DNA of 45,886 nucleotides, from NCBI GenBank assembly GCA_964517185.1, contig CAZFBT010000002.1, positions 1-45,886 on the forward strand. The letters run 5' to 3'. Positions 1 through 45,886 of this stretch are shown here, one piece after another. How positions within the stretch are numbered: the stretch's first letter is position 1; each line of letters opens with the position of its first letter. Origin of the DNA: an uncultured Candidatus Saccharibacteria bacterium. GTDB lineage: Bacteria; Patescibacteriota; Minisyncoccia; Phycocordibacterales; UBA918. Under the pieces are notes generated by a model. The model worked only from the letters and a program-made list of their open reading frames with translations, had not been told where the DNA came from and made no database searches. A program made the translations under genes and the position numbers.

Positions 1-1427
1 GTTGCGGTGAAAATAGTCGTATACGTGTAAGGTACAAATGAAGCAGTTGATGATGCTATAAGACTCCCCGCGAGGGTGAGGGTGCCACCAGACCTGAAGG
101 TGGCATTTGCAGGAAGGTGGAGTGTGCCATCAGTCCCAGAACCAGCATTGCCATGTATGGTTACCGTACCGCCTGGGTCAAAAATCTTCTCTGCCCAAAC
201 ATAGAGCTCATTTCCTGCGCGAACAGAGAGCGCACCAGAGTTTGCGGTGTACTGAATATACGAATTATCATCGCCATCATAGAACGCCATGTTCGCATTC
301 GTAGTCGTAGTGCCAGTCGTTCCTTCGTGACGCACAATGACACGGTTTTGGTAGAGGTGGAGGCCCGAAATGACAGTGTTTGTGGAAGATGCCTTCGTGA
401 AGGTTGTTGCGAGAGTCGATGGGTCGCCGTCAACCCAGATGACAATGGGGGTTGAGGTTGCAATACCATCAGTTCCTATGTTTGTTATAGTGAAGGAAAA
501 TGTGCCATTCGCGGAAACGGTTGTCGTCGAGTGGACAGAGACCGTCGAGGTGCCGATGGCCATCTTTATCGTCTTCGAGGAGCCGGTGAGCGGGGTCAGC
601 CCTTCGTCTGAGTAGAGGACGCCGGAGATGGTGATGGGTGGAAGGGTATAGGTAATACGCACTTCGCCTCGCGCACCAGCACAACCAGCTTGGTTTCCAC
701 CAGAAGCTCGCCTGCCTCCCGAACCGCCGCCGCCGATCGTGCTTCCGGCATTGCAACCACTCGAGCCCGTGAGACCGGCACCTCCGTTACCCCCGCCTAC
801 AGTACCTCCGGTGCCCTGTGTCTCGCCATTGGCCTTTGTACCATTTTGAGCATTTCCCGCAGCACCACCGCCGCCGCCCGATGCGCTCGAGACAACGCCT
901 GCCGCTCCGTTGCCACCGAAGTAGCTCGTGTCCGCAACGTTGCCAGTCGTGGTTGCACCTGCCGTACCGCTCGTGCCTGCGCCTCCAGCGCCGCCACCTT
1001 TCACCAGGAAGGTTGAGCTCGCCGAGAACATCGAATCACCTCCGTTTCCGCCGCCGCCCGTACCCGTACCAGCCAGTCCAGGGCTTCCGACAACGACCGT
1101 ATACGAGTTCCCTGGAGTTACTGAAATCACCTTGAGACCATAGTTGCCGCCTGCTCCACCGCCACCCGAGCCGTTGGCGCCATTTGAACCACCGCCACCG
1201 CCACCGGCACCCCACGCTTCAACCGTCACCGAGGTGACCCCTGCAGGTGCGACCCAGGTGGTCGCACCTGGGGTCGTGTATGTATCTGTGGCTGCATGTG
1301 CAATATGTACCATACTCAAAAACACGGGAAGGAGAACTGCCACAATCATCCAACTGTGCGCAAGGGATACGAAACGGGAGCTTCGTGGTTGGGGCGAGTG
1401 TTCAGTTGTGCAGTGTGTTCCCTGCAT
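1..1427 (-). CDS. Secreted glycine-rich-domain surface protein, N-terminal ~475 codons (ORF runs past the window start)
   Basis: Missing from the ORF track because it has no stop inside the window. Hand translation of the minus strand from ATG 1427 (alternative ATG 1349, directly before the hydrophobic segment) gives ...SLAHSW-MIVAVLLPVFLSMVHIAHA-ATDTYTTPGATTWVAPAGVTSVTVEAWGAGGGGGGSNGANGSGGGGAGGNYGLKVISVTPGNSYTVVVGSPGLAGTGTGGGGNGG... The frame was spot-checked as open at 1021-1427, 601-660, 301-360 and 1-60. The pattern TW.AP.GVTSV.VE.WG.GGGGG...Y.V.VG is the glycine-rich domain of viral or phage-fibre-like proteins (recognised by eye). The Pro-rich + strand ORFs 928..1143 and 1144..1464 are its mirror image. 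Confidence 0.75.
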   Translation of the reverse strand, partial: MQGTHCTTEHSPQPRSSRFVSLAHSWMIVAVLLPVFLSMVHIAHAATDTYTTPGATTWVAPAGVTSVTVEAWGAGGGGGGSNGANGSGGGGAGGNYGLKVISVTPGNSYTVVVGSPGLAGTGTGGGGNGGDSMFSASSTFLVKGGGAGGAGTSGTAGATTTGNVADTSYFGGNGAAGVVSSASGGGGGAAGNAQNGTKANGETQGTGGTVGGGNGGAGLTGSSGCNAGSTIGGGGSGGRRASGGNQAGCAGARGEVRITYTLPPITISGVLYSDEGLTPLTGSSKTIKMAIGTSTVSVHSTTTVSANGTFSFTITNIGTDGIATSTPIVIWVDGDPSTLATTFTKASSTNTVISGLHLYQNRVIVRHEGTTGTTTTNANMAFYDGDDNSYIQYTANSGALSVRAGNELYVWAEKIFDPGGTVTIHGNAGSGTDGTLHLPANATFRSGGTLTLAGSLIASSTASFVPYTYTTIFTA

Positions 1428-1624
1428 GATGACTATTCGGTTAAAGCGCCCCACCCCTGTATGAGCGACGCGAGTCCGGAGAGGGTAACGCGGAGTGTTG
1501 TGAGGGTTGTGTGTGTTTGTTTTCATCTTTTTATGCTCTTTGCGTTTTCCGGTGGTTTTGGTACAATACTTAGACAAGTGCCTTCGGGCTCGCTCCCTTC
1601 GGGGAGCAAAAATTCCGAAAGTCG

Positions 1625-2011
1625 TCAGAGCATATCTCTGGCGGCTTTTCTTAATATCTCAAACGTACCTTTGTTGAGGTAGCCGACCTTTTTGACTAAT
1701 CGCTTTGTATCGATAACTCGCAACTGTGACATAAGCGCAACCGCTTCTTTCCCCTGTACTTCTCCGATTGGTATACGGAGTCGGTGCGAACGTGTCGAGG
1801 TCGTGAGCGGGATAATGAGGCACGTTTCCTGTCCGAGACTCTTGAGGATAACGACTGGCCTTCTATAGTCCTCAGGTGAACCATCCTGCTCAGAACCAAT
1901 GTTTACTCCAAGTGAACACCACCAAATCTCTCGAGTATGAGCAAATAAGACACGGTCGCTGTTGTGTATTATTTTCTTTTTTGTATTCCAGATGTCGAAA
2001 TCTTTTTGCAT
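1625..2011 (-). CDS. PemK/MazF-family endoribonuclease toxin (128 aa), no adjacent antitoxin
   Basis: ORF 1625..2149, trimmed to internal ATG 2011 because the upstream part overlaps the giant gene. The product aligns by eye with E. coli MazF. REIWWCSLGVNIGSEQDG..RRPVVILK matches GDLIWVDFDPTKGSEQAGHRPAVVLS. CLIIPLTTSTRSH matches CLCVPCTTQSKGY. AVALMSQLRVIDTKRLVKKVGYL matches GVALADQVKSIAWRARGATKKGTV. Confidence 0.85.
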   Translation of the reverse strand: MQKDFDIWNTKKKIIHNSDRVLFAHTREIWWCSLGVNIGSEQDGSPEDYRRPVVILKSLGQETCLIIPLTTSTRSHRLRIPIGEVQGKEAVALMSQLRVIDTKRLVKKVGYLNKGTFEILRKAARDML

Positions 2012-2015
2012 ACTT

Positions 2016-5000
2016 TTATGAGGTATTGCTGAGATTGTTAGAATTTTCAGCGGCATCTGCGGTTGTTGTTTCTGGTTCGGGTGTTGGTTCTTCGATGGTC
2101 GGTGTCGGCTCTGGGCTCGCTTCGTTAGAGGCAGGTTCCTCGATCTCATCCGCCGGAGGAACCGTCACCTCTAACGGGGTGTCTCCCATACTTCCCCCAC
2201 CATTCTCTTCCGGCGTAGGGCTCGCCCCGTTAGACGTAGACTCCTCGTCCGAAGTGGGGGAAGTCGTAACGTCTAACGGGGACTGCCTCTGTGCCTGAAG
2301 GAGTGCCTTCAAGGTCGCCTCGTCGACGCACGTATTGCCGACACAGAGCACATCGGTCTTGACCTCCTTTGCTGTAAAACGGTCGGCGACGACCTCGACC
2401 ATCGTGAGAACGCCATCGACGAATCTATTCGCGAGCGCGACAAGGCGGTCGAAGAGAGTCTCATCCTCTTCGCCATTCTCCAGCGTCGAGGTCGCGTTGA
2501 GCACCGCGAGTATGTCTTGCTCTGTGGGGATGATGTAGTCACCGAGCTGCACGAACATGAGTGCTTGGCCGATGTGTACCTCCGTGCCGTCGAGCATCAA
2601 CATCTCAGCTTCCTCGTCGCGGAGCTCGTTGAGCGCTGCAGTGCGCTCGTCTATCGAAATGGTCCTTGGCTTAATGGGGTCGACATCATTTTTCTCGCAC
2701 GGTGCTTCACCCTCCTCATTCCCCGCTCCATATGAGCAACCGTCCTGCGTGCGCGGATCGACGTTCTTGTTCGTTTCGAGTTTCACTTTTACCATGTCGT
2801 CACCGAACTGGTTGAGGTACCCCGCCGAGTATGCTTTCTCACCGTCAAAATCTTCAAGTGCAATACCGACGATGGTTGCGCTCTCCGTGGCCTTCATACC
2901 AATGCCCGGAATGGACGAAAGCGCTATGCGGTCTCCCTTCATGATGGGGCCATTCTCGGTCGAAAGACGAATGGGGACGCGTCCCTTCAGCGCGATGGGG
3001 TATGCGCTCTCGCCCGCTTTGAGAGAGGTGTCGTCATAGCCAAGCGTCATACCCGGCTTCGTCGAGACAACGCCAATGATGTCGTGCGCGCTCGCTTCGC
3101 TCGCGCGCCCAATCGATAACCCGCCCGCAAGCGACACTATTTCCCCCGTTTCAAGTGGCTCGGACGAGAAGTACATTTCCGCGAGGTCGGAGTTGCCGAG
3201 CGCGGAGGTCACTGAACGTATCTGGCCAGTCGTTGTCGAAATACATGAGCCGTCGTTATCGACGCAGATGCCACCGCGCGGAATGATGAGACCGGCATTG
3301 ACCGTGCCGTCGCCTATCGTGGTCGAACCATTCGCCGCAATGATGAATTTCGAGGTACCGGCCACCTGGAGGTCAAAGAACTTTGCTGTTGAGGAGGTGG
3401 CTGCAAATGAACCATTACCATTCCCGAAGTTCATCTGGAGGCCAGTGCCCGTGAAAGCCGAAGTGTCCTGGAAGAGTGAGACGAGTGCAGCAGTCGTGAT
3501 GGAACCAGAGTATGCGCGGAGCGCTTGACCCTGCGTAGTGCCGCGTGTTTCTGCGAAGACACCTGCTGGCACGTATGTGTCGCCCGCGTCGCCCTCCGTC
3601 GTGCCGCGGATGCCGAAGGTGCGCCCGAATGCGTTCACGCCCGTGTTCTCGCCCTTCGTCGTCGTGCCGCGGTGCGCCTGCACTTCAAGTCCGCGGACAA
3701 CGTTGCCGAGCTGACTACTGTCCTGCACGCGAATGATGGAGCCGATGAGCGTCGATGTTGCAGTCGGTGTGTTCACGATGTATGTGTTGTCGCCGTAGTA
3801 GAGCGCGTTCTCGACTGAGTTGTTGAACTGGAAGTATTCCTTCAGACCTGCGGTGAGCGCACCTGAGAGATTGGTCCGATTAATGGTGAGGCCGATTCCC
3901 TCGGGGGTCGTAGAACCTATGGAGACTCGTCCGTCATAGCCGACCCGGAAGAGCGAGCTCGTTGCGAAGGATGCGGACGTCGTCGTCGCGATGTCGAAGA
4001 GCGCCGTCGTCGAGCCGTAGTTGTTCATGATGGAGAACTTTGCCCAGGGGGTCGTTGAGCCGGTCACGACATCGACGTTATATGTTCCCGTACCACCGAG
4101 AACGAGTGTGTTGGAGCGCCCGATTTTTGCTTTTGCGCCGATTACAATGGCGTTCGTAAGGTCACCGGCGAGAACATCACTGTTATCACCGAGTGCAACG
4201 TTATTGGTACCTGTCGTATTGTTTTGGAGTGCGTATAATCCGAGTGCACTGTTGTACGAACCGGTTGTGTTCTGGTAGAGCGCATAGGGACCGAATGCAA
4301 CGTTCTGCTGTCCGCTGACACTGTTTCTCATTGCGTTTTCTCCAAGTGCGATGTTGTACCCCCCATCAAGGTTGCTCAATAATGCTCGTTTCCCCAGTCC
4401 GACGTTCGCATATCCTGTCGTGTTGTTCGCGAGTGAATCAAACCCAACAGCTATGTTTTCATACCCCTCCGTGTTGTCCAAGAGAGCGTTCTTGCCAATA
4501 GCTATGTTGTACGTTCCCGTCATCGGCACCGACGATGACCCGTAGAGGGCCTGGTAGCCAAGGGCGATATTGTCGGTCGCACCCGTTCCGACGAACGAGA
4601 ACGCCTCATTGCCGAGAGCGATGTTGTTCGTGTTCGAGGAGTCGAGTGGGTTCGTCGACGTTGGTCCGCCATTGAGGAAGATGTTCGCACTCGTCGTCGT
4701 GCCGAACATGAGGCGACCATCGCCCCGGAGGGTGAGGAGCGACGAGCCCGAAGACGATGCGAAGCGGAAGAGGTCCTGTGAGCCGGCGGTACCTGTCACT
4801 GCAAGTTTTGCTGATGGTGATGTCGTACCAAGGCCCAGCGTTCCCGCAATATACGCATTGAGGGTCGTCGTCGCGCCGCCGGTGATGGTGAGTCCACCCG
4901 CACCAGTCCCGTCACCGATGGTGGAGCTGGCATTGATGACGATGCCGAGGGTGGTGGTCGTAGGAGTGATTGCGGTGAGTGAGGCATTCCGTATCCAGTC

Positions 5001-8000
5001 CTGTGTCCCCCCTGCACCGGACGCATCACTGCCATCGCAGAGGTCTGCCGAGCCGGTGAGTTGGATACAGAGAGCGTTCGCGGTCGTCTTCGCTCCCCCG
5101 CCGAAGAGATCGATGGAGTTCGAGACCACGAGCGCGGAGGTGGAGGCGGTGCCGACTACAGTGAGGTCGCTGCCGAAGTAGCCGGTGCCAGCGACTGTGA
5201 GGAGACGTGACGGGGTTGAAGAACCGATGCCCACCTTGCCGTCATGCCCAACCCGGAAGAGCGAGCTCGTTGCGTATGATGCCGAAGTGGTCGTCGCGAT
5301 GTCGAAGAGGGCGGTCGTCGAGCCGTAGTTGTTCTGTATCGAGAATTTCGCCCAGGGGGTTGCTGTTCCTATGCTTACGTTTCCAGCAGAAACAGCTCCA
5401 CCATTTCCAAGCTCATTCGCATAGATTATGTTACCGATGGAAAGCTGATTGTTACCAGTGGTTGAAGCTACATTCGCTCGATATCCAAGGATAATATTGT
5501 TATCACCTTGTGTTTGAAGATTCCCTGCAAAATACCCAATACCGATGGTCCCGGTCCCGACATATCCTGAGAGCGCCCAATACCCAAGGACATTATTAAA
5601 TTTACCTGTAGTGTTACTGTATAATGCACCGTCACCAAAGGCGTTGTTTCCTGACCCTGTGGTATTTTCCCACATTGTAGTGTATCCAAATGCATTGTTA
5701 TTGCTTCCAGATACATTCTTTCTCAGCGCACTGTTGCCGATAGCATTATTATAGCTCCCAGTCGTATTGTAATATAAAGGCCCAAGTCCAATCCCAACGT
5801 TATAACCTCCTGAGGTATTAGTGAAGAGGGCCTCATTACCAAGAGCAATGTTTTCATAAGCACTCGTACTGTTGAATAGGGCAGTCTTTCCTATGGCGAT
5901 ATTATTGTCGGCTGTCATCGGCACACTCGACGACCCGTAGAGTGCCTGGTAGCCGAGTGCGATGTTGTTTTGATTGAGTGAGGTCGTCGACGCATACGAG
6001 TACGCTTGGTTTCCAATGGCGATGTTGTTTGAAATGAGTGAGGTGATGGGGGTCGACGTGGGTCCGCCGTTTATGAAGATATTGTCTGCAGTCGTGGAGC
6101 CAAAGGTGAGGACGCCCTTGGTATTTAAGGTGAGAAAGGTGGAGCCTGTGGATGATGCGAATGAGAAGAGTGATGAATTGCCTGAACCGAGGACTCCGAG
6201 TGTCGCGATGGGCGAGGTGGAGCCAATGCCGACGCGGAGATTTTGCACGCCTCCCGAGCCATTCGATTCGCCGTAGACAGTGAGGACTGGGTTCTCGTCG
6301 AGCTGTGCCGAGTAACTCATGATGGTGTTTGCTGGAGCACTCACGACCGGCATGTCGACCCATGAGACGACACCGGCATCGGTGCCGAAGTTCATCGAAC
6401 CAAGATTGAGTTGCGCAATGCTCGTCTCATTTGTCGATGCGTCGTAGTAGAAACCGCCACGACCGATGTCGACCGAGCCATCAGCGAGTATCTCGAAGAG
6501 GATTGCTTCCGTTGAGGACGAGATACGGAAGAGAGAGGCCGTCTGGCCGGCCGTGCCCGTGATTGCAAGGTTCGCGGTCGGCGTCGTCGTACCGAGGCCG
6601 AGGCGACCGCTTGCCGTGAACGTCATGACTTCCGTTCCAGCAGAGAGAAGGTTGAGGATGTCCCCTGCTCCATACTGGGCGAAGGTTGCGGTCGTCGTCG
6701 CGGATGAGGTAGATACGGTGAACAGTGCGCGAGCAGAAGTAGTACCCAGAGATAGGTGCTCGGTCGTGTCGGTGAGGTATGTAATGTTGCCCCCATCGGT
6801 AAAGAGAGAGGTGCCAGACGTTATGCCTAGAGACGAAGTTGCCCGCGTTTCCCACTTCGCGGTGCCTACGTCGTACACGAGCACCGTGCCTGATGCGACA
6901 CCCGAGGTATTGACGTCGGTGAGCGAGGCCAGGGTCGATGCGCCACTGATGCCAAGTGATGACGTGGATACCCACTGCACTCCCGAACCTGTCGTCTGGA
7001 GGACCATGCCGGGGTTCCCTGACGTTGCGGTACGGTCGTAGAGACCTCCCGTGAGGTGCATACCGCCCGCGACCGAGAGGAGCTGGGATGGGGTGGTCGT
7101 ACCGATGCCAACGTTACCACCTGAGAGCACCCTAAGGAGCGTCGCTCCTGAAGATGATGCGACATTGAATACATCTCGAGTCGTCGTACCTACAATCGAA
7201 AGGCTTGCGACTGGTGTGGTGGTACCGACACCAACCGTACTTGATGCACTATCTACATTGAAGAGATTGCCGAAGGTCGCGAAGTTGCTCCGGACCGTGC
7301 TGAGGGAATTGCCAAACGCGAAGAGATTCGAAACGTTATCGAGTGTGTTGCCCGAGCCGAAGAGGAGGGCGTTCGTGATGGTGCCAGTCGCCGTGTTGTT
7401 GTCGCCATAGATGAAGAGTCCGGTCTTATCGCCGCTCCCGAGCATGTTGGTGGAGCCGATGACGCTACCAGTGGTGAGATTGCCGAGGAGTGTGTTGTAT
7501 GAGCCGAAGAGAGCAGAGTCGGTGAGCGTTGCGGTCGAGGAGGCGCTGTTGTACTGGCCGTAGAGGGCGGACCTCAAGATACTTGCCGAGGAAGTGGCAA
7601 GGTTATTATCTCCAAAGAGAGAGGAGAATGCTAAGGTTGAGTCTCCACTAAAAGTATTGGCGGAGCCGTAGAGGGATGTTTGATCAAAATATACGTTTTC
7701 GGAGAAGGTGTTGTTATAACCGTAGAGGGAAGAGTAGGAGAGGCTTGAGTTATTAGGGAAGGTGTTGTTGTTACCATAGAGGGAGGACATGGTGAGGTTC
7801 CCATCGTTTGAAAAGATGTTGGTACTGCCGTAGAGGGAGGAGCCATCTAAGTATGCGCCATCGGAGAAGCTGTTACTGTTACCATAGAGGGAAGATGTGT
7901 AAAAGTAAGAAATGCTCGCCACAGAGTTGTTCATACCGAAGATCATGCTGTGCTCCAATGTGTTCGTCGACGTAAGCGTGTTCTGGCCAGAGATGATGGT

Positions 8001-9281
8001 GCCCAAGCCGAGACCATTCGTCGCGCCGCCGATGCCGATGCTTCCCCCTGCCCCGACACTGAATAGTGTCGTCGTTGCGGTGCCGCCGGTCGTCGAGGCG
8101 ATGGTGAATAGCGGGGTTCCTCCGGGCGTATTCACACTATTCGATATGGTGAGGAGCGAGGATGGCGACGTTGAACCGATACTGACCCTTCCTCCGAAGT
8201 ACGCATTCCCCGTCGTCGTGGCACCGCCGTATATGGTGAGCCCCGTCGCACCCGTACCGCCGCCGATGGTCGAGGAGGCATTCACCACGATACCTGCGGT
8301 CGTCGAGGTGGGGGTGAGACGAGTGCCGTTGTATGACCAGTTCGATACGCCGTCGCCCGAGGCGGTGAGGACGCCGCCAACGTTCGAGAGACCTGAGCCG
8401 AGGAGCGAGGTGAAGTACTGTGAGCCGAGGCCGAGGGTCGTGGTGTAGAGGGTGGATGAAGTAGCGTAAGTGGTTGTCCCCGTAGTGACCGTGAGATTCG
8501 GGAGTGACGAGGACCAAGCGACTCCAGACCCAGTTGTCGTGAGGATCTGGCCATTTGAACCAAGTGAGTATGTGTTGTCGTAGATGCCACCGGTGAGCGC
8601 GAAATCCCCATCGATGGAAAGGTCTGCGATGGGTGTCGTGGTCGCGATGCCTATCTTCCCACCCGCCGTTGCAACAAAGATGGGGTTCACCCCACTGTAG
8701 AGGTCGAAGATGTATCCTGCCCCGTTCTGGGTGATAGAGAGCGCGCTGTCGGGCGTATTGACGACGATGGTCGAGGTTGCGTCGGTACGGACAAACTGGG
8801 TCGAATCGAGTCCATCGAGTGTGTTCGCTGAAAGCGATGTGGATGCGACGAACGCTGCAGGTACCGTCCCAAGGATCTTTCGCGGCGACATTTCCCCGTC
8901 CCACTGCGGGGTTGTCGAGCCTCCTATTTCGACACCGAGGTACAAGGTCTGGCTGAAATCAACACCTGTGAGTGGAGATGTCGAACCGAGCATGACCGAA
9001 AATAGCCCGTTCGTCACTTGCACTTTGTTCGTACCGGTGAGCGATTCGGTCCAGAGTGCGGAGGTCGTCGCGATTGTGGGTGACGTGAGGAGCCAGAAGC
9101 GCATGTTGTACGTTCCGTCTGGAACTGCGACGTTCGTTGAATCCGTTAGCTTACCCTGGTAATTGATCTCATAGTTCGGTGCCGCTTCCGACGTCCTGAA
9201 GAGCAATAAGACAAGCACGAGGAGTGTCGCCGAGAGAAGCGGATACATGAATGTCTGTGTTTTGAAAGAACGAAGGTGCAT
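2016..9281 (-). CDS. Giant secreted tail-fibre-like repeat protein (2421 aa) with C-terminal auto-processing-like module and acidic tail
   Basis: Single uninterrupted ORF. N-terminal signal peptide MYPLLSATLLVLVLLLFRTSEA. The N-terminal domain INYQGKLTD..VPDGTYNMRFWL...LWTE...VQVTNGLFSVMLG...YLGVEIGG...EMSPRKILGTVPAAF is typical of bacterial and phage tail-fibre-like proteins. The motif G.VGIGTTTP...L.V recurs at least 8 times. There is a ~15-aa SSLYG..N.FS repeat block and two blocks of N.A.G..AL..NT.G beta-roll/YadA-head-like repeats. GNSDLAEMYFSSEPLETGEIVSL...IIGVVSTKPGMTLG resembles the phage pre-neck-appendage intramolecular-chaperone (Peptidase G2-type) region. The last ~85 aa are a D/E/P/T/S-rich tail. 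An alternative start at ATG 9248 is possible. Confidence 0.9.
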   Translation of the reverse strand: MHLRSFKTQTFMYPLLSATLLVLVLLLFRTSEAAPNYEINYQGKLTDSTNVAVPDGTYNMRFWLLTSPTIATTSALWTESLTGTNKVQVTNGLFSVMLGSTSPLTGVDFSQTLYLGVEIGGSTTPQWDGEMSPRKILGTVPAAFVASTSLSANTLDGLDSTQFVRTDATSTIVVNTPDSALSITQNGAGYIFDLYSGVNPIFVATAGGKIGIATTTPIADLSIDGDFALTGGIYDNTYSLGSNGQILTTTGSGVAWSSSLPNLTVTTGTTTYATSSTLYTTTLGLGSQYFTSLLGSGLSNVGGVLTASGDGVSNWSYNGTRLTPTSTTAGIVVNASSTIGGGTGATGLTIYGGATTTGNAYFGGRVSIGSTSPSSLLTISNSVNTPGGTPLFTIASTTGGTATTTLFSVGAGGSIGIGGATNGLGLGTIISGQNTLTSTNTLEHSMIFGMNNSVASISYFYTSSLYGNSNSFSDGAYLDGSSLYGSTNIFSNDGNLTMSSLYGNNNTFPNNSSLSYSSLYGYNNTFSENVYFDQTSLYGSANTFSGDSTLAFSSLFGDNNLATSSASILRSALYGQYNSASSTATLTDSALFGSYNTLLGNLTTGSVIGSTNMLGSGDKTGLFIYGDNNTATGTITNALLFGSGNTLDNVSNLFAFGNSLSTVRSNFATFGNLFNVDSASSTVGVGTTTPVASLSIVGTTTRDVFNVASSSGATLLRVLSGGNVGIGTTTPSQLLSVAGGMHLTGGLYDRTATSGNPGMVLQTTGSGVQWVSTSSLGISGASTLASLTDVNTSGVASGTVLVYDVGTAKWETRATSSLGITSGTSLFTDGGNITYLTDTTEHLSLGTTSARALFTVSTSSATTTATFAQYGAGDILNLLSAGTEVMTFTASGRLGLGTTTPTANLAITGTAGQTASLFRISSSTEAILFEILADGSVDIGRGGFYYDASTNETSIAQLNLGSMNFGTDAGVVSWVDMPVVSAPANTIMSYSAQLDENPVLTVYGESNGSGGVQNLRVGIGSTSPIATLGVLGSGNSSLFSFASSTGSTFLTLNTKGVLTFGSTTADNIFINGGPTSTPITSLISNNIAIGNQAYSYASTTSLNQNNIALGYQALYGSSSVPMTADNNIAIGKTALFNSTSAYENIALGNEALFTNTSGGYNVGIGLGPLYYNTTGSYNNAIGNSALRKNVSGSNNNAFGYTTMWENTTGSGNNAFGDGALYSNTTGKFNNVLGYWALSGYVGTGTIGIGYFAGNLQTQGDNNIILGYRANVASTTGNNQLSIGNIIYANELGNGGAVSAGNVSIGTATPWAKFSIQNNYGSTTALFDIATTTSASYATSSLFRVGHDGKVGIGSSTPSRLLTVAGTGYFGSDLTVVGTASTSALVVSNSIDLFGGGAKTTANALCIQLTGSADLCDGSDASGAGGTQDWIRNASLTAITPTTTTLGIVINASSTIGDGTGAGGLTITGGATTTLNAYIAGTLGLGTTSPSAKLAVTGTAGSQDLFRFASSSGSSLLTLRGDGRLMFGTTTSANIFLNGGPTSTNPLDSSNTNNIALGNEAFSFVGTGATDNIALGYQALYGSSSVPMTGTYNIAIGKNALLDNTEGYENIAVGFDSLANNTTGYANVGLGKRALLSNLDGGYNIALGENAMRNSVSGQQNVAFGPYALYQNTTGSYNSALGLYALQNNTTGTNNVALGDNSDVLAGDLTNAIVIGAKAKIGRSNTLVLGGTGTYNVDVVTGSTTPWAKFSIMNNYGSTTALFDIATTTSASFATSSLFRVGYDGRVSIGSTTPEGIGLTINRTNLSGALTAGLKEYFQFNNSVENALYYGDNTYIVNTPTATSTLIGSIIRVQDSSQLGNVVRGLEVQAHRGTTTKGENTGVNAFGRTFGIRGTTEGDAGDTYVPAGVFAETRGTTQGQALRAYSGSITTAALVSLFQDTSAFTGTGLQMNFGNGNGSFAATSSTAKFFDLQVAGTSKFIIAANGSTTIGDGTVNAGLIIPRGGICVDNDGSCISTTTGQIRSVTSALGNSDLAEMYFSSEPLETGEIVSLAGGLSIGRASEASAHDIIGVVSTKPGMTLGYDDTSLKAGESAYPIALKGRVPIRLSTENGPIMKGDRIALSSIPGIGMKATESATIVGIALEDFDGEKAYSAGYLNQFGDDMVKVKLETNKNVDPRTQDGCSYGAGNEEGEAPCEKNDVDPIKPRTISIDERTAALNELRDEEAEMLMLDGTEVHIGQALMFVQLGDYIIPTEQDILAVLNATSTLENGEEDETLFDRLVALANRFVDGVLTMVEVVADRFTAKEVKTDVLCVGNTCVDEATLKALLQAQRQSPLDVTTSPTSDEESTSNGASPTPEENGGGSMGDTPLEVTVPPADEIEEPASNEASPEPTPTIEEPTPEPETTTADAAENSNNLSNTS
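3931..4052 (-). repeat. Intragenic repeat core, copy 2 (pairs with 5239..5360)
   Basis: Hand alignment of the two 122-nt segments, offset exactly 1308 nt, gives 106/122 identical bases. It encodes TPWAKFSIMNNYGSTTALFDIATTTSASFATSSLFRVGYDGRV. Confidence 0.9.
5239..5360 (-). repeat. Intragenic repeat core, copy 1 (pairs with 3931..4052)
   Basis: It encodes TPWAKFSIQNNYGSTTALFDIATTTSASYATSSLFRVGHDGKV. It is part of a larger duplicated module of about 0.9 kb (~5239-6170 versus ~3931-4775). Confidence 0.9.
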
Positions 9282-9287
9282 GGTGTG

Positions 9288-10043
9288 TTATCCGTCACTT
9301 CCGCTACTATCGGTTTCCATCGGCACCATGAGGAACCGATACGCTCTGCCGTCGTGATTTTTGAAGTGCGGGATTATGATGCCGGTGTCCGGATGCTCCG
9401 GATCAAGTGAGACTGACACCTCATCAGAGAAAGAGTCGCGTATCGTCTCGACGGTCGTCGTGTTCATCACCTCGTCGGGGCCTATGACGAGTGCCGTGTG
9501 TGTCGTCGTACCAACAATGACCGCAGGAAGTGCTCGCTCCTCGGTTGCTACCAAGGTAACCTCACGCACGGTCACAGAAGGGGCTGGATTGATGAATTCG
9601 TAGAATGCGAGCGCGAAACGCTCCAGGAATGAGTATTCCGCTTTCGAGACCTGCGCGGTCTGAGAAGTGGTGGTAGTACCAAAATATCCTACTGCTCCGA
9701 TGGTGAGCCCGATCACAAGGATGGCGAGCGTCTCGAGAAGCGCGACAGACGCTTTCGGAACCCGCACCTTGAACTGCTTTTCATTCGCAACAGCGTACGC
9801 ACGAAGTTCTGCCTTACGTGCTTCACGAATGATTTCGCTTCGCGCCTCACGGACTTTCTCAGCATCACTTACAAACCTCGATACCGACTCAGGATCGATG
9901 TACCAACGCTTGCCAACTTTCTGACCCCGAATCCTCCCATCACGAGCGAGCATGATGAGGTAGGTCCCGGTGTACCCAAAACGCCTACCTGCAAGCGCAG
10001 CGTGAATGTACTCGGTGCCGTCTATCGCAAGTGCTTCCGCCAT
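9288..10043 (-). CDS. Membrane-tethered HTH protein (N-terminal excisionase/MerR-like HTH, one TM helix, extracytoplasmic C-domain), 251 aa
   Basis: ORF 9288..10112, trimmed to ATG 10043. The N-terminus MAEALAIDGTEYIHAALAGRRFGYTGTYLIMLARDGRIRGQKVGKRWYIDPESV fits the HTH_17-type pattern (..G.ip..kvG.rW.i). It is followed by a charged helix, then the TM segment VALLETLAILVIGLTIGAVGYFG. Its stop lies 6 nt upstream of the giant gene start. Confidence 0.7.
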   Translation of the reverse strand: MAEALAIDGTEYIHAALAGRRFGYTGTYLIMLARDGRIRGQKVGKRWYIDPESVSRFVSDAEKVREARSEIIREARKAELRAYAVANEKQFKVRVPKASVALLETLAILVIGLTIGAVGYFGTTTTSQTAQVSKAEYSFLERFALAFYEFINPAPSVTVREVTLVATEERALPAVIVGTTTHTALVIGPDEVMNTTTVETIRDSFSDEVSVSLDPEHPDTGIIIPHFKNHDGRAYRFLMVPMETDSSGSDG

Positions 10044-10342
10044 TACAAAAAATTTTAAATTCCATATAATTTTACTAACTGTTTGCGATTTTTTATAAGC
10101 AGTTATCAACACGAAAATATTCCTTCCTGAAGAAAGAATTTCTGGTGGTCCACACTTCTGAGTTTTCTGTTATGCTGTCAATGATTCCCGCGGTCATCCC
10201 CACATCTATCTCAGCAGAACGAAAGCACACGAATGATTTACAAAGATTTGTAGCTCCATACTTAACAACTCAAGACATTCTAGTAACGAATCTTAACCAT
10301 ATATCAAGCAAAATCGAACATTCTAAACACATTTGTATTGAA

Positions 10343-10371
10343 AAATCTCTGAAGTATTACTTCAGAGATTT
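10343..10371 (-). terminator. Rho-independent terminator of gene 10409..11506
   Basis: A perfect 13-bp stem, AAATCTCTGAAGT (10343-10355) pairing with ACTTCAGAGATTT (10359-10371), with a 3-nt loop. On the minus-strand RNA the stem runs into UUUUUC. It lies 38 nt downstream of the stop at 10409. Confidence 0.6.
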
Positions 10372-10408
10372 ATTTCAAAATATAGATATCTCGTTTGCTC
10401 GAGAAAGT

Positions 10409-11506
10409 TCAATCTTTGAGCTTTTGCAACTTTTCGTAGGTGCCTAGAGGGTCAACCGTGTAAGTTGTTGTGGTGATCACTTCGGAATCTCCAGAACCTT
10501 GCTCAAAATGCCATTGTCCTTCGATCAGGAGGCTTCCTATTGCAATGCAGAGTGCTGTGATGAGGGTGCTTGTTAGCATGTACTGAAATCCGCTAGATTT
10601 TGTTTGATTTTGCGGGGTAATAGTTGCTTCTGACTGTGATTTTAGCGTACTGCTACCTTCTGCTGCTTTTGCAATAGGCTTTATCTCAATCTCAGTCACC
10701 GAAGTAGCAACGTTGTGCTGTGGATGCTCTTTTGCGGTAATTGGTTCAGGTGTCGTGTACTCGATTTCCTGCTCGCTGAGTCTATCGAAAAAGTCTTTCT
10801 TTTTATTGATATTTTCAGTTTTCAGTCTTTGGTCCTTCATCTCGTAATCTTCTGTAACCACAACCTTCCGCCCCCCGAGTGATAGCTTCTCTGTTTTTGC
10901 CTCCGTTGTTTCAGGTCGATGTTTAACTATCTTAGGCATGAGAAGAGTGACGCTCGGATCACCGAGATCGTCTGAAACATCAACTACCTTGAGTTTGCCA
11001 GACATGAGTATCTTCTTGCCCTCATTCTGAATGATGTACGGTTCTTTCTCATCTAGATCTATGTTGGTCGTAAACCGAGCCCCTCCCTCAGCGTGGACGC
11101 GAAGGCGCCTTCCTGACACCGGCAGACGTTCCTGCATCTTTTCTCCCTCAGTCTGAAACTTGAGCTTTCGCTCTTTCTCAATAGGAGGTATGAGATCACT
11201 TGGGTCTGTCTCGTAACGAATCTTTATGTTTGTATAGCTATTTTTTGTTTTATTCGACTCCTCTCGTCGACGCTCCTCTAGCATACGCTTTGCTTGCTCA
11301 CGTGCTTTCACCCGAGATAGACGCTTCTTCTCGACACGGTGCGTGCCGAGCTCTTCCATATTTACATACCACGAGCGACCAACGAGATGTGCATCAACAT
11401 GGCCGCCTCTGCAGAGTTGCCCAACGTAATCCGAAGTATAACCAAGATCGCGAGCAGCTCGCGATGCCTTCACATACGTCTTGCCATTAAGAACGAGTAT
11501 CTCCAT
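10409..11506 (-). CDS. Membrane-tethered HTH protein, paralog of 9288..10043 (HTH, long charged region, C-terminal TM)
   Basis: The N-terminus MEILVLNGKTYVKASRAARDLGYTSDYVGQLCRGGHVDAHLVGRSWYVNMEEL aligns with the paralog (G..Y..A....GYT..Y...L.R.G......VG..WY). TM segment YMLTSTLITALCIAIGSLLIEG lies near the C-terminus. ATG 11506 is chosen because of the paralog alignment and a TATACT hexamer 9 nt upstream. The track start at 11524 is a GTG, and ATG 11515 is also possible. Confidence 0.65.
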   Translation of the reverse strand: MEILVLNGKTYVKASRAARDLGYTSDYVGQLCRGGHVDAHLVGRSWYVNMEELGTHRVEKKRLSRVKAREQAKRMLEERRREESNKTKNSYTNIKIRYETDPSDLIPPIEKERKLKFQTEGEKMQERLPVSGRRLRVHAEGGARFTTNIDLDEKEPYIIQNEGKKILMSGKLKVVDVSDDLGDPSVTLLMPKIVKHRPETTEAKTEKLSLGGRKVVVTEDYEMKDQRLKTENINKKKDFFDRLSEQEIEYTTPEPITAKEHPQHNVATSVTEIEIKPIAKAAEGSSTLKSQSEATITPQNQTKSSGFQYMLTSTLITALCIAIGSLLIEGQWHFEQGSGDSEVITTTTYTVDPLGTYEKLQKLKD

Positions 11507-11579
11507 ACATTCCATAGTATACACCTCACACCCGAGATGTATAGATATTCAAACAGGATATCGGTTACACGAGGATCTA

Positions 11580-12995
11580 TTACAATGTATCAATGCTCTT
11601 CTTGATGAGGTCGGCGAGAAGCACTGGATTTGCCGAACCCTTTGTCGCCCTCATACCCTGACCAACAAGGAATTGCAAAGAGGACGTCTTACCCTTTTTG
11701 AAATCATCAACAACACCTGAATGCTCATGAATTATCTGTTCAACGATCGCCAGCAGATCACCTTCAGAGCTCAGTTGATTAAGACCACGCTCACGAGCCA
11801 GCTGAATGGGATCAGAACCTTCAAAAATGACTTCCGGGAGTAAATCCTTAGCAACTCGGGATGTTATCTCATCACGATTGAGCATACCCATGAGTGCGAC
11901 GAACTGTGATGCATTGGAATTCAATAGTTCTCTTCCAGAATCAAGTAGTGACAAAGTATCCGTGGTTAGATAGTTTGCAGCAAGAACTAACAGTTTATAG
12001 TCATCTCCAGCAATATCTATAATTGAGTCATAAAAAGCTGTAAGTGTTCTATCATAGATAATTGTCTCAATCTGTATTCTCGATAAACCGATATCTCTAT
12101 ATTTAGAGCGCCTAGCATTAGGGAGAACCGGTATTTCCTTGCTTAGACGAGATAAAGAGAACTCTGGTATGCTTTCGATATTGAGTTTTGGCAAATCTGG
12201 TTCAGGAAAATAACGATAGTCATGCGCAGTCTCCTTGAGACGTTGAGAAAAGGTTTTTCGCTTATTCTCGTCCCAGCCCCTCGTTTCCTGTGTCACCGTC
12301 TCCCCCTTTTCTAATAGTTGGACCTGTCGCTTCACCTCATACTCAATAGCATCCTCAACGGATTTGAAGGAGTTTAAATTTTTAACCTCGACCTTTGTGC
12401 CAAGTTCATCAGTTCGACTGACCGAGATGTTTGCTTCGACTCGCATTTCGCCACGTTCCATATTCGCGTCCGAGACGCCGAGTGTACGGAGGAGGAGCTG
12501 GAGTTCTCGTGCAAACGTACCTGCAGTTTTTGCATCGTGGATGACTGGTTCAGTGACGAGCTCCATGAGAGGAACACCAGCCCTGTTGAAGTCGACAATG
12601 CTCCCCTCTCCTTCTTCGTGAAGTGAACGTGCGGTGTCCTCTTCGAGATGCACACGTGTTATAGAGACCCCCGCGAGTGTTCCGCCTTTCACGAGTGGGT
12701 ACTGGTACTGACTAATCTGATACCCCTTCGGTATGTCGGGGTAGAAGTAGTTTTTACGGTCGAACTCTGTGAAAGCTGCGAGCTCACTCCCGAGTGCCAC
12801 ACCGACCTTAAGCACATGCTTGACCGCCTCCTTGTTGATGACAGGAAGTGTTCCGGGGTGTGCCATGCACACAGGACAGACATGCGTATTCGGTTCTGCA
12901 TCATGCGGGTCATTCTTCGAGGTACAGAACATCTTCGTTCGTGTTTTGAGTTCAGCATGTACCTCGATTCCGATGGTCGGGGTGTACGTTGACAT
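11580..12995 (-). CDS. gatB: Asp-tRNA(Asn)/Glu-tRNA(Gln) amidotransferase subunit B
   Basis: 471 aa, full-length GatB pattern: MSTYTPTIGIEVHAELKTRTKMFC...HVCPVCMAHPGTLPV...DRKNYFYPDIPKGYQISQ...TRVHLEEDTA...VDFNRAGVPLMELVTEP. Confidence 0.95.
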   Translation of the reverse strand: MSTYTPTIGIEVHAELKTRTKMFCTSKNDPHDAEPNTHVCPVCMAHPGTLPVINKEAVKHVLKVGVALGSELAAFTEFDRKNYFYPDIPKGYQISQYQYPLVKGGTLAGVSITRVHLEEDTARSLHEEGEGSIVDFNRAGVPLMELVTEPVIHDAKTAGTFARELQLLLRTLGVSDANMERGEMRVEANISVSRTDELGTKVEVKNLNSFKSVEDAIEYEVKRQVQLLEKGETVTQETRGWDENKRKTFSQRLKETAHDYRYFPEPDLPKLNIESIPEFSLSRLSKEIPVLPNARRSKYRDIGLSRIQIETIIYDRTLTAFYDSIIDIAGDDYKLLVLAANYLTTDTLSLLDSGRELLNSNASQFVALMGMLNRDEITSRVAKDLLPEVIFEGSDPIQLARERGLNQLSSEGDLLAIVEQIIHEHSGVVDDFKKGKTSSLQFLVGQGMRATKGSANPVLLADLIKKSIDTL

Positions 12996-13001
12996 GCTGG
13001 A

Positions 13002-13030
13002 ATACTACCGTCTCTCTCATAAAGAGACAA
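13002..13030 (-). promoter_or_regulatory. Candidate leaderless-type promoter of gatB
   Basis: Minus strand reads TTGTCT (13025-13030), 17 nt, TAGTAT (13002-13007), 6 nt, ATG (12995). No Shine-Dalgarno is present. Confidence 0.45.
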
Positions 13031-13242
13031 GTAGAGGAGAGTCCATGGTGCAAAAACGGTGGCGTTGACGGTTCGAGACTCTGATAGATAGTCAAAAAAG
13101 TAGCAAAATAAAGACACGAAACGTATTTCAGTCAATATCCTGAGGTATCATACATAATATCTGGCTTATTAAAAGGTCAAAAGCACTTTTTAAAAAGTTT
13201 TAACTAAGCGTGGATCTGAATTCTTCAATGAGAGATCGTCTA

Positions 13243-14226
13243 TTATTCACCTGTTTTCGTGCTGTTTTTTAGGTGTGCAACGAGGGTTTCGGAGAGGCTT
13301 TTGACACCTTCCCCTTTCTCTGCAGAGATGACCGCGTAGGAAATCTTACGTGACGTGAAGTATGCTTTGGCTTCACTGAGTCGCTCAGCGGTCGCGAGAT
13401 CTGATTTCGTGAGTACGGCCCATTCCTCTTTTTCAAGAAGTGCTGGATTGAAGCGTTCGAGTTCGGTCCGGATTGTTTCGTAGCGGGTCTTCACATCATC
13501 CCCCTCAAGCGAGACACAGTGAAGGAGCATCCTGGTGCGTTCGACATGGCGGAGGAACTTGTGCCCGAGTCCCTTGCCTGCCGATGCTCCGGCGATGAGC
13601 CCGGGGATGTCTGCGAGAATGTATCCGAAGAGGTCACCGAGGTGCGGCTCAGTCGTCGTGAAGGGATACGCACCGATGCGTGAGCGCGCGTGTGTGAGCG
13701 CATTGATGAGGGTCGACTTACCAGCATTCGGGAAGCCGATGATACCGACATCGACGAGGAGCGAGAGCTCAATCGTGAACGTCCCGCGTTCGCCCTTTTT
13801 CCCCTTTGTCGCCTCTTGCGGGGAACGGTTCGTTGAGGATTTGAAGTGCTCATTCCCGAACCCGCCGAGCCCACCACGAAGCACCTTGCACGTCTCGCCC
13901 TCCACGCTGAGCCGATATATGCGCTCACGCTCATGTTCCGTGATGGTCGAGCCGACCGGTACATCGATGTAGAGATCTTCGCCATCCTTGCCGCGTTTGC
14001 TCTGACGTGCCCCAGGAGCACCGTTTTCAGCCTTGAATTCCTTTGCCCCGGTGTACTTCGCGAGGAGTCCGAGGTCGCGGACCGCACGAAAGTAGACATT
14101 GCCGCCCCTGCCGCCGTTCCCTCCTGCGGGACCACCACGGTCGACGAATTTCTCGTGGCGCCACCGAACAACCCCGTCGCCGCCGCGGCCTGCTTGCGCT
14201 CCTATGGTGAGTTCATCGACAAACAT
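13243..14226 (-). CDS. obg: GTPase Obg/CgtA
   Basis: MFVDELTIGAQAGRGGDGVVRWRHEKFVDRGGPAGGNGGRGGNVYF (Obg glycine-rich fold). G-domain motifs GFPNAGKST, DIPGLI and TKSD are present. Confidence 0.95.
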   Translation of the reverse strand: MFVDELTIGAQAGRGGDGVVRWRHEKFVDRGGPAGGNGGRGGNVYFRAVRDLGLLAKYTGAKEFKAENGAPGARQSKRGKDGEDLYIDVPVGSTITEHERERIYRLSVEGETCKVLRGGLGGFGNEHFKSSTNRSPQEATKGKKGERGTFTIELSLLVDVGIIGFPNAGKSTLINALTHARSRIGAYPFTTTEPHLGDLFGYILADIPGLIAGASAGKGLGHKFLRHVERTRMLLHCVSLEGDDVKTRYETIRTELERFNPALLEKEEWAVLTKSDLATAERLSEAKAYFTSRKISYAVISAEKGEGVKSLSETLVAHLKNSTKTGE

Positions 14227-14230
14227 ATAT

Positions 14231-14899
14231 TCAGTGGTCGTCCTCGGTTTTCTGTCTTCCGTGCTTCCGGACGTAGAGGACCGCCAAGGTAAAGACGAGG
14301 ATAGATGCTACACCGAGCACCGTTAAAAGTACATAGTTCCCCGAAAGTGCGGCATCGCCGAGGTACGCGAATGCGAACCCGAACCAGAGAGTACCGAGGA
14401 TAGTCGTGTGGACATACTCGCGGAGCGATACCATGCTCACGAGTCCAAGGGCGTAACTCAGGATATCGACGGGAACCGCCATGCGGAGCATGACGAGAAG
14501 GAGAAAGTGGGTCTCCTGTGGAATCTGCGCCTCATACCGAGCGAGTGAACCAACATCCATGAAACGTGAGAGAAATGGACGACCGCCATACCGAGCAATG
14601 AGGAATGCGACGATGGCACCGAGAACCCAACCCACGATGCTCGCTACAGCGGTTGTGAAAGGGCCGAGGATCGTAGCCGCAAGCGGCACGACTCCAATGG
14701 TCGTGAAGGGCGCAACGACCGTTGAAAAGAACATGAGCCCTGTGTACGCAAGGATGCTCAGCATACGATTTTCAGTGCTCAAGGTCACGAACGCCTCGGT
14801 GGGAAATTTCACGAAGACGATGATGACGCTCAGAATAATGACGAGCGAGAGGAGCACTGAAGCAAGCTTGTGCTTCCCTCTCCTGAAGAACCTAGTCAT
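14231..14899 (-). CDS. TVP38/TMEM64 (VTT/DedA-like) family membrane protein
   Basis: Polytopic protein of 222 aa with LGAIVAFLIARYGGRPFL and RMAVPVDILSYALGLVSMSLREY..TILGTLWFGFAFAYLG motifs. It lies 4 nt upstream of obg and overlaps the preceding gene by 4 nt. Confidence 0.75.
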   Translation of the reverse strand: MTRFFRRGKHKLASVLLSLVIILSVIIVFVKFPTEAFVTLSTENRMLSILAYTGLMFFSTVVAPFTTIGVVPLAATILGPFTTAVASIVGWVLGAIVAFLIARYGGRPFLSRFMDVGSLARYEAQIPQETHFLLLVMLRMAVPVDILSYALGLVSMVSLREYVHTTILGTLWFGFAFAYLGDAALSGNYVLLTVLGVASILVFTLAVLYVRKHGRQKTEDDH

Positions 14900-15234
14900 T
14901 TTTCGTGCTTACTGACAGCAGAACTCACAATGCTCACGATGAGGGAGCCGAAGAGTCCGGTCCAGAATCCAGAGACTGAGAAGCCCTGAACGAAGGATGC
15001 GACAAAGAGGAAGAGGAGTGCGTTGATGACGAATATGAAAAGTCCAAGGGTGAGGATGGTGATGGGGAGCGTAAAGAAGATGAGGATGGGACGGACAATC
15101 GCATTCAGTATGCCGAGCACAAATGCCGCAATGAGTGCGGTCGTGAGCGAATCGACCTCGATGCCCGGGATGACCTCAGCGACGAGGAGGAGCGTAAGGG
15201 CGGTAATGGCAGTGCGTGCGAGGAATTCCCACAT
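14896..15234 (-). CDS. DUF360 / phage-holin-4_2 family small membrane protein
   Basis: 112 aa with 3-4 TM segments: LGILNAIVRPILIFFTLPITILTLGLFIFVINALLFLFVASFV. First gene of the operon DUF360-VTT-obg. Confidence 0.75.
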   Translation of the reverse strand: MWEFLARTAITALTLLLVAEVIPGIEVDSLTTALIAAFVLGILNAIVRPILIFFTLPITILTLGLFIFVINALLFLFVASFVQGFSVSGFWTGLFGSLIVSIVSSAVSKHEK

Positions 15235-15240
15235 AAATTC

Positions 15241-15268
15241 ATTCTACGCGCTTTTTCAGTGCTGTCGA
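15241..15268 (-). promoter_or_regulatory. Candidate leaderless-type promoter of the DUF360-VTT-obg operon
   Basis: Minus strand reads TCGACA (15263-15268), 16 nt, TAGAAT (15241-15246), 6 nt, ATG (15234). Confidence 0.45.
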
Positions 15269-15351
15269 GTTATGAGCACTCAAGGTGAACTGCCTATAGC
15301 GTGTCCGTGTATGTAGTAGAATTTCCTCGCATGTCGAGCACTCATCACTCT

Positions 15352-15381
15352 CAAACTCTTTCGAGTAATCGAAAGAGTTTG
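15352..15381. other. Perfect 13-bp hairpin of unknown role (related in sequence to the secA terminator)
   Basis: CAAACTCTTTCGA-GTAA-TCGAAAGAGTTTG. No U-tract follows on either strand. It shares the core TTTCGA.TAATCGAAAG with the hairpin at 15462-15489. Confidence 0.5.
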
Positions 15382-15461
15382 TCACTTGCCATCCGTTCTT
15401 CTACCAGTAGAAACGCGAACTGGCGAAGCGCCTCGTCGCGTGGAATCAACGCTTTGTTCAA

Positions 15462-15489
15462 AAAACCCTTCGATTAATCGAAAGGTTTT
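15462..15489 (-). terminator. Rho-independent terminator of secA
   Basis: On minus-strand RNA the stem is CCUUUCGA-UUAA-UCGAAGGG, extended by A/U pairs and followed by UUUUUUG. The single non-Watson-Crick position is a G-U wobble on the minus strand but a C-A mismatch on the plus strand, which supports the minus orientation. It lies 73 nt downstream of the secA stop. Confidence 0.7.
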
Positions 15490-15561
15490 ATTCTCACATC
15501 TTCTACTATCCCATTCTGCGTATCAGATCAACTTGTTGGGTGAAGCACTACCAGCACTCTA

Positions 15562-18087
15562 CTACGAAACGAGCTTCCACTCACCCGAAGCAATGAGTGG
15601 CTCTGCTTTCTTGAACTTGAGTTCCTTCGTATCGGTGCCATTCGAGATCGTCACTATCTCATTCCGGCCATGTCGCTCTTCGCGGCGAGCAGGGGTTCTA
15701 TTCCGTGAAGCAGTTTCAGTATTCGTCGCACCACCCGCAAGCTGTGCCTGCGCCTGTGCTTTCCGAAGCGCAGCCTCTTCCCTGTCGACTGCGGCCATCT
15801 GCACATTTGGGATTATTTCTGCGATACGGTGAAGCGCGGCTTCCTGCATTTCGCGAAAGAGTCGGACGCTCTCTTTCCGATATTCGATGAGGGGATCCTG
15901 CTGTCCATATGCGCGAAGAGAGACGCTCGAGCGAGTGTGCTGCATGACCTCGAGGTGCTCGACCCAGAGGATGTCATATACCTGGAGCATGAGTCGACGG
16001 ACGATCTCATACCACTTCTCTTCCCCAAACTCACGTTTGCGTGCCTCTATCGAGGCCCTTACCCCAGGAACAACCTCGGTGACCTCCCCGAGTATCACTT
16101 CGATATCCTCTCGGGAGCCGAGAAGGAGTTTTCGTCTTCGTGCGTATACGATGACGCGCTGTTGGTTGAGGACGTTGTCGTACGCGAGGACGTGCTTGCG
16201 GGCGTCGAAGTGGAATCCCTCAATTTTCTTCTGAGCCGATTCGAGGGACTTCGTGATCATGCTGTTCTCGATAGGCTGATCTTCGGGGATGCCGAACCGT
16301 CCCATCATGTTCTTTACCATATCGCTCGCGAAGACGCGCATGAGAGAATCCTCCATGGAGACGAAGAACTGTGTCTCGCCCGGATCACCCTGGCGCCCAG
16401 CGCGACCGCGAAGCTGATTGTCGATGCGCCGAGCCTCGTGACGTTCCGTACCGATGACAAAGAGCCCACCGAGTGCCCGTATCTCGTCTCCCTCTTCCTT
16501 CGTCGCTTCAGTACCACCCAGTTTGATGTCCACGCCTCGGCCCGCCATGTTGGTCGCGAGCGTCACCTTGCCTTTCTTTCCCGCATCCGCGATGATTTCA
16601 CCTTCCCGCTCATGATTCTTCGCATTAAGGATCTCGTGCGCGATGCCTGCCTCGGTGAGTGCGGCGCCCAACTGTTCGTTCTTCTCTATGGAAACAGTGC
16701 CGATAAGAATAGGCTGACCCTTTGCATTTATCTCCTTCACCCTCTTGATGAGCGCCGCATACTTCCCACGCTCAGTCTGAAAGATGAGGTCATTGTGGTC
16801 CTTGCGGGCGATGTCGCGGTGGGTTGGGACAGGGATGACATCGAGCCGGTAGACCGAGTAGAACTCCTCCTGCGAGGTGAGTGCGGTTCCGGTCATGCCC
16901 GCGAGCTTCTCGTACATGCGGAAGTAGTTCTGGAACGTGATGGACGCGTACGTACGAGACTCTTTCTGGATGGAAACGCCCTCCTTCGCCTCGATGGCCT
17001 GGTGGAGCCCGTCAGACCAGCGACGGCCCGGCTGGAGCCGGCCAGTGAACTCGTCTACGATGACGACCTCGTTATCGCGGACGACGTACTCCTTGTCGCG
17101 CGTGTAGAGGGCCTTGGCGCGCACCGCGGTCTCAAGGTGGTGGACGTACTTAATGCCGCGGTCAGTGTAGATGTTCTCGATGCCGAGCATCTTCTCGGCT
17201 GCCTCGACGCCCGCGTCGGTGAGAGTGGCGCTCTTCAGCTTCTCATCGACCTCGAAGTGCTCTCCCACGCGGAGCGTCGAGGCTATGCGGGCGAAGACCG
17301 TGTAGAGGTTCTCTGAGTCCTCGGCTGGCGCGGAGATGATGAGCGGCGTACGCGCCTCATCAATGAGAATGGAGTCAACTTCGTCGATGATAGCGTAGGC
17401 GTGCTCGCGCTGGCGGAGATTCGCGACGTCAAATTCTATGTTGTCGCGGAGGTAGTCGAACCCGTACTCGTTGTTCGTTCCGTACGTGATATCCGCATCA
17501 TATGCTTCCTTCCGTGTCGACGGCCGGAGGAACTTGTAGAACACCTTGAAGGAACCTTCCGCATCGCGTTCGGCATCATCCTCAATGTGCGCAGAATCAT
17601 ACCGATACGACGTATTCTGATTGATGACGCCCACAGAGAGTCCGAGCGCTGCGTACACTTGCCCCATCCACGCCGCATCGCGGCGCGCGAGATAGTCATT
17701 CACCGTGACGACGTGGACACCCTTTCCGGCAAGTGCATTAAGGTACGCGGGAAGTGTGCCGACGAGCGTCTTACCCTCACCGGTGCGCATCTCGGTGACC
17801 TTACCACGATGAAGGAGGATGCCGCCGATGAGCTGGACGTCGTAGTGGCGTTGACCGAGCGTTCGCTTCGCTGCTTCACGAACGAGTGCGAACGCCTCAG
17901 GGAGTATGTCGTCGAGTGTTTCGCCACCTGAAATTCGCTCGCGGAGCGCACTCGTTCGCACAGGCAATTCGCTGTCCGTGAGCGCACTCATGTCGCCTTC
18001 GAGCGCATTGATGCGTTCGACAAGTGGCCGTATCGCCTTAAGCTCCTTCTCGTATGTGGGGCCAAAAAACTTATCTAAAAATGACAT
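15562..18087 (-). CDS. secA: Preprotein translocase ATPase SecA
   Basis: ORF 15562..18180, trimmed to ATG 18087 (MSFLDKFFGPTYEKELK, a typical SecA N-terminus). It has DEAD-motor motifs (MRTGEGKTLV, DEVDSILIDEARTPLIIS, TNMAGRGVDIKLGG). The C-terminus lacks the usual CxxC zinc-binding tail. Confidence 0.95.
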   Translation of the reverse strand: MSFLDKFFGPTYEKELKAIRPLVERINALEGDMSALTDSELPVRTSALRERISGGETLDDILPEAFALVREAAKRTLGQRHYDVQLIGGILLHRGKVTEMRTGEGKTLVGTLPAYLNALAGKGVHVVTVNDYLARRDAAWMGQVYAALGLSVGVINQNTSYRYDSAHIEDDAERDAEGSFKVFYKFLRPSTRKEAYDADITYGTNNEYGFDYLRDNIEFDVANLRQREHAYAIIDEVDSILIDEARTPLIISAPAEDSENLYTVFARIASTLRVGEHFEVDEKLKSATLTDAGVEAAEKMLGIENIYTDRGIKYVHHLETAVRAKALYTRDKEYVVRDNEVVIVDEFTGRLQPGRRWSDGLHQAIEAKEGVSIQKESRTYASITFQNYFRMYEKLAGMTGTALTSQEEFYSVYRLDVIPVPTHRDIARKDHNDLIFQTERGKYAALIKRVKEINAKGQPILIGTVSIEKNEQLGAALTEAGIAHEILNAKNHEREGEIIADAGKKGKVTLATNMAGRGVDIKLGGTEATKEEGDEIRALGGLFVIGTERHEARRIDNQLRGRAGRQGDPGETQFFVSMEDSLMRVFASDMVKNMMGRFGIPEDQPIENSMITKSLESAQKKIEGFHFDARKHVLAYDNVLNQQRVIVYARRRKLLLGSREDIEVILGEVTEVVPGVRASIEARKREFGEEKWYEIVRRLMLQVYDILWVEHLEVMQHTRSSVSLRAYGQQDPLIEYRKESVRLFREMQEAALHRIAEIIPNVQMAAVDREEAALRKAQAQAQLAGGATNTETASRNRTPARREERHGRNEIVTISNGTDTKELKFKKAEPLIASGEWKLVS

Positions 18088-18183
18088 GTTATCTATGCTC
18101 AGCTGCGAAAATCCCTCCAGTGAGCCATAAGCATAGCATGAAAGTCCGGCCAGAAAAAACGCGAAGAACTTCGCGCACAATAG

Positions 18184-18211
18184 AAAACAGCGGACGAACG
18201 TCCGCTGTTTT
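18184..18211 (-). terminator. Rho-independent terminator downstream of the small basic ORF
   Basis: AAAACAGCGGAC-GAAC-GTCCGCTGTTTT, a 12-bp perfect stem, followed on the minus strand by TTTTCTA. It lies 21 nt after the stop at 18232. Confidence 0.7.
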
Positions 18212-18231
18212 CTGCTCTGTGGAGCAAGCGA

Positions 18232-18318
18232 CTACTTGCGCTTTGCTGACTTTCGCTTTGCGGTCTTCTTCGCCTTTCGCTTAGCTGGAGCCTTCTTTGC
18301 CTTCTTCTTGACTGGCAT
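18232..18318 (-). CDS. Putative 28-aa Lys/Arg/Ala-rich small basic protein
   Basis: Hand-translated product: MPVKKKAKKAPAKRKAKKTAKRKSAKRK*. It is too short for the ORF track. It sits alone between murB and secA with its own downstream terminator. No Shine-Dalgarno is obvious, so its coding status is unproven. Confidence 0.4.
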   Translation of the reverse strand: MPVKKKAKKAPAKRKAKKTAKRKSAKRK

Positions 18319-18530
18319 GTGGTAAGTGAAATTGAATACCTGGTAATCAATTCGACCGCATTGTTCTCCTTCCAAAGAGCATGGTGTCGAGAGAACTTCT
18401 GCTTACGTATATTATCCAGAATAAAAAATTTTTATACAAGAGAAAAAATTTTTTTGTGTGGATAAGTTTCACACAGAAGAATTTTCAAAACGTTTTCGCG
18501 CATGAGATTTTTCAAAAAATTTTGCGCACA

Positions 18531-19553
18531 TCACGCGAGCGTGACGACCTCACGTTCGATACTGATACCGAGTTCTCTTTCGACACGCTCATGTATCATT
18601 GCGGCGAGACGCTCAACGTCCTCCGCACGACTGCCACCATGATTGACGATGACGAGCGCCTGCTTCTCGTGAAGTCCTACCGCACCATCGCGGTACCCCT
18701 TGAGGTTGAGGATGCGATCGAGCACGAACCCGAGCGGGAGTTTCATGTCACCCGAAGGCACCGGTATCTCTGGCAAGTCTGGAAAACGCTCCTGAAGCGC
18801 CTTGAATTTATCACGTGACACGACGGGATTCTTGAAGAACGAGCCTGCAGTACCTGTGACATGCCAGTCTGGGAGCTTCGCGGTACGAATCGCGATGACT
18901 GCATCGCGGATGGCAGTGAGTGTCGGAGTGACAGTCTCGAATCGTTTTGCGAGCTCGCCATAGCCGACCTGCGGTCGCGCTTCGCGGATGAGTCGGTATG
19001 TGACCCGAGTCACTATGAGGTGCTTCCCCCCAGGCCGCTTGAAGTACGAATCACGATAACCGAACTCGCAATCCGTGCATGACAATGTAAGACGTTCGCC
19101 ACTTATACTATCGATGCAGTCAACCGACTCGATAAGGTCTTTCACTTCAACTCCATATGCGCCGACGTTCTGTACCGGCGTCGCACCAACCGTCCCTGGA
19201 ATGAGGGAGAGATTCTCCATGCCCCAGATGTCTTTGTTCACCAGTGCTCCAATGAGTTCGTCGAGCACGACACCCGCGCCCGCGGAAACGAGAACATCCT
19301 TGCCCTCCTCCGCATACGTGATATCCGGGATGGCTATTCGTATGACGAGGCCACGGACACCCGCATCCGAAACAAGCACATTCGAGCCGCCACCGAGGAC
19401 GGAAATCGCCACATGCTTTTCCCTTGCCCACGCGAGTGCCGAAAGGAGTTCACCTTCGCTCATCACATTCACGAAGAATTCAGCAGGTCCGCCGATGCCG
19501 AAGGTTGTATACGGTGCGAGTGGGATGCCCTCCTCGACATGAAGCGCAGTCAT
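18531..19553 (-). CDS. murB: UDP-N-acetylenolpyruvoylglucosamine reductase
   Basis: 340 aa with LAPYTTFGIGGPAEFF, SVLGGGSNVLVSD, GAGSFFKNP and the C-terminal MurB domain pattern. Confidence 0.9.
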   Translation of the reverse strand: MTALHVEEGIPLAPYTTFGIGGPAEFFVNVMSEGELLSALAWAREKHVAISVLGGGSNVLVSDAGVRGLVIRIAIPDITYAEEGKDVLVSAGAGVVLDELIGALVNKDIWGMENLSLIPGTVGATPVQNVGAYGVEVKDLIESVDCIDSISGERLTLSCTDCEFGYRDSYFKRPGGKHLIVTRVTYRLIREARPQVGYGELAKRFETVTPTLTAIRDAVIAIRTAKLPDWHVTGTAGSFFKNPVVSRDKFKALQERFPDLPEIPVPSGDMKLPLGFVLDRILNLKGYRDGAVGLHEKQALVIVNHGGSRAEDVERLAAMIHERVERELGISIEREVVTLA

Positions 19554-19669
19554 ATGCGGGACTTAGTATACCGTATACCCTGCACGAAACTCGCCATACG
19601 AGACGAGCTGGGTGGTGCCGTTCCCCAGTGCGTGCATTAGGGCGTGGGTGTGCTTTCGGCGCTCACCTC

Positions 19670-21859
19670 TCATTCTGGAGTCTGCCCGGGTATCTTCCCC
19701 ATGAGAAGATCCGCTATGAATTGCTTCGCCTGTGGTTCGAACTCGGGGATGTCCGCTGCTGCTTTGTTGAGGGTTTCGATCGCGGCATCGCGGTCTCCGG
19801 ACTCATTCTGTATGTACGCGAGATTCGTGCGCGCCTGCGTGTCTGAGGGATTCGCCTCAATACGGTACTTGAAGAGTTCGACGAGGAGTGGATACTCCTT
19901 TGCCACGTAAGTCGCCTGCACGGCGAGATCGCTCTGCGAGAAAGCCCGCCGAGCATCTTCGGTATCGAGGAGCCCACGGGCCGCATCAGCATTGCCATCG
20001 TAGAGCAGACCGATCGCATAGTAGTGCTTCGCCTCGGTATACGATGTATCGAGCTCATACGCTTCCTTAAAAAGTGTGGTCGCGGTCGCGTATTCGCCTT
20101 TCTGGAGGTGTGCGAGTCCCTGCTCAAAAATGATCTGCTGTTTTTTGGGTGAGAGCTCACGTGCCTTCACAAGCTGTTCGATTGCTTTGTCGACCTGCCC
20201 GCTCATCCGATAGAAGGAACTGATGAAGACCCGCACGCGAGCATCGTCCGGCTTGTTCTCGACTTCCTTGAGAAGCTCCTCTTCGACTCGCGTCATGTAA
20301 CGCTGTTTGAGCTCATCGGAAGCATTGGGAGCATTCTGAATGTTCTGTGCCTGACGAGTCATCTGCTCGCGTATCTCCTGATCCGCGAACGAGCCGCGAG
20401 AGAGCGCGCGCTCGAACGCATTGAGCGTTCCCTCGGGAGTCTGGGTACGGAATGCGTCGATGATGTCTCGAGCGGCAAGGATACCTGGCGCATTCACGAA
20501 GTAGAGAGTGGCGACGAGCGCGACGCCGACGACCGGCGCCGCAATCTGGTCAATAATTGAGCGGTCCACCTTCGCCCCTTCGACGCGAGCGACTGGTGAT
20601 GCGACACGCGCGTGGATCAAGCCGAGAAAGGCAGCGTAGTAGATATAGCTAACGATGTTATCGAAGACAAAGAGGTTGTGAAAGACGTATCCTGCGAAGA
20701 GTCCGAGAATGACGCCACGCTCGATGACTGTGAAGGATTCGTCCTGTCGTATGAGCGGCCGAATGAAGAGATAGAAGAGTGCCGCACCGAGAATGGAGAA
20801 GTACGCAATGAAACCTAACACACCGCCTGCGATGAGCCAATCAAAAACAATGTTGTGGACTCGATCGTACCAAGGCTCAGCAAAGTAGATGGAGGGGTCG
20901 AACTGTTTGTTGAAGACGTAGTTGAAATTGCTCTGCCCCCAGCCGAGTACGGGCCGCTCCTTGAACCCCTCGAAGGCCATCTTCCACACTGTAAAACGAA
21001 CGTTACCTTCAGAGAGGGTGATGTTCGCGACTCGGCCGAGATAGGGGTTCTGCTGGATGAACTCGGACTTCCGGAACGCGATGAAGAGTCCAACGATGAC
21101 GACAAGCGTGATGAGTCCTCCAGCGGCGAACTTCCGCACGCGCGGGTACTGTGTCGAGAAGAGCGCGATGTACGCGGTCGTGACGCCGAGTCCGCCCACG
21201 AGACCGAGAATGGTACCGCGAGTCGCCGTCTGGATGAGGAGGTACGTGAAGAGGGCGACAAGTGCGCCGTAGACATACCGCATCCCCACTGACTTCGTGC
21301 GAAGGAGCATGTAGAGCGCAATGAAGACATGGAAAAGTGTGTAAATCGCCATGTACGCGGAATTTCCGAGTGTCCCGTCGAGGCGCCACCCGCCTTGGTT
21401 GATGGTGATGTTCCCCGAGAGCTGAGCAAAGGCGTAGAGTGCGAGGATGACGCCAGCCGCTAGTGTCGCATTGAACCAACGGTCCCAAAGCTTATCAGTC
21501 GAGAGGACGCTCCCCATGACGAGGAAGAAGAGGAACGCATGAACGAGGGTCACATATCCCTCCATACGCTCGTAGTTGCTCCAAAAGCTGGCATTCGGGT
21601 CAGCACCAAACGCATTCGCGAAAACCATCACCACGAGAAGTGATGCAAAGCCTGCGAGTATACAGGAAAACTTCGGTCGATAGCGAGGCTCGTAGAGTGC
21701 GAGGATGACCCACGCCGCAAAGACGATCTCGACAATGATCCGAAAGGTGAAGTTCTTACCCGTGATGAATGGGAAGAACATCGAGTTCGCGATGATGAGG
21801 GGGATAAAGGGGACGGCGAAGATGCCGAGGTACACGAGTCCTTTTGCGATGTCTTTCAT
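19670..21859 (-). CDS. O-antigen-ligase/Wzy-like polytopic membrane protein fused to C-terminal TPR repeats
   Basis: 729 aa. The N-terminal ~440 aa have at least 10 TM helices with a large loop (Wzy_C-like organisation). The C-terminal ~250 aa contain repeated TPR-like A..Y...G motifs (EYATATTLFKEAYELDTSYTEAKHYYAIGLLYDGNADAA...). Confidence 0.65.
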   Translation of the reverse strand: MKDIAKGLVYLGIFAVPFIPLIIANSMFFPFITGKNFTFRIIVEIVFAAWVILALYEPRYRPKFSCILAGFASLLVVMVFANAFGADPNASFWSNYERMEGYVTLVHAFLFFLVMGSVLSTDKLWDRWFNATLAAGVILALYAFAQLSGNITINQGGWRLDGTLGNSAYMAIYTLFHVFIALYMLLRTKSVGMRYVYGALVALFTYLLIQTATRGTILGLVGGLGVTTAYIALFSTQYPRVRKFAAGGLITLVVIVGLFIAFRKSEFIQQNPYLGRVANITLSEGNVRFTVWKMAFEGFKERPVLGWGQSNFNYVFNKQFDPSIYFAEPWYDRVHNIVFDWLIAGGVLGFIAYFSILGAALFYLFIRPLIRQDESFTVIERGVILGLFAGYVFHNLFVFDNIVSYIYYAAFLGLIHARVASPVARVEGAKVDRSIIDQIAAPVVGVALVATLYFVNAPGILAARDIIDAFRTQTPEGTLNAFERALSRGSFADQEIREQMTRQAQNIQNAPNASDELKQRYMTRVEEELLKEVENKPDDARVRVFISSFYRMSGQVDKAIEQLVKARELSPKKQQIIFEQGLAHLQKGEYATATTLFKEAYELDTSYTEAKHYYAIGLLYDGNADAARGLLDTEDARRAFSQSDLAVQATYVAKEYPLLVELFKYRIEANPSDTQARTNLAYIQNESGDRDAAIETLNKAAADIPEFEPQAKQFIADLLMGKIPGQTPE

Positions 21860-22064
21860 CCCGTTAGAAGTTATTGATTTCTCTAATAAATCTCATACTG
21901 ACCACAGTGCCTACTCTGTCCAGAATAGCAATTTGCTCTCTCATAACTTCCAACGGATTCATCGTGAAACGATACACTAAAATTAATAGCTACAGTGCCG
22001 TGCCAGGAACTATACCACACTCAAAACCTCGTATAAAACACAAAAGTCGGACCCTCGCGTGCTG

Positions 22065-23720
22065 CTATTTTCGTGTGATAACACCACGCGCAACGAGAAG
22101 ATCAAGAATGCTCTCGACGAGTTCCTCTGGGGTTGCTTCTTCAGTCTTCAAGATGAGCTCGGGCCGCTCTGGCACCTCGTACGGGTCGTCGATGCCAGTG
22201 AAGTTCTTGATGAGTCCCTTCTTAGCTTTCTCATAGAGACCCTTCGTGTCTCGTCGTGCGCACTCCTCGAGTGATGTGTCGACGAAGAGCTCAATGAACT
22301 CGCCATAGTGTTCGATGCGGTTCCTGACCTGACGACGCGCCTCGCGGTACGGCGCGATGAGCGCCGTGATGACGATGCCACCGTGGCGGACAATCTCACC
22401 GGCAACGAACCCTACTCGGCAGACGTTCTCGTCGCGGTCCTCCTTCGAGAACCCGAGTCCTTTCGAGAGGTGATCGCGGATGACATCGCCGTCAAGGAGC
22501 GTCACCTCGCGGTCCTGGAGCTCCTGGAGCCACGCGACGAGGAGCTGTGCGATAGTCGACTTCCCCGAGCAGGAGAGCCCGGTGAAGAAGAGGCAGACTC
22601 CCGGACGTGAGTCACGCCTCGTGCTCTCGCGGAGTATGTCGATGGATTCCTTAAAGGAGAACCACTCGGGTATCTCCTCTCCCTCGCGGAGACGGCGGCG
22701 GAACTCGGTGCCAGAGATGTTCTCTATCTCATCCTCATCGGTGACCTCACTCGTCGCGACGTAGGCGCCTCGCGTTTTCGAGTACGCGAGCTCATCCGAG
22801 TCGACGATAGTGATGCCGACCTCATCGGCGAACTTGAGTGCGAGCTCGCGCGCCTCATAGGGCCCATAGAAATCCTTACCCTGCTTGTCCTTGCCGGGCC
22901 CCGCATGATCGCGACCAACAATAAAGTGCGTACAGCCGTAGTTCTTGCGGATGATAGAATGCCACACTGCCTCGCGGGGTCCACCCATGCGCATCGCGAG
23001 GGGGAGGAGCGAGAGTTCGGTGAAATCCTTCGCGTAGTTCGTGTGGACGACGTGGTATGTGCGAACACGGGTCACGTAGTCGATGTCGCCTGGTTTCGTC
23101 ATGCCGACGACCGGATGGATGAGGACGGGTGCACCGGTCTTCTCGTGCGCGCGGCGAACGAGCTCGAAGTGTGCTCGGTGCATGGGATTCCGTGTCTGGA
23201 ATCCAACGACCTTGTCCCACCCGCGCTCCCGAAAGAGCGCCTTGAGCTCCGTGGGCGTCCGTCGCCACGCCTTGAAGTCGTGGCGAATGGGTAGCCCGAG
23301 CATCGTCAGCGTCCCGCCGAGGTACACGTCGCCCATCTCCTCCATGAGGTACTGGACGCCGGGGTGTGTCCGGTCCTGCGTCCCATACACCTTGAGCGCC
23401 TCATGGTTCTTGTTCGGCGTGTAGCGCGAAGAGACCGCCATGATGGCGAGCGGGTTCCCGAATGGGTCACAGAGAACGATGCGGTCACCTGCGCCATAGG
23501 GCGAATCCGCCTCGACATCGAGCACAATGGGTATCGGAAAGAGTGAACCGTCCGTGAGCCGCATCGTCTCGACGACCGACTCGTAGTCTTCCTTATCCAT
23601 GAAGCCTCTGACCGGCAGGAACCCGCCAACAAGCATGACCTCAAGGTCATGGAGTGCTCGACCCTTGAGGTTGAGTCGCGGGAGCGTGAGCAGATCGTCC
23701 GTCATAACTGGGTTTGGCAT
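22065..23720 (-). CDS. sat: Bifunctional sulfate adenylyltransferase / adenylylsulfate kinase (PAPS synthase)
   Basis: ATP-sulfurylase motifs QTRNPMHRAHFEL and GPREAVWHSIIRKNYGCTHFIVGRDHAG. C-terminal APS-kinase P-loop FFTGLSCSGKSTIAQLL. The track start at 23774 is a GTG. ATG 23720 (MPNPVMTDD) is preferred because a TATTAT hexamer lies 8 nt upstream. Confidence 0.9.
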   Translation of the reverse strand: MPNPVMTDDLLTLPRLNLKGRALHDLEVMLVGGFLPVRGFMDKEDYESVVETMRLTDGSLFPIPIVLDVEADSPYGAGDRIVLCDPFGNPLAIMAVSSRYTPNKNHEALKVYGTQDRTHPGVQYLMEEMGDVYLGGTLTMLGLPIRHDFKAWRRTPTELKALFRERGWDKVVGFQTRNPMHRAHFELVRRAHEKTGAPVLIHPVVGMTKPGDIDYVTRVRTYHVVHTNYAKDFTELSLLPLAMRMGGPREAVWHSIIRKNYGCTHFIVGRDHAGPGKDKQGKDFYGPYEARELALKFADEVGITIVDSDELAYSKTRGAYVATSEVTDEDEIENISGTEFRRRLREGEEIPEWFSFKESIDILRESTRRDSRPGVCLFFTGLSCSGKSTIAQLLVAWLQELQDREVTLLDGDVIRDHLSKGLGFSKEDRDENVCRVGFVAGEIVRHGGIVITALIAPYREARRQVRNRIEHYGEFIELFVDTSLEECARRDTKGLYEKAKKGLIKNFTGIDDPYEVPERPELILKTEEATPEELVESILDLLVARGVITRK

Positions 23721-23728
23721 AGGGACAG

Positions 23729-23758
23729 ATAATATCGTACTTGTGTGTCTGTATTCAA
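23729..23758 (-). promoter_or_regulatory. Candidate leaderless-type promoter of sat-cysC
   Basis: Minus strand reads TTGAAT (23753-23758), 18 nt, TATTAT (23729-23734), 8 nt, ATG (23720). Confidence 0.45.
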
Positions 23759-23795
23759 CACCCCCTATAACCACCAGGTACTAGGAAAGTTGTAC

Positions 23796-23840
23796 GCGAA
23801 CGCCCGCCCCTCCGCCTTTGGCGGAGGGGCGGGCGTTCGC
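23796..23840. other. Perfect 21-bp GC-rich hairpin
   Basis: GCGAACGCCCGCCCCTCCGCC-TTT-GGCGGAGGGGCGGGCGTTCGC. No U-tract on either side. It sits between the TA cassette and the sat promoter. Confidence 0.85.
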
Positions 23841-23849
23841 CCCACTCCT

Positions 23850-23868
23850 TATTCTCTATCTTCTATCC
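23850..23868. repeat. 19-bp direct repeat, left copy (TATTCTCTATCTTCTATCC)
   Basis: Exact match to 24696..24714. The two copies bracket the RelB/RelE cassette. Confidence 0.9.
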
Positions 23869-24037
23869 CCTTTTTCTAGCTCTTAGCCATTGCTGTTAGC
23901 TGTTAGAAACGGTTCAGTGCTCGATTCTCAAATTTTCTATATTCTCAATTCAATATTCAATATTCTCTATCCTCTATTTCCAATTCCCTACCCCCTATCC
24001 AATATTCCCTATCCTCTATTTCTATATTTTCTATTCC

Positions 24038-24298
24038 CTATCCGTAGAGCTCGCTGTGGGTGCCGATGAGTCCGAAGGTGATGACCTCGTCCGCTTCACG
24101 CTTAAAGAGCGCGCGTACGTCGCCGGTGACATTCATACTCCAGTATCCTCTGAAGCGCCCCAGGAGCGGATGTACGCGCAACAGCGGATGGAGCGGTTCA
24201 GTCATGAATAGGTCGATACGTTCGTCAAATCGCCTTTGAATAGATGCGGGGAGCTTCCGGTACTGTTTCTTGAACGTCGGCGTATACCGCAAATCCAT
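24038..24298 (-). CDS. relE: RelE/ParE-superfamily type II toxin (mRNA interferase)
   Basis: 86 aa: MDLRYTPTFKKQYRKLPASIQRRFDERIDLFMTEPLHPLLRVHPLLGRFRGYWSMNVTGDVRALFK. This is the RelE/StbE-type pattern. It lies 3 nt downstream of the antitoxin gene. Confidence 0.85.
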   Translation of the reverse strand: MDLRYTPTFKKQYRKLPASIQRRFDERIDLFMTEPLHPLLRVHPLLGRFRGYWSMNVTGDVRALFKREADEVITFGLIGTHSELYG

Positions 24299-24301
24299 GC
24301 G

Positions 24302-24571
24302 CTACCGCTTAAGGTCGGCGATGAATGCTTTGCGGTTCTTGAACCGCTTGCTCACCTTTCCTGACACGATCTCCGACTCGACCTGTGCGATGAGCGATTC
24401 GAGCTTGGGCGTCATCGGCTCGGGAGCGAAGAGTTCGATGCGGCGAGTAGCGACGACCTGTCGGAGGTACGCCTTGATGAGCGTACTAAGCGTCAAGCCG
24501 GTGCTCTCCGCAACCTCCTGCGCCTCCTTCTTGGTCTTTTTGTCTATTTTTACGCTAATGACTGTATCCAT
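24302..24571 (-). CDS. relB: RelB/DinJ-family antitoxin
   Basis: 89 aa: ISVKIDKKTKKEAQEVAESTGLTLSTLIKAYLRQVVATRRIEL (ribbon-helix-helix DinJ-like N-terminus). It is upstream of the toxin, the canonical order. Confidence 0.8.
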   Translation of the reverse strand: MDTVISVKIDKKTKKEAQEVAESTGLTLSTLIKAYLRQVVATRRIELFAPEPMTPKLESLIAQVESEIVSGKVSKRFKNRKAFIADLKR

Positions 24572-24573
24572 AT

Positions 24574-24597
24574 ACTACAAAGTATATACTTTGTAGT
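24574..24597. promoter_or_regulatory. 24-bp perfect palindrome, probable RelB/RelE operator
   Basis: ACTACAAAGTAT/ATACTTTGTAGT. It ends 2 nt from the antitoxin ATG and overlaps the -10 hexamer. Confidence 0.65.
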
Positions 24598-24608
24598 TTC
24601 ATTGTCAA
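24581..24608 (-). promoter_or_regulatory. Promoter of the relBE operon (leaderless-type)
   Basis: Minus strand reads TTGACA (24603-24608), 16 nt, TATACT (24581-24586), 9 nt, ATG (24571). Confidence 0.6.
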
Positions 24609-24657
24609 TCTCGCAGTTACGCGCGAGTGCACGCCTCTTCTCTCTTCTCTATTTCTG

Positions 24658-24678
24658 TATTCTCTATTCTCTATTCTC
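24658..24678. repeat. Heptamer tandem repeat (TATTCTC) x3 inside a G-free tract
   Basis: Three exact units at 24658-24664, 24665-24671 and 24672-24678. The plus strand has no G from 24658 to 24717. Confidence 0.9.
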
Positions 24679-24695
24679 TATTTCTAAATTTTCTC

Positions 24696-24714
24696 TATTC
24701 TCTATCTTCTATCC
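24696..24714. repeat. 19-bp direct repeat, right copy (TATTCTCTATCTTCTATCC)
   Basis: Exact match to 23850..23868. Confidence 0.9.
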
Positions 24715-24841
24715 TCCGCCTGTAGAGCGTAAAGAAAGGGTCAAGATACCAAACACGATTCCGCAGATGACGACCCTCCCAATTCACTCACACGCCTATA
24801 CTGGCATGCAAAGGAACTGCGAATTGATCGTATCCAGGTGT

Positions 24842-27817
24842 TCAGATTGTAAGTGTATCAATGATCGCAAGGAGTGGGTCAATATGCGATTGCGCAAGAT
24901 ACCCCTTTTCCACATATGACCGTAGGGTCGCCTCAAGATCATTCAGAGCACGTACCTCAAGTGGCTCGAGCTTCGGGTTTGCGGCAACAGTTGTATCGAG
25001 TGCCTCAGCTTGGTGGGTGAGCGCGACGAGATAGTTCTTGTACACTCGTGCGAGCGGCAGCTCCTGAATGCTCGCATAGAGCTCTGCATACATAGCCGGT
25101 ATTGAGACAACCTCACCTTCCGGCGTTAGCACGACATCGACGGTGCCATCTCCATCCTCGTCGACAGAAAGATTTGCGAGTGCACCGTTTTGATACTTGG
25201 TGTGAATGGTAGTGCTCGGGGTAATGGTAGCGATGTAGGCCTCGGCAATGCTTTCACGCGCATCGCCCTGTAGCTTTTCGAGTGTCAGCGTTACACTCCC
25301 AAAGTCGGTACCCTTTATTCGGACACTGTACGTACCTCCCTCAGGTACCATCACATAGGCACTTCCTCCGAGTTCGAAGTACCTGCTCCCGGGTATCTCT
25401 TCTGATGGAAACACGTCGTCCCCCCGCTCCACCGTGTTGCCGGATGGATCAACCAGTGAGAGAGACACCGGTGAGTGGACGCCATAAAGCAACCAGTCTG
25501 TATCTTCGCTCGGTTTGTCCTCCTCAACAAAGCGAACGTTCGTTGATTTGCCGATGAGAACATTTTTCACAAGACTCTGCAATGCATCACTCTCCGTAAT
25601 ATCAGCATGCGATACAGCGTTATCGCTACTGTCGTTCTCCATCGCACGAAGGTTGAGATAGTACGTTGTATTCTCTCCCTCATACGCTTCGGCAGAAGCC
25701 GCCACCACGGTCTCATCGCCGTAGGGCGTGAAGAGCGGGTATGGTTTGTAGATGACTCGTTCAACGCATGAGGGCCGCTGCGTACCCGGCTGTACGACGC
25801 AATACTTATCCTTGAACTCTCTGTACTCAATGCCGCTAAGCGTATTGAGTCCCACACCGACGATCTCAACGACCTTTATGCCCGGCAGTGCGGCCCAGTC
25901 ATCGAGAAGCGCTTCATGGTCGTGGTATGCCGATTCGAGTATAGCACGATTCACCGTGAGCGCCTTATAGAGTTTATCCGGGTCATCTTCACGTCCATCG
26001 GCCTCACCGGTCATGAAGTCGAGTAGTTCGTCTGACGTATCAATGGACTCTCCGTACGCATTTCGAAACTGTTCCGTCGCCTCGCCCTCTCTGAACGTGA
26101 TGAAGGGCGTACCGTTCACGTCAAAATACTTCGGTGAGGGTATGAGCCCATGCGCGCCCGGCATATTCCTCGTGACCTCCCGCACCGTGCCTGCGTTCAT
26201 GATGAGGCCGAATAGTGAGCTCTGATCATACCCGTGGAGCAACGATGCGACTGCCTTCGGGGTGCCGAGCTGCGGGGTGCCGATGAATATCACTCGGTCG
26301 ACATACTCGCTCTTCCCCACGCGCTCTAATTGCGCCATGATCGCCTTGGCGAGGAGGCCGCCGTTCGAATGGCCGATGAGGGTCACCTTGCCTGTGAACG
26401 AATCTTGCGCAAGTGCTTCAATGCGCTCGACCGCTTCGCGTATCTCATCTTCGTACCGCGTTCCGTTCGTCGCTATGTCGTTTACGCTATACCGCCAATC
26501 ATACGCATACGCCTCCCAGTCCTCGATGGCCGCGTCTGCCACCAGTGCATCAAGGAAATCCTCAAATCCCTGATACACATTCTTGATGCCAAAGACCTCA
26601 TCGAGGATATCCCGCGTGTACACATCTTCGATGCTCTCTCCAGATGCAGTCATTGCGAGCTGACTGATGTCTTGGTTGCGGTTCGGCTCCCAGAGCTGAT
26701 CTTCGGTACCGAGGAGCCCATCTTTGTACAGACGGCTCGCCTGGATGCCCGGGAGAAATAATATGCTTGAAGCTCCGTTAGGTTCAGGCTCACCGTCGTC
26801 GACGGTCATAGCCAGGATAGCCGCGAGGAGCGCGTTGGTCTTTGCAAGAAGGTCGTCGTACTGCGCTTCGGACACCGTCCCCGCCTCGAAATCCTTCTTG
26901 AGCTTCTTCAGAAATGCGTTGAGCTGCTCCTCCGCCTGCGCGTACTTCGCACTGTTGAAGAAATCCTCGAGCTTCCCCAGGTGGGCCATGTACGGTCCGT
27001 ACACCCCCGGCCCAAACTCATACCCCTCCACCGCCCCAATGAGTTCCTCCAAGAGCTCGTATATGTCCTTCTCCTCCCCCTCCTCGTCGCCAACCTCAAA
27101 TGTGATCTCTAGATATGGGTCTTTCGATTCCCCTGTTTCTTCAGATGAATAGTATGCGATACCAGAGATTCTCCAATAGTTATCGTTGTTGATTGTTTCC
27201 TTGTTCTCAATATCGTGTCCCTCCCGAATGCAGAGCTTTGTATATCCCGATTTATCTATCCAACTAGTGCCCACTTCATTAAGCTCGAACACAAGAGGTT
27301 GTTCAACCAGAATGGACGAGAGGTCCATATCTGCGGCTCCCTTCGTTGGGTTCTCAAGTGTATTCCCGCAAGTCTCAATATCATCACCAGAGAGTGCTGT
27401 AGAAGATGCCTGGAAACTTTGAAGTACGTTCATGTATGAATATGCATCATCGTATTCATCGTCAACATACGATGGGACCACAACTAACTTCGCTGAAGTA
27501 ACATCAGCATTGGCTGGAATTATCGAGGTATCGAATGAAATGAATGATCTATGAATTCCAAGGTAACCCTGTATCGAATTATATGCACCCAGGTAGGCAT
27601 TGGACATGTTGGTGGGGTAATACGAGGGACCATAGTATCCATTCGTGGAAACGTATTGGGTTGACCAACTGCTTGGATATGGATATGTCTGTATACTCCA
27701 ATCCGATTCATGTGAATATATTCGTAAAGTTTGTGTGTTTGCTTCAGCAGCTTTTACAATACCGAAAGTAGAGACTAGAAGTACTACTGCGATCCAAGTG
27801 TAGGATTTGAAACCCAT
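24842..27817 (-). CDS. Secreted multidomain alpha/beta-hydrolase (LCAT/PGAP1-like lipase or acyltransferase)
   Basis: 991 aa with signal peptide MGFKSYTWIAVVLLVSTFGIVKAAEA. The N-terminal ~230 aa form a beta-rich domain (IHRSFISFDTSIIPANADVTSAKLVV, DNRLRE-like by eye). The central hydrolase has YDWRYS and the nucleophile elbow VTLIGHSNGG. C-terminal beta-sandwich-like domains follow. Confidence 0.7.
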   Translation of the reverse strand: MGFKSYTWIAVVLLVSTFGIVKAAEANTQTLRIYSHESDWSIQTYPYPSSWSTQYVSTNGYYGPSYYPTNMSNAYLGAYNSIQGYLGIHRSFISFDTSIIPANADVTSAKLVVVPSYVDDEYDDAYSYMNVLQSFQASSTALSGDDIETCGNTLENPTKGAADMDLSSILVEQPLVFELNEVGTSWIDKSGYTKLCIREGHDIENKETINNDNYWRISGIAYYSSEETGESKDPYLEITFEVGDEEGEEKDIYELLEELIGAVEGYEFGPGVYGPYMAHLGKLEDFFNSAKYAQAEEQLNAFLKKLKKDFEAGTVSEAQYDDLLAKTNALLAAILAMTVDDGEPEPNGASSILFLPGIQASRLYKDGLLGTEDQLWEPNRNQDISQLAMTASGESIEDVYTRDILDEVFGIKNVYQGFEDFLDALVADAAIEDWEAYAYDWRYSVNDIATNGTRYEDEIREAVERIEALAQDSFTGKVTLIGHSNGGLLAKAIMAQLERVGKSEYVDRVIFIGTPQLGTPKAVASLLHGYDQSSLFGLIMNAGTVREVTRNMPGAHGLIPSPKYFDVNGTPFITFREGEATEQFRNAYGESIDTSDELLDFMTGEADGREDDPDKLYKALTVNRAILESAYHDHEALLDDWAALPGIKVVEIVGVGLNTLSGIEYREFKDKYCVVQPGTQRPSCVERVIYKPYPLFTPYGDETVVAASAEAYEGENTTYYLNLRAMENDSSDNAVSHADITESDALQSLVKNVLIGKSTNVRFVEEDKPSEDTDWLLYGVHSPVSLSLVDPSGNTVERGDDVFPSEEIPGSRYFELGGSAYVMVPEGGTYSVRIKGTDFGSVTLTLEKLQGDARESIAEAYIATITPSTTIHTKYQNGALANLSVDEDGDGTVDVVLTPEGEVVSIPAMYAELYASIQELPLARVYKNYLVALTHQAEALDTTVAANPKLEPLEVRALNDLEATLRSYVEKGYLAQSHIDPLLAIIDTLTI

Positions 27818-27975
27818 GATAATGAACCTATGTTATTAACAAAACATTGAACGATATAATAAAATACCGTTATGTTGAATTATCAAAGTTCAAATTGTGA
27901 ATAAATTCTTTCCCGTACTAAAATGCTGGAATCCGTAGTTACAACGAATGAGTTATATGGTCCAACTAATCACAT

Positions 27976-29247
27976 GTGAATAAGATAAAATCAGCCATCA
28001 CACAATTCCTGCTTTGGAGCCAGAAATACACCAAAGCTGACATGAAGTATGTCGCAAAGAATGGCTCCTGGGTCGTTTTTGGGCAGTTCATGAACAGTCT
28101 CCTATCGCTCGGACTCATGGTTGCCTTTGCAAACTTGCTTCCGAAAGAAACCTTCGGTCTCTATCGGTACATCCTCTCACTCGCTGGCATTCTCAACATC
28201 TTTACTCTTACCGGTATGAACAACGCCGTATCGCGTGCCGTCGCAAGGGGAGAAGAGGGTGTGCTTAGGCCAGCTATTACCTACCAGCTCAAGTGGAACA
28301 TGCTCATGTTCGCGGCTTCGTTTACACTTGGCGGATACTATCTCATACAGGGAGATAGTATGCTTGCTATCTCTCTCTTCGTCCTCGGCTTCTTCGTGCC
28401 CCTAACACTTGCATTTAATACCTACGGTGCATACCTTGATGGAACAAAAAGATTCGGACTTGCAAATATATTGAGTGTGGCATCGACTTTAGTCTATTCA
28501 ACAGGAATGTTACTTTCCCTTACGCTTACTGATAATATTCTCTGGTTAATAATCACTTACTCACTTGCCACATTTGGCTCCTCATTTGTATTTTATGTAT
28601 ATACCGTCAGAAAATTCTCACTCCCAATTTCAGAAAATATAGAAGATACAAAGAAGTACGGGAGAGAACTCACCTACCTGCGCTTCATTGATCCTATTGT
28701 GTCCCAAATCGACAAGATCATTCTTGGAAGTTTTTGGGGTGCGGGTCAACTGGCAGTTTATACTCTTGCCTCGGCAATTCCCGGTCGGGTAATTCTCTTC
28801 CTCAAAAGCTGGATAGCTATAGGTTTTCCAAAATTCTCTGAAAAAACACCGCATGAACTCGATATGGTTTTTTATCGCCGTGTCTTTCAAGGTATGCTAA
28901 TCGGCCTTTTTGTTGCAATTGCATACGTGCTCTCTGCACCGCTTATATTCAAATACCTCCTTCCACAGTATCTTGATGGACTATTCTACTCACAACTTCT
29001 CTCCATAAGTTTTATCTTTGCTATCCCGAACCGCTATACTAGTCTCCTTTTTACCTCACAACGTTGGTCGAAAGTACTTTTTAATCGCACACTCGTCGCA
29101 AGTGGTCTACAAATTGTGCTTTACACACTCTTTGGTATTTTGGGAGGTATTTTGGGCCTTGCGTTTGCATACATCTTAAACACAGGGATCGGCGTGATGC
29201 TAAATATCTTGATGTGGAAGTGGATGAACAAAAGTTTAGCAAAATAG
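27976..29247 (+). CDS. Wzx-like oligosaccharide flippase (MOP superfamily)
   Basis: 423 aa, about 12 TM helices, GTG start. N-terminal pattern ...VAKNGSWVVFGQFMNSLLSLGLMVAFANLLPKETFGLYRYILS is typical of polysaccharide biosynthesis (flippase) proteins. Confidence 0.65.
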   Translation: MNKIKSAITQFLLWSQKYTKADMKYVAKNGSWVVFGQFMNSLLSLGLMVAFANLLPKETFGLYRYILSLAGILNIFTLTGMNNAVSRAVARGEEGVLRPAITYQLKWNMLMFAASFTLGGYYLIQGDSMLAISLFVLGFFVPLTLAFNTYGAYLDGTKRFGLANILSVASTLVYSTGMLLSLTLTDNILWLIITYSLATFGSSFVFYVYTVRKFSLPISENIEDTKKYGRELTYLRFIDPIVSQIDKIILGSFWGAGQLAVYTLASAIPGRVILFLKSWIAIGFPKFSEKTPHELDMVFYRRVFQGMLIGLFVAIAYVLSAPLIFKYLLPQYLDGLFYSQLLSISFIFAIPNRYTSLLFTSQRWSKVLFNRTLVASGLQIVLYTLFGILGGILGLAFAYILNTGIGVMLNILMWKWMNKSLAK

Positions 29248-29306
29248 ACATTACGACAAAATAAAAAATGAATTGGTCTATCGTTATCCGAATCCATACG
29301 AATAGA

Positions 29307-30056
29307 TCATGGCACCTTAATCCATATCGAATGTCCATTAAGGTTATACACAAAACGCCTATCTAAACTTTTACTCTCTTCATTCACAAAACGAGTGATG
29401 CCATCGCACGTCTTGAATCCGTAGTCATCAAAAACAACAATTCCTCCATTTGAAAGTCTTGGCCAAACCCATTCAATGATCTCTTTTGCAGACAAATAGA
29501 CATCAACATCAATATGACAAAACCGAAAGACCTCATCCTCTATATGAACACCTGTTTCATCTGGGAAAACTCCTTCAAGAATCTCAACATTTTTCAGGTT
29601 AAGCTTTTTCATCAGTGCACTAACAGTACTATAGGATGTATCGGCATGTTCTCCTCCATAATAACTTGAGTCTTTTTCTCCGGTTTTCACGACTCCTTTA
29701 AACGTATCACAAAGGTACACTTTTTCTGTCAGGCCGAGTTGCTGAGCATGTGAAGCAATGATTGCCCCACTCCCACCTCTCCAAGTGCCCACTTCAAGGA
29801 ATGCTCCTTGAGATTTTTTTGATTCTTCAACGAGCAACCACAATACATAACCTCGATACTTGTCAACAAGGGTGAATGGTCTAGCTGCTTCATAGATACG
29901 TTTAAATTGTTCATTGCAATTCCAAGGAGCGTATGAAGCTTTAGGAAATAATCGTTCATACTCCGTAAGTATTTGTACATCCTTCTTTATGACAAAGAGT
30001 TCATAACCAAAAAATCTAATAGTTGATTTAAGTAATGAATATATAAATCTAAGCAT
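29307..30056 (-). CDS. TylF/MycF-family O-methyltransferase
   Basis: GAFLEVGTWRGGSGAIIA (SAM loop), LCDTFKGV and GGIVVFDDYG are characteristic of macrocin-O-methyltransferase-like enzymes. Confidence 0.75.
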   Translation of the reverse strand: MLRFIYSLLKSTIRFFGYELFVIKKDVQILTEYERLFPKASYAPWNCNEQFKRIYEAARPFTLVDKYRGYVLWLLVEESKKSQGAFLEVGTWRGGSGAIIASHAQQLGLTEKVYLCDTFKGVVKTGEKDSSYYGGEHADTSYSTVSALMKKLNLKNVEILEGVFPDETGVHIEDEVFRFCHIDVDVYLSAKEIIEWVWPRLSNGGIVVFDDYGFKTCDGITRFVNEESKSLDRRFVYNLNGHSIWIKVP

Positions 30057-30203
30057 AGCAAGAAGTTTTTTCTTTCAGTACATCGACAACGGAATGGGTG
30101 TCGCCGCTAACTCTCATTGTATTATTGCACACAATAGTCTAAATAGCGTCTCAAGTATATAATTAGCCAAAATTTTAATTTATTTTCTTACCCAACTCAC
30201 GTT

Positions 30204-31988
30204 ATGAACGTTCTAGGTCTTAAAGTGATAGGACATGATACCGGTGCCGCTGTTGTCTCTGGAACTCGAGTCGTTGCTATAGCTGAAGAGCGGTTAAACC
30301 GTATAAAGCATTCGCCTAATATGTTTCCGCGTCTCGGTATTGACTACTGTCTTCAGAACCTTGAACTCAAGGATAGCGATATTGACCTCGTTGTTATTGA
30401 TCAGACAGGTCTTCCAACTCAACTTAGGATGCTTGAGATATTCAAACGTGAGACCGGTGATCGTTTCAAAGATGCCAGAGCACTCGTCATTAACCACCAT
30501 CTCGCTCATGCAGCATCTGCTTTTTTTTGCTCTCCATTTAAGGAATCTGCAGTGCTTGTATACGATGGGACAGGGGAAAAGTTTGTGACCCACCTCGGAG
30601 TTCATGCAACCGAAACTGATACACTCTACATGGGCAGCGGGAGCAAGCTTTATGAGATTTTGAAGAATGTCCACATTCGTGAGGGTGGTCATTTTCCGTA
30701 CACCTTCGGCATTGGAAAACTCTATGAATTTATTACTCGATACATAAATCTTGGGGAATATAACGAAGGAAAATTGATGGGGCTCGCGCCGTATGGCAAC
30801 GACTCAGTGCTCAAGAAGCACCCATTTGATGAATGGTGTCGCGAGTACAACGGGCACATCCTCTGCAATAGCAGAATCACCTACCCGGGGAAGCAGCTCT
30901 CCGCGCCCGGAATGAGTCTAAAGGCGCGCGTCCGAAGAAGGATTATTGCTCTCGCCCGTCCGCTCGTTCGGTTCCTCGCGGGGAAACTCACCGAGGATGG
31001 CCTCTACGAAGTCGAGATTTTCCCGGAGATTGAGCTCCCGAAGCCGAAACGGACCAATGAGCAGCTCCCCGACACCTACTACTCGTCGGTTGCGTACGCG
31101 GCGCAGAAGGTATTCGAGCGCGTCGCGGTTATGTTCGGACTGAAGCTCAAGAACATCACGCAGTCCGAGAACCTCTGCGTCGCCGGAGGCTGCGGACTCA
31201 ACATCGATGCGAATATGAACTTCCTCTCTGAAGTCGGCTTCAAGAACATCTTCGTCCAGCCGGCATCGTCTGACACGGGTATTCCGCTCGGCCTCGCACT
31301 CTATGGTGCACACGTCATTGCCGGAGAACCACGTTTCTATAATATGGAGAGTGCGTCACTCGGGCGAACGTATTCTGAAGCAGAGATACTCGATGCCCTC
31401 AAAGAAAGAGCGAGCGATATACGTTTCACAAAACAACCACAAATCGCATCAAAGACAGCAGCACTCATTGCGGAAGGAAAAATCGTTGGATGGTTCTATG
31501 GCGGAGGAGAATACGGACCGCGAGCACTCGGACATCGTTCCATTGTCTGTGATGCACGAAAACACGATATGAGAGATGTATTAAACCTCAAAGTCAAGCA
31601 CCGTGAACCCTGGAGACCTTTTGCAGCATCGGTACTGCGAGAACGCGTGAGTGATTTCTTCGAGTTCGATGGGTCGAGTCCCTTCATGGTACTCGCAGCA
31701 AATGTCCGGAAAGAAAAACGGGGCAGTATTCCTTCCGTGACCCATGTCGATAACACCTGCCGCATCCAAACCGTCACCAAGGAGGCGAACGGGAGATATT
31801 ATGATGTCATTAGGAACTTCTATGAACTCACTAAGGTTCCCCTCATTTTAAACACATCATTCAATCTCGGTGGAGAGCCAATTGTCGAGAGCCCAAAAGA
31901 CGCGCTCCGCACATTCCTTGCGACCAAAATGGACTACCTCGTGCTTGAAGACTACCTTGTAGAAAAGGTGAAACAAAAAGAAGTATAG
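30204..31988 (+). CDS. NodU/CmcH-family carbamoyltransferase
   Basis: 594 aa: VLGLKVIGHDTGAAVVSGTRVVAIAEERLNRIKHSPNMFP, NLCVAGGCGLN, GPRALGHRSI and THVDNTCRIQTV. Confidence 0.85.
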   Translation: MNVLGLKVIGHDTGAAVVSGTRVVAIAEERLNRIKHSPNMFPRLGIDYCLQNLELKDSDIDLVVIDQTGLPTQLRMLEIFKRETGDRFKDARALVINHHLAHAASAFFCSPFKESAVLVYDGTGEKFVTHLGVHATETDTLYMGSGSKLYEILKNVHIREGGHFPYTFGIGKLYEFITRYINLGEYNEGKLMGLAPYGNDSVLKKHPFDEWCREYNGHILCNSRITYPGKQLSAPGMSLKARVRRRIIALARPLVRFLAGKLTEDGLYEVEIFPEIELPKPKRTNEQLPDTYYSSVAYAAQKVFERVAVMFGLKLKNITQSENLCVAGGCGLNIDANMNFLSEVGFKNIFVQPASSDTGIPLGLALYGAHVIAGEPRFYNMESASLGRTYSEAEILDALKERASDIRFTKQPQIASKTAALIAEGKIVGWFYGGGEYGPRALGHRSIVCDARKHDMRDVLNLKVKHREPWRPFAASVLRERVSDFFEFDGSSPFMVLAANVRKEKRGSIPSVTHVDNTCRIQTVTKEANGRYYDVIRNFYELTKVPLILNTSFNLGGEPIVESPKDALRTFLATKMDYLVLEDYLVEKVKQKEV

Positions 31989-32001
31989 AGAGGGTCCTAC
32001 G

Positions 32002-33771
32002 TCAGGCAAGGTTGACGTAGTGCTCGACCTGATTCACAACCCACGCACTTCCATTCATGTGTGGGTCGCCGAAAAATTTATTACGTATCTCTCCAAGTAC
32101 TTCTTTGGGTATATTCTTGCTCTCTCGGATTACGGCAAGAAGGTCTGTGGGGTTCTCTGCAAATAAGCGGTGCTTTGGGTCGAACGTCTTCATGTCGAAA
32201 TAATCGCCCCACTTCTTAGTCTGAAAGAACACGAATGGTTTGTCCAAATTGACCGCTTCAATGACTCCAGTACTCTGACATCCGACTGTGATGTCGCACG
32301 ACTTGATAGCTTCGTGCATCGTACCTTTTAGGATTCTCTGCGGGCCCACTGCCTTTAGTATGTCTGGACGGTGATTCTCTAGCCACGCTTCGAAAGAATC
32401 ATGCGTGTCCCTGAACTTAATATATAGATCGAAGTCCTTAGTAGAAAGGAGTACTTCGAGATATGGAATGACTTCCTCAGGAATCGCAACTACCTCTGAA
32501 ACAAACAGAACTCTGAGGCGACCACCCGAAGGTGCAGCTTCAACCACTGGTTCACGATTCAGATTCTGTATCGGCCTCATTGGGCCAGAAACGAACACTT
32601 GGTCAGTGGCATACGCATCGCTGTATTTCTCGAAATACTCTTGCCACCATTTGCTCCATACGCCATACCTGTCTACAGACAAACGTTTTTCTCCCCTGAA
32701 ACCTTGCATGAATTCGTAGAGATTGTAGTGACGTGAGGCTACACCGTGGAGTATGCCGACAGTCGGGATCTTGTTGAGCTTGCATCCTAGTACCGTATGA
32801 AAGTTCCGTTCCGTAGTCGCAGGTATGATAGCAGCTCGTACCCCAATCGCGCGTGTTATCCATTTCATGATACGGATTGATATAACATCATCGTATACAG
32901 TGAGAAGGTACTGGGTCGCAACTGCTAACTTGAAACGAAGCTCTGGGTCATTGATTGGCGTCAAAACTGACGGCCCGAAAGCTTTTCGAGCTCGCCAGTG
33001 ACCTAGTGTGAGAATGCTCAAAAATCTCCCAATGAATACCACCGCTTCTGTATATATGACTGGGCGACGTCTAGTGTACGCGTGCTTGAGAATGATATGA
33101 GAAGGTTCAAGGCTTCTGACAAATTCAATGAAGGGCAGTTTTTTCTCCCTGAGCGATTCATAGATAAATCGCATGCGAAAATCATGGTCGCGCCCAGTCT
33201 CAAACTTATCACCGGTTGAAACGAGAATCTTCCTTCGCATGAGCATAAGAAGCGGTACAAAGAGAATCGTGAGTAGTATCTGCACAAATACGCCAAAAGG
33301 AAGCGGGGAGGGGTTCCCGCCCACTGAACCTTTAATGATCTCCACCTTACGATCGAATGCGCCGAGATAGCATTTAAATAGGCTCGCGAAGGGCGGTTCA
33401 AAAAAATGAACTTCGTCATACATCTTTAGGTGCATGAGCAGTCTTCGATACTGGCTGAAGGGCAAGCAAAAGCGAGTGAAGATATTTGGGTAATTTGTCC
33501 ACCAGAGCTCGTACCCGTGGTACACAAATGCCTTCGTCACTCGAGTGCCACTTGGGAGCGAGAGCTGTGAAATTTCCCTTGCGAGTTCGCTCGCTTCATA
33601 GATGCTCCCGGCGTCAGTCAGTGATTCAAGCTCGATATAGGAACATCCAGTCACTTTTAGATCGGCGTCGAGTAGGCGAGGTGCAATAACTGTATCAAAC
33701 TGTGCAGAAAAGAAATTATCCTCTGACGAAAATTTTTTTGAAAAAATGACAAGTGCTTTTTTAACTGACAT
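32002..33771 (-). CDS. 589-aa protein of unknown specificity, GT-B/capsule-biosynthesis-like C-terminal half
   Basis: No confident family. One hydrophobic segment (FGVFVQILLTILFVPLLMLM). The C-terminal part (LRVLFVSEV...YIKFRDTHD...ITVGCQSTGVIEAVNLDKPFVFF) resembles the nucleotide-sugar-binding half of TagF/KpsS-type transferases. GAGG lies 6 nt upstream of the ATG. Confidence 0.35.
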   Translation of the reverse strand: MSVKKALVIFSKKFSSEDNFFSAQFDTVIAPRLLDADLKVTGCSYIELESLTDAGSIYEASELAREISQLSLPSGTRVTKAFVYHGYELWWTNYPNIFTRFCLPFSQYRRLLMHLKMYDEVHFFEPPFASLFKCYLGAFDRKVEIIKGSVGGNPSPLPFGVFVQILLTILFVPLLMLMRRKILVSTGDKFETGRDHDFRMRFIYESLREKKLPFIEFVRSLEPSHIILKHAYTRRRPVIYTEAVVFIGRFLSILTLGHWRARKAFGPSVLTPINDPELRFKLAVATQYLLTVYDDVISIRIMKWITRAIGVRAAIIPATTERNFHTVLGCKLNKIPTVGILHGVASRHYNLYEFMQGFRGEKRLSVDRYGVWSKWWQEYFEKYSDAYATDQVFVSGPMRPIQNLNREPVVEAAPSGGRLRVLFVSEVVAIPEEVIPYLEVLLSTKDFDLYIKFRDTHDSFEAWLENHRPDILKAVGPQRILKGTMHEAIKSCDITVGCQSTGVIEAVNLDKPFVFFQTKKWGDYFDMKTFDPKHRLFAENPTDLLAVIRESKNIPKEVLGEIRNKFFGDPHMNGSAWVVNQVEHYVNLA

Positions 33772-33943
33772 ATTGACCTCAACATACTACCACTTGGATG
33801 TTTCATTTATAAAGCTCAATCTCGTGCTTTTATAACGATTTCGATAATTGACAATATGATTATTATTTGATATAATTAAGTAAAAAATTTGGGGAGGTTA
33901 GGGAGATTCCCAGTCCCGAAAGGAGATACAAATGTACAGCTTT

Positions 33944-34702
33944 CTATATTGAAAGCAGCACATTTCCATTGCTTGCAAACACAGTACACTTCCCTTCTGT
34001 GCCGATTTGCGACATCGAGCAGACACCGCCAGCCGCCTCGACAAGTGCGAGGCCTGCGGCGACGTCCCACACTTTTATATCCTTCTCATAGTAGACGTCT
34101 GCTCTCCCCGATGCCACGTATGCGAGCGAGAGTGCCGCGGAGCCGATACATCGGACCTTTTTGAATGACTGTACAATGTTGATATATTGCTGGAGGGCAT
34201 CGTGAGAGTAGTCAGTGTAGGACGGAAACCCGCTCATGATGACGGCGCTCTGTTTTTTTAGGACATCTGATACTCTAATGGGCGTATCGTTCATCCGTGC
34301 ATCCTCTCCGAGAACTCCGGTATACAGTTCGTCCCTCCAAAAATCATAGATAACTCCGATAATCGACTTTTCCTCCTCCAGGAGCGCTATTGAAACAGCG
34401 CTGTTTGGTATGCCGCGCGAAAAATTGAGACTGCCATCGAGCGGATCGACGACCCATGCGCGTTTGTGTGAAAAAATATGGTGCTCATTCTCTTCCGAAA
34501 GGATCGGAATATTCGATGGGCGAAGAGATTCGAGTATGATTGTATGCACCACCTCATCGGCAACAAGTTTGATATCCTTTCCCTCGCTCTTGAGCACCTC
34601 TCGTGAAAAGCTTTTGAGAGTATTTCCCGCACTTCGTGCGGCATACTTTCCGAGCTCAAGCAGTTTTTGATGCTCGTTTCTTTCTTCGGCTAATTTTTGC
34701 AT
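33944..34702 (-). CDS. Inositol-monophosphatase-family phosphatase (IMPase / CysQ-like)
   Basis: ILSEENEH, WVVDPLDGSLNF and VWDVAAGLALVEAAGG motifs. It overlaps the upstream SIS gene by 47 nt, so the true start may differ. Confidence 0.8.
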   Translation of the reverse strand: MQKLAEERNEHQKLLELGKYAARSAGNTLKSFSREVLKSEGKDIKLVADEVVHTIILESLRPSNIPILSEENEHHIFSHKRAWVVDPLDGSLNFSRGIPNSAVSIALLEEEKSIIGVIYDFWRDELYTGVLGEDARMNDTPIRVSDVLKKQSAVIMSGFPSYTDYSHDALQQYINIVQSFKKVRCIGSAALSLAYVASGRADVYYEKDIKVWDVAAGLALVEAAGGVCSMSQIGTEGKCTVFASNGNVLLSI

Positions 34703-35327
34703 GTTTTTTGGTGAGCGTGAGTCCGATATACGCAGATATCATATGGTCTAGAAAGAGGTGTACATCCTCGACGGGTCCGTATTCCCCTCTTGCAGTTGCA
34801 ACATTTATTGTGTAGTCAGCAAGCTCACCAAGCTTTCCGCCGTCAAAGCCAGTAATGCCTACCACGTACCCTCCTTTTTCTTTGGTCATCATGGCAGCCT
34901 TGAGGATGTTGGGCGAGTTTCCGCTCGCAGAAATAGCGATAAGCACATCGCCCTTGTTCATGAGTGTGTCAATTTGGTAGCTGAAAATCTCATCGTATCC
35001 TCTGTCGTTTCCTACAGCGGTTATGAGTGCCATATTATCGACGAGGCTCACTGCACGAACGAGTGGTCGGTGGTCAACAAAAGCAGAGTGGGAAAGATCC
35101 GAGGCGAAGTGAGTTGCGGTTGTTGCGCTTCCTCCGTTCCCAATGACATAGACCGTATTCCCCTGCTTAGATTTCTCAATAATCAGGTTCGCAACATCCT
35201 CGATGATCTCAAAATCCAAATTGGCGAGGAGGTGAAAGAGATACCGAGAATACCTTCGGAAGAATTGTCCCGTCTGGCTTCCCTCTTCCTCAAAGTGCTC
35301 TTCAAGCTTTAGATGACGTGGTGCCAT
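34656..35327 (-). CDS. SIS-domain sugar-phosphate isomerase (GmhA-like)
   Basis: VYVIGNGGSATTATHFASDL, LITAVGNDRGYDEIFSYQ and GDVLIAISASGNSPNILKAA..GITGFDGGKL. Confidence 0.8.
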   Translation of the reverse strand: MAPRHLKLEEHFEEEGSQTGQFFRRYSRYLFHLLANLDFEIIEDVANLIIEKSKQGNTVYVIGNGGSATTATHFASDLSHSAFVDHRPLVRAVSLVDNMALITAVGNDRGYDEIFSYQIDTLMNKGDVLIAISASGNSPNILKAAMMTKEKGGYVVGITGFDGGKLGELADYTINVATARGEYGPVEDVHLFLDHMISAYIGLTLTKKHAKISRRKKRASKTA

Positions 35328-35333
35328 GAGTGT

Positions 35334-36326
35334 TTATCTTATTTTTTGCGCCGCGATGCGGCAGTATGAGCTCAGATGGTTAAGCTGCAAGAAATCCTGT
35401 AATGACTGAAGCACAGACTCGTCTCGTTTCGTAAATAGATATTTGAGGAAATAGGGTATTTTCTCCTCACCAAGCTCTTCGAGGTGTTCGAGGACAAAAG
35501 CAACATCGAGCTTGTTCGGAGTTGAGATGTCGAGTACTCGATATCCATGTGATTCAAGTTGCGCACGCATCGCTTCTACTGAGAGGAGATTGAGTCGATC
35601 TGGTATGACAAGCCGTGGAGAATGTTCCCCTAATACCTGATACTCGAATCCGCTTGATGTGTTCGCCGTTAGGAACAAGAGTCCTCTCTCTTTCTGGAGA
35701 GATGAGACTGTGCGGAAGAATCCTGGGACATCAGCTGCACGGTCGACGTCATCCAAGGCTATGATTATGTCAAAGGGGCGTTCGCCTTTGAGGTCTTTAA
35801 AGACCGTGGCTCTACCCTTGAAATCCTCATAGAGTGATTTGTAGATGAACGGCTTTGTCTTTACTGGAAAGTCGTCCCGTACTGCAATACTGAAGATGGG
35901 GCGATAGTCCAAGACGCGCTTCGCCTCTGGCACAAAACGATTAATGATGCTACCTGCCCAGCGCGTGAGTGGATCGATACTGTGGAGTGTTCTCGAGGAA
36001 AGTGATGCAAGAAACATCTCACGATACCAGAAACGCGAGGCTTTTGATCTTCTATAGAAATCATCTATTCTCTCCTGGTCGGGTCGCGGAGAGACAAACA
36101 TAGTGTCGCAGGCACCACACCGATGAAAACTAAAGTTAAACTTCTTGAATACAATCGTGCTACGACCTTTGATACCGCATCCTGGGCATTGTTTGACTGG
36201 AGTCAGGGTGTCAGGACTAAAAAATATCGCGAGTTCTTCCTCAAGAAGAACGAGCCAATGCTTAAAGGCGGTCTCTGGGTAGGCAGAGTCTTTCTTCTGT
36301 TCAACCTCAATATGTTGCTTTTTCAT
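35334..36326 (-). CDS. Zn-ribbon + class I methyltransferase-fold protein with degenerate SAM loop
   Basis: CPGCG...CGACDTMFVSPRP is the N-terminal zinc ribbon typical of Methyltransf_13/23-type sugar methyltransferases. The fold is conserved (FDIIIALDDVDRAADVPGFFRTVSSLQKERGLLFLTANT). Motif I reads VLDYRPIFS instead of VLD.G.G.G. Confidence 0.55.
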   Translation of the reverse strand: MKKQHIEVEQKKDSAYPETAFKHWLVLLEEELAIFFSPDTLTPVKQCPGCGIKGRSTIVFKKFNFSFHRCGACDTMFVSPRPDQERIDDFYRRSKASRFWYREMFLASLSSRTLHSIDPLTRWAGSIINRFVPEAKRVLDYRPIFSIAVRDDFPVKTKPFIYKSLYEDFKGRATVFKDLKGERPFDIIIALDDVDRAADVPGFFRTVSSLQKERGLLFLTANTSSGFEYQVLGEHSPRLVIPDRLNLLSVEAMRAQLESHGYRVLDISTPNKLDVAFVLEHLEELGEEKIPYFLKYLFTKRDESVLQSLQDFLQLNHLSSYCRIAAQKIR

Positions 36327-37558
36327 GCCGTGATGTCGACTATATGTGTGGGTTCTACTCCTCTCTCGTATACCTGCTCACCAATTCCTTCTCTATCGCG
36401 AATTGCTATGAGTCCAAGTACAAGTTCCTGAGCTCGAAGTGAACATCCGGAGATTGAGAAATCATACGGTGAACGGCCGGCAAGCTCAAGCAGTGAGGAG
36501 CGAATGACTGGATAGTATTTCTCATCCGTCTTTGGAAGTGTGAAAATATCTCTGAATTCCTGACCTTTGATCCTCACATGCACCGATGGATTCGACAGAT
36601 CAAGTTCAATATCACCCCATTCACCACGTATTTTGATTCCACGACGATTCTCATTCTGAAGCACATATTTTCCGATACGCATCGTTACAGGCACTCCATT
36701 GCTAGTAACCAATCGTACCTCACCAAAAGTTTCAGCGGTATCGTCCTCAGTAAGGTCATACTCTGCTTTTGCCATATCGATATATTCTCGACATCGTGCA
36801 GTTTTTAGAAGAGCTCCTTGTAGCGAGAGACGACCAATCCATCTCTCGAGCGGGATGAGCGGTGCAAGCGCGTGAATACCGAGGTCTTGTATCATACCCC
36901 CGCCAAGAGTTTTCGAGACTATATGCGCTCCCCTATGAGCAAGACTGCCAACCGCACCTTCTCCTTCAAGTACTTCGATGTCAACAGCTTCAATCTTCCC
37001 TATCGCTTCAAATACACCACCAGACCCGAGTTGAGCATTGAGTGCGTTCCCCACGTCCTCGGCAGCGAGCATGATACCTTCATCAAGTAAGAAACTGGGC
37101 ATCTTGAGCTGACCAGTGAGAGTGTAAAGCGGTGTTGACTTCATGGTGAGGTAGTATTCAATGAGTCCAACCCTACGGGGAAATCCATCGAATATCTTGG
37201 TAAGCGTTTTAAGCTCATCTTCCGAAAGAGCGAAGGGTTTTTCGACAAGCACAGAGAACCCGAAATTCGCAAGGTCGACGGCGTCCGCTACGTGCATGTG
37301 GTTCGCGTGTCCAAGAATGATTACTGGATTAAGGTGCTTCGTGTCCTGAAGCACTGATGATAGAGATTCCCCATCTTTTCGAATCCTATGTTCGAGCGTG
37401 TCAAAGGCCGCATCACCTATCACGCTTCGTTCCCTTATATCAACTGTGAGTATCGGATACGAAATACGATTTGCTCTCAAACGTTTGAGGGCTGGTGTGA
37501 GTATCTTTGTGTAGTACTCTCCGGTGCCCACGAGTATGAGCGGCGTATCTTCCTGCAT
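36323..37558 (-). CDS. Gfo/Idh/MocA-family oxidoreductase
   Basis: N-terminal Rossmann LILVGTGEYY and the signature VLVEKPFALS. 411 aa. 4-nt overlap with the downstream gene. Confidence 0.7.
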   Translation of the reverse strand: MQEDTPLILVGTGEYYTKILTPALKRLRANRISYPILTVDIRERSVIGDAAFDTLEHRIRKDGESLSSVLQDTKHLNPVIILGHANHMHVADAVDLANFGFSVLVEKPFALSEDELKTLTKIFDGFPRRVGLIEYYLTMKSTPLYTLTGQLKMPSFLLDEGIMLAAEDVGNALNAQLGSGGVFEAIGKIEAVDIEVLEGEGAVGSLAHRGAHIVSKTLGGGMIQDLGIHALAPLIPLERWIGRLSLQGALLKTARCREYIDMAKAEYDLTEDDTAETFGEVRLVTSNGVPVTMRIGKYVLQNENRRGIKIRGEWGDIELDLSNPSVHVRIKGQEFRDIFTLPKTDEKYYPVIRSSLLELAGRSPYDFSISGCSLRAQELVLGLIAIRDREGIGEQVYERGVEPTHIVDITA

Positions 37559-37561
37559 AGC

Positions 37562-38503
37562 TTACTTTGGTTCCTCTTTGAGGAAGTGTTCCTTAAGATG
37601 TTCTATCGCCGCCATGCCCATGGCAAGCACGGCTTCTCTAGAGTTTCCACCGATGTGGGGTGTACAGATAAGGTTATTGAGTGACAGGAGGTCTATGTCT
37701 CTTGGCGGCTCTTCATCGTAAACATCGATAGCGGCACCGGCAATTGTCCCATTCTGTAACGCTCTCTTGAGAGCTTGAAGATCAATAAGTGGACCACGTG
37801 CAGAGTTAATGACGAACGTCGTTGGCTGCATGAGTGCTAGCGTATCCTGGTTTATCATCCGTTCAGTCTCCTTGGTGAGTGGTACGTGGAGAGTTATGAC
37901 GTCTGCTTCCTTGAATATCTGCTCTTTTGTCGCTTCAATTAGACCTTCTCGCTCATAGTATTCACGTTGGTCGATAATATCGTTCACGAGAATACGACAA
38001 TTGAATGGCTTGAGTAGGCGAATGACCTCCTTACCCGTAAAGCCAACGCCGATGACACCAACAGTACGGGCACTTAACTGTCTTCCGCCGTCTTTATTCC
38101 AAATCCCACGTTTTAGCTCGTACGACGTTTTGAAAAGATTACGTGCGAGCGAGAGCATGAAACCAACCGCCATCTCGGCAACAGAAAGACGGTTGGTGCC
38201 GCCAGTCCAACCTATCTTTACCCCTCGCTCTTTGCACGCTGCTAAGTCGATATTGTCGAGCCCGACCCCGTACTTTGAAACGATCTTGAGATTAGGACAC
38301 GCATCGAGCACCGCACCATCTACCTGTTCAAGCGCAACAAGGGCTGCCTCAGCATCACCAATAAACTCTACGAGTGACTCACCCTTGAGTTTCTCTGTGG
38401 GGTTATATCGAACGTTCGTAAAATACTTGTTGAGTTCAGCAACAAGTTCAGGAACATTCGAGAACGTGCGTGATACGACTGCGATACTGCTATGCTTTGA
38501 CAT
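37562..38503 (-). CDS. D-isomer-specific 2-hydroxyacid dehydrogenase (SerA/GhrB-like)
   Basis: VGVIGVGFTGKEV (NAD loop), ITLHVPLTKETERMIN, INSARGPLID and TPHIGGNSREA. Confidence 0.85.
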   Translation of the reverse strand: MSKHSSIAVVSRTFSNVPELVAELNKYFTNVRYNPTEKLKGESLVEFIGDAEAALVALEQVDGAVLDACPNLKIVSKYGVGLDNIDLAACKERGVKIGWTGGTNRLSVAEMAVGFMLSLARNLFKTSYELKRGIWNKDGGRQLSARTVGVIGVGFTGKEVIRLLKPFNCRILVNDIIDQREYYEREGLIEATKEQIFKEADVITLHVPLTKETERMINQDTLALMQPTTFVINSARGPLIDLQALKRALQNGTIAGAAIDVYDEEPPRDIDLLSLNNLICTPHIGGNSREAVLAMGMAAIEHLKEHFLKEEPK

Positions 38504-39296
38504 ATGTTTTCAGGAGTGGGTCATCTTTCATCTGCTCTTCGACGTACTCAAGGTCTGCTTGAGTATCGACAGCACAAATGTGTGTCTGTGTGGTGTATGT
38601 TGCAATAGGTTTCCCGTGTTGAAGGATACGAAGCATATCGGTTGATTCAATGATCTCAAGCGGTGTCGGTTCCATTCGTTGAAACTCATAGAGAAAATCC
38701 TTTCTGAAGAGGTGTATACCGAGTGTCTTCAGGTACGGAACATTCTCTTTGTATTTGCCGGTATCAAAAGGAATACACGCCCGTGAATAGTACAGCATGT
38801 TCCCCTTGAGGTCAGTCACCACTTTGAGTGTGTCGGGAATCTCGAGGTCTCGTTTGTTTATGATGGGTGTCACGAGATTCATTATGTTGATGGATTCATC
38901 ATCTATCATCTTTTGTACAGCCTCCTCTAGCATCTCAGGTGTCACCATCGGTTCGTCCCCCTGCATTTGAACAACAATGTCAATGTTTTTTCCGAGAGAT
39001 ATTTCGATAATGCCAATTGCTTCTGCAGTTCGGTCCATCGCTCGCTCATGAGTATCCGCAGTCAGAATGACCTTCGCACCTATGCTTTCTCCATACTCTT
39101 GTATCTCCTTGTCACAGGTCGCAATATACACATCCTCGAGAAGTGAGCACATCTTCGTTCTTAGATAACAATGCCCCACCATGGGCATACCGAGTATTGG
39201 ACGGAGGGGTTTCCCAGGAAGGCGGCTTGAACCCATTCTTGCAGGCACAATGCCAATGATCGTTGGTTTCTTTTCCATGGTCGCTGATTGTAACAC
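38490..39296 (-). CDS. KdsB-family cytidylyltransferase (CMP-Kdo-synthetase-like)
   Basis: IIGIVPARMGSSRLPGKPL, THERAMDRTAEA and VVQMQGDEP match the CMP-ulosonic-acid synthetase pattern. The substrate is not assignable. Confidence 0.75.
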   Translation of the reverse strand: MLQSATMEKKPTIIGIVPARMGSSRLPGKPLRPILGMPMVGHCYLRTKMCSLLEDVYIATCDKEIQEYGESIGAKVILTADTHERAMDRTAEAIGIIEISLGKNIDIVVQMQGDEPMVTPEMLEEAVQKMIDDESINIMNLVTPIINKRDLEIPDTLKVVTDLKGNMLYYSRACIPFDTGKYKENVPYLKTLGIHLFRKDFLYEFQRMEPTPLEIIESTDMLRILQHGKPIATYTTQTHICAVDTQADLEYVEEQMKDDPLLKTYVKA

Positions 39297-39298
39297 CT

Positions 39299-40552
39299 CT
39301 AAGACCTTTTAAGTTCCTTGCGTTCGATTATCTTTTCGTACTCAACTATATACTGTCTGACTTTATCATCAAGATTGAATTCTTTTTCTATCCGTTGCTT
39401 GCCTGCTCGGCCGAAGCCTTCAGCTTTTTGGGTGTCTTGGAGAAGCTCAATTACTTTCTCTGCTATTTGTTCTGGATACAGCGGATTAACGACATACCCT
39501 GTCACGCCATCAACAATGATTTCAGGAGCACCACCGAAACAAGTACCAATGACTGGCTTTCCAGATGCCATCGCCTCAATGATTGCACGCGGAAGAGAGT
39601 CAAAACAAACTGAGGGAACGATAACGATGTCAGCAATAGCATTTCCCACTCTCATCTTATCTCTGTCCAACCAACCAGAGATAATGAAATTTTTTTCAAT
39701 TCCAAGTTGCTTTACTAAATTTTTCATCTTTTCAGAATAAAGGTCTTCACTACCAGCCACAAACAGTACGACCTCAGGAACATGGGGTGCGACAAGCCTC
39801 AGCATATCAATTGCTTTGTCTCCACCTTTCCCTTCGCTTAACCGGCCGGAAAAAAGTATCACCTTCTTTCCTTCAAGCCCGTACTTCTCTCTGAACGCAC
39901 TCACCTCTTCCTCTTTAGCGCCCCAGAGTGCGACATCTGTTCCCGTATGGAGCGTTTCAACCCCCTGTATGCCATTTGCAGTAAACGCATCCCTTAAGGT
40001 GCTACTTACCGCGAAAAGCTTATCTGCGTATGTGAAGTAATATCGTACTACGAAATTGCGAAGAGGATTCCAACGTTTCCCAGCAATCTTTAATTGCTCT
40101 CGCCAACTGACATGCATATCATTATTTTCAAAGTACTGTCTATTGCTTAGCTTCCCATAGTGAAAAGACATGACGTCTCGTCCTGTAAAAACAACAGCCT
40201 TTCCATACTTTTGTGCGATCTTGAAGCAGTGATACGACAGATGATAATGAACGTTGTTAATATGTACGACATCTGGTTTCAATTCTTTGAGTATCTTTTC
40301 AACCTTTCGCGTTACTGAAATATTCATAAGACTTCGGTATGCACGCCACCGTTCAGGATAGTCACTTTTGATACTGTACACTTTGAGTCCATCATACATA
40401 CTCTCCCCTACATTCTCTTCTTTTCTACAGGTGGTTATGACAGAAATATCTTGCCCAAGACGACTCATTCCAAGAGCAAGCTCATACGTGGAAAAACCAG
40501 CACCGCCCATGCTGTGCGGAGGAAAATCATCCTGAAGGAAAACTATTTTCAT
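39299..40552 (-). CDS. GT4-family glycosyltransferase
   Basis: MKIVFLQDDFPPHSMGGAGFSTYELA (GT4 N-domain). C-terminal FDSLPRAIIEAMASGKPVIGT (E.7E region). Confidence 0.85.
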   Translation of the reverse strand: MKIVFLQDDFPPHSMGGAGFSTYELALGMSRLGQDISVITTCRKEENVGESMYDGLKVYSIKSDYPERWRAYRSLMNISVTRKVEKILKELKPDVVHINNVHYHLSYHCFKIAQKYGKAVVFTGRDVMSFHYGKLSNRQYFENNDMHVSWREQLKIAGKRWNPLRNFVVRYYFTYADKLFAVSSTLRDAFTANGIQGVETLHTGTDVALWGAKEEEVSAFREKYGLEGKKVILFSGRLSEGKGGDKAIDMLRLVAPHVPEVVLFVAGSEDLYSEKMKNLVKQLGIEKNFIISGWLDRDKMRVGNAIADIVIVPSVCFDSLPRAIIEAMASGKPVIGTCFGGAPEIIVDGVTGYVVNPLYPEQIAEKVIELLQDTQKAEGFGRAGKQRIEKEFNLDDKVRQYIVEYEKIIERKELKRS

Positions 40553-40556
40553 ACCG

Positions 40557-41510
40557 TTACTTTCTTATTTCTGTATGAATGAAGACAAAATTATCTCTTA
40601 CTCCTTCTTCCGTACCCACAATACTACTCACTGGATCTAAGACCGCTTCGGTTGATAACATTCCATTACTACCGATTGAAAAAGCCTCGTACCCAAGAGC
40701 GAACAATTTCTCGATAGCATTTTGAGAATATGTTCGACCAAGTTTCCCTCCCCACACTTCCAGAATAATGGTGGGTTTGAATGTTTGGATGATTTTTTCA
40801 GCTCCACAGATAGCATCATATTCACCACCTTCAATATCAAACTTCATAATGGTTGGAGGAGTCACTGCAGAAGTAACAAACGTATCGAGAATAACAGTAG
40901 AAACCTTTCGGGTACTTATTATGCTTCCCGAAATATTGAACCGAGAACTCATAGAACTATCACTCGTGTTTGTGGCATCATAGAACTCAACGGTACCAGG
41001 AACTGATGCAACCGCAGAACAAACAACTGTGACGCGAGATTCATTTCCAAAATTCTTATTAAGGTAAGCACAGAGTGTATCGTTTGCCTCAAACGCAAAT
41101 ACCTTCCCCTCCATAAGTAAGGTCTCTGCAAGCGCAGTATAAAAACCGAGATGTGCGCCAATGTCATAGAACACGTCTTTCACACCAAGCGTTCGAATGA
41201 GATATTCGGTGAGTTTTCTTTCACTTCTATGCGGTATCATCCCATACATCGATAGCGAATATGAACCAATGTCCCTTCTGGGGAAAGACATATTCTTTTC
41301 CCAGAAAAAGCTGCCTTGAATATCGCCTTTAGGAAGTGGGAACTTGAATCGCAAGAGTGTGTGGAGAAAGTATGAAGAACCAAAGGTATGTAAACCATAG
41401 AATGCTCTCCGGAAAGGATTCTTTTCTTCCCGCACACATCTCATGGCGTTCTTATACTTCCCTACGGCATTGTGGAAAGATTCAAGTAATTGTTTTCTTT
41501 GTTCTTCCAT
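40557..41510 (-). CDS. FkbM-family methyltransferase
   Basis: ORF 40557..41582, trimmed to ATG 41510 to remove a 68-nt overlap. Motifs FYDIGAHLGFYT, VFAFEAN and IMKFDIEGGEYDAI. Confidence 0.8.
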   Translation of the reverse strand: MEEQRKQLLESFHNAVGKYKNAMRCVREEKNPFRRAFYGLHTFGSSYFLHTLLRFKFPLPKGDIQGSFFWEKNMSFPRRDIGSYSLSMYGMIPHRSERKLTEYLIRTLGVKDVFYDIGAHLGFYTALAETLLMEGKVFAFEANDTLCAYLNKNFGNESRVTVVCSAVASVPGTVEFYDATNTSDSSMSSRFNISGSIISTRKVSTVILDTFVTSAVTPPTIMKFDIEGGEYDAICGAEKIIQTFKPTIILEVWGGKLGRTYSQNAIEKLFALGYEAFSIGSNGMLSTEAVLDPVSSIVGTEEGVRDNFVFIHTEIRK

Positions 41511-41514
41511 ATTC

Positions 41515-42633
41515 CTATACTTTCTTAGATTCCATATATTCCAGGATACGTGATGCACGAGCATCCCAGGTAAATGATTCAACGAATTTCCGATTCTGTT
41601 TTGCTTTCTCTTCTAAGGCTATTTTCTCTTTTTTAATGTGTAAAACTGCATCTGCAAAACTTTCAGCGTTACCTGGTTCAAAGACAATACCCTTAGCTCC
41701 CAGAACCTCTTTAATGATTTCGAGATTCGAATAAACAATGGGCCTACCTGATGCAAGGTATTCCCATACCTTGAGAGGAAATCCGTAATTCCTGAAGTGG
41801 GATCTATCAGGATATGGTATAGCAAGAATATCCATTGCCAATTCATACTCAATGACTTTATCGAACTGTTGCTTCCCAATGAACAAACATTGTTTCTCGA
41901 CATTGAGTTCTATTGCAAGCTTTCGATATTCATCGATGTGCTGACGTGCTCCACCGACGAACACTAAATATGTGTTCGTATCTAGAAAAGGAAGCGCTCG
42001 TATCATGGTATCGAGACCCTTTTCTAATCCGACACTCCTGAATCCACCCATATATCCAACGAGATATCCGCTGAGTGGTAACTTTAATCTTTTTCTTAGT
42101 TCATTCTTACTTGTTAGTGCCATCTTATCAAAGAGCGGAAGGTCAATCCCCCCGTACGCAACCAGAATCTTTTCTTTTGATACCTCACCTGCTATTGCAA
42201 GAAGTCCTTGGAGTTTCTTCGTCGTCGTAATGAGATAGTCGCTTCCCTGTGCAACATACTTATCCTTCCAGTCCTCAAAAAGCTGATGCCAATCTGAACA
42301 TATACGGTATTTGAAGAAAAATATTTTGCGCCAGAAGACAAAGATAGAGAGAAGATATGGATCATTCGACATGAATATCACATCTGATTCATTGAAAGCC
42401 TTATTTAGAACAAAGAATGGGAACCAAAAAAAATATTTAAACGTGCGGAACCTTTCTGTCATAGAAATGGAAATTGGGTTCATACTAAAAAAACTTTCAG
42501 GTATCTTACCCCGGATGACAAAGGTAAAATCCTTACCAAGATTTTTTGCATAAGCTTCCGCAGTTGACTTGAGGTAGTATGGCTCTGCTCGTGTTGAAGG
42601 AAATGTGTAAGAGGTAATGTAAATGAGTTTCAT
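41515..42633 (-). CDS. GT4/GT1-like glycosyltransferase
   Basis: MKLIYITSYTFPSTRAEPYY. C-terminal NYGFPLKVWEYLASGRPIVYS. Confidence 0.75.
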   Translation of the reverse strand: MKLIYITSYTFPSTRAEPYYLKSTAEAYAKNLGKDFTFVIRGKIPESFFSMNPISISMTERFRTFKYFFWFPFFVLNKAFNESDVIFMSNDPYLLSIFVFWRKIFFFKYRICSDWHQLFEDWKDKYVAQGSDYLITTTKKLQGLLAIAGEVSKEKILVAYGGIDLPLFDKMALTSKNELRKRLKLPLSGYLVGYMGGFRSVGLEKGLDTMIRALPFLDTNTYLVFVGGARQHIDEYRKLAIELNVEKQCLFIGKQQFDKVIEYELAMDILAIPYPDRSHFRNYGFPLKVWEYLASGRPIVYSNLEIIKEVLGAKGIVFEPGNAESFADAVLHIKKEKIALEEKAKQNRKFVESFTWDARASRILEYMESKKV

Positions 42634-44447
42634 GACTCCTCTATATTATCCTTATCCGCTTCCGAATATTCATATATTTCAATATCACCGAAAGATGCGA
42701 CTTTGGAAACAAAGGGTAGAGTCTCCACATTCCAATTAGGATTGGTATCTTTATCCCACACAATATATTCAACCTGGTACTTTTCGAACATTTCTCTCAA
42801 GTATTCTGCTCTTGGTAGTTCGAGAGTGGAATTATATATATTAAGCAGTCGCTCAACTTCGTCTTTTGGTAAACCAATCGGGGAGCCCTTTTCATCTTGA
42901 TAATAAAAATGATACAAGTCAAAAGCGATCCTTTCTCGATCTTTATAAAATACCTCTTTTGCTGTTTTCTCATCATTCACACCACTCAGTCGATAGATAG
43001 TAAATAACATATCGAATAGCCGCTCCTCAGTGGCTCTTAGAGAGGAATATGAAACGGCACGGTGGTAGAAAACATTAAGTGGAGTATAAATGGTTACTAG
43101 CTGTGATACTTCGTCATTCCCTAGCACAACATCATCCTTATCTGCATTCTCTGAAAGCCATCTCATTGCAGGTCCATACTTTTGTCGTTCTACTGCTATG
43201 CTTCCCCCATATATATTATCTCTAGTGTAAGACGTATATTGAATAAAAATAGCGACAAAAATACTCAGGGTGACGAGAATGATTGTAAGAGCTTTCTTGT
43301 AGAGAAATAATTGATTTTTTTTCAGATAAAGATAAATAGCTACAACAACAAGAATAATTGCTATAGGTTTATGGAAGTAGTAATGATAGTGCCCAGCTTG
43401 CATTATCTTTCCGGTAAGGAGCTGTTGATTAAGTGTTATAAAAGGAGTCAGTATAAGCGCAAGGTTAAAGAGATATGATTCTCTATTTTCTTTTGGATAT
43501 AAAACAAAGAATAAAATAATTGAGGCAAAAACAACTGTTCCAACCCAAAGTGGAGCATGAGTGTGAACGACGCCAATGCGTTCACTAACTACGTCGTACA
43601 ATGGGTGCTTAGTGACGTTATATAGGTTTATAAGGTACGGTATGGCGACAAGGACAGCCCCCCCATATACAGCAGATAATTTATATACGAACTTCCATTG
43701 TTTCTGTAGTAGAAAAAAAATACCCAAAAGACCCCCGAATGCATATAGATAAGTCCAAAGGTAAAAGTAATTATAAAAAGCTGAACCAAGAAGAAGAGTG
43801 CTGGTAAAGCCCAACAACCAACCGCCGCGCTTCAACAATAACCAGAGCGAAATAAGAAAAGCAAAAAGGGGAAGTTGCACCATCGCTGGTATGACTGGTT
43901 GGCCAAAGACAAGAAAATCCACTGGACTTTCTCCCTGAAGGAAGGTTATGAGTCCATTGGGATCAAGAATATCATCTGCTAAAATTATTAAGGAGGCTGC
44001 GGTAACACCTGCAGCTTTACTTCCTGAAAGGAGTTGAACAAACCAGTATATGAGAATAAAGGTAACAAATGGAAGTATGACCCGAGAGAGAAGTAGGGTG
44101 TTATTGATATCTAATGAAAAAAGCTTACCCATGTATGCAATAACAATCGAACCCAAAGGTTGGAATAAATATGGATCATCCTTCCCTTCTTTCCAGTACA
44201 TGCTACCGAAATTAAGATTTCCATCTTGAGCTTCGCGCACTCGTGGTGACCAAAATGAGTCGGGCATGAGCTCAATTCCCTGGTACACACCGTCATCTCT
44301 ATGATCAAGGCGAAAGGCAACCTGCGGTGACGCAACAATAATTGCGGTGAGTGCCGCCAGTATAAATGCGGTTCGGTGTGCAAGGACAAATTCTTTCAAC
44401 TTAGATAGGATGTACATACAAAAATGCAAAAATAGGGTGTTTATCAA
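42630..44447 (-). CDS. GT-C-like polytopic membrane protein (glycosyltransferase or polymerase) with C-terminal soluble domain
   Basis: 605 aa, about 11 TM helices. The first loop carries acidic motifs (DHRDDG, EGKDDPY). The last ~200 aa are soluble. It overlaps both neighbours by 4 nt. Confidence 0.5.
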   Translation of the reverse strand: MINTLFLHFCMYILSKLKEFVLAHRTAFILAALTAIIVASPQVAFRLDHRDDGVYQGIELMPDSFWSPRVREAQDGNLNFGSMYWKEGKDDPYLFQPLGSIVIAYMGKLFSLDINNTLLLSRVILPFVTFILIYWFVQLLSGSKAAGVTAASLIILADDILDPNGLITFLQGESPVDFLVFGQPVIPAMVQLPLFAFLISLWLLLKRGGWLLGFTSTLLLGSAFYNYFYLWTYLYAFGGLLGIFFLLQKQWKFVYKLSAVYGGAVLVAIPYLINLYNVTKHPLYDVVSERIGVVHTHAPLWVGTVVFASIILFFVLYPKENRESYLFNLALILTPFITLNQQLLTGKIMQAGHYHYYFHKPIAIILVVVAIYLYLKKNQLFLYKKALTIILVTLSIFVAIFIQYTSYTRDNIYGGSIAVERQKYGPAMRWLSENADKDDVVLGNDEVSQLVTIYTPLNVFYHRAVSYSSLRATEERLFDMLFTIYRLSGVNDEKTAKEVFYKDRERIAFDLYHFYYQDEKGSPIGLPKDEVERLLNIYNSTLELPRAEYLREMFEKYQVEYIVWDKDTNPNWNVETLPFVSKVASFGDIEIYEYSEADKDNIEES

Positions 44448-45886
44448 AAAGAAAATGTTCTGCGTATGACTGTCCTCGCTCCTTCTTCAGAAACTTCTAT
44501 AGCGGGTGTAAGTCTTTGTCCAAGGAGCTCTGGGAGAGGAGCATATTTGGAACTTGGGACTGCTGTATATGCTGATTTAACACCGAAGAGCACGTCACGT
44601 TCGGGGGTTGGTATCCCGATGACATCTATAATGACTATGGTTTTCCTTGAATGCGTGATAGTGCGTTCAAATGGGACTGTACTCACTTTGGAACCGTATA
44701 TCATCCCTCTGCGCAAAAACCTCTTCAAAAGTTTCTGTATCCCTCTGAATCGTCCAAGGACCAACTGCCCTGCCTTGAAAGGTAGCATGATGTTCGTTCT
44801 AAGTAGTGGCTCTTGAAGATACGATGCGAACCCTCTGACATGTAATTCATTGCTCTCGTATGAGACGACATTTCCATCATTCAGTACACCAGTTGATAGC
44901 ACCCTCCCTGAATTCCGTATCTCAATGCCGCAGTCGTAATAGACTTTTTTCCCAGAATAGATACGAAATGCACCACCCTTCCTGCCATTCGCTGCCAGAA
45001 AGAAGTCTGTGTTCAATTCCCTTAGAAGAGTGCTCTCGGCAAAGTATCTTGTGTTTGCGGCAGGTTTGAAAACCTTTGGGGGCGATTCGATTCCTGTCTC
45101 TATCCAGTTGTAGAGAATGTAGCAAAGGTAGCGATCATCGAGATGAGATGGAAGGACAGCACCCAGATACGGGAGAGCTGCTGAAGGAATGAGATACTCA
45201 GTATTACGCGCCATATACTCTCCTCCTGCAGTAAGATCCGGATGTATGAATGCTTCGATGAAGGATACTGCCTTCTGAATTGCCTCGCTCGGTTTCTTTG
45301 ATTTCGTGATTCGCATATATTTGTGGAGATAGCTCACCGTAAGAGAAAGATACCCGATATCCGGACCGCCGTATTCACTCCACCATCCCTCATCACTCTG
45401 CTTCATGAGAAATGAATCGAGTAATGAATCAGCCCGCTGAAGAAGCTCGCTATCATCACATAGAGTCCCTGCTGCACCAATCGCGCACACCGCGCCCGAA
45501 ACCTGATTGAGCACTATCTTCTCTTCTGATTCGGAGAGGAAGCGAGCAGCCTTTCTAATGATTGGCCTAAGGATATTCGCCTCAGGAATATCAATACCAC
45601 GCGAATGCAGGAGTAGAAGCGTTTGGCACAGTGCAGCGGTAAGAAAGGCCGTTCCAACATAGGAACCCTCGTTAATGTACCATTCATCGAATGACCCATT
45701 CTTGCGCTGAAGTATAGCAGTGAAGGAAAGCGATGCACGAATCCATTTTAAGAGCTGTTCGTCTTGATAATACTGGTTGCCTTTGAATTCTGATGTATAC
45801 AAGAGCGCAAGAGTATAGACAGCTTCCTGATACCGACACGAGCTGATGTCATTGGTACGGTAATGCCAAAAAGCGCGGTCAAAGGA
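44444..45886 (-). CDS. alpha/alpha-toroid plus beta-sandwich protein (heparinase II/III-like or terpenoid-cyclase-like fold), 5' end outside the window
   Basis: The track start at 45802 is a TTG. The frame stays open to position 45886 (SFDRAFWHYRTNDISSCRYQEAVYTLAL-LYTSEF...). Q...G.(W/F) repeats are present (QRKNGSFDEWY, QSDEGWWSEYGG). The function is not assignable. Confidence 0.6.
   Translation of the reverse strand, partial: SFDRAFWHYRTNDISSCRYQEAVYTLALLYTSEFKGNQYYQDEQLLKWIRASLSFTAILQRKNGSFDEWYINEGSYVGTAFLTAALCQTLLLLHSRGIDIPEANILRPIIRKAARFLSESEEKIVLNQVSGAVCAIGAAGTLCDDSELLQRADSLLDSFLMKQSDEGWWSEYGGPDIGYLSLTVSYLHKYMRITKSKKPSEAIQKAVSFIEAFIHPDLTAGGEYMARNTEYLIPSAALPYLGAVLPSHLDDRYLCYILYNWIETGIESPPKVFKPAANTRYFAESTLLRELNTDFFLAANGRKGGAFRIYSGKKVYYDCGIEIRNSGRVLSTGVLNDGNVVSYESNELHVRGFASYLQEPLLRTNIMLPFKAGQLVLGRFRGIQKLLKRFLRRGMIYGSKVSTVPFERTITHSRKTIVIIDVIGIPTPERDVLFGVKSAYTAVPSSKYAPLPELLGQRLTPAIEVSEEGARTVIRRTFSF

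Follow-up and report, generated by a model that had tools for sequence, protein, structure and literature searches.

A conserved surface-fibre cassette of Patescibacteria and a probably independent MazF–small RNA module at the same locus

In a 45,886-nt stretch of DNA from an uncultured Candidatus Saccharibacteria bacterium (hereafter, the window), three minus-strand genes are packed head to tail, which raises the question of whether they form a single functional system. They encode a membrane-tethered helix-turn-helix protein (HTH-TM), a giant secreted protein and a MazF-like protein (Table 1). An earlier note on this DNA described them as one insulated and translationally coupled unit, and the coordinates of the genes and of both tight junctions are all confirmed in the sequence: the HTH-TM stop codon (TAA 9290–9288) is followed after 6 nt (CACACC) by the ATG of the giant at 9281, and the stop codon of the giant (TAA 2018–2016) after 4 nt (AAGT) by the MazF ATG at 2011. 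The note further held that, lacking Shine-Dalgarno (SD) sequences at the junctions, the genes should be expressed in step. However, such sequences are absent from essentially all 28 genes in the window, so that the SD-less junctions cannot be taken as a sign of coupled translation. Initiation in this organism is apparently SD-less or leaderless. Nor do the three genes make up an isolated block: the hairpin and U-tract ahead of HTH-TM are present, but a co-directional gene for a Gly-rich protein lies downstream, and the gene upstream, U371, encodes an HTH-TM paralogue that belongs to the same cassette. We favour, with moderate confidence, the reading that the region consists of two independent things, namely, a conserved surface-fibre cassette and an inserted MazF–sRNA toxin module.

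Table 1. Features of the locus; positions are counted from the first nucleotide of the window.
Feature	Position	Strand	Description and basis
Gly-rich gene	1..1526 (start 1526 or 1427)	-	Continues past the left edge of the window; six-frame translation
sRNA promoter (predicted)	1540..1567	+	-35 TTGCGT 1540-1545, 16-nt spacer, -10 TACAAT 1562-1567
sRNA (predicted)	1574..1654	+	About 80 nt, three hairpins; covariance model R1
sRNA hairpin A	1580-1589	+	GCC-UUCG-GGC
sRNA hairpin B	1592-1607	+	UUCG loop; A-rich spacer after
sRNA hairpin C	1621-1645	+	Overlaps MazF stop codon and last 6 codons; U-tract 1646-1654 follows
MazF	1625..2011	-	Solo MazF/PemK-like endoribonuclease, 128 aa; PF02452
Giant fibre	2016..9281	-	Secreted, 2421 aa; translation, module alignment
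Giant autochaperone domain (putative)	2787..3245	-	phi29-gp12-type, Peptidase_G2-like, intramolecular chaperone/autocleavage, aa ~2013-2165
HTH-TM	9288..10043	-	Excisionase/MerR-type winged HTH and TM segment, 251 aa; homologue alignment, AF2, Foldseek
HTH-TM/fibre promoter block	10044..10085	-	Consensus AAAAACCTATAAAATATAAGTACATTTTnGTTTTTT then ATG
U371 terminator-like hairpin and U-tract	10343-10371	-	After U371 gene; 12-bp stem, -18.5 kcal/mol, z=-7.1
U371	10409..11506	-	Membrane-tethered winged HTH; HTH-TM paralogue; first gene of the cassette

The cassette is defined by its recurrence in related Patescibacteria. Within a set of 17 fibre loci, gene order could be assessed in 16 species-level loci, and all 16 show the succession GatB, a U371-type protein (300–370 aa), HTH-TM and giant fibre, with the U371 homologue always between GatB and HTH-TM. 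One genome (L004) carries the HTH-TM and fibre unit twice in tandem, the two genes having co-duplicated one-to-one as judged by gene order. In another locus (L021, the single fusion case, from a MAG labelled Rhodospirillales), an HTH and TM segment and a fibre of 2299 aa with a terminal Peptidase_S74 form one fused protein, a Rosetta-stone link between HTH-TM and fibre. The intergenic region 10044–10408 (365 nt, 33% GC) contains a block that is conserved, with constant spacing to the ATG, in an alignment of 18 upstream regions from the 17 loci, with a -10-like TAAAAT at ~10070–10075 (about -32 to -27). The TAAAAT hexamer that the earlier note had singled out, 8 nt upstream of ATG 10043, does exist in this AT-rich DNA but falls outside the conserved -10-like alignment. 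At the other end, the Gly-rich gene encodes a signal peptide and a PF21722 (Gly_rich_2) domain (E=7e-13); in L020 and L028, a gene for a Gly-rich protein comes directly after the giant, and that of the window is the next member of the surface-protein cluster. By these sequence comparisons, the fibre gene and the gene for its putative membrane anchor are a conserved cassette of Paceibacteria/Kaiserbacteria-type Patescibacteria.

The giant itself had been considered phage-fibre-like with an auto-processing C terminus, which profile and structure searches bear out, and unmappable to any described system, which they do not. It starts with a signal peptide (aa 1–34, by eye) that is cleavable, with no other obvious anchor, and continues through a conserved N module (~aa 35–380), a middle of variable repeats, within which ~300 aa are duplicated, and a C module that is again conserved (aa 1755–2400). 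Among loci, the N and C modules are 42–68% identical, whereas the middle is not alignable. Matches to PHROG tail-spike and virion structural proteins reach 1e-30 to 1e-38, the C-module profile matches the Bdellovibrio MAT fibres 8ond/8ol4 (E=6e-6) and the repeats match Bd2133/8ol4. The candidate autochaperone domain scores just below the curated cut-off of PF11962 (E=4e-5, 23.5 bits against 25), and its resemblance to the phi29 gp12 pre-neck appendage (3gqh/3suc; MEROPS/Pfam Peptidase_G2) is apparent in both profile (3gqh, E=0.004) and Foldseek comparisons (3suc/3gqh, E=3e-4 to 5e-4). Fold and cleavage-site motif are common to the two, although here the domain is borne by a cellular giant. The released phi29 fragment starts with DFAEYF, which aligns to DLAEMYF of the giant, and no variation at D2032, E2035 or Y2037 occurs among 35 sequences; we infer cleavage at S2031|D2032, with ~390 residues, including an acidic and Pro-rich tail, beyond the predicted site.

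The signal peptide, conserved N module, long, repeat-built shaft of the trimer type that bears GNVGIGTTTP-like motifs (as in Bdellovibrio MAT fibres and phage fibres) and C-terminal auto-chaperone place the giant close to the MAT fibres, as does the conservation of one end for cell retention, the comparison covering the repeats and the C-module profile. By contrast, the giant exceeds them two- to threefold in length, its host is a monoderm-like CPR bacterium, its chaperone is of the phi29-gp12/G2 type rather than S74 (which the L021 relative does have) and it is accompanied by a dedicated membrane HTH partner. Caulton et al. (2024, PMC10769870) state that fibres of the MAT kind must attach, through their conserved N-domain, to an element of the cell surface that is as yet unidentified.

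The partner, HTH-TM, starts at an ATG (10043) that agrees with the start of all homologues and comprises a cytoplasmic winged HTH (aa 1–50), a long helix (51–91), a TM helix (97–123), a variable linker and a conserved extracytoplasmic C-domain of ~70 aa (SIRDSFSDEVSVSxDP...YRFLMVP). In the AF2 model, the N-domain has pLDDT above 95 and the C-domain about 70, the latter being of moderate confidence only. Foldseek matches to Xis, BldC, RacA, TraN and RdfS (TM 0.5–0.75) agree with the model on the one-pass protein with an excisionase/MerR-type HTH that the earlier note had described. The family includes 225 representative clusters at E<1e-30; its score against Pfam HTH_17 (16.5 bits) lies below the cut-off of 27. 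U371, whose homologues begin with MEVLVLDGK (window 11506), resembles the HTH-TM N-domain (BLASTP, E=3e-11) and has its N-terminal HTH joined by a long charged linker to a C-terminal TM helix, beyond which only a short tail lies outside; a Pfam search with it yielded no match.

This architecture, in which a cytoplasmic N-terminal HTH leads through a juxtamembrane helix into a single TM segment and a variable linker then connects to a small outside domain with β structure, is that of ToxR/CadC and RodZ, and HTH-TM and U371 might be purely ToxR-like one-component regulators of the fibre operon, which would sense a cue through the C-domain without anchoring anything. The N-in topology, the similarity of the HTH to the DNA-binding Xis, BldC and MerR proteins, the long post-HTH helix reminiscent of the MerR dimerisation helix and the AT-rich, partly palindromic promoter block as a possible operator all fit such a role. 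Nevertheless, we regard it as rather unlikely: the L021 fusion argues for physical continuity, HTH-TM and fibre duplicate together, the fibre, once its signal peptide is cleaved, has no other obvious anchor, and the promoter palindrome, which amounts to TATA repeats, is weak evidence. In RodZ, moreover, an HTH set in the same architecture can bind protein instead of DNA. HTH-TM also differs from both groups, given that its HTH is excisionase/MerR-like rather than OmpR-type (ToxR) or XRE-type (RodZ), that it occurs with a tandem paralogue, that it is strictly tied to a fibre gene and that it has no Pfam match to the ToxR/CadC or RodZ families. Since HTH-TM duplicates with the fibre and is fused to it in one genome, we infer that it is the membrane base or sensor of the fibre, a contact read from gene order, co-duplication and the single fusion. 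The strongly conserved pairing fits the earlier idea of a membrane sensor-regulator tied to an attachment fibre, at least with regard to physical and functional linkage.

The third gene has a different history. It encodes a member of PF02452 (E=1.4e-14, 54.6 bits, cut-off 23.1). The protein carries an N-terminal extension of ~25 aa (KDFDxWN) and belongs to a clade of solo 128-aa MazF proteins with at least 555 clusters at 55–72% identity, all from Patescibacteria where the source names the protein. The equivalents of E. coli MazF R29, T52 and E24 are kept and invariant in 120/120 clade members, so the window protein is, by sequence, a catalytically intact endoribonuclease.

The earlier note united HTH-TM, the giant and MazF in one co-expressed system and proposed that MazF might slow growth, or be a cargo, in connection with fibre production. 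Besides the 4-nt gap, the window MazF has no -10 box of its own, as opposed to the near-leaderless private promoter seen in other loci, and its expression by readthrough from the fibre gene is probable; here, MazF may really be co-expressed with the fibre. Small RNase genes also recur at the fibre locus: an NYN gene and an sRNA remnant in L011 and a MazF remnant in L027 bring the loci that have RNase genes of the MazF-like or NYN kind, whether intact or as remnants, to about 6 of 17, more than random insertion would lead us to expect, which may point to some functional link to the locus. In Vogelbacteria, two MazF copies lie upstream of a CARDB surface protein of 1229 aa, along with a pilin. 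However, the trio does not recur as a unit, whereas the HTH-TM/giant pair does. MazF-like genes are present in only four of the 17 fibre loci, and they occupy three slots: in the window the gene follows the giant, in L012 and L019 it separates HTH-TM from the giant, and in L004 it comes behind a second HTH-TM. In L020, giant and Gly-rich gene are 10 nt apart at the position of the insert. Conversely, a sample of 65 MazF loci, drawn by protein, had fibre, HTH-TM or Gly-rich homologues nearby in no case; five of these loci hold tandem MazF arrays, and the clade also adjoins rpsF-ssb-rpsR and efp, there too without a protein antitoxin. The fibre-locus copies, at 36–41% identity to the window MazF, are more divergent than those from unrelated contexts (55–72%), which points to independent acquisitions. 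The module has its own sRNA and terminator and, in other loci, its own promoter. Finally, MazF lacks a signal peptide and hence is not cargo. On these grounds a single system appears improbable, and MazF is, as far as sequence comparison tells, a separate mobile insert at the fibre cassette.

No MazE/PemI gene was found upstream of MazF clade genes in any context examined. MazF had been called antitoxin-less, and this stands for a protein antitoxin but not for a partner altogether: a predicted small RNA, convergent with MazF, overlaps its 3' end. The GC hairpin that supposedly closed the operon is not its terminator but hairpin B of this plus-strand RNA. Covariance model R1 recovers it with 84.6 bits (E=5e-22) as the sole strong match in the window, it folds at -36 kcal/mol (z=-5.5), and a strict promoter (TTGACN-N15-18-TAnnnT) occupies the homologous position in 44 of 55 other loci. 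When MAFFT aligns the copies by sequence only, 90.6% of the cells are paired, compared with 40–58% when partners are slid, and double changes affect 17 pairs; the observed value is reached in 0/500 shuffles. Covariance-model realignment raises the paired cells to 93.5% and the pairs with double changes to 20. Strand is indicated by the UUCG/GNRA loops of hairpin B (24/33 on the plus strand versus 1/33 on the sense strand), by 60 G·U versus 17 A·C pairs in hairpin C and by the more stable folding of the antisense strand in 35/43 copies. With no match in Rfam, the predicted sRNA is conserved across MazF loci and previously undescribed.

Hairpin C and its flanks form a bidirectional terminator, common to the sRNA and the MazF gene end, and the whole element could be just that, a terminator or insulator, or else encode a 17–21-aa peptide (MPSGSP.../MASASP...) as the real antitoxin. 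The hairpin with its A- and U-tracts is of textbook form, each of the 43 copies has an NTG 4 nt past the predicted start site, with a frame that in 41 of them runs on without a stop for 10 codons or more, so that a peptide may be made, and initiation in this organism is apparently SD-less or leaderless. Yet a mere terminator has no use for a dedicated, conserved σ70-type promoter. As to the peptide, its length varies from 2 to 80 aa; L046 and L064 stop at codon 3 with MazF and hairpins intact (a third such copy, L066, is identical in sequence to L064); paired double substitutions preserve the stems while altering amino acids non-conservatively; and the G of NTG is buried within hairpin A. Both options together seem unlikely to us, and the sRNA is the better candidate for the missing antitoxin of MazF.

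Convergent antisense RNAs that overlap toxin genes at their 3' ends are known from type I toxin–antitoxin systems, such as txpA/RatA and bsrG/SR4 of B. subtilis, and a bidirectional terminator is common to RNA I and RNA II of E. faecalis par. The module described here is likewise compact, mobile and multi-copy, with toxin and small RNA genes that converge and overlap only at their 3' ends and terminator, and with a strong promoter predicted for the RNA. The likeness is one of gene organisation, and the toxin is a 128-aa MazF-family endoribonuclease rather than a small hydrophobic membrane peptide, its mRNA apparently being leaderless. The MazF fold and catalytic residues are those of type II MazEF/PemIK, from which the module departs in its missing upstream MazE/PemI gene. 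The toxin of type III ToxIN, ToxN, has a Kid/MazF-like fold, and RNA is the sole conserved partner here as well; unlike ToxI, which consists of tandem repeats upstream on the same strand, the sRNA occurs as one copy, downstream of the toxin gene and on the strand opposite to it.

From the observed gene order, conservation, domain similarities, promoter and RNA covariation, the following scenario can be proposed. A selfish toxin module of ~0.5 kb, consisting of a solo MazF-type endoribonuclease and a convergent three-hairpin sRNA, would have inserted exactly at the boundary between the fibre and Gly-rich genes. Its antitoxin activity could be type I-like, through antisense pairing at the shared terminator and mRNA decay, or type III-like, through binding of the RNA to the MazF protein. 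The cassette would be transcribed from its own conserved promoter to yield HTH-TM and then the giant, a Sec-exported trimeric fibre on the plan of a phage tail fibre or MAT adhesin, with the N module serving cell retention and the repeats forming the shaft, and the C-terminal autochaperone would cleave itself off once trimerised. The extracytoplasmic C-domain of HTH-TM would grip the N module, making HTH-TM the membrane base, whereas its cytoplasmic MerR/Xis-like HTH would connect the fibre with DNA, acting as a tether or through feedback on the cassette promoter.

ORF listing and direct reading confirmed three co-directional minus-strand genes, encoding a 251-aa single-pass membrane protein with an N-terminal winged HTH (HTH-TM), a giant secreted fibre protein and a MazF-like protein, with stop-to-start gaps of 6 nt and 4 nt, respectively. 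The hairpin plus U-tract 3′ of the preceding gene (-18.5 kcal/mol, z=-7.1) and the AT-rich spacer ahead of HTH-TM (365 nt, 33% GC) were borne out too. The observations of the earlier note are thus largely correct, but its interpretation of the trio as a three-part system is unsupported. The unit is not closed: a fourth co-directional gene, encoding a signal peptide and a PF21722 Gly_rich_2 domain, begins ~100 nt past MazF and extends beyond the window. Nor is the lack of Shine-Dalgarno motifs at the two junctions informative about translational coupling, since almost none of the 28 window genes has one; together with the -10 boxes located 8-12 nt before MazF start codons elsewhere, these starts suggest widespread leaderless or Shine-Dalgarno-independent initiation in this lineage. 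In these genomes, absence of the motif is unfit as evidence of coupling. Upstream of the spacer lies a gene (U371) that shares a paralogous N-terminal domain with HTH-TM (BLASTP E=3e-11) and ends in a C-terminal TM helix; the flanking chromosomal genes are of the housekeeping kind (GatB, Obg, SecA, MurB, Wzy-TPR protein).

Features of the locus and of HTH-TM (nucleotide positions refer to the window, aa to the protein)
Feature	Position	Strand	Remarks
U371 gene	10409-11506	-	
DnaA-box-like motif sites	10086-10125	-	upstream of HTH-TM
HTH-TM gene	9288-10043	-	251 aa; ORF listing and direct reading
Giant gene	2016-9281	-	2421 aa; ORF listing and direct reading
Giant internal duplication	5211-6170 and 3903-4730	-	aa ~1040-1357 and ~1520-1793
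MazF-like gene	1625-2011	-	128 aa; ORF listing and direct reading
12-mers flanking the MazF module	2009-2022 and 1524-1538	-	
sRNA -35	1540-1545	+	
sRNA -10	1562-1567	+	
sRNA	~1574-1654	+	
sRNA hairpin A	1580-1589	+	
sRNA hairpin B	1592-1607	+	
sRNA hairpin C	1621-1645	+	
LCAT/FIMAH protein gene	24842-27817	-	991 aa
Low-GC part	27800-45886		
Genes flagged with the island	22065-23774 and 33944-34702		
HTH-TM winged helix, β-β-α-α-β-β	aa 1-50		AF2 pLDDT >95
HTH-TM long helix	aa 51-91		AF2 confidence high along most of its length
HTH-TM TM helix	aa 97-123		AF2 confidence moderate to high
HTH-TM linker			disordered; AF2 confidence low
HTH-TM small α/β domain	C-terminal ~70 aa		AF2 pLDDT ~70

The product of the third gene matched the PemK_toxin profile above its curated threshold (PF02452, 54.6 bits against a cut-off of 23.1), the PHROG 'MazF-like growth inhibitor' (E=1e-15) and MazF7, EndoA and MazF in the PDB. 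Equivalents of E. coli MazF R29, T52 and E24 are invariant in the window protein and in 120/120 members of its clade, with R51 and T70 corresponding to R29 and T52, the catalytic Arg and Thr of the E. coli enzyme.

Gene neighbourhoods speak against MazF as a standing partner of the fibre genes. A survey of one genome per GTDB species yielded 17 fibre loci, of which only four, the window included, carry a MazF-like gene, and its slot differs: in the window it comes after the giant, L012 and L019 have it between HTH-TM and the giant, and in L004, where the HTH-TM and fibre unit is duplicated in tandem, it follows the second HTH-TM. These copies share just 36-41% identity with the window MazF. 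Its relatives from other contexts form at least 555 clusters at 55-72% identity, nearly all exactly 128 aa long, and lie, for example, downstream of rpsF-ssb-rpsR in convergent orientation to efp, where no small ORF adjoins them, or as tandem copies beside a CARDB protein and a pilin. None of the 65 metagenome loci sampled by MazF protein contains a fibre, HTH-TM or Gly-rich homologue, and five of them carry tandem MazF copies. In the related locus L020, the giant stop and the Gly-rich start are 10 nt apart at the exact position of the ~490-bp insert of the window. We conclude that MazF is an insert in the fibre locus.

Near-identical 12-mers (CATAAAAGTATG at the left, CATAAAAAGATG at the right) border the MazF module, that is, the gene and the convergent small RNA described below, and similar short repeats surround the L012 and L019 modules; they may represent a target-site duplication or, equally, a shared start-codon context. 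A pattern-limited scan of viral contigs recovered no relatives of the window MazF. At other loci, the MazF-associated hairpin element persists, without a MazF gene, as a remnant directly after the HTH-TM stop (L011:10760-11376), where a gene for a 171-aa NYN-domain RNase and then the giant come next, this slot seemingly being subject to turnover of small RNase genes; L027 retains a MazF remnant downstream of the giant. Tandem arrays of MazF and the small RNA occur in L060 (three copies), L048 (two), L022, L030, L042 and L045.

Type II MazEF and PemIK systems include an adjoining, usually upstream, gene for a small MazE or PemI antitoxin of AbrB or RHH fold; in the contexts covered, the window MazF clade has no such neighbour. 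Since MazF directly follows HTH-TM in three loci, we considered HTH-TM as the antitoxin and rejected it, because most genomes carry HTH-TM without MazF and MazF occurs without HTH-TM in 65/65 sampled loci. Upstream of MazF lies the giant in the window and, at other loci, rpsR, HTH-TM or a stretch of non-homologous DNA that carries a promoter of its own. The DNA 3′ of the MazF stop is conserved across unrelated contexts. It holds a convergent σ70-type promoter (strict TTGACN-N15-18-TAnnnT in 44/55 loci), followed 7-9 nt later by 5′-ACAAGUG and by three hairpins, all predicted to belong to an ~80-nt sRNA. Hairpin A reads GCC-UUCG-GGC in some copies and, with its stem arms exchanged, GGC-UUCG-GCC in others. 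Hairpin B has a 5-9 bp stem, unrelated in sequence between loci, capped by a GNRA or UUCG loop. An A-rich spacer separates it from hairpin C, a stem of 10-11 bp that extends over the 3′ end of the MazF reading frame (final 6-7 codons plus stop) and precedes a U-tract. The description of the toxin as antitoxin-less holds for protein antitoxins only: the window MazF is one of a widespread clade of solo MazFs that share a conserved sRNA gene in convergent orientation.

Covariation in the sRNA hairpins is strong across the aligned copies. In a sequence-only MAFFT alignment, 90.6% of cells were paired against 40-58% for slid partners, with 17 double-change pairs, and covariance-model realignment raised these values to 93.5% (slid partners 41-61%) and 20 pairs; the observed value was reached in 0/500 shuffles in both cases. 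RNAalifold on the raw MAFFT alignment missed hairpin B because its stem length varies, so an explicit structure and covariance-model realignment were used instead. The transcribed strand was assigned from the hairpin-B UUCG/GNRA loops (24/33 on the sRNA strand versus 1/33 on the other), the excess of G·U over A·C in hairpin C (60 versus 17), the more stable folding of the sRNA strand in 35/43 copies and the direction of the promoter. The window copy scores 84.6 bits (E=5e-22) against the covariance model, being the sole strong match in 45.9 kb, and has a folding z-score of -5.5. The GC hairpin that the earlier note had placed at the end of the operon is present, but it is hairpin B of the plus-strand sRNA rather than a closing hairpin.

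The divergent MazFs (L012, L019, L022a) are accompanied by a shorter version, in which the convergent promoter, the first two hairpins and the U-tract are present. Rfam contains no family for the sRNA, either at gathering threshold or at a lax E-value. We rejected an attC-like recombination site, because the promoter, UUCG/GNRA loops and terminator denote an expressed RNA. The convergent transcript may instead encode a leaderless micro-peptide, given an NTG 4 nt past the predicted sRNA start and a reading frame that continues for 10 codons or more in 41/43 copies; however, the would-be peptides vary from 2 to 80 aa, a UUCG-to-UUAG loop change places a stop at codon 3 in two loci (three copies) with MazF and hairpins intact, and compensatory stem changes translate into non-conservative changes of peptide residues. 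The structured RNA, the most novel and best-supported result of this analysis, also bears on annotation: the called MazF ORFs of L004 and L012 (185 and 199 aa) read through the convergent sRNA gene (L004:19225-19425; L012:11140-11318), which yields false C-terminal extensions such as 'KTDPLRGPQVPNG...'. At the ends of these two ORFs there is another conserved hairpin, accompanied by a U-rich tract (CGGAGACGGAACTCCG..TCTTCTTCG).

In free-standing MazF copies, a -10 box located 8-12 nt ahead of the ATG implies that the mRNA is nearly leaderless. No such box precedes the window copy, which begins 4 nt past the giant stop and probably depends for its transcription on read-through from the fibre gene. 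The earlier expectation that giant and toxin are expressed in step may hold locally, but as a by-product of the insertion and not by design. Read-through from MazF into the Gly-rich gene is plausible, because hairpin C is weak on the sense strand (-11.2 versus -19.2 kcal/mol).

MazF is the textbook type II toxin. The in silico arrangement resembles type I systems, in which a cis-encoded small RNA overlaps the toxin mRNA and is transcribed against it, although type I toxins are small hydrophobic peptides and the window toxin is a 128-aa soluble MazF-fold protein. In type III ToxIN, the antitoxin is a same-strand upstream RNA repeat array processed by the toxin; the MazF sRNA, by contrast, is downstream, on the opposite strand and present in one copy per toxin gene. 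PADLOC reported nothing for MazF, HTH-TM or U371, and no paper in the literature library searched described a MazF-family toxin with an RNA partner or the fibre cassette.

Apart from the insert, HTH-TM and the fibre form a real, conserved and uncharacterized cassette, akin in design to the mosaic adhesive trimer (MAT) fibres of Bdellovibrio and to phage fibres. All 17 loci, the partial match L021 excepted, come from Patescibacteria MAGs (Kaiserbacteria, Paceibacteria, Minisyncoccia and some auto-labelled Saccharibacteria). tblastn and ORF maps revealed the order GatB, U371-like gene, ~350-550 nt AT-rich spacer, HTH-TM, giant at every locus having downstream sequence, and a promoter-like block (..AAAAACCTATAAAATATAAGTACATTTTnGTTTTTT..ATG), conserved and at a constant distance from the start codon, occupies the final ~40 nt of the spacer. 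DnaA-box-like motifs (TTATCCACA, TTATACACA, TGTGGATAA) recur in the window and in the L002-L020 upstream regions, ~45-50 nt ahead of the -10 element conserved in this promoter, and many MazF modules carry GTCAA-N5-12-TGTGGATAA just past the sRNA promoter (L022, L030, L039, L070, L072); they may represent a promoter or regulator site common to these genomes.

Close relatives of HTH-TM fall into 49 clusters, and a profile search extended the family to 225 representative clusters (E<1e-30) or, with a cut-off of E<1e-10, 2350. No Pfam model matched at threshold, HTH_17 included (PF12728, 16.5 bits against a cut-off of 27), and the excisionase-type TIGR01764 scored 14.4 bits, below its 28.8 cut-off. 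The predicted fold nevertheless upheld the proposed excisionase/MerR-type HTH: the modelled N-terminal domain belongs to this class, with Foldseek matches to Xis (4j2n, TM 0.69) and BldC (6amk, TM 0.75) at probability 0.96-0.99, and further ones to RacA, TraN and RdfS. Of the suggested ToxR-like sensor, the pairing of a membrane HTH protein with a fibre stands; the HTH itself differs from that of ToxR-like receptors, which is a winged HTH of OmpR/PhoB type, in that HTH-TM has no Trans_reg_C match and a Xis/MerR-like fold. RodZ combines an XRE-type HTH with a DUF4115 C-domain, neither of which has a Pfam match in HTH-TM.

A physical or functional pairing of HTH-TM with the fibre is supported by the adjacency of the two genes in every assessable genome, by the tandem units [HTH-TM1-giant1] and [HTH-TM2-MazF-giant2] of GCA_964593375.1, and by L021, where HTH, juxtamembrane helix and TM are fused to a fibre in one 2299-aa protein that ends in Peptidase_S74 and lacks the HTH-TM C-domain and the NYQGKL N-module. 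From strict adjacency, tandem units and fusion we infer that the HTH-TM C-domain would hold the fibre N-module non-covalently; the cytoplasmic HTH may bind either DNA (ToxR-like feedback or tethering) or protein, as in RodZ. The L021 fusion (L021:10001-16900) comes from a MAG labelled Rhodospirillales and is followed by a prepilin gene; in L004, the 757-nt spacer between giant1 and HTH-TM2 (L004:17270-18025) is full of short palindromic or MITE-like repeats (GTCATTCCGGCC..CCGGAATGACA, TTAGC runs).

The giant begins with a signal-peptide-like N-terminus and is conserved across loci at both ends (N module, ~aa 1-380, 42-65% identity; C module, ~aa 1755-2400, 49-68%) but not in its repeat-rich middle. 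The whole protein retrieved nothing useful from Pfam and NCBIfam, and its split pieces gave only a near-threshold G2 match; its phage-fibre-like character rests on the repeats, which match PHROG tail-spike and virion structural families (1e-30 to 1e-38). The C module found no PDB match as a single sequence, but its alignment profile matched the MAT fibres 8ond (Bd2133, E=6e-6) and 8ol4 (E=0.004) over a "...GNVGIGTTTP..L.V.." repeat, as well as the C-terminal autochaperone of phi29 gp12 (3gqh, E=0.004). MAT fibres have a signal peptide, a conserved ~130-aa β-rich N-domain, a trimeric β-helix/prism shaft and, at the C-terminus, an S74 chaperone or an alternative adhesive tip (PMC10769870). Judged by sequence, the shaft repeats of the giant appear to be of this trimeric β-helix/prism type; the fused relative in L021 shares S74 with MAT fibres, whereas the giant has a G2-type chaperone in its place. 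The proposed Peptidase_G2-type C-terminus agrees with fold and cleavage motif, although PF11962 matches only partially (23.5 bits against a cut-off of 25); precomputed PF11962 matches exist on several giant homologues. AF2 modelled the core of the C module with confidence (pLDDT >90 over aa ~2033-2163), and the top Foldseek matches of this model were to phi29 gp12 (3suc, 3gqh; E=3e-4 to 5e-4, probability 1.0). The fragment released by phi29 autocleavage starts with DFAEYF, its first residue aligning with the D of S|DLAEMYF in the giant, where D2032, E2035 and Y2037 are invariant (n=35 sequences); on this alignment, we predict cleavage at S2031|D2032. A CDI/Rhs-type polymorphic toxin was rejected, there being no toxin domain past the chaperone and no export signal on MazF. 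The giant also contains an internal duplication, with the motif NNYGSTTALFDIATTTSAS[Y/F]ATSSLFRVG.DG.V.IGS.TP present twice; such repeats are probably why related contigs often break inside this gene.

Near 27.8 kb, GC content drops from ~55% to ~43%, and the low-GC part constitutes an island for polysaccharide biosynthesis (flippase, TylF methyltransferase, carbamoyltransferase, glycosyltransferases). The window also encodes a fused ATP-sulfurylase/APS-kinase and a CysQ-like phosphatase, and in L027 a sulfotransferase gene follows the giant; these genes may point to sulfated surface glycans. The 991-aa protein near the fibre locus, in which a FIMAH domain is joined to an α/β-hydrolase domain of the LCAT-type lipase/acyltransferase kind, is probably secreted.

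Tentatively, and with somewhat less than even confidence, we propose that a very large Patescibacteria MazF clade swapped MazE for a convergent, structured ~80-nt sRNA, giving a new hybrid toxin-antitoxin class with a type II toxin under type I/III control, and that, separately, HTH-TM is the missing membrane anchor of MAT- or tail-fibre-like fibres on the cell surface, wiring fibre engagement straight to DNA via a cytoplasmic MerR/Xis-like domain; anchoring, DNA binding, autocleavage and antitoxin action are alike conjectural in this proposal. If true, a MazF clade of at least 555 clusters with an sRNA as its sole conserved partner would blur the boundaries between types I, II and III, the sRNA would be an RNA family new relative to Rfam 15, and the "orphan" label on many MazF genes annotated in genomes of the candidate phyla radiation (CPR) would be explained. 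Attachment to hosts is the presumed way of life of CPR organisms. As a conserved candidate organelle for such attachment, the fibre cassette comes with a concrete candidate anchor or sensor, and HTH-TM is a candidate answer to the question, raised by the work on Bdellovibrio MAT fibres, of what holds the fibre N-domain on the cell.

What the first reader, a model, noticed from the sequence alone, without database searches (positions are those of the whole stretch)
27976..45886. AT-richer glycan island with an unassignable CMP-sugar pathway and heavy tailoring capacity
From 45886 down to 33944, twelve minus-strand genes are separated by gaps of at most 6 nt or overlap each other. They are an alpha/alpha-toroid protein, a GT-C-like membrane protein, a GT4, an FkbM methyltransferase, a second GT4, a KdsB-like cytidylyltransferase, a 2-hydroxyacid dehydrogenase, a Gfo/Idh/MocA oxidoreductase, a Zn-ribbon methyltransferase-fold protein, a SIS isomerase and an IMPase-like phosphatase. 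They are followed by a 589-aa unknown, a carbamoyltransferase, a TylF methyltransferase and a flippase.

A SIS isomerase, a phosphatase and a KdsB-like enzyme resemble the Kdo route (KdsD, KdsC, KdsB). However, no KdsA-type aldolase is present, the phosphatase belongs to the wrong family, and two dehydrogenases are inserted. This suggests a different CMP-activated acidic sugar that is then methylated and carbamoylated. I saw no priming phosphoglycosyltransferase in the window.

I counted G+C by hand on single 60-nt lines. Values were 19/60 (43261), 21/60 (39301), 24/60 (36001) and 24/60 (33001). Core genes gave 35/60 (3001) and 38/60 (16801). This fits horizontal acquisition. The composition is patchy, though: the line at 31081 inside the carbamoyltransferase gene gave 37/60.
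Basis: partly seen in the sequence, partly recalled or inferred. Interest (0 to 1): 0.65.

Follow-up and report, generated by a model that had tools for sequence, protein, structure and literature searches.

The report
Aldolase-free CMP-acid-sugar gene cassette
Inside a lower-GC surface-sugar gene cluster of a probable ultra-small (CPR/Patescibacteria) bacterium sits a rare six-gene cassette, shared with DPANN archaea and often fused gene-to-gene, that most likely oxidises a seven-carbon sugar phosphate into a new CMP-activated acidic sugar without the aldolase that every known pathway of this kind uses.

Summary
Window 27976-45886 has 44% G+C against 54% upstream. It carries 11 (not 12) tightly packed minus-strand genes, then a 589-aa protein, a carbamoyltransferase, a TylF methyltransferase and a Wzx flippase. 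No priming transferase or KdsA/NeuB/HpcH aldolase is in the window.

The core is a six-gene cassette: KdsB-like cytidylyltransferase, 2-hydroxyacid dehydrogenase (2-HADH), divergent Gfo/Idh/MocA dehydrogenase, methyltransferase-fold protein without a SAM motif, GmhA-type isomerase and IMPase-type phosphatase. The same order recurs in other Patescibacteria contigs, and variants occur in DPANN archaea.

The dehydrogenase family is tiny: 64 clusters among 1.84 billion representatives. Natural fusions join isomerase::dehydrogenase, dehydrogenase::2-HADH, 2-HADH::phosphatase and cytidylyltransferase::dehydrogenase. These proteins therefore act in one pathway.

Best reading (inferred, about 0.45): sedoheptulose-7-P → heptose-7-P → 7-phospho-heptonate → 2-keto-7-phospho-heptonate → hept-2-ulosonate → CMP-hept-2-ulosonate. 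GT4 or GT-B enzymes then transfer it, and it is O-methylated or carbamoylated.

No paper describing this was found. Horizontal acquisition rests on composition alone. It is a new variant of CMP-ulosonic-acid biosynthesis, and the product is untested.

The parts
38490..39296 (-). KdsB-family CTP:ulosonate cytidylyltransferase (268 aa). Predicted last step: forms the CMP-sugar.
   Evidence: - Pfam CTP_transf_3, E 6.9e-46.
- Passes NCBIfam TIGR00466 kdsB (172.5 bits, cut-off 155.2) and NF003952. PseF scores only 46.9 against 205.7.
- Best solved relative is E. coli KpsU 1gq9, E 3.7e-41.
- The CTP-loop (PARMGSSRLPGK), QGDEP and VDT Mg-ligand motifs are present. They match the residues listed for Aquifex KdsB in PMC3149649.
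37562..38503 (-). D-isomer-specific 2-hydroxyacid dehydrogenase (313 aa). Predicted to oxidise C2-OH of the phospho-aldonate to the 2-keto acid.
   Evidence: - Pfam 2-Hacid_dh_C, E 2e-51.
- Below every NCBIfam equivalog cut-off.
- Best PDB hits are P. horikoshii PGDH 1wwk (1e-55) and glyoxylate reductases. A 2-ketogluconate reductase (9m0t) is also in the list.
- The catalytic Arg/Glu/His motifs are present: NSARG, DVYDEEP, TPHIGG.
- The PGDH 'VRS' stretch reads 'VAL' here.
- Fused to the Gfo-like enzyme in P0188 and P0200, and to IMPase in L014.
36323..37558 (-). Divergent Gfo/Idh/MocA-fold dehydrogenase (411 aa), the signature protein of the cassette. Predicted heptose-7-P 1-dehydrogenase.
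   Evidence: - Pfam hits are only below threshold.
- 36 homologues among 5.8e9 proteins.
- 64 clusters at E<=1e-30 among 1.84e9 representatives.
- AF2 model has pLDDT 93.
- The top three Foldseek PDB hits are glucose-6-P dehydrogenases, followed by aldose/inositol dehydrogenases.
- The sequence profile finds only Gfo/Idh/MocA members.
- Invariant residues include EKP, E134-YYL-x2-K140 and GGGMIQD225-x3-H229.
35334..36326 (-). Zn-ribbon, class-I-methyltransferase-fold protein with a degenerate SAM motif I (330 aa). Accessory partner of the Gfo-like enzyme; role unknown.
   Evidence: - Methyltransf_23, E 1.9e-5, below cut-off.
- 17 homologues.
- Four invariant Cys.
- Motif I reads VLDYRP... with no Gly-rich loop in all cassette members. 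Only the distant P0171 keeps VDVGAGYG.
- Fused to the Gfo-like enzyme in P0191.
- Absent from the DPANN versions.
34656..35327 (-). GmhA-type SIS_2 sugar-phosphate isomerase (223 aa). Predicted sedoheptulose-7-P to D-glycero-D-manno-heptose-7-P.
   Evidence: - SIS_2, E 2.3e-22.
- Best NCBIfam model is gmhA, 129 bits, below the 209 cut-off.
- Best PDB hit is B. pseudomallei GmhA, E 1.4e-31.
- H73, D77, E187 and H195 are invariant, and are shared with canonical heptose-pathway GmhAs of L007 and L008.
- Fused to the Gfo-like enzyme in P0186.
33944..34702 (-). IMPase/FBPase-family phosphatase (252 aa). Predicted to remove the terminal phosphate before CMP activation.
   Evidence: - Inositol_P, E 7.4e-49.
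- Below all equivalog cut-offs. The FBPase/IMPase model scores best and CysQ lower.
- Best PDB hit is SuhB, E 1.4e-32.
- The DPLDGS and WDVAAG motifs are present.
- Fused in-frame to 2-HADH in L014.
32002..33771 (-). 589-aa membrane-anchored GT-B-fold protein. Candidate transferase for the CMP-sugar.
   Evidence: - No Pfam, NCBIfam or PDB sequence hit.
- AF2 model has pLDDT 87.6.
- Foldseek finds GT-B enzymes (GlgM, NeuC/MnaA, MurG), E about 2e-9, TM 0.4-0.6.
- One hydrophobic helix at about 154-185.
- More than 340 Patescibacteria homologues.
- Distant homologues (24% identity, E 3e-22) directly follow the KdsB-like gene in L003 and L006. Closer ones (about 50%) lie 1.2-2.9 kb downstream of the cassette in L004 and L009.
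39299..40552 (-). GT4 glycosyltransferase (417 aa)
   Evidence: Glycos_transf_1 E 1.4e-33 and Glyco_transf_4 E 9.3e-17. A 2-nt gap separates it from the KdsB-like gene.
40557..41582 (-). FkbM-family methyltransferase (up to 341 aa; the start codon is uncertain)
   Evidence: Methyltransf_21, E 2.6e-15. FkbM genes recur near the cassette in L004, L009 and L013.
41515..42633 (-). GT4/GT1-type glycosyltransferase (372 aa)
   Evidence: Glyco_trans_1_4 E 1.4e-18 and Glycos_transf_1 E 8.3e-18.
42630..44447 (-). 605-aa polytopic membrane protein with a C-terminal soluble part of about 195 aa. The GT-C-like assignment is unverified.
   Evidence: No family hit even at E<=10. About 9-10 hydrophobic segments in residues 19-408. 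Not found in related loci.
44444..45886 (-). N-terminally truncated protein (at least 480 aa) of unknown family. The reading frame is open to the window end.
   Evidence: The frame is open to base 45886. The only hit is a sub-threshold TED_complement match, E 0.057. Not found in related loci.
30204..31988 (+). NodU/CmcH-type O-carbamoyltransferase (594 aa)
   Evidence: Carbam_trans_C E 1.1e-67 and Carbam_trans_N E 7.2e-38. A 32%-identical homologue lies beside the archaeal cassette in L013.
29307..30056 (-). TylF-type O-methyltransferase (249 aa)
   Evidence: TylF E 7e-19 and Methyltransf_24 E 1.2e-13. Methyltransf_24 genes sit upstream of the cassette in L004 and L009.
27976..29247 (+). Wzx-type flippase (423 aa)
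   Evidence: Polysacc_synt, E 1.6e-22. A homologue is present in L004.

Best explanation
The island is a Wzx-type surface-glycan locus built around a six-gene nucleotide-sugar cassette at 33944-39296.

Proposed pathway:
1. The GmhA-type isomerase converts sedoheptulose-7-P to D-glycero-D-manno-heptose-7-P.
2. The G6PD-like Gfo/Idh/MocA enzyme oxidises C1, giving 7-phospho-heptono-lactone or 7-phospho-heptonate.
3. The 2-HADH oxidises C2-OH, giving 7-phospho-hept-2-ulosonate. [quoted passage not shown]
4. The IMPase-type enzyme removes the 7-phosphate, playing the KdsC role.
5. The KdsB-family enzyme makes CMP-hept-2-ulosonate.

The net effect turns C1 of a ketose into a carboxylate and keeps the 2-keto group. 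No PEP or pyruvate aldolase is needed, and the product keeps its 3-OH (Ko-like, not Kdo-like). The zinc-ribbon protein with a dead methyltransferase motif is an accessory of the dehydrogenase with unknown role. The GT-B-like 589-aa protein and/or the GT4s would transfer the sugar. FkbM, TylF and carbamoyltransferase enzymes would decorate the glycan, and Wzx would export it.

Shown: the family assignments, the conserved gene order, the rarity of the family, the gene fusions and the absence of an aldolase.
Inferred: the substrate, the order of steps, the regiochemistry and the product.
For: 1. The identical six-gene order occurs in L004, L005, L009 and L023 at 50-77% identity. None has an aldolase within 10 kb.
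2. Five fusions were seen. Three join predicted consecutive steps: Gfo-like::SIS (P0186), Gfo-like::2-HADH (P0188, P0200) and 2-HADH::IMPase (L014). The other two are CTP_transf_3::Gfo-like (L014) and Gfo-like::MT-like (P0191).
3. Heptose origin:
   - The SIS protein is GmhA-type and keeps the catalytic and metal residues.
   - Gfo-like paralogues sit beside complete NDP-heptose operons in L007 and L008.
   - A TAL_FSA transaldolase gene sits next to the SIS gene in DPANN loci L013 and L014.
4. C1-oxidation role:
   - The top structural neighbours of the Gfo-like model are G6P dehydrogenases and aldose 1-dehydrogenases.
   - Its Poribacteria relative in L018 sits next to the mannonate dehydratase UxuA.
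5. The electron count fits. Two dehydrogenases supply the two 2-electron oxidations needed.
6. Precedent for 2-HADH acting on a phospho-aldonate: KguD (PMC11678583) and a 2-ketogluconate reductase among the PDB hits.
7. The cytidylyltransferase passes the kdsB equivalog cut-off and keeps the catalytic residues. Its substrate should therefore be a free 2-ulosonic acid, which explains the phosphatase.
8. A parallel cassette, L011, has the same logic with different parts: GAPDH-like aldehyde dehydrogenase, 2-HADH, HAD phosphatase and CTP_transf_3.
Against: - No enzyme was assayed and no glycan is known.
- More distant cassettes (L001, L003, L006) add an HpcH/HpaI pyruvate aldolase and radical-SAM enzymes. 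Their 2-HADH is only 25-31% identical to this one. The aldolase-free scheme is therefore not universal and the core enzymes may have other roles.
- The Gfo/Idh/MocA fold also supports C3 and C4 oxidations (KijD10, WlbA, GnnA and levoglucosan dehydrogenase rank almost as high). The sequence profile does not detect G6PD.
- The SIS protein is below the gmhA equivalog cut-off.
- The DPANN cytidylyltransferase is a short, divergent CTP_transf_3, not a clear KdsB orthologue.
- The rest of the genome is unseen, so an aldolase could be encoded elsewhere.
- 2-HADHs usually favour reduction.
Confidence: 0.45

Rival explanations
1. Same oxidative logic, but on a hexose. Fructose-6-P goes to an aldohexose-6-P, then 6-phospho-aldonate, then 2-keto-6-phospho-aldonate, then a hex-2-ulosonic acid (2-ketogluconate-type), then the CMP-hexulosonate.
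For: - KguD and G6PD chemistry is literally the hexose case.
- TAL_FSA family members in the DPANN loci could be fructose-6-P aldolases rather than transaldolases.
- The SIS protein is below the gmhA equivalog cut-off.
Against: - The SIS protein is closest to GmhA and shares its invariant residues with the GmhAs of bona fide heptose operons.
- Gfo-like paralogues are linked to NDP-heptose operons.
- A heptulosonate pyranose with an exocyclic CH2OH is closer to the Kdo shape expected for a KdsB-family enzyme (inference).
Confidence: 0.12
2. The product is Kdo or another 3-deoxy-2-ulosonic acid. The aldolase (KdsA, NeuB or HpcH type) is encoded elsewhere in the genome. The SIS and IMPase enzymes substitute for KdsD and KdsC, and the two dehydrogenases modify the sugar, for example at C3, C4 or C8.
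For: - The cytidylyltransferase passes the kdsB equivalog threshold.
- Related cassettes L001, L003 and L006 include an HpcH/HpaI aldolase. L001 also has a KpsC/KpsS-type Capsule_synth gene.
- The genome outside the 45.9-kb contig is unseen.
Against: - No aldolase in the window or within 10 kb in L004, L009 and L023.
- The SIS protein is GmhA-type, without the CBS domains of KdsD.
- Both dehydrogenases are physically fused to the isomerase, the phosphatase and the cytidylyltransferase in relatives. They are therefore core steps, not optional tailoring.
- The relatives are Patescibacteria and DPANN archaea, which are not known to make LPS (my own knowledge).
Confidence: 0.15
3. The 2-HADH plus IMPase pair makes hydroxypyruvate from 3-phosphoglycerate (PGDH followed by a phosphatase). 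An aldolase then condenses it with a heptose-derived aldehyde made by SIS and the Gfo-like enzyme, giving a higher-carbon 3-hydroxy-ulosonic acid that is CMP-activated.
For: - The 2-HADH is most similar to PGDH.
- The 2-HADH::IMPase fusion fits a two-step hydroxypyruvate module.
- HpcH aldolases (L001, L003, L006) or TAL_FSA enzymes (L013, L014) accompany the cassette in other lineages.
Against: - This window and its closest relatives have no aldolase at all.
- The PGDH 'VRS' stretch is not conserved in this 2-HADH: it reads 'VAL' where the P. horikoshii PGDH has 'VRS'. That this stretch binds the substrate phosphate comes from memory.
- The Gfo-like::2-HADH fusions argue that the two dehydrogenases act on the same molecule.
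Confidence: 0.1
4. The product is not a ulosonic acid. It could be a CDP-linked open-chain heptitol or ketose phosphate (as in CDP-6-glucitol or CDP-ribitol), or an inositol or cyclitol derivative made by IMPase plus a Gfo-type inositol dehydrogenase.
For: - Cytidylyltransferase plus reductase pairs make CDP-6-D-glucitol from fructose-6-P (PMC10918830).
- The IMPase plus Gfo/Idh/MocA pairing is classic for aminocyclitol pathways (own knowledge).
- L001 carries a DHQ-synthase-like cyclase in its cassette.
Against: - The cytidylyltransferase is KdsB-family, not IspD/TarI or IPCT type.
- A phosphatase would destroy the phosphate needed for a CDP linkage.
- No inositol-phosphate synthase or cyclase is in this window or in L004 or L009.
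- A GmhA-type isomerase has no role in the cyclitol schemes.
Confidence: 0.06

Closest known systems
CMP-Kdo pathway (KdsD, KdsA, KdsC, KdsB)
   Same: The overall logic matches: sugar-phosphate isomerase, then a phosphorylated 2-keto acid, then a phosphatase, then a KdsB-family cytidylyltransferase. The last enzyme passes the kdsB model cut-off and keeps the catalytic residues.
   Different: - No KdsA aldolase.
- The isomerase is GmhA-type, not KdsD (SIS+CBS).
- The phosphatase is IMPase-fold, not HAD.
- Two dehydrogenases replace the C-C bond-forming step.
- The predicted product is C7 with a 3-OH, not C8 and 3-deoxy.
[quoted passage not shown]
   Same: The predicted steps 2 and 3 are the one-carbon-longer analogue of G6P to 6-phosphogluconate to 2-keto-6-phosphogluconate. 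The Gfo-like model's best structural matches are G6PDHs. The KguD reaction is described in PMC11678583.
   Different: - Here the reactions would run biosynthetically, with the 2-HADH in the oxidising direction.
- The substrate would be a heptose phosphate.
- The steps are coupled to CMP activation.
- By sequence the dehydrogenase is a divergent Gfo/Idh/MocA member, not a Zwf.
NDP-D-glycero-D-manno-heptose pathway (GmhA, HddA/HldE, GmhB, HddC)
   Same: It shares the first step and a GmhA-type enzyme. Gfo-like paralogues are genomic neighbours of such operons in L007 and L008.
   Different: There is no anomeric kinase, no HAD GmhB and no NTP_transferase here. Activation is by a CMP-forming KdsB-type enzyme after oxidation.
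Nonulosonic acid pathways (NeuB/NeuA, Pse, Leg)
   Same: They end in a CTP_transf_3 enzyme that makes a CMP-linked alpha-keto acid sugar used on cell surfaces.
   Different: There is no NeuB-type PEP condensing enzyme, no UDP/GDP-HexNAc tailoring enzymes and no aminotransferase. The PseF model scores 46.9 against a cut-off of 205.7.
PLP-pathway pair Epd/PdxB and serine-pathway SerA
   Same: The logic matches: aldose phosphate to phospho-aldonate (aldehyde oxidation), then to a 2-keto phospho-acid by a 2-HADH. The parallel cassette L011 even uses a GAPDH/Epd-like enzyme with a 2-HADH, a phosphatase and a CTP_transf_3.
   Different: The substrates differ in length. Here the product is dephosphorylated and nucleotide-activated for glycan assembly.

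Membership tests
Kdo biosynthesis pathway | KdsA (DAHP_synth_1) aldolase condensing PEP with arabinose-5-P | tested here: not met
   No such domain occurs in any window ORF, nor among called genes within 10 kb of the cassette in L004, L009 and L023. The rest of the genome is unseen.
Kdo biosynthesis pathway | KdsD/KpsF-type arabinose-5-P isomerase (SIS plus tandem CBS) | tested here: not met
   The protein is 223 aa and SIS_2 only. The kpsF model gives E 8.6e-4 and 19 bits against a cut-off of 203.7. The gmhA model is the best hit.
Kdo biosynthesis pathway | KdsC HAD-superfamily Kdo-8-P phosphatase | tested here: not met
   The only phosphatase is of the Inositol_P (IMPase) family.
KdsB (CMP-Kdo synthetase) family | Sequence membership, plus the CTP-loop Arg/Lys and two Mg-binding Asp | tested here: met
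   TIGR00466 scores 172.5 against 155.2 and NF003952 scores 240 against 193. KpsU 1gq9 gives E 3.7e-41. The motifs PARMGSSRLPGK, QGDEP and VDT are present in the sequence and were compared with PMC3149649. Specificity for Kdo itself was not tested.
GmhA (sedoheptulose-7-P isomerase) | SIS_2 fold with conserved His/acid/acid-or-Gln/His catalytic-metal residues | tested here: inconclusive
   The residues H73, D77, E187 and H195 are invariant and shared with the GmhAs of heptose operons. The protein scores 129 bits, below the TIGR00441 cut-off of 209.
Gfo/Idh/MocA oxidoreductases | N-terminal Rossmann fold with EKP motif, and a C-terminal alpha/beta domain with GGG-x3-D-x3-H | tested here: met
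   The motifs are present and invariant. The fold match has TM about 0.6-0.78. The profile hits only this family in the PDB. Pfam scores are below the gathering cut-off, so it is a divergent member.
Glucose-6-phosphate dehydrogenase (Zwf) family | Sequence membership (G6PD_N/G6PD_C) and the RIDHYLGKE substrate motif | tested here: not met
   No Pfam or PDB sequence match to G6PD. There is only top-ranked structural similarity and an E-Y-Y-L-x2-K stretch that resembles the motif, which I recall from memory.
Class I SAM-dependent methyltransferases (for 35334-36326) | Gly-rich motif I (E/DxGxGxG) that binds SAM | tested here: not met
   The motif reads VLDYRPIFS, with the same loss in all cassette orthologues. 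It is retained only in the distant P0171. The fold assignment rests on a sub-threshold Methyltransf_23 hit.
Nonulosonic acid (Neu/Pse/Leg) pathway | NeuB-type synthase and NeuA/PseF-type synthetase | tested here: not met
   No NeuB in the window. PseF scores 46.9 against a cut-off of 205.7.
Horizontally acquired genomic island | Compositional deviation from the host genome | tested here: inconclusive
   G+C is 0.444 against 0.535, p 1.5e-6. However, GatB and its neighbour are equally low, and only 28 kb of 'host' sequence is available. The closest cassette relatives sit in contigs with about 45% G+C.
Horizontally acquired genomic island | Mobility signatures: tRNA target, integrase or transposase, flanking direct repeats | tested here: not met
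   No tRNA. No integrase or transposase domain in any ORF. One island boundary lies outside the window, and flanking repeats were not searched.
Wzx/Wzy-dependent glycan assembly | Flippase, polymerase or ligase, and an initiating phosphoglycosyltransferase | tested here: inconclusive
   Wzx is present at 27976-29247 and a Wzy_C/TPR protein at 19670-21859. No PGT is in the window.

The most novel reading that the evidence does not exclude
The cassette encodes the first aldolase-independent, purely oxidative route to a 2-ulosonic acid. It would yield a previously undescribed nucleotide sugar, CMP-hept-2-ulosonic acid (3-hydroxy, C7), from sedoheptulose-7-P. The pathway would be a near-exclusive trait of ultra-small episymbiotic lineages (Patescibacteria/CPR and DPANN archaea). 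It is shared across the two domains and diversified by added aldolase, radical-SAM or methyl modules.
Probability: 0.4. Interest if true: 0.8.

Novelty: new variant of a known kind. Interest (0 to 1): 0.68.

Why it matters
- Every characterised CMP-activated acidic sugar (Kdo, Kdn, sialic, legionaminic and pseudaminic acids) is built by condensing PEP or pyruvate with an aldose. An oxidative route from a ketose phosphate would be a new biosynthetic logic and would add a new monosaccharide to the microbial glycome.
- The cassette occurs almost only in CPR bacteria and DPANN archaea. Their surfaces mediate attachment to hosts, yet their glycans are essentially uncharacterised.
- The cassette gives a compact, fully specified set of five or six soluble enzymes that can be reconstituted from commercial sedoheptulose-7-P.
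- It also warns that automated annotation will label the cytidylyltransferase '3-deoxy-manno-octulosonate cytidylyltransferase' in organisms that probably make no Kdo.

Tried and rejected
- **Kdo-route reading.** Rejected as a membership claim. KdsA, KdsD and KdsC features are all absent.
- **IMPase as a CysQ-type PAP phosphatase.** This would serve the nearby ATP-sulfurylase/APS-kinase (22065-23774), and L003 has sulfotransferases beside its cassette. Judged unlikely. The CysQ models score lower than the FBPase/IMPase models. The gene is fused to 2-HADH in L014. It travels with the cassette in loci that lack sulfation genes.
- **The 300-aa ORF after the Gfo-like gene in L007 as a divergent copy of the MT-like protein.** Not homologous, 19% identity.
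- **Sequence searches of the 589-aa, Gfo-like and MT-like proteins against PDB sequences.** These gave nothing or only marginal hits. Structure prediction was needed.
- **Kdo-contacting residues of KdsB from the literature.** The two papers read list only CTP and Mg residues or docking results. Sugar specificity could not be judged from sequence.
- **Promoter and terminator scan of the island.** Counts do not exceed shuffled expectation.
- **Exact-sequence look-ups.** The Patescibacteria assignment rests on the taxonomy of homologues.
- **Literature searches.** Five searches for the gene combination, for heptulosonic acids and for CPR glycosylation found no description of this cassette.

Full report
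**1. What is in the sequence**

The window splits compositionally near 27.9 kb. G+C is 0.535 for 1-27900 and 0.444 for 27901-45886. For 1-kb windows the means are 0.539 and 0.443, Mann-Whitney p 1.5e-6. Island genes have GC3 of 0.29-0.53. SecA, MurB, Obg, the Wzy_C/TPR protein and the ATP-sulfurylase/APS-kinase have GC3 of 0.61-0.74. GatB and the neighbouring 371-aa ORF (10.4-13 kb) are as low as the island, at about 0.46.

From the window end down to 33944 there are eleven minus-strand genes with junctions between -68 and +6 nt.

Family scans confirm most labels:
- two GT4-type glycosyltransferases and an FkbM methyltransferase;
- a CTP_transf_3/KdsB-like cytidylyltransferase;
- a D-2-hydroxyacid dehydrogenase (2-HADH);
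- a weak Gfo/Idh/MocA hit;
- a weak Methyltransf_23 hit with a C4 zinc ribbon;
- a SIS_2 isomerase and an IMPase-family phosphatase;
- then a 589-aa protein with no family, a NodU-type carbamoyltransferase, a TylF methyltransferase and a Wzx flippase.

The two genes nearest the window end have no significant family match. The first is truncated by the window end and has only a sub-threshold hit to an alpha/alpha-toroid domain, E 0.057. The 605-aa protein has about 9-10 hydrophobic segments followed by a soluble tail.

No phosphoglycosyltransferase, KdsA, NeuB or HpcH aldolase, tRNA or integrase is present anywhere in the window.

**2. The cassette is a conserved, rare unit**

The Gfo-like protein (36323-37558) has only 36 homologues among 5.8 billion clustered proteins. 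The few that carry a taxonomic label are Patescibacteria. A profile search that read all 1.84 billion representatives found 64 clusters at E<=1e-30, with a sharp break after that. The zinc-ribbon protein has 17 homologues.

Contigs with the closest relatives (L004, L005, L009, and L023 and L024 from other metagenomes) show the same six genes in the same order: cytidylyltransferase, 2-HADH, Gfo-like, MT-like, SIS, IMPase. Identities are 50-77%. No aldolase lies within 10 kb, and a homologue of the 589-aa protein plus an FkbM gene lie just downstream.

More distant Patescibacteria cassettes (L001, L003, L006) keep the Gfo-like, MT-like, SIS and KdsB-like genes. They add an HpcH/HpaI aldolase, radical-SAM enzymes and further methyltransferases. 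Their 2-HADH is only 25-31% identical.

A scan of species-representative genomes found relatives in DPANN archaea, Poribacteria and Patescibacteria. The DPANN loci carry TAL_FSA (transaldolase family), SIS_2, CTP_transf_3, Gfo-like, 2-HADH (47-54% identical to the window's) and IMPase. L013 also has an FkbM gene and a carbamoyltransferase.

**3. Gene fusions tie the enzymes together**

In the Nanoarchaeota contig L014, one ORF encodes CTP_transf_3 plus Gfo-like (612 aa). No start codon is available at the junction. The next ORF encodes 2-HADH plus IMPase (547 aa).

Among the family representatives:
- P0186 is Gfo-like::SIS (51% identical to the window SIS);
- P0188 and P0200 are Gfo-like::2-HADH (49-50%);
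- P0191 is Gfo-like::MT-like (36%).

The two dehydrogenases are therefore core members of one pathway together with the isomerase, the phosphatase and the cytidylyltransferase. They are not optional insertions.

**4. What each protein looks like**

*Cytidylyltransferase.* It passes the NCBIfam kdsB equivalog cut-off (172.5 against 155.2) and fails PseF. It is most similar to E. coli KpsU, E 3.7e-41. It keeps the CTP-loop Arg/Lys and the two Mg-binding Asp described for KdsB (PMC3149649).

*SIS protein.* It is closest to B. pseudomallei GmhA, E 1.4e-31. It shares the invariant His/Asp/Glu/His positions with canonical GmhAs of CPR heptose operons, but it is below the gmhA equivalog cut-off.

*2-HADH.* It is about equally close to archaeal PGDH and to glyoxylate reductases, and a 2-ketogluconate reductase is among its PDB hits. 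The catalytic Arg/Glu/His residues are intact. It reads 'VAL' where the P. horikoshii PGDH has 'VRS'.

*IMPase.* It keeps the DPLDGS and WDxAAG motifs. It scores best with the FBPase/IMPase model.

*Gfo-like protein.* The model is confident (pLDDT 93). Its three best structural matches are glucose-6-phosphate dehydrogenases, followed closely by KijD10, scyllo-inositol/L-glucose dehydrogenase, L-arabinose 1-dehydrogenase and others. By sequence profile it is a divergent Gfo/Idh/MocA member.

*MT-like protein.* It has lost the Gly-rich SAM motif in every cassette orthologue. A distant relative in a different cassette keeps it.

*589-aa protein.* The model is good (pLDDT 87.6). It is a GT-B-fold enzyme with one membrane helix. 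Distant homologues directly follow the KdsB-like gene in L003 and L006. The family as a whole is broad in Patescibacteria, with more than 340 hits.

**5. Most likely mechanism (inferred)**

A KdsB-family enzyme needs a free 2-ulosonic acid. With no aldolase, the keto acid must come from oxidation. Exactly two dehydrogenases are present for the two oxidations required.

The proposed order is:
1. S7P to D-glycero-D-manno-heptose-7-P (GmhA-type SIS).
2. To 7-phospho-heptonolactone or 7-phospho-heptonate (G6PD-like Gfo enzyme).
3. To 7-phospho-hept-2-ulosonate (2-HADH, the reverse of the KguD reaction; PMC11678583).
4. To hept-2-ulosonate (IMPase-type phosphatase).
5. To CMP-hept-2-ulosonate (KdsB-like enzyme).

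Three of the observed fusions (SIS-Gfo, Gfo-2-HADH, 2-HADH-IMPase) join exactly these consecutive steps.

Heptose origin is supported by three observations:
- the GmhA type of the isomerase;
- Gfo-like paralogues next to complete NDP-heptose operons in L007 and L008;
- a transaldolase-family gene beside the SIS gene in DPANN loci.

A sugar-acid-forming role for the Gfo-like family fits its Poribacteria relative, which sits next to mannonate dehydratase. An unrelated cassette, L011, repeats the logic with a GAPDH-like aldehyde dehydrogenase, a 2-HADH, a HAD phosphatase and a CTP_transf_3.

Downstream, the GT-B-like 589-aa protein and/or the GT4s would transfer the sugar. FkbM, TylF and the carbamoyltransferase would decorate the glycan, and these enzyme types recur beside the cassette elsewhere. 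Wzx would export it. I put this scheme at about 0.45.

**6. Rivals**

- The same chemistry on a hexose (0.12).
- A Kdo-like 3-deoxy acid, with the aldolase encoded elsewhere (0.15).
- 2-HADH plus IMPase making hydroxypyruvate for an aldolase-based higher-carbon acid (0.10).
- A non-ulosonic CDP-alditol or cyclitol product (0.06).

The main weaknesses of the preferred scheme are these:
- Related cassettes contain an HpcH aldolase.
- The Gfo fold does not fix the regiochemistry.
- The rest of the genome is unseen.

**7. Comparison with known systems and novelty**

The pathway works like the Kdo pathway at its two ends (isomerase; phosphatase plus KdsB). In the middle it works like the G6PD/KguD or Epd/PdxB chemistry. 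It fails the membership tests for the Kdo, nonulosonic-acid and NDP-heptose pathways.

Five full-text searches found no description of this gene set or of a CMP-heptulosonic acid. I rate it a new variant of a known kind (CMP-ulosonic-acid biosynthesis). There is a credible chance that the chemistry, an oxidative and aldolase-free route, is new.

**8. Horizontal acquisition**

The compositional step is real. The closest cassette relatives reside in contigs with about 45% G+C, similar to the island. However, there are no mobility signatures, one boundary is outside the window, and a housekeeping gene shows the same low G+C. Transfer is plausible but not shown.

Noticed in passing
L014:9365-11203 and L014:11181-12824; proteins P0186, P0188, P0200, P0191: Natural fusion proteins join cassette enzymes: CTP_transf_3::Gfo-like, 2-HADH::IMPase, Gfo-like::SIS, Gfo-like::2-HADH and Gfo-like::MT-like. 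P0185 and P0189 carry the Gfo-like domain with a C-terminal membrane tail.
   Followed up: yes
L003:10001-20806, L006:10001-21233, L001:9856-21133: Elaborated versions of the cassette occur in Nealsonbacteria and other Patescibacteria. They add an HpcH/HpaI pyruvate aldolase, one or two radical-SAM enzymes (one B12-binding), an intact methyltransferase, and in L001 a DHQ-synthase-like cyclase, an SDR, DUF386 and a KpsC/KpsS-type Capsule_synth gene. This suggests a family of related but more complex CMP-acid sugars.
   Followed up: partly
L011:10001-15158: A different cassette has parallel logic: an intact Zn-ribbon methyltransferase (the only relative that keeps SAM motif I), a HAD phosphatase, a GAPDH-like dehydrogenase, an FAA-hydrolase-fold protein, CTP_transf_3 and a 2-HADH. 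It sits next to NeuB and a Bac_transf priming transferase.
   Followed up: no
window 33848-33876 (+ strand): A perfect extended sigma-70 consensus (TTGACA, 17 nt, TG, TATAAT; 12 of 12) lies in the 172-nt gap between the 589-aa gene and the IMPase gene. It points antisense into the 3' end of the IMPase gene. No + strand ORF follows it.
   Followed up: no
window 10409-12995: The housekeeping gene gatB and the adjacent 371-aa unknown ORF have G+C of about 0.46 and GC3 of about 0.46. This is as low as the glycan island and sits inside the otherwise 54-60% G+C part of the contig. Base composition is therefore mosaic beyond the island.
   Followed up: partly
window 19670-23774: A Wzy_C (O-antigen-ligase-like) protein with C-terminal TPR repeats and a fused ATP-sulfurylase/APS-kinase lie just upstream of the island. 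No sulfotransferase is in the window. In L003 an ATP-sulfurylase and two sulfotransferases flank the related cassette, hinting that these glycans may be sulfated.
   Followed up: partly
window 32002-33771 and proteins P0038-P0156: The 589-aa GT-B-fold, single-pass membrane protein belongs to a large Patescibacteria-wide family (more than 340 hits at about 50% identity). The Pfam copy used here has no model for it. One member (P0066, 978 aa) is fused to a GT4 domain.
   Followed up: partly
L018:8642-11230 (Poribacteria): A Gfo-like family member outside CPR and DPANN sits between a UxuA mannonate dehydratase and other sugar-acid catabolic genes (a TPP enzyme and a second Gfo/Idh/MocA). This suggests a catabolic aldose-to-aldonate ancestry for the family.
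   Followed up: no
window 2016-9281 and 24842-27817: There is a 2421-aa ORF with no Pfam domain. Its 3' end overlaps a PemK/MazF-like ORF by 134 nt as called. There is also a 991-aa secreted LCAT/alpha-beta-hydrolase protein with a FIMAH domain. Both may be large surface or secreted proteins.
   Followed up: no
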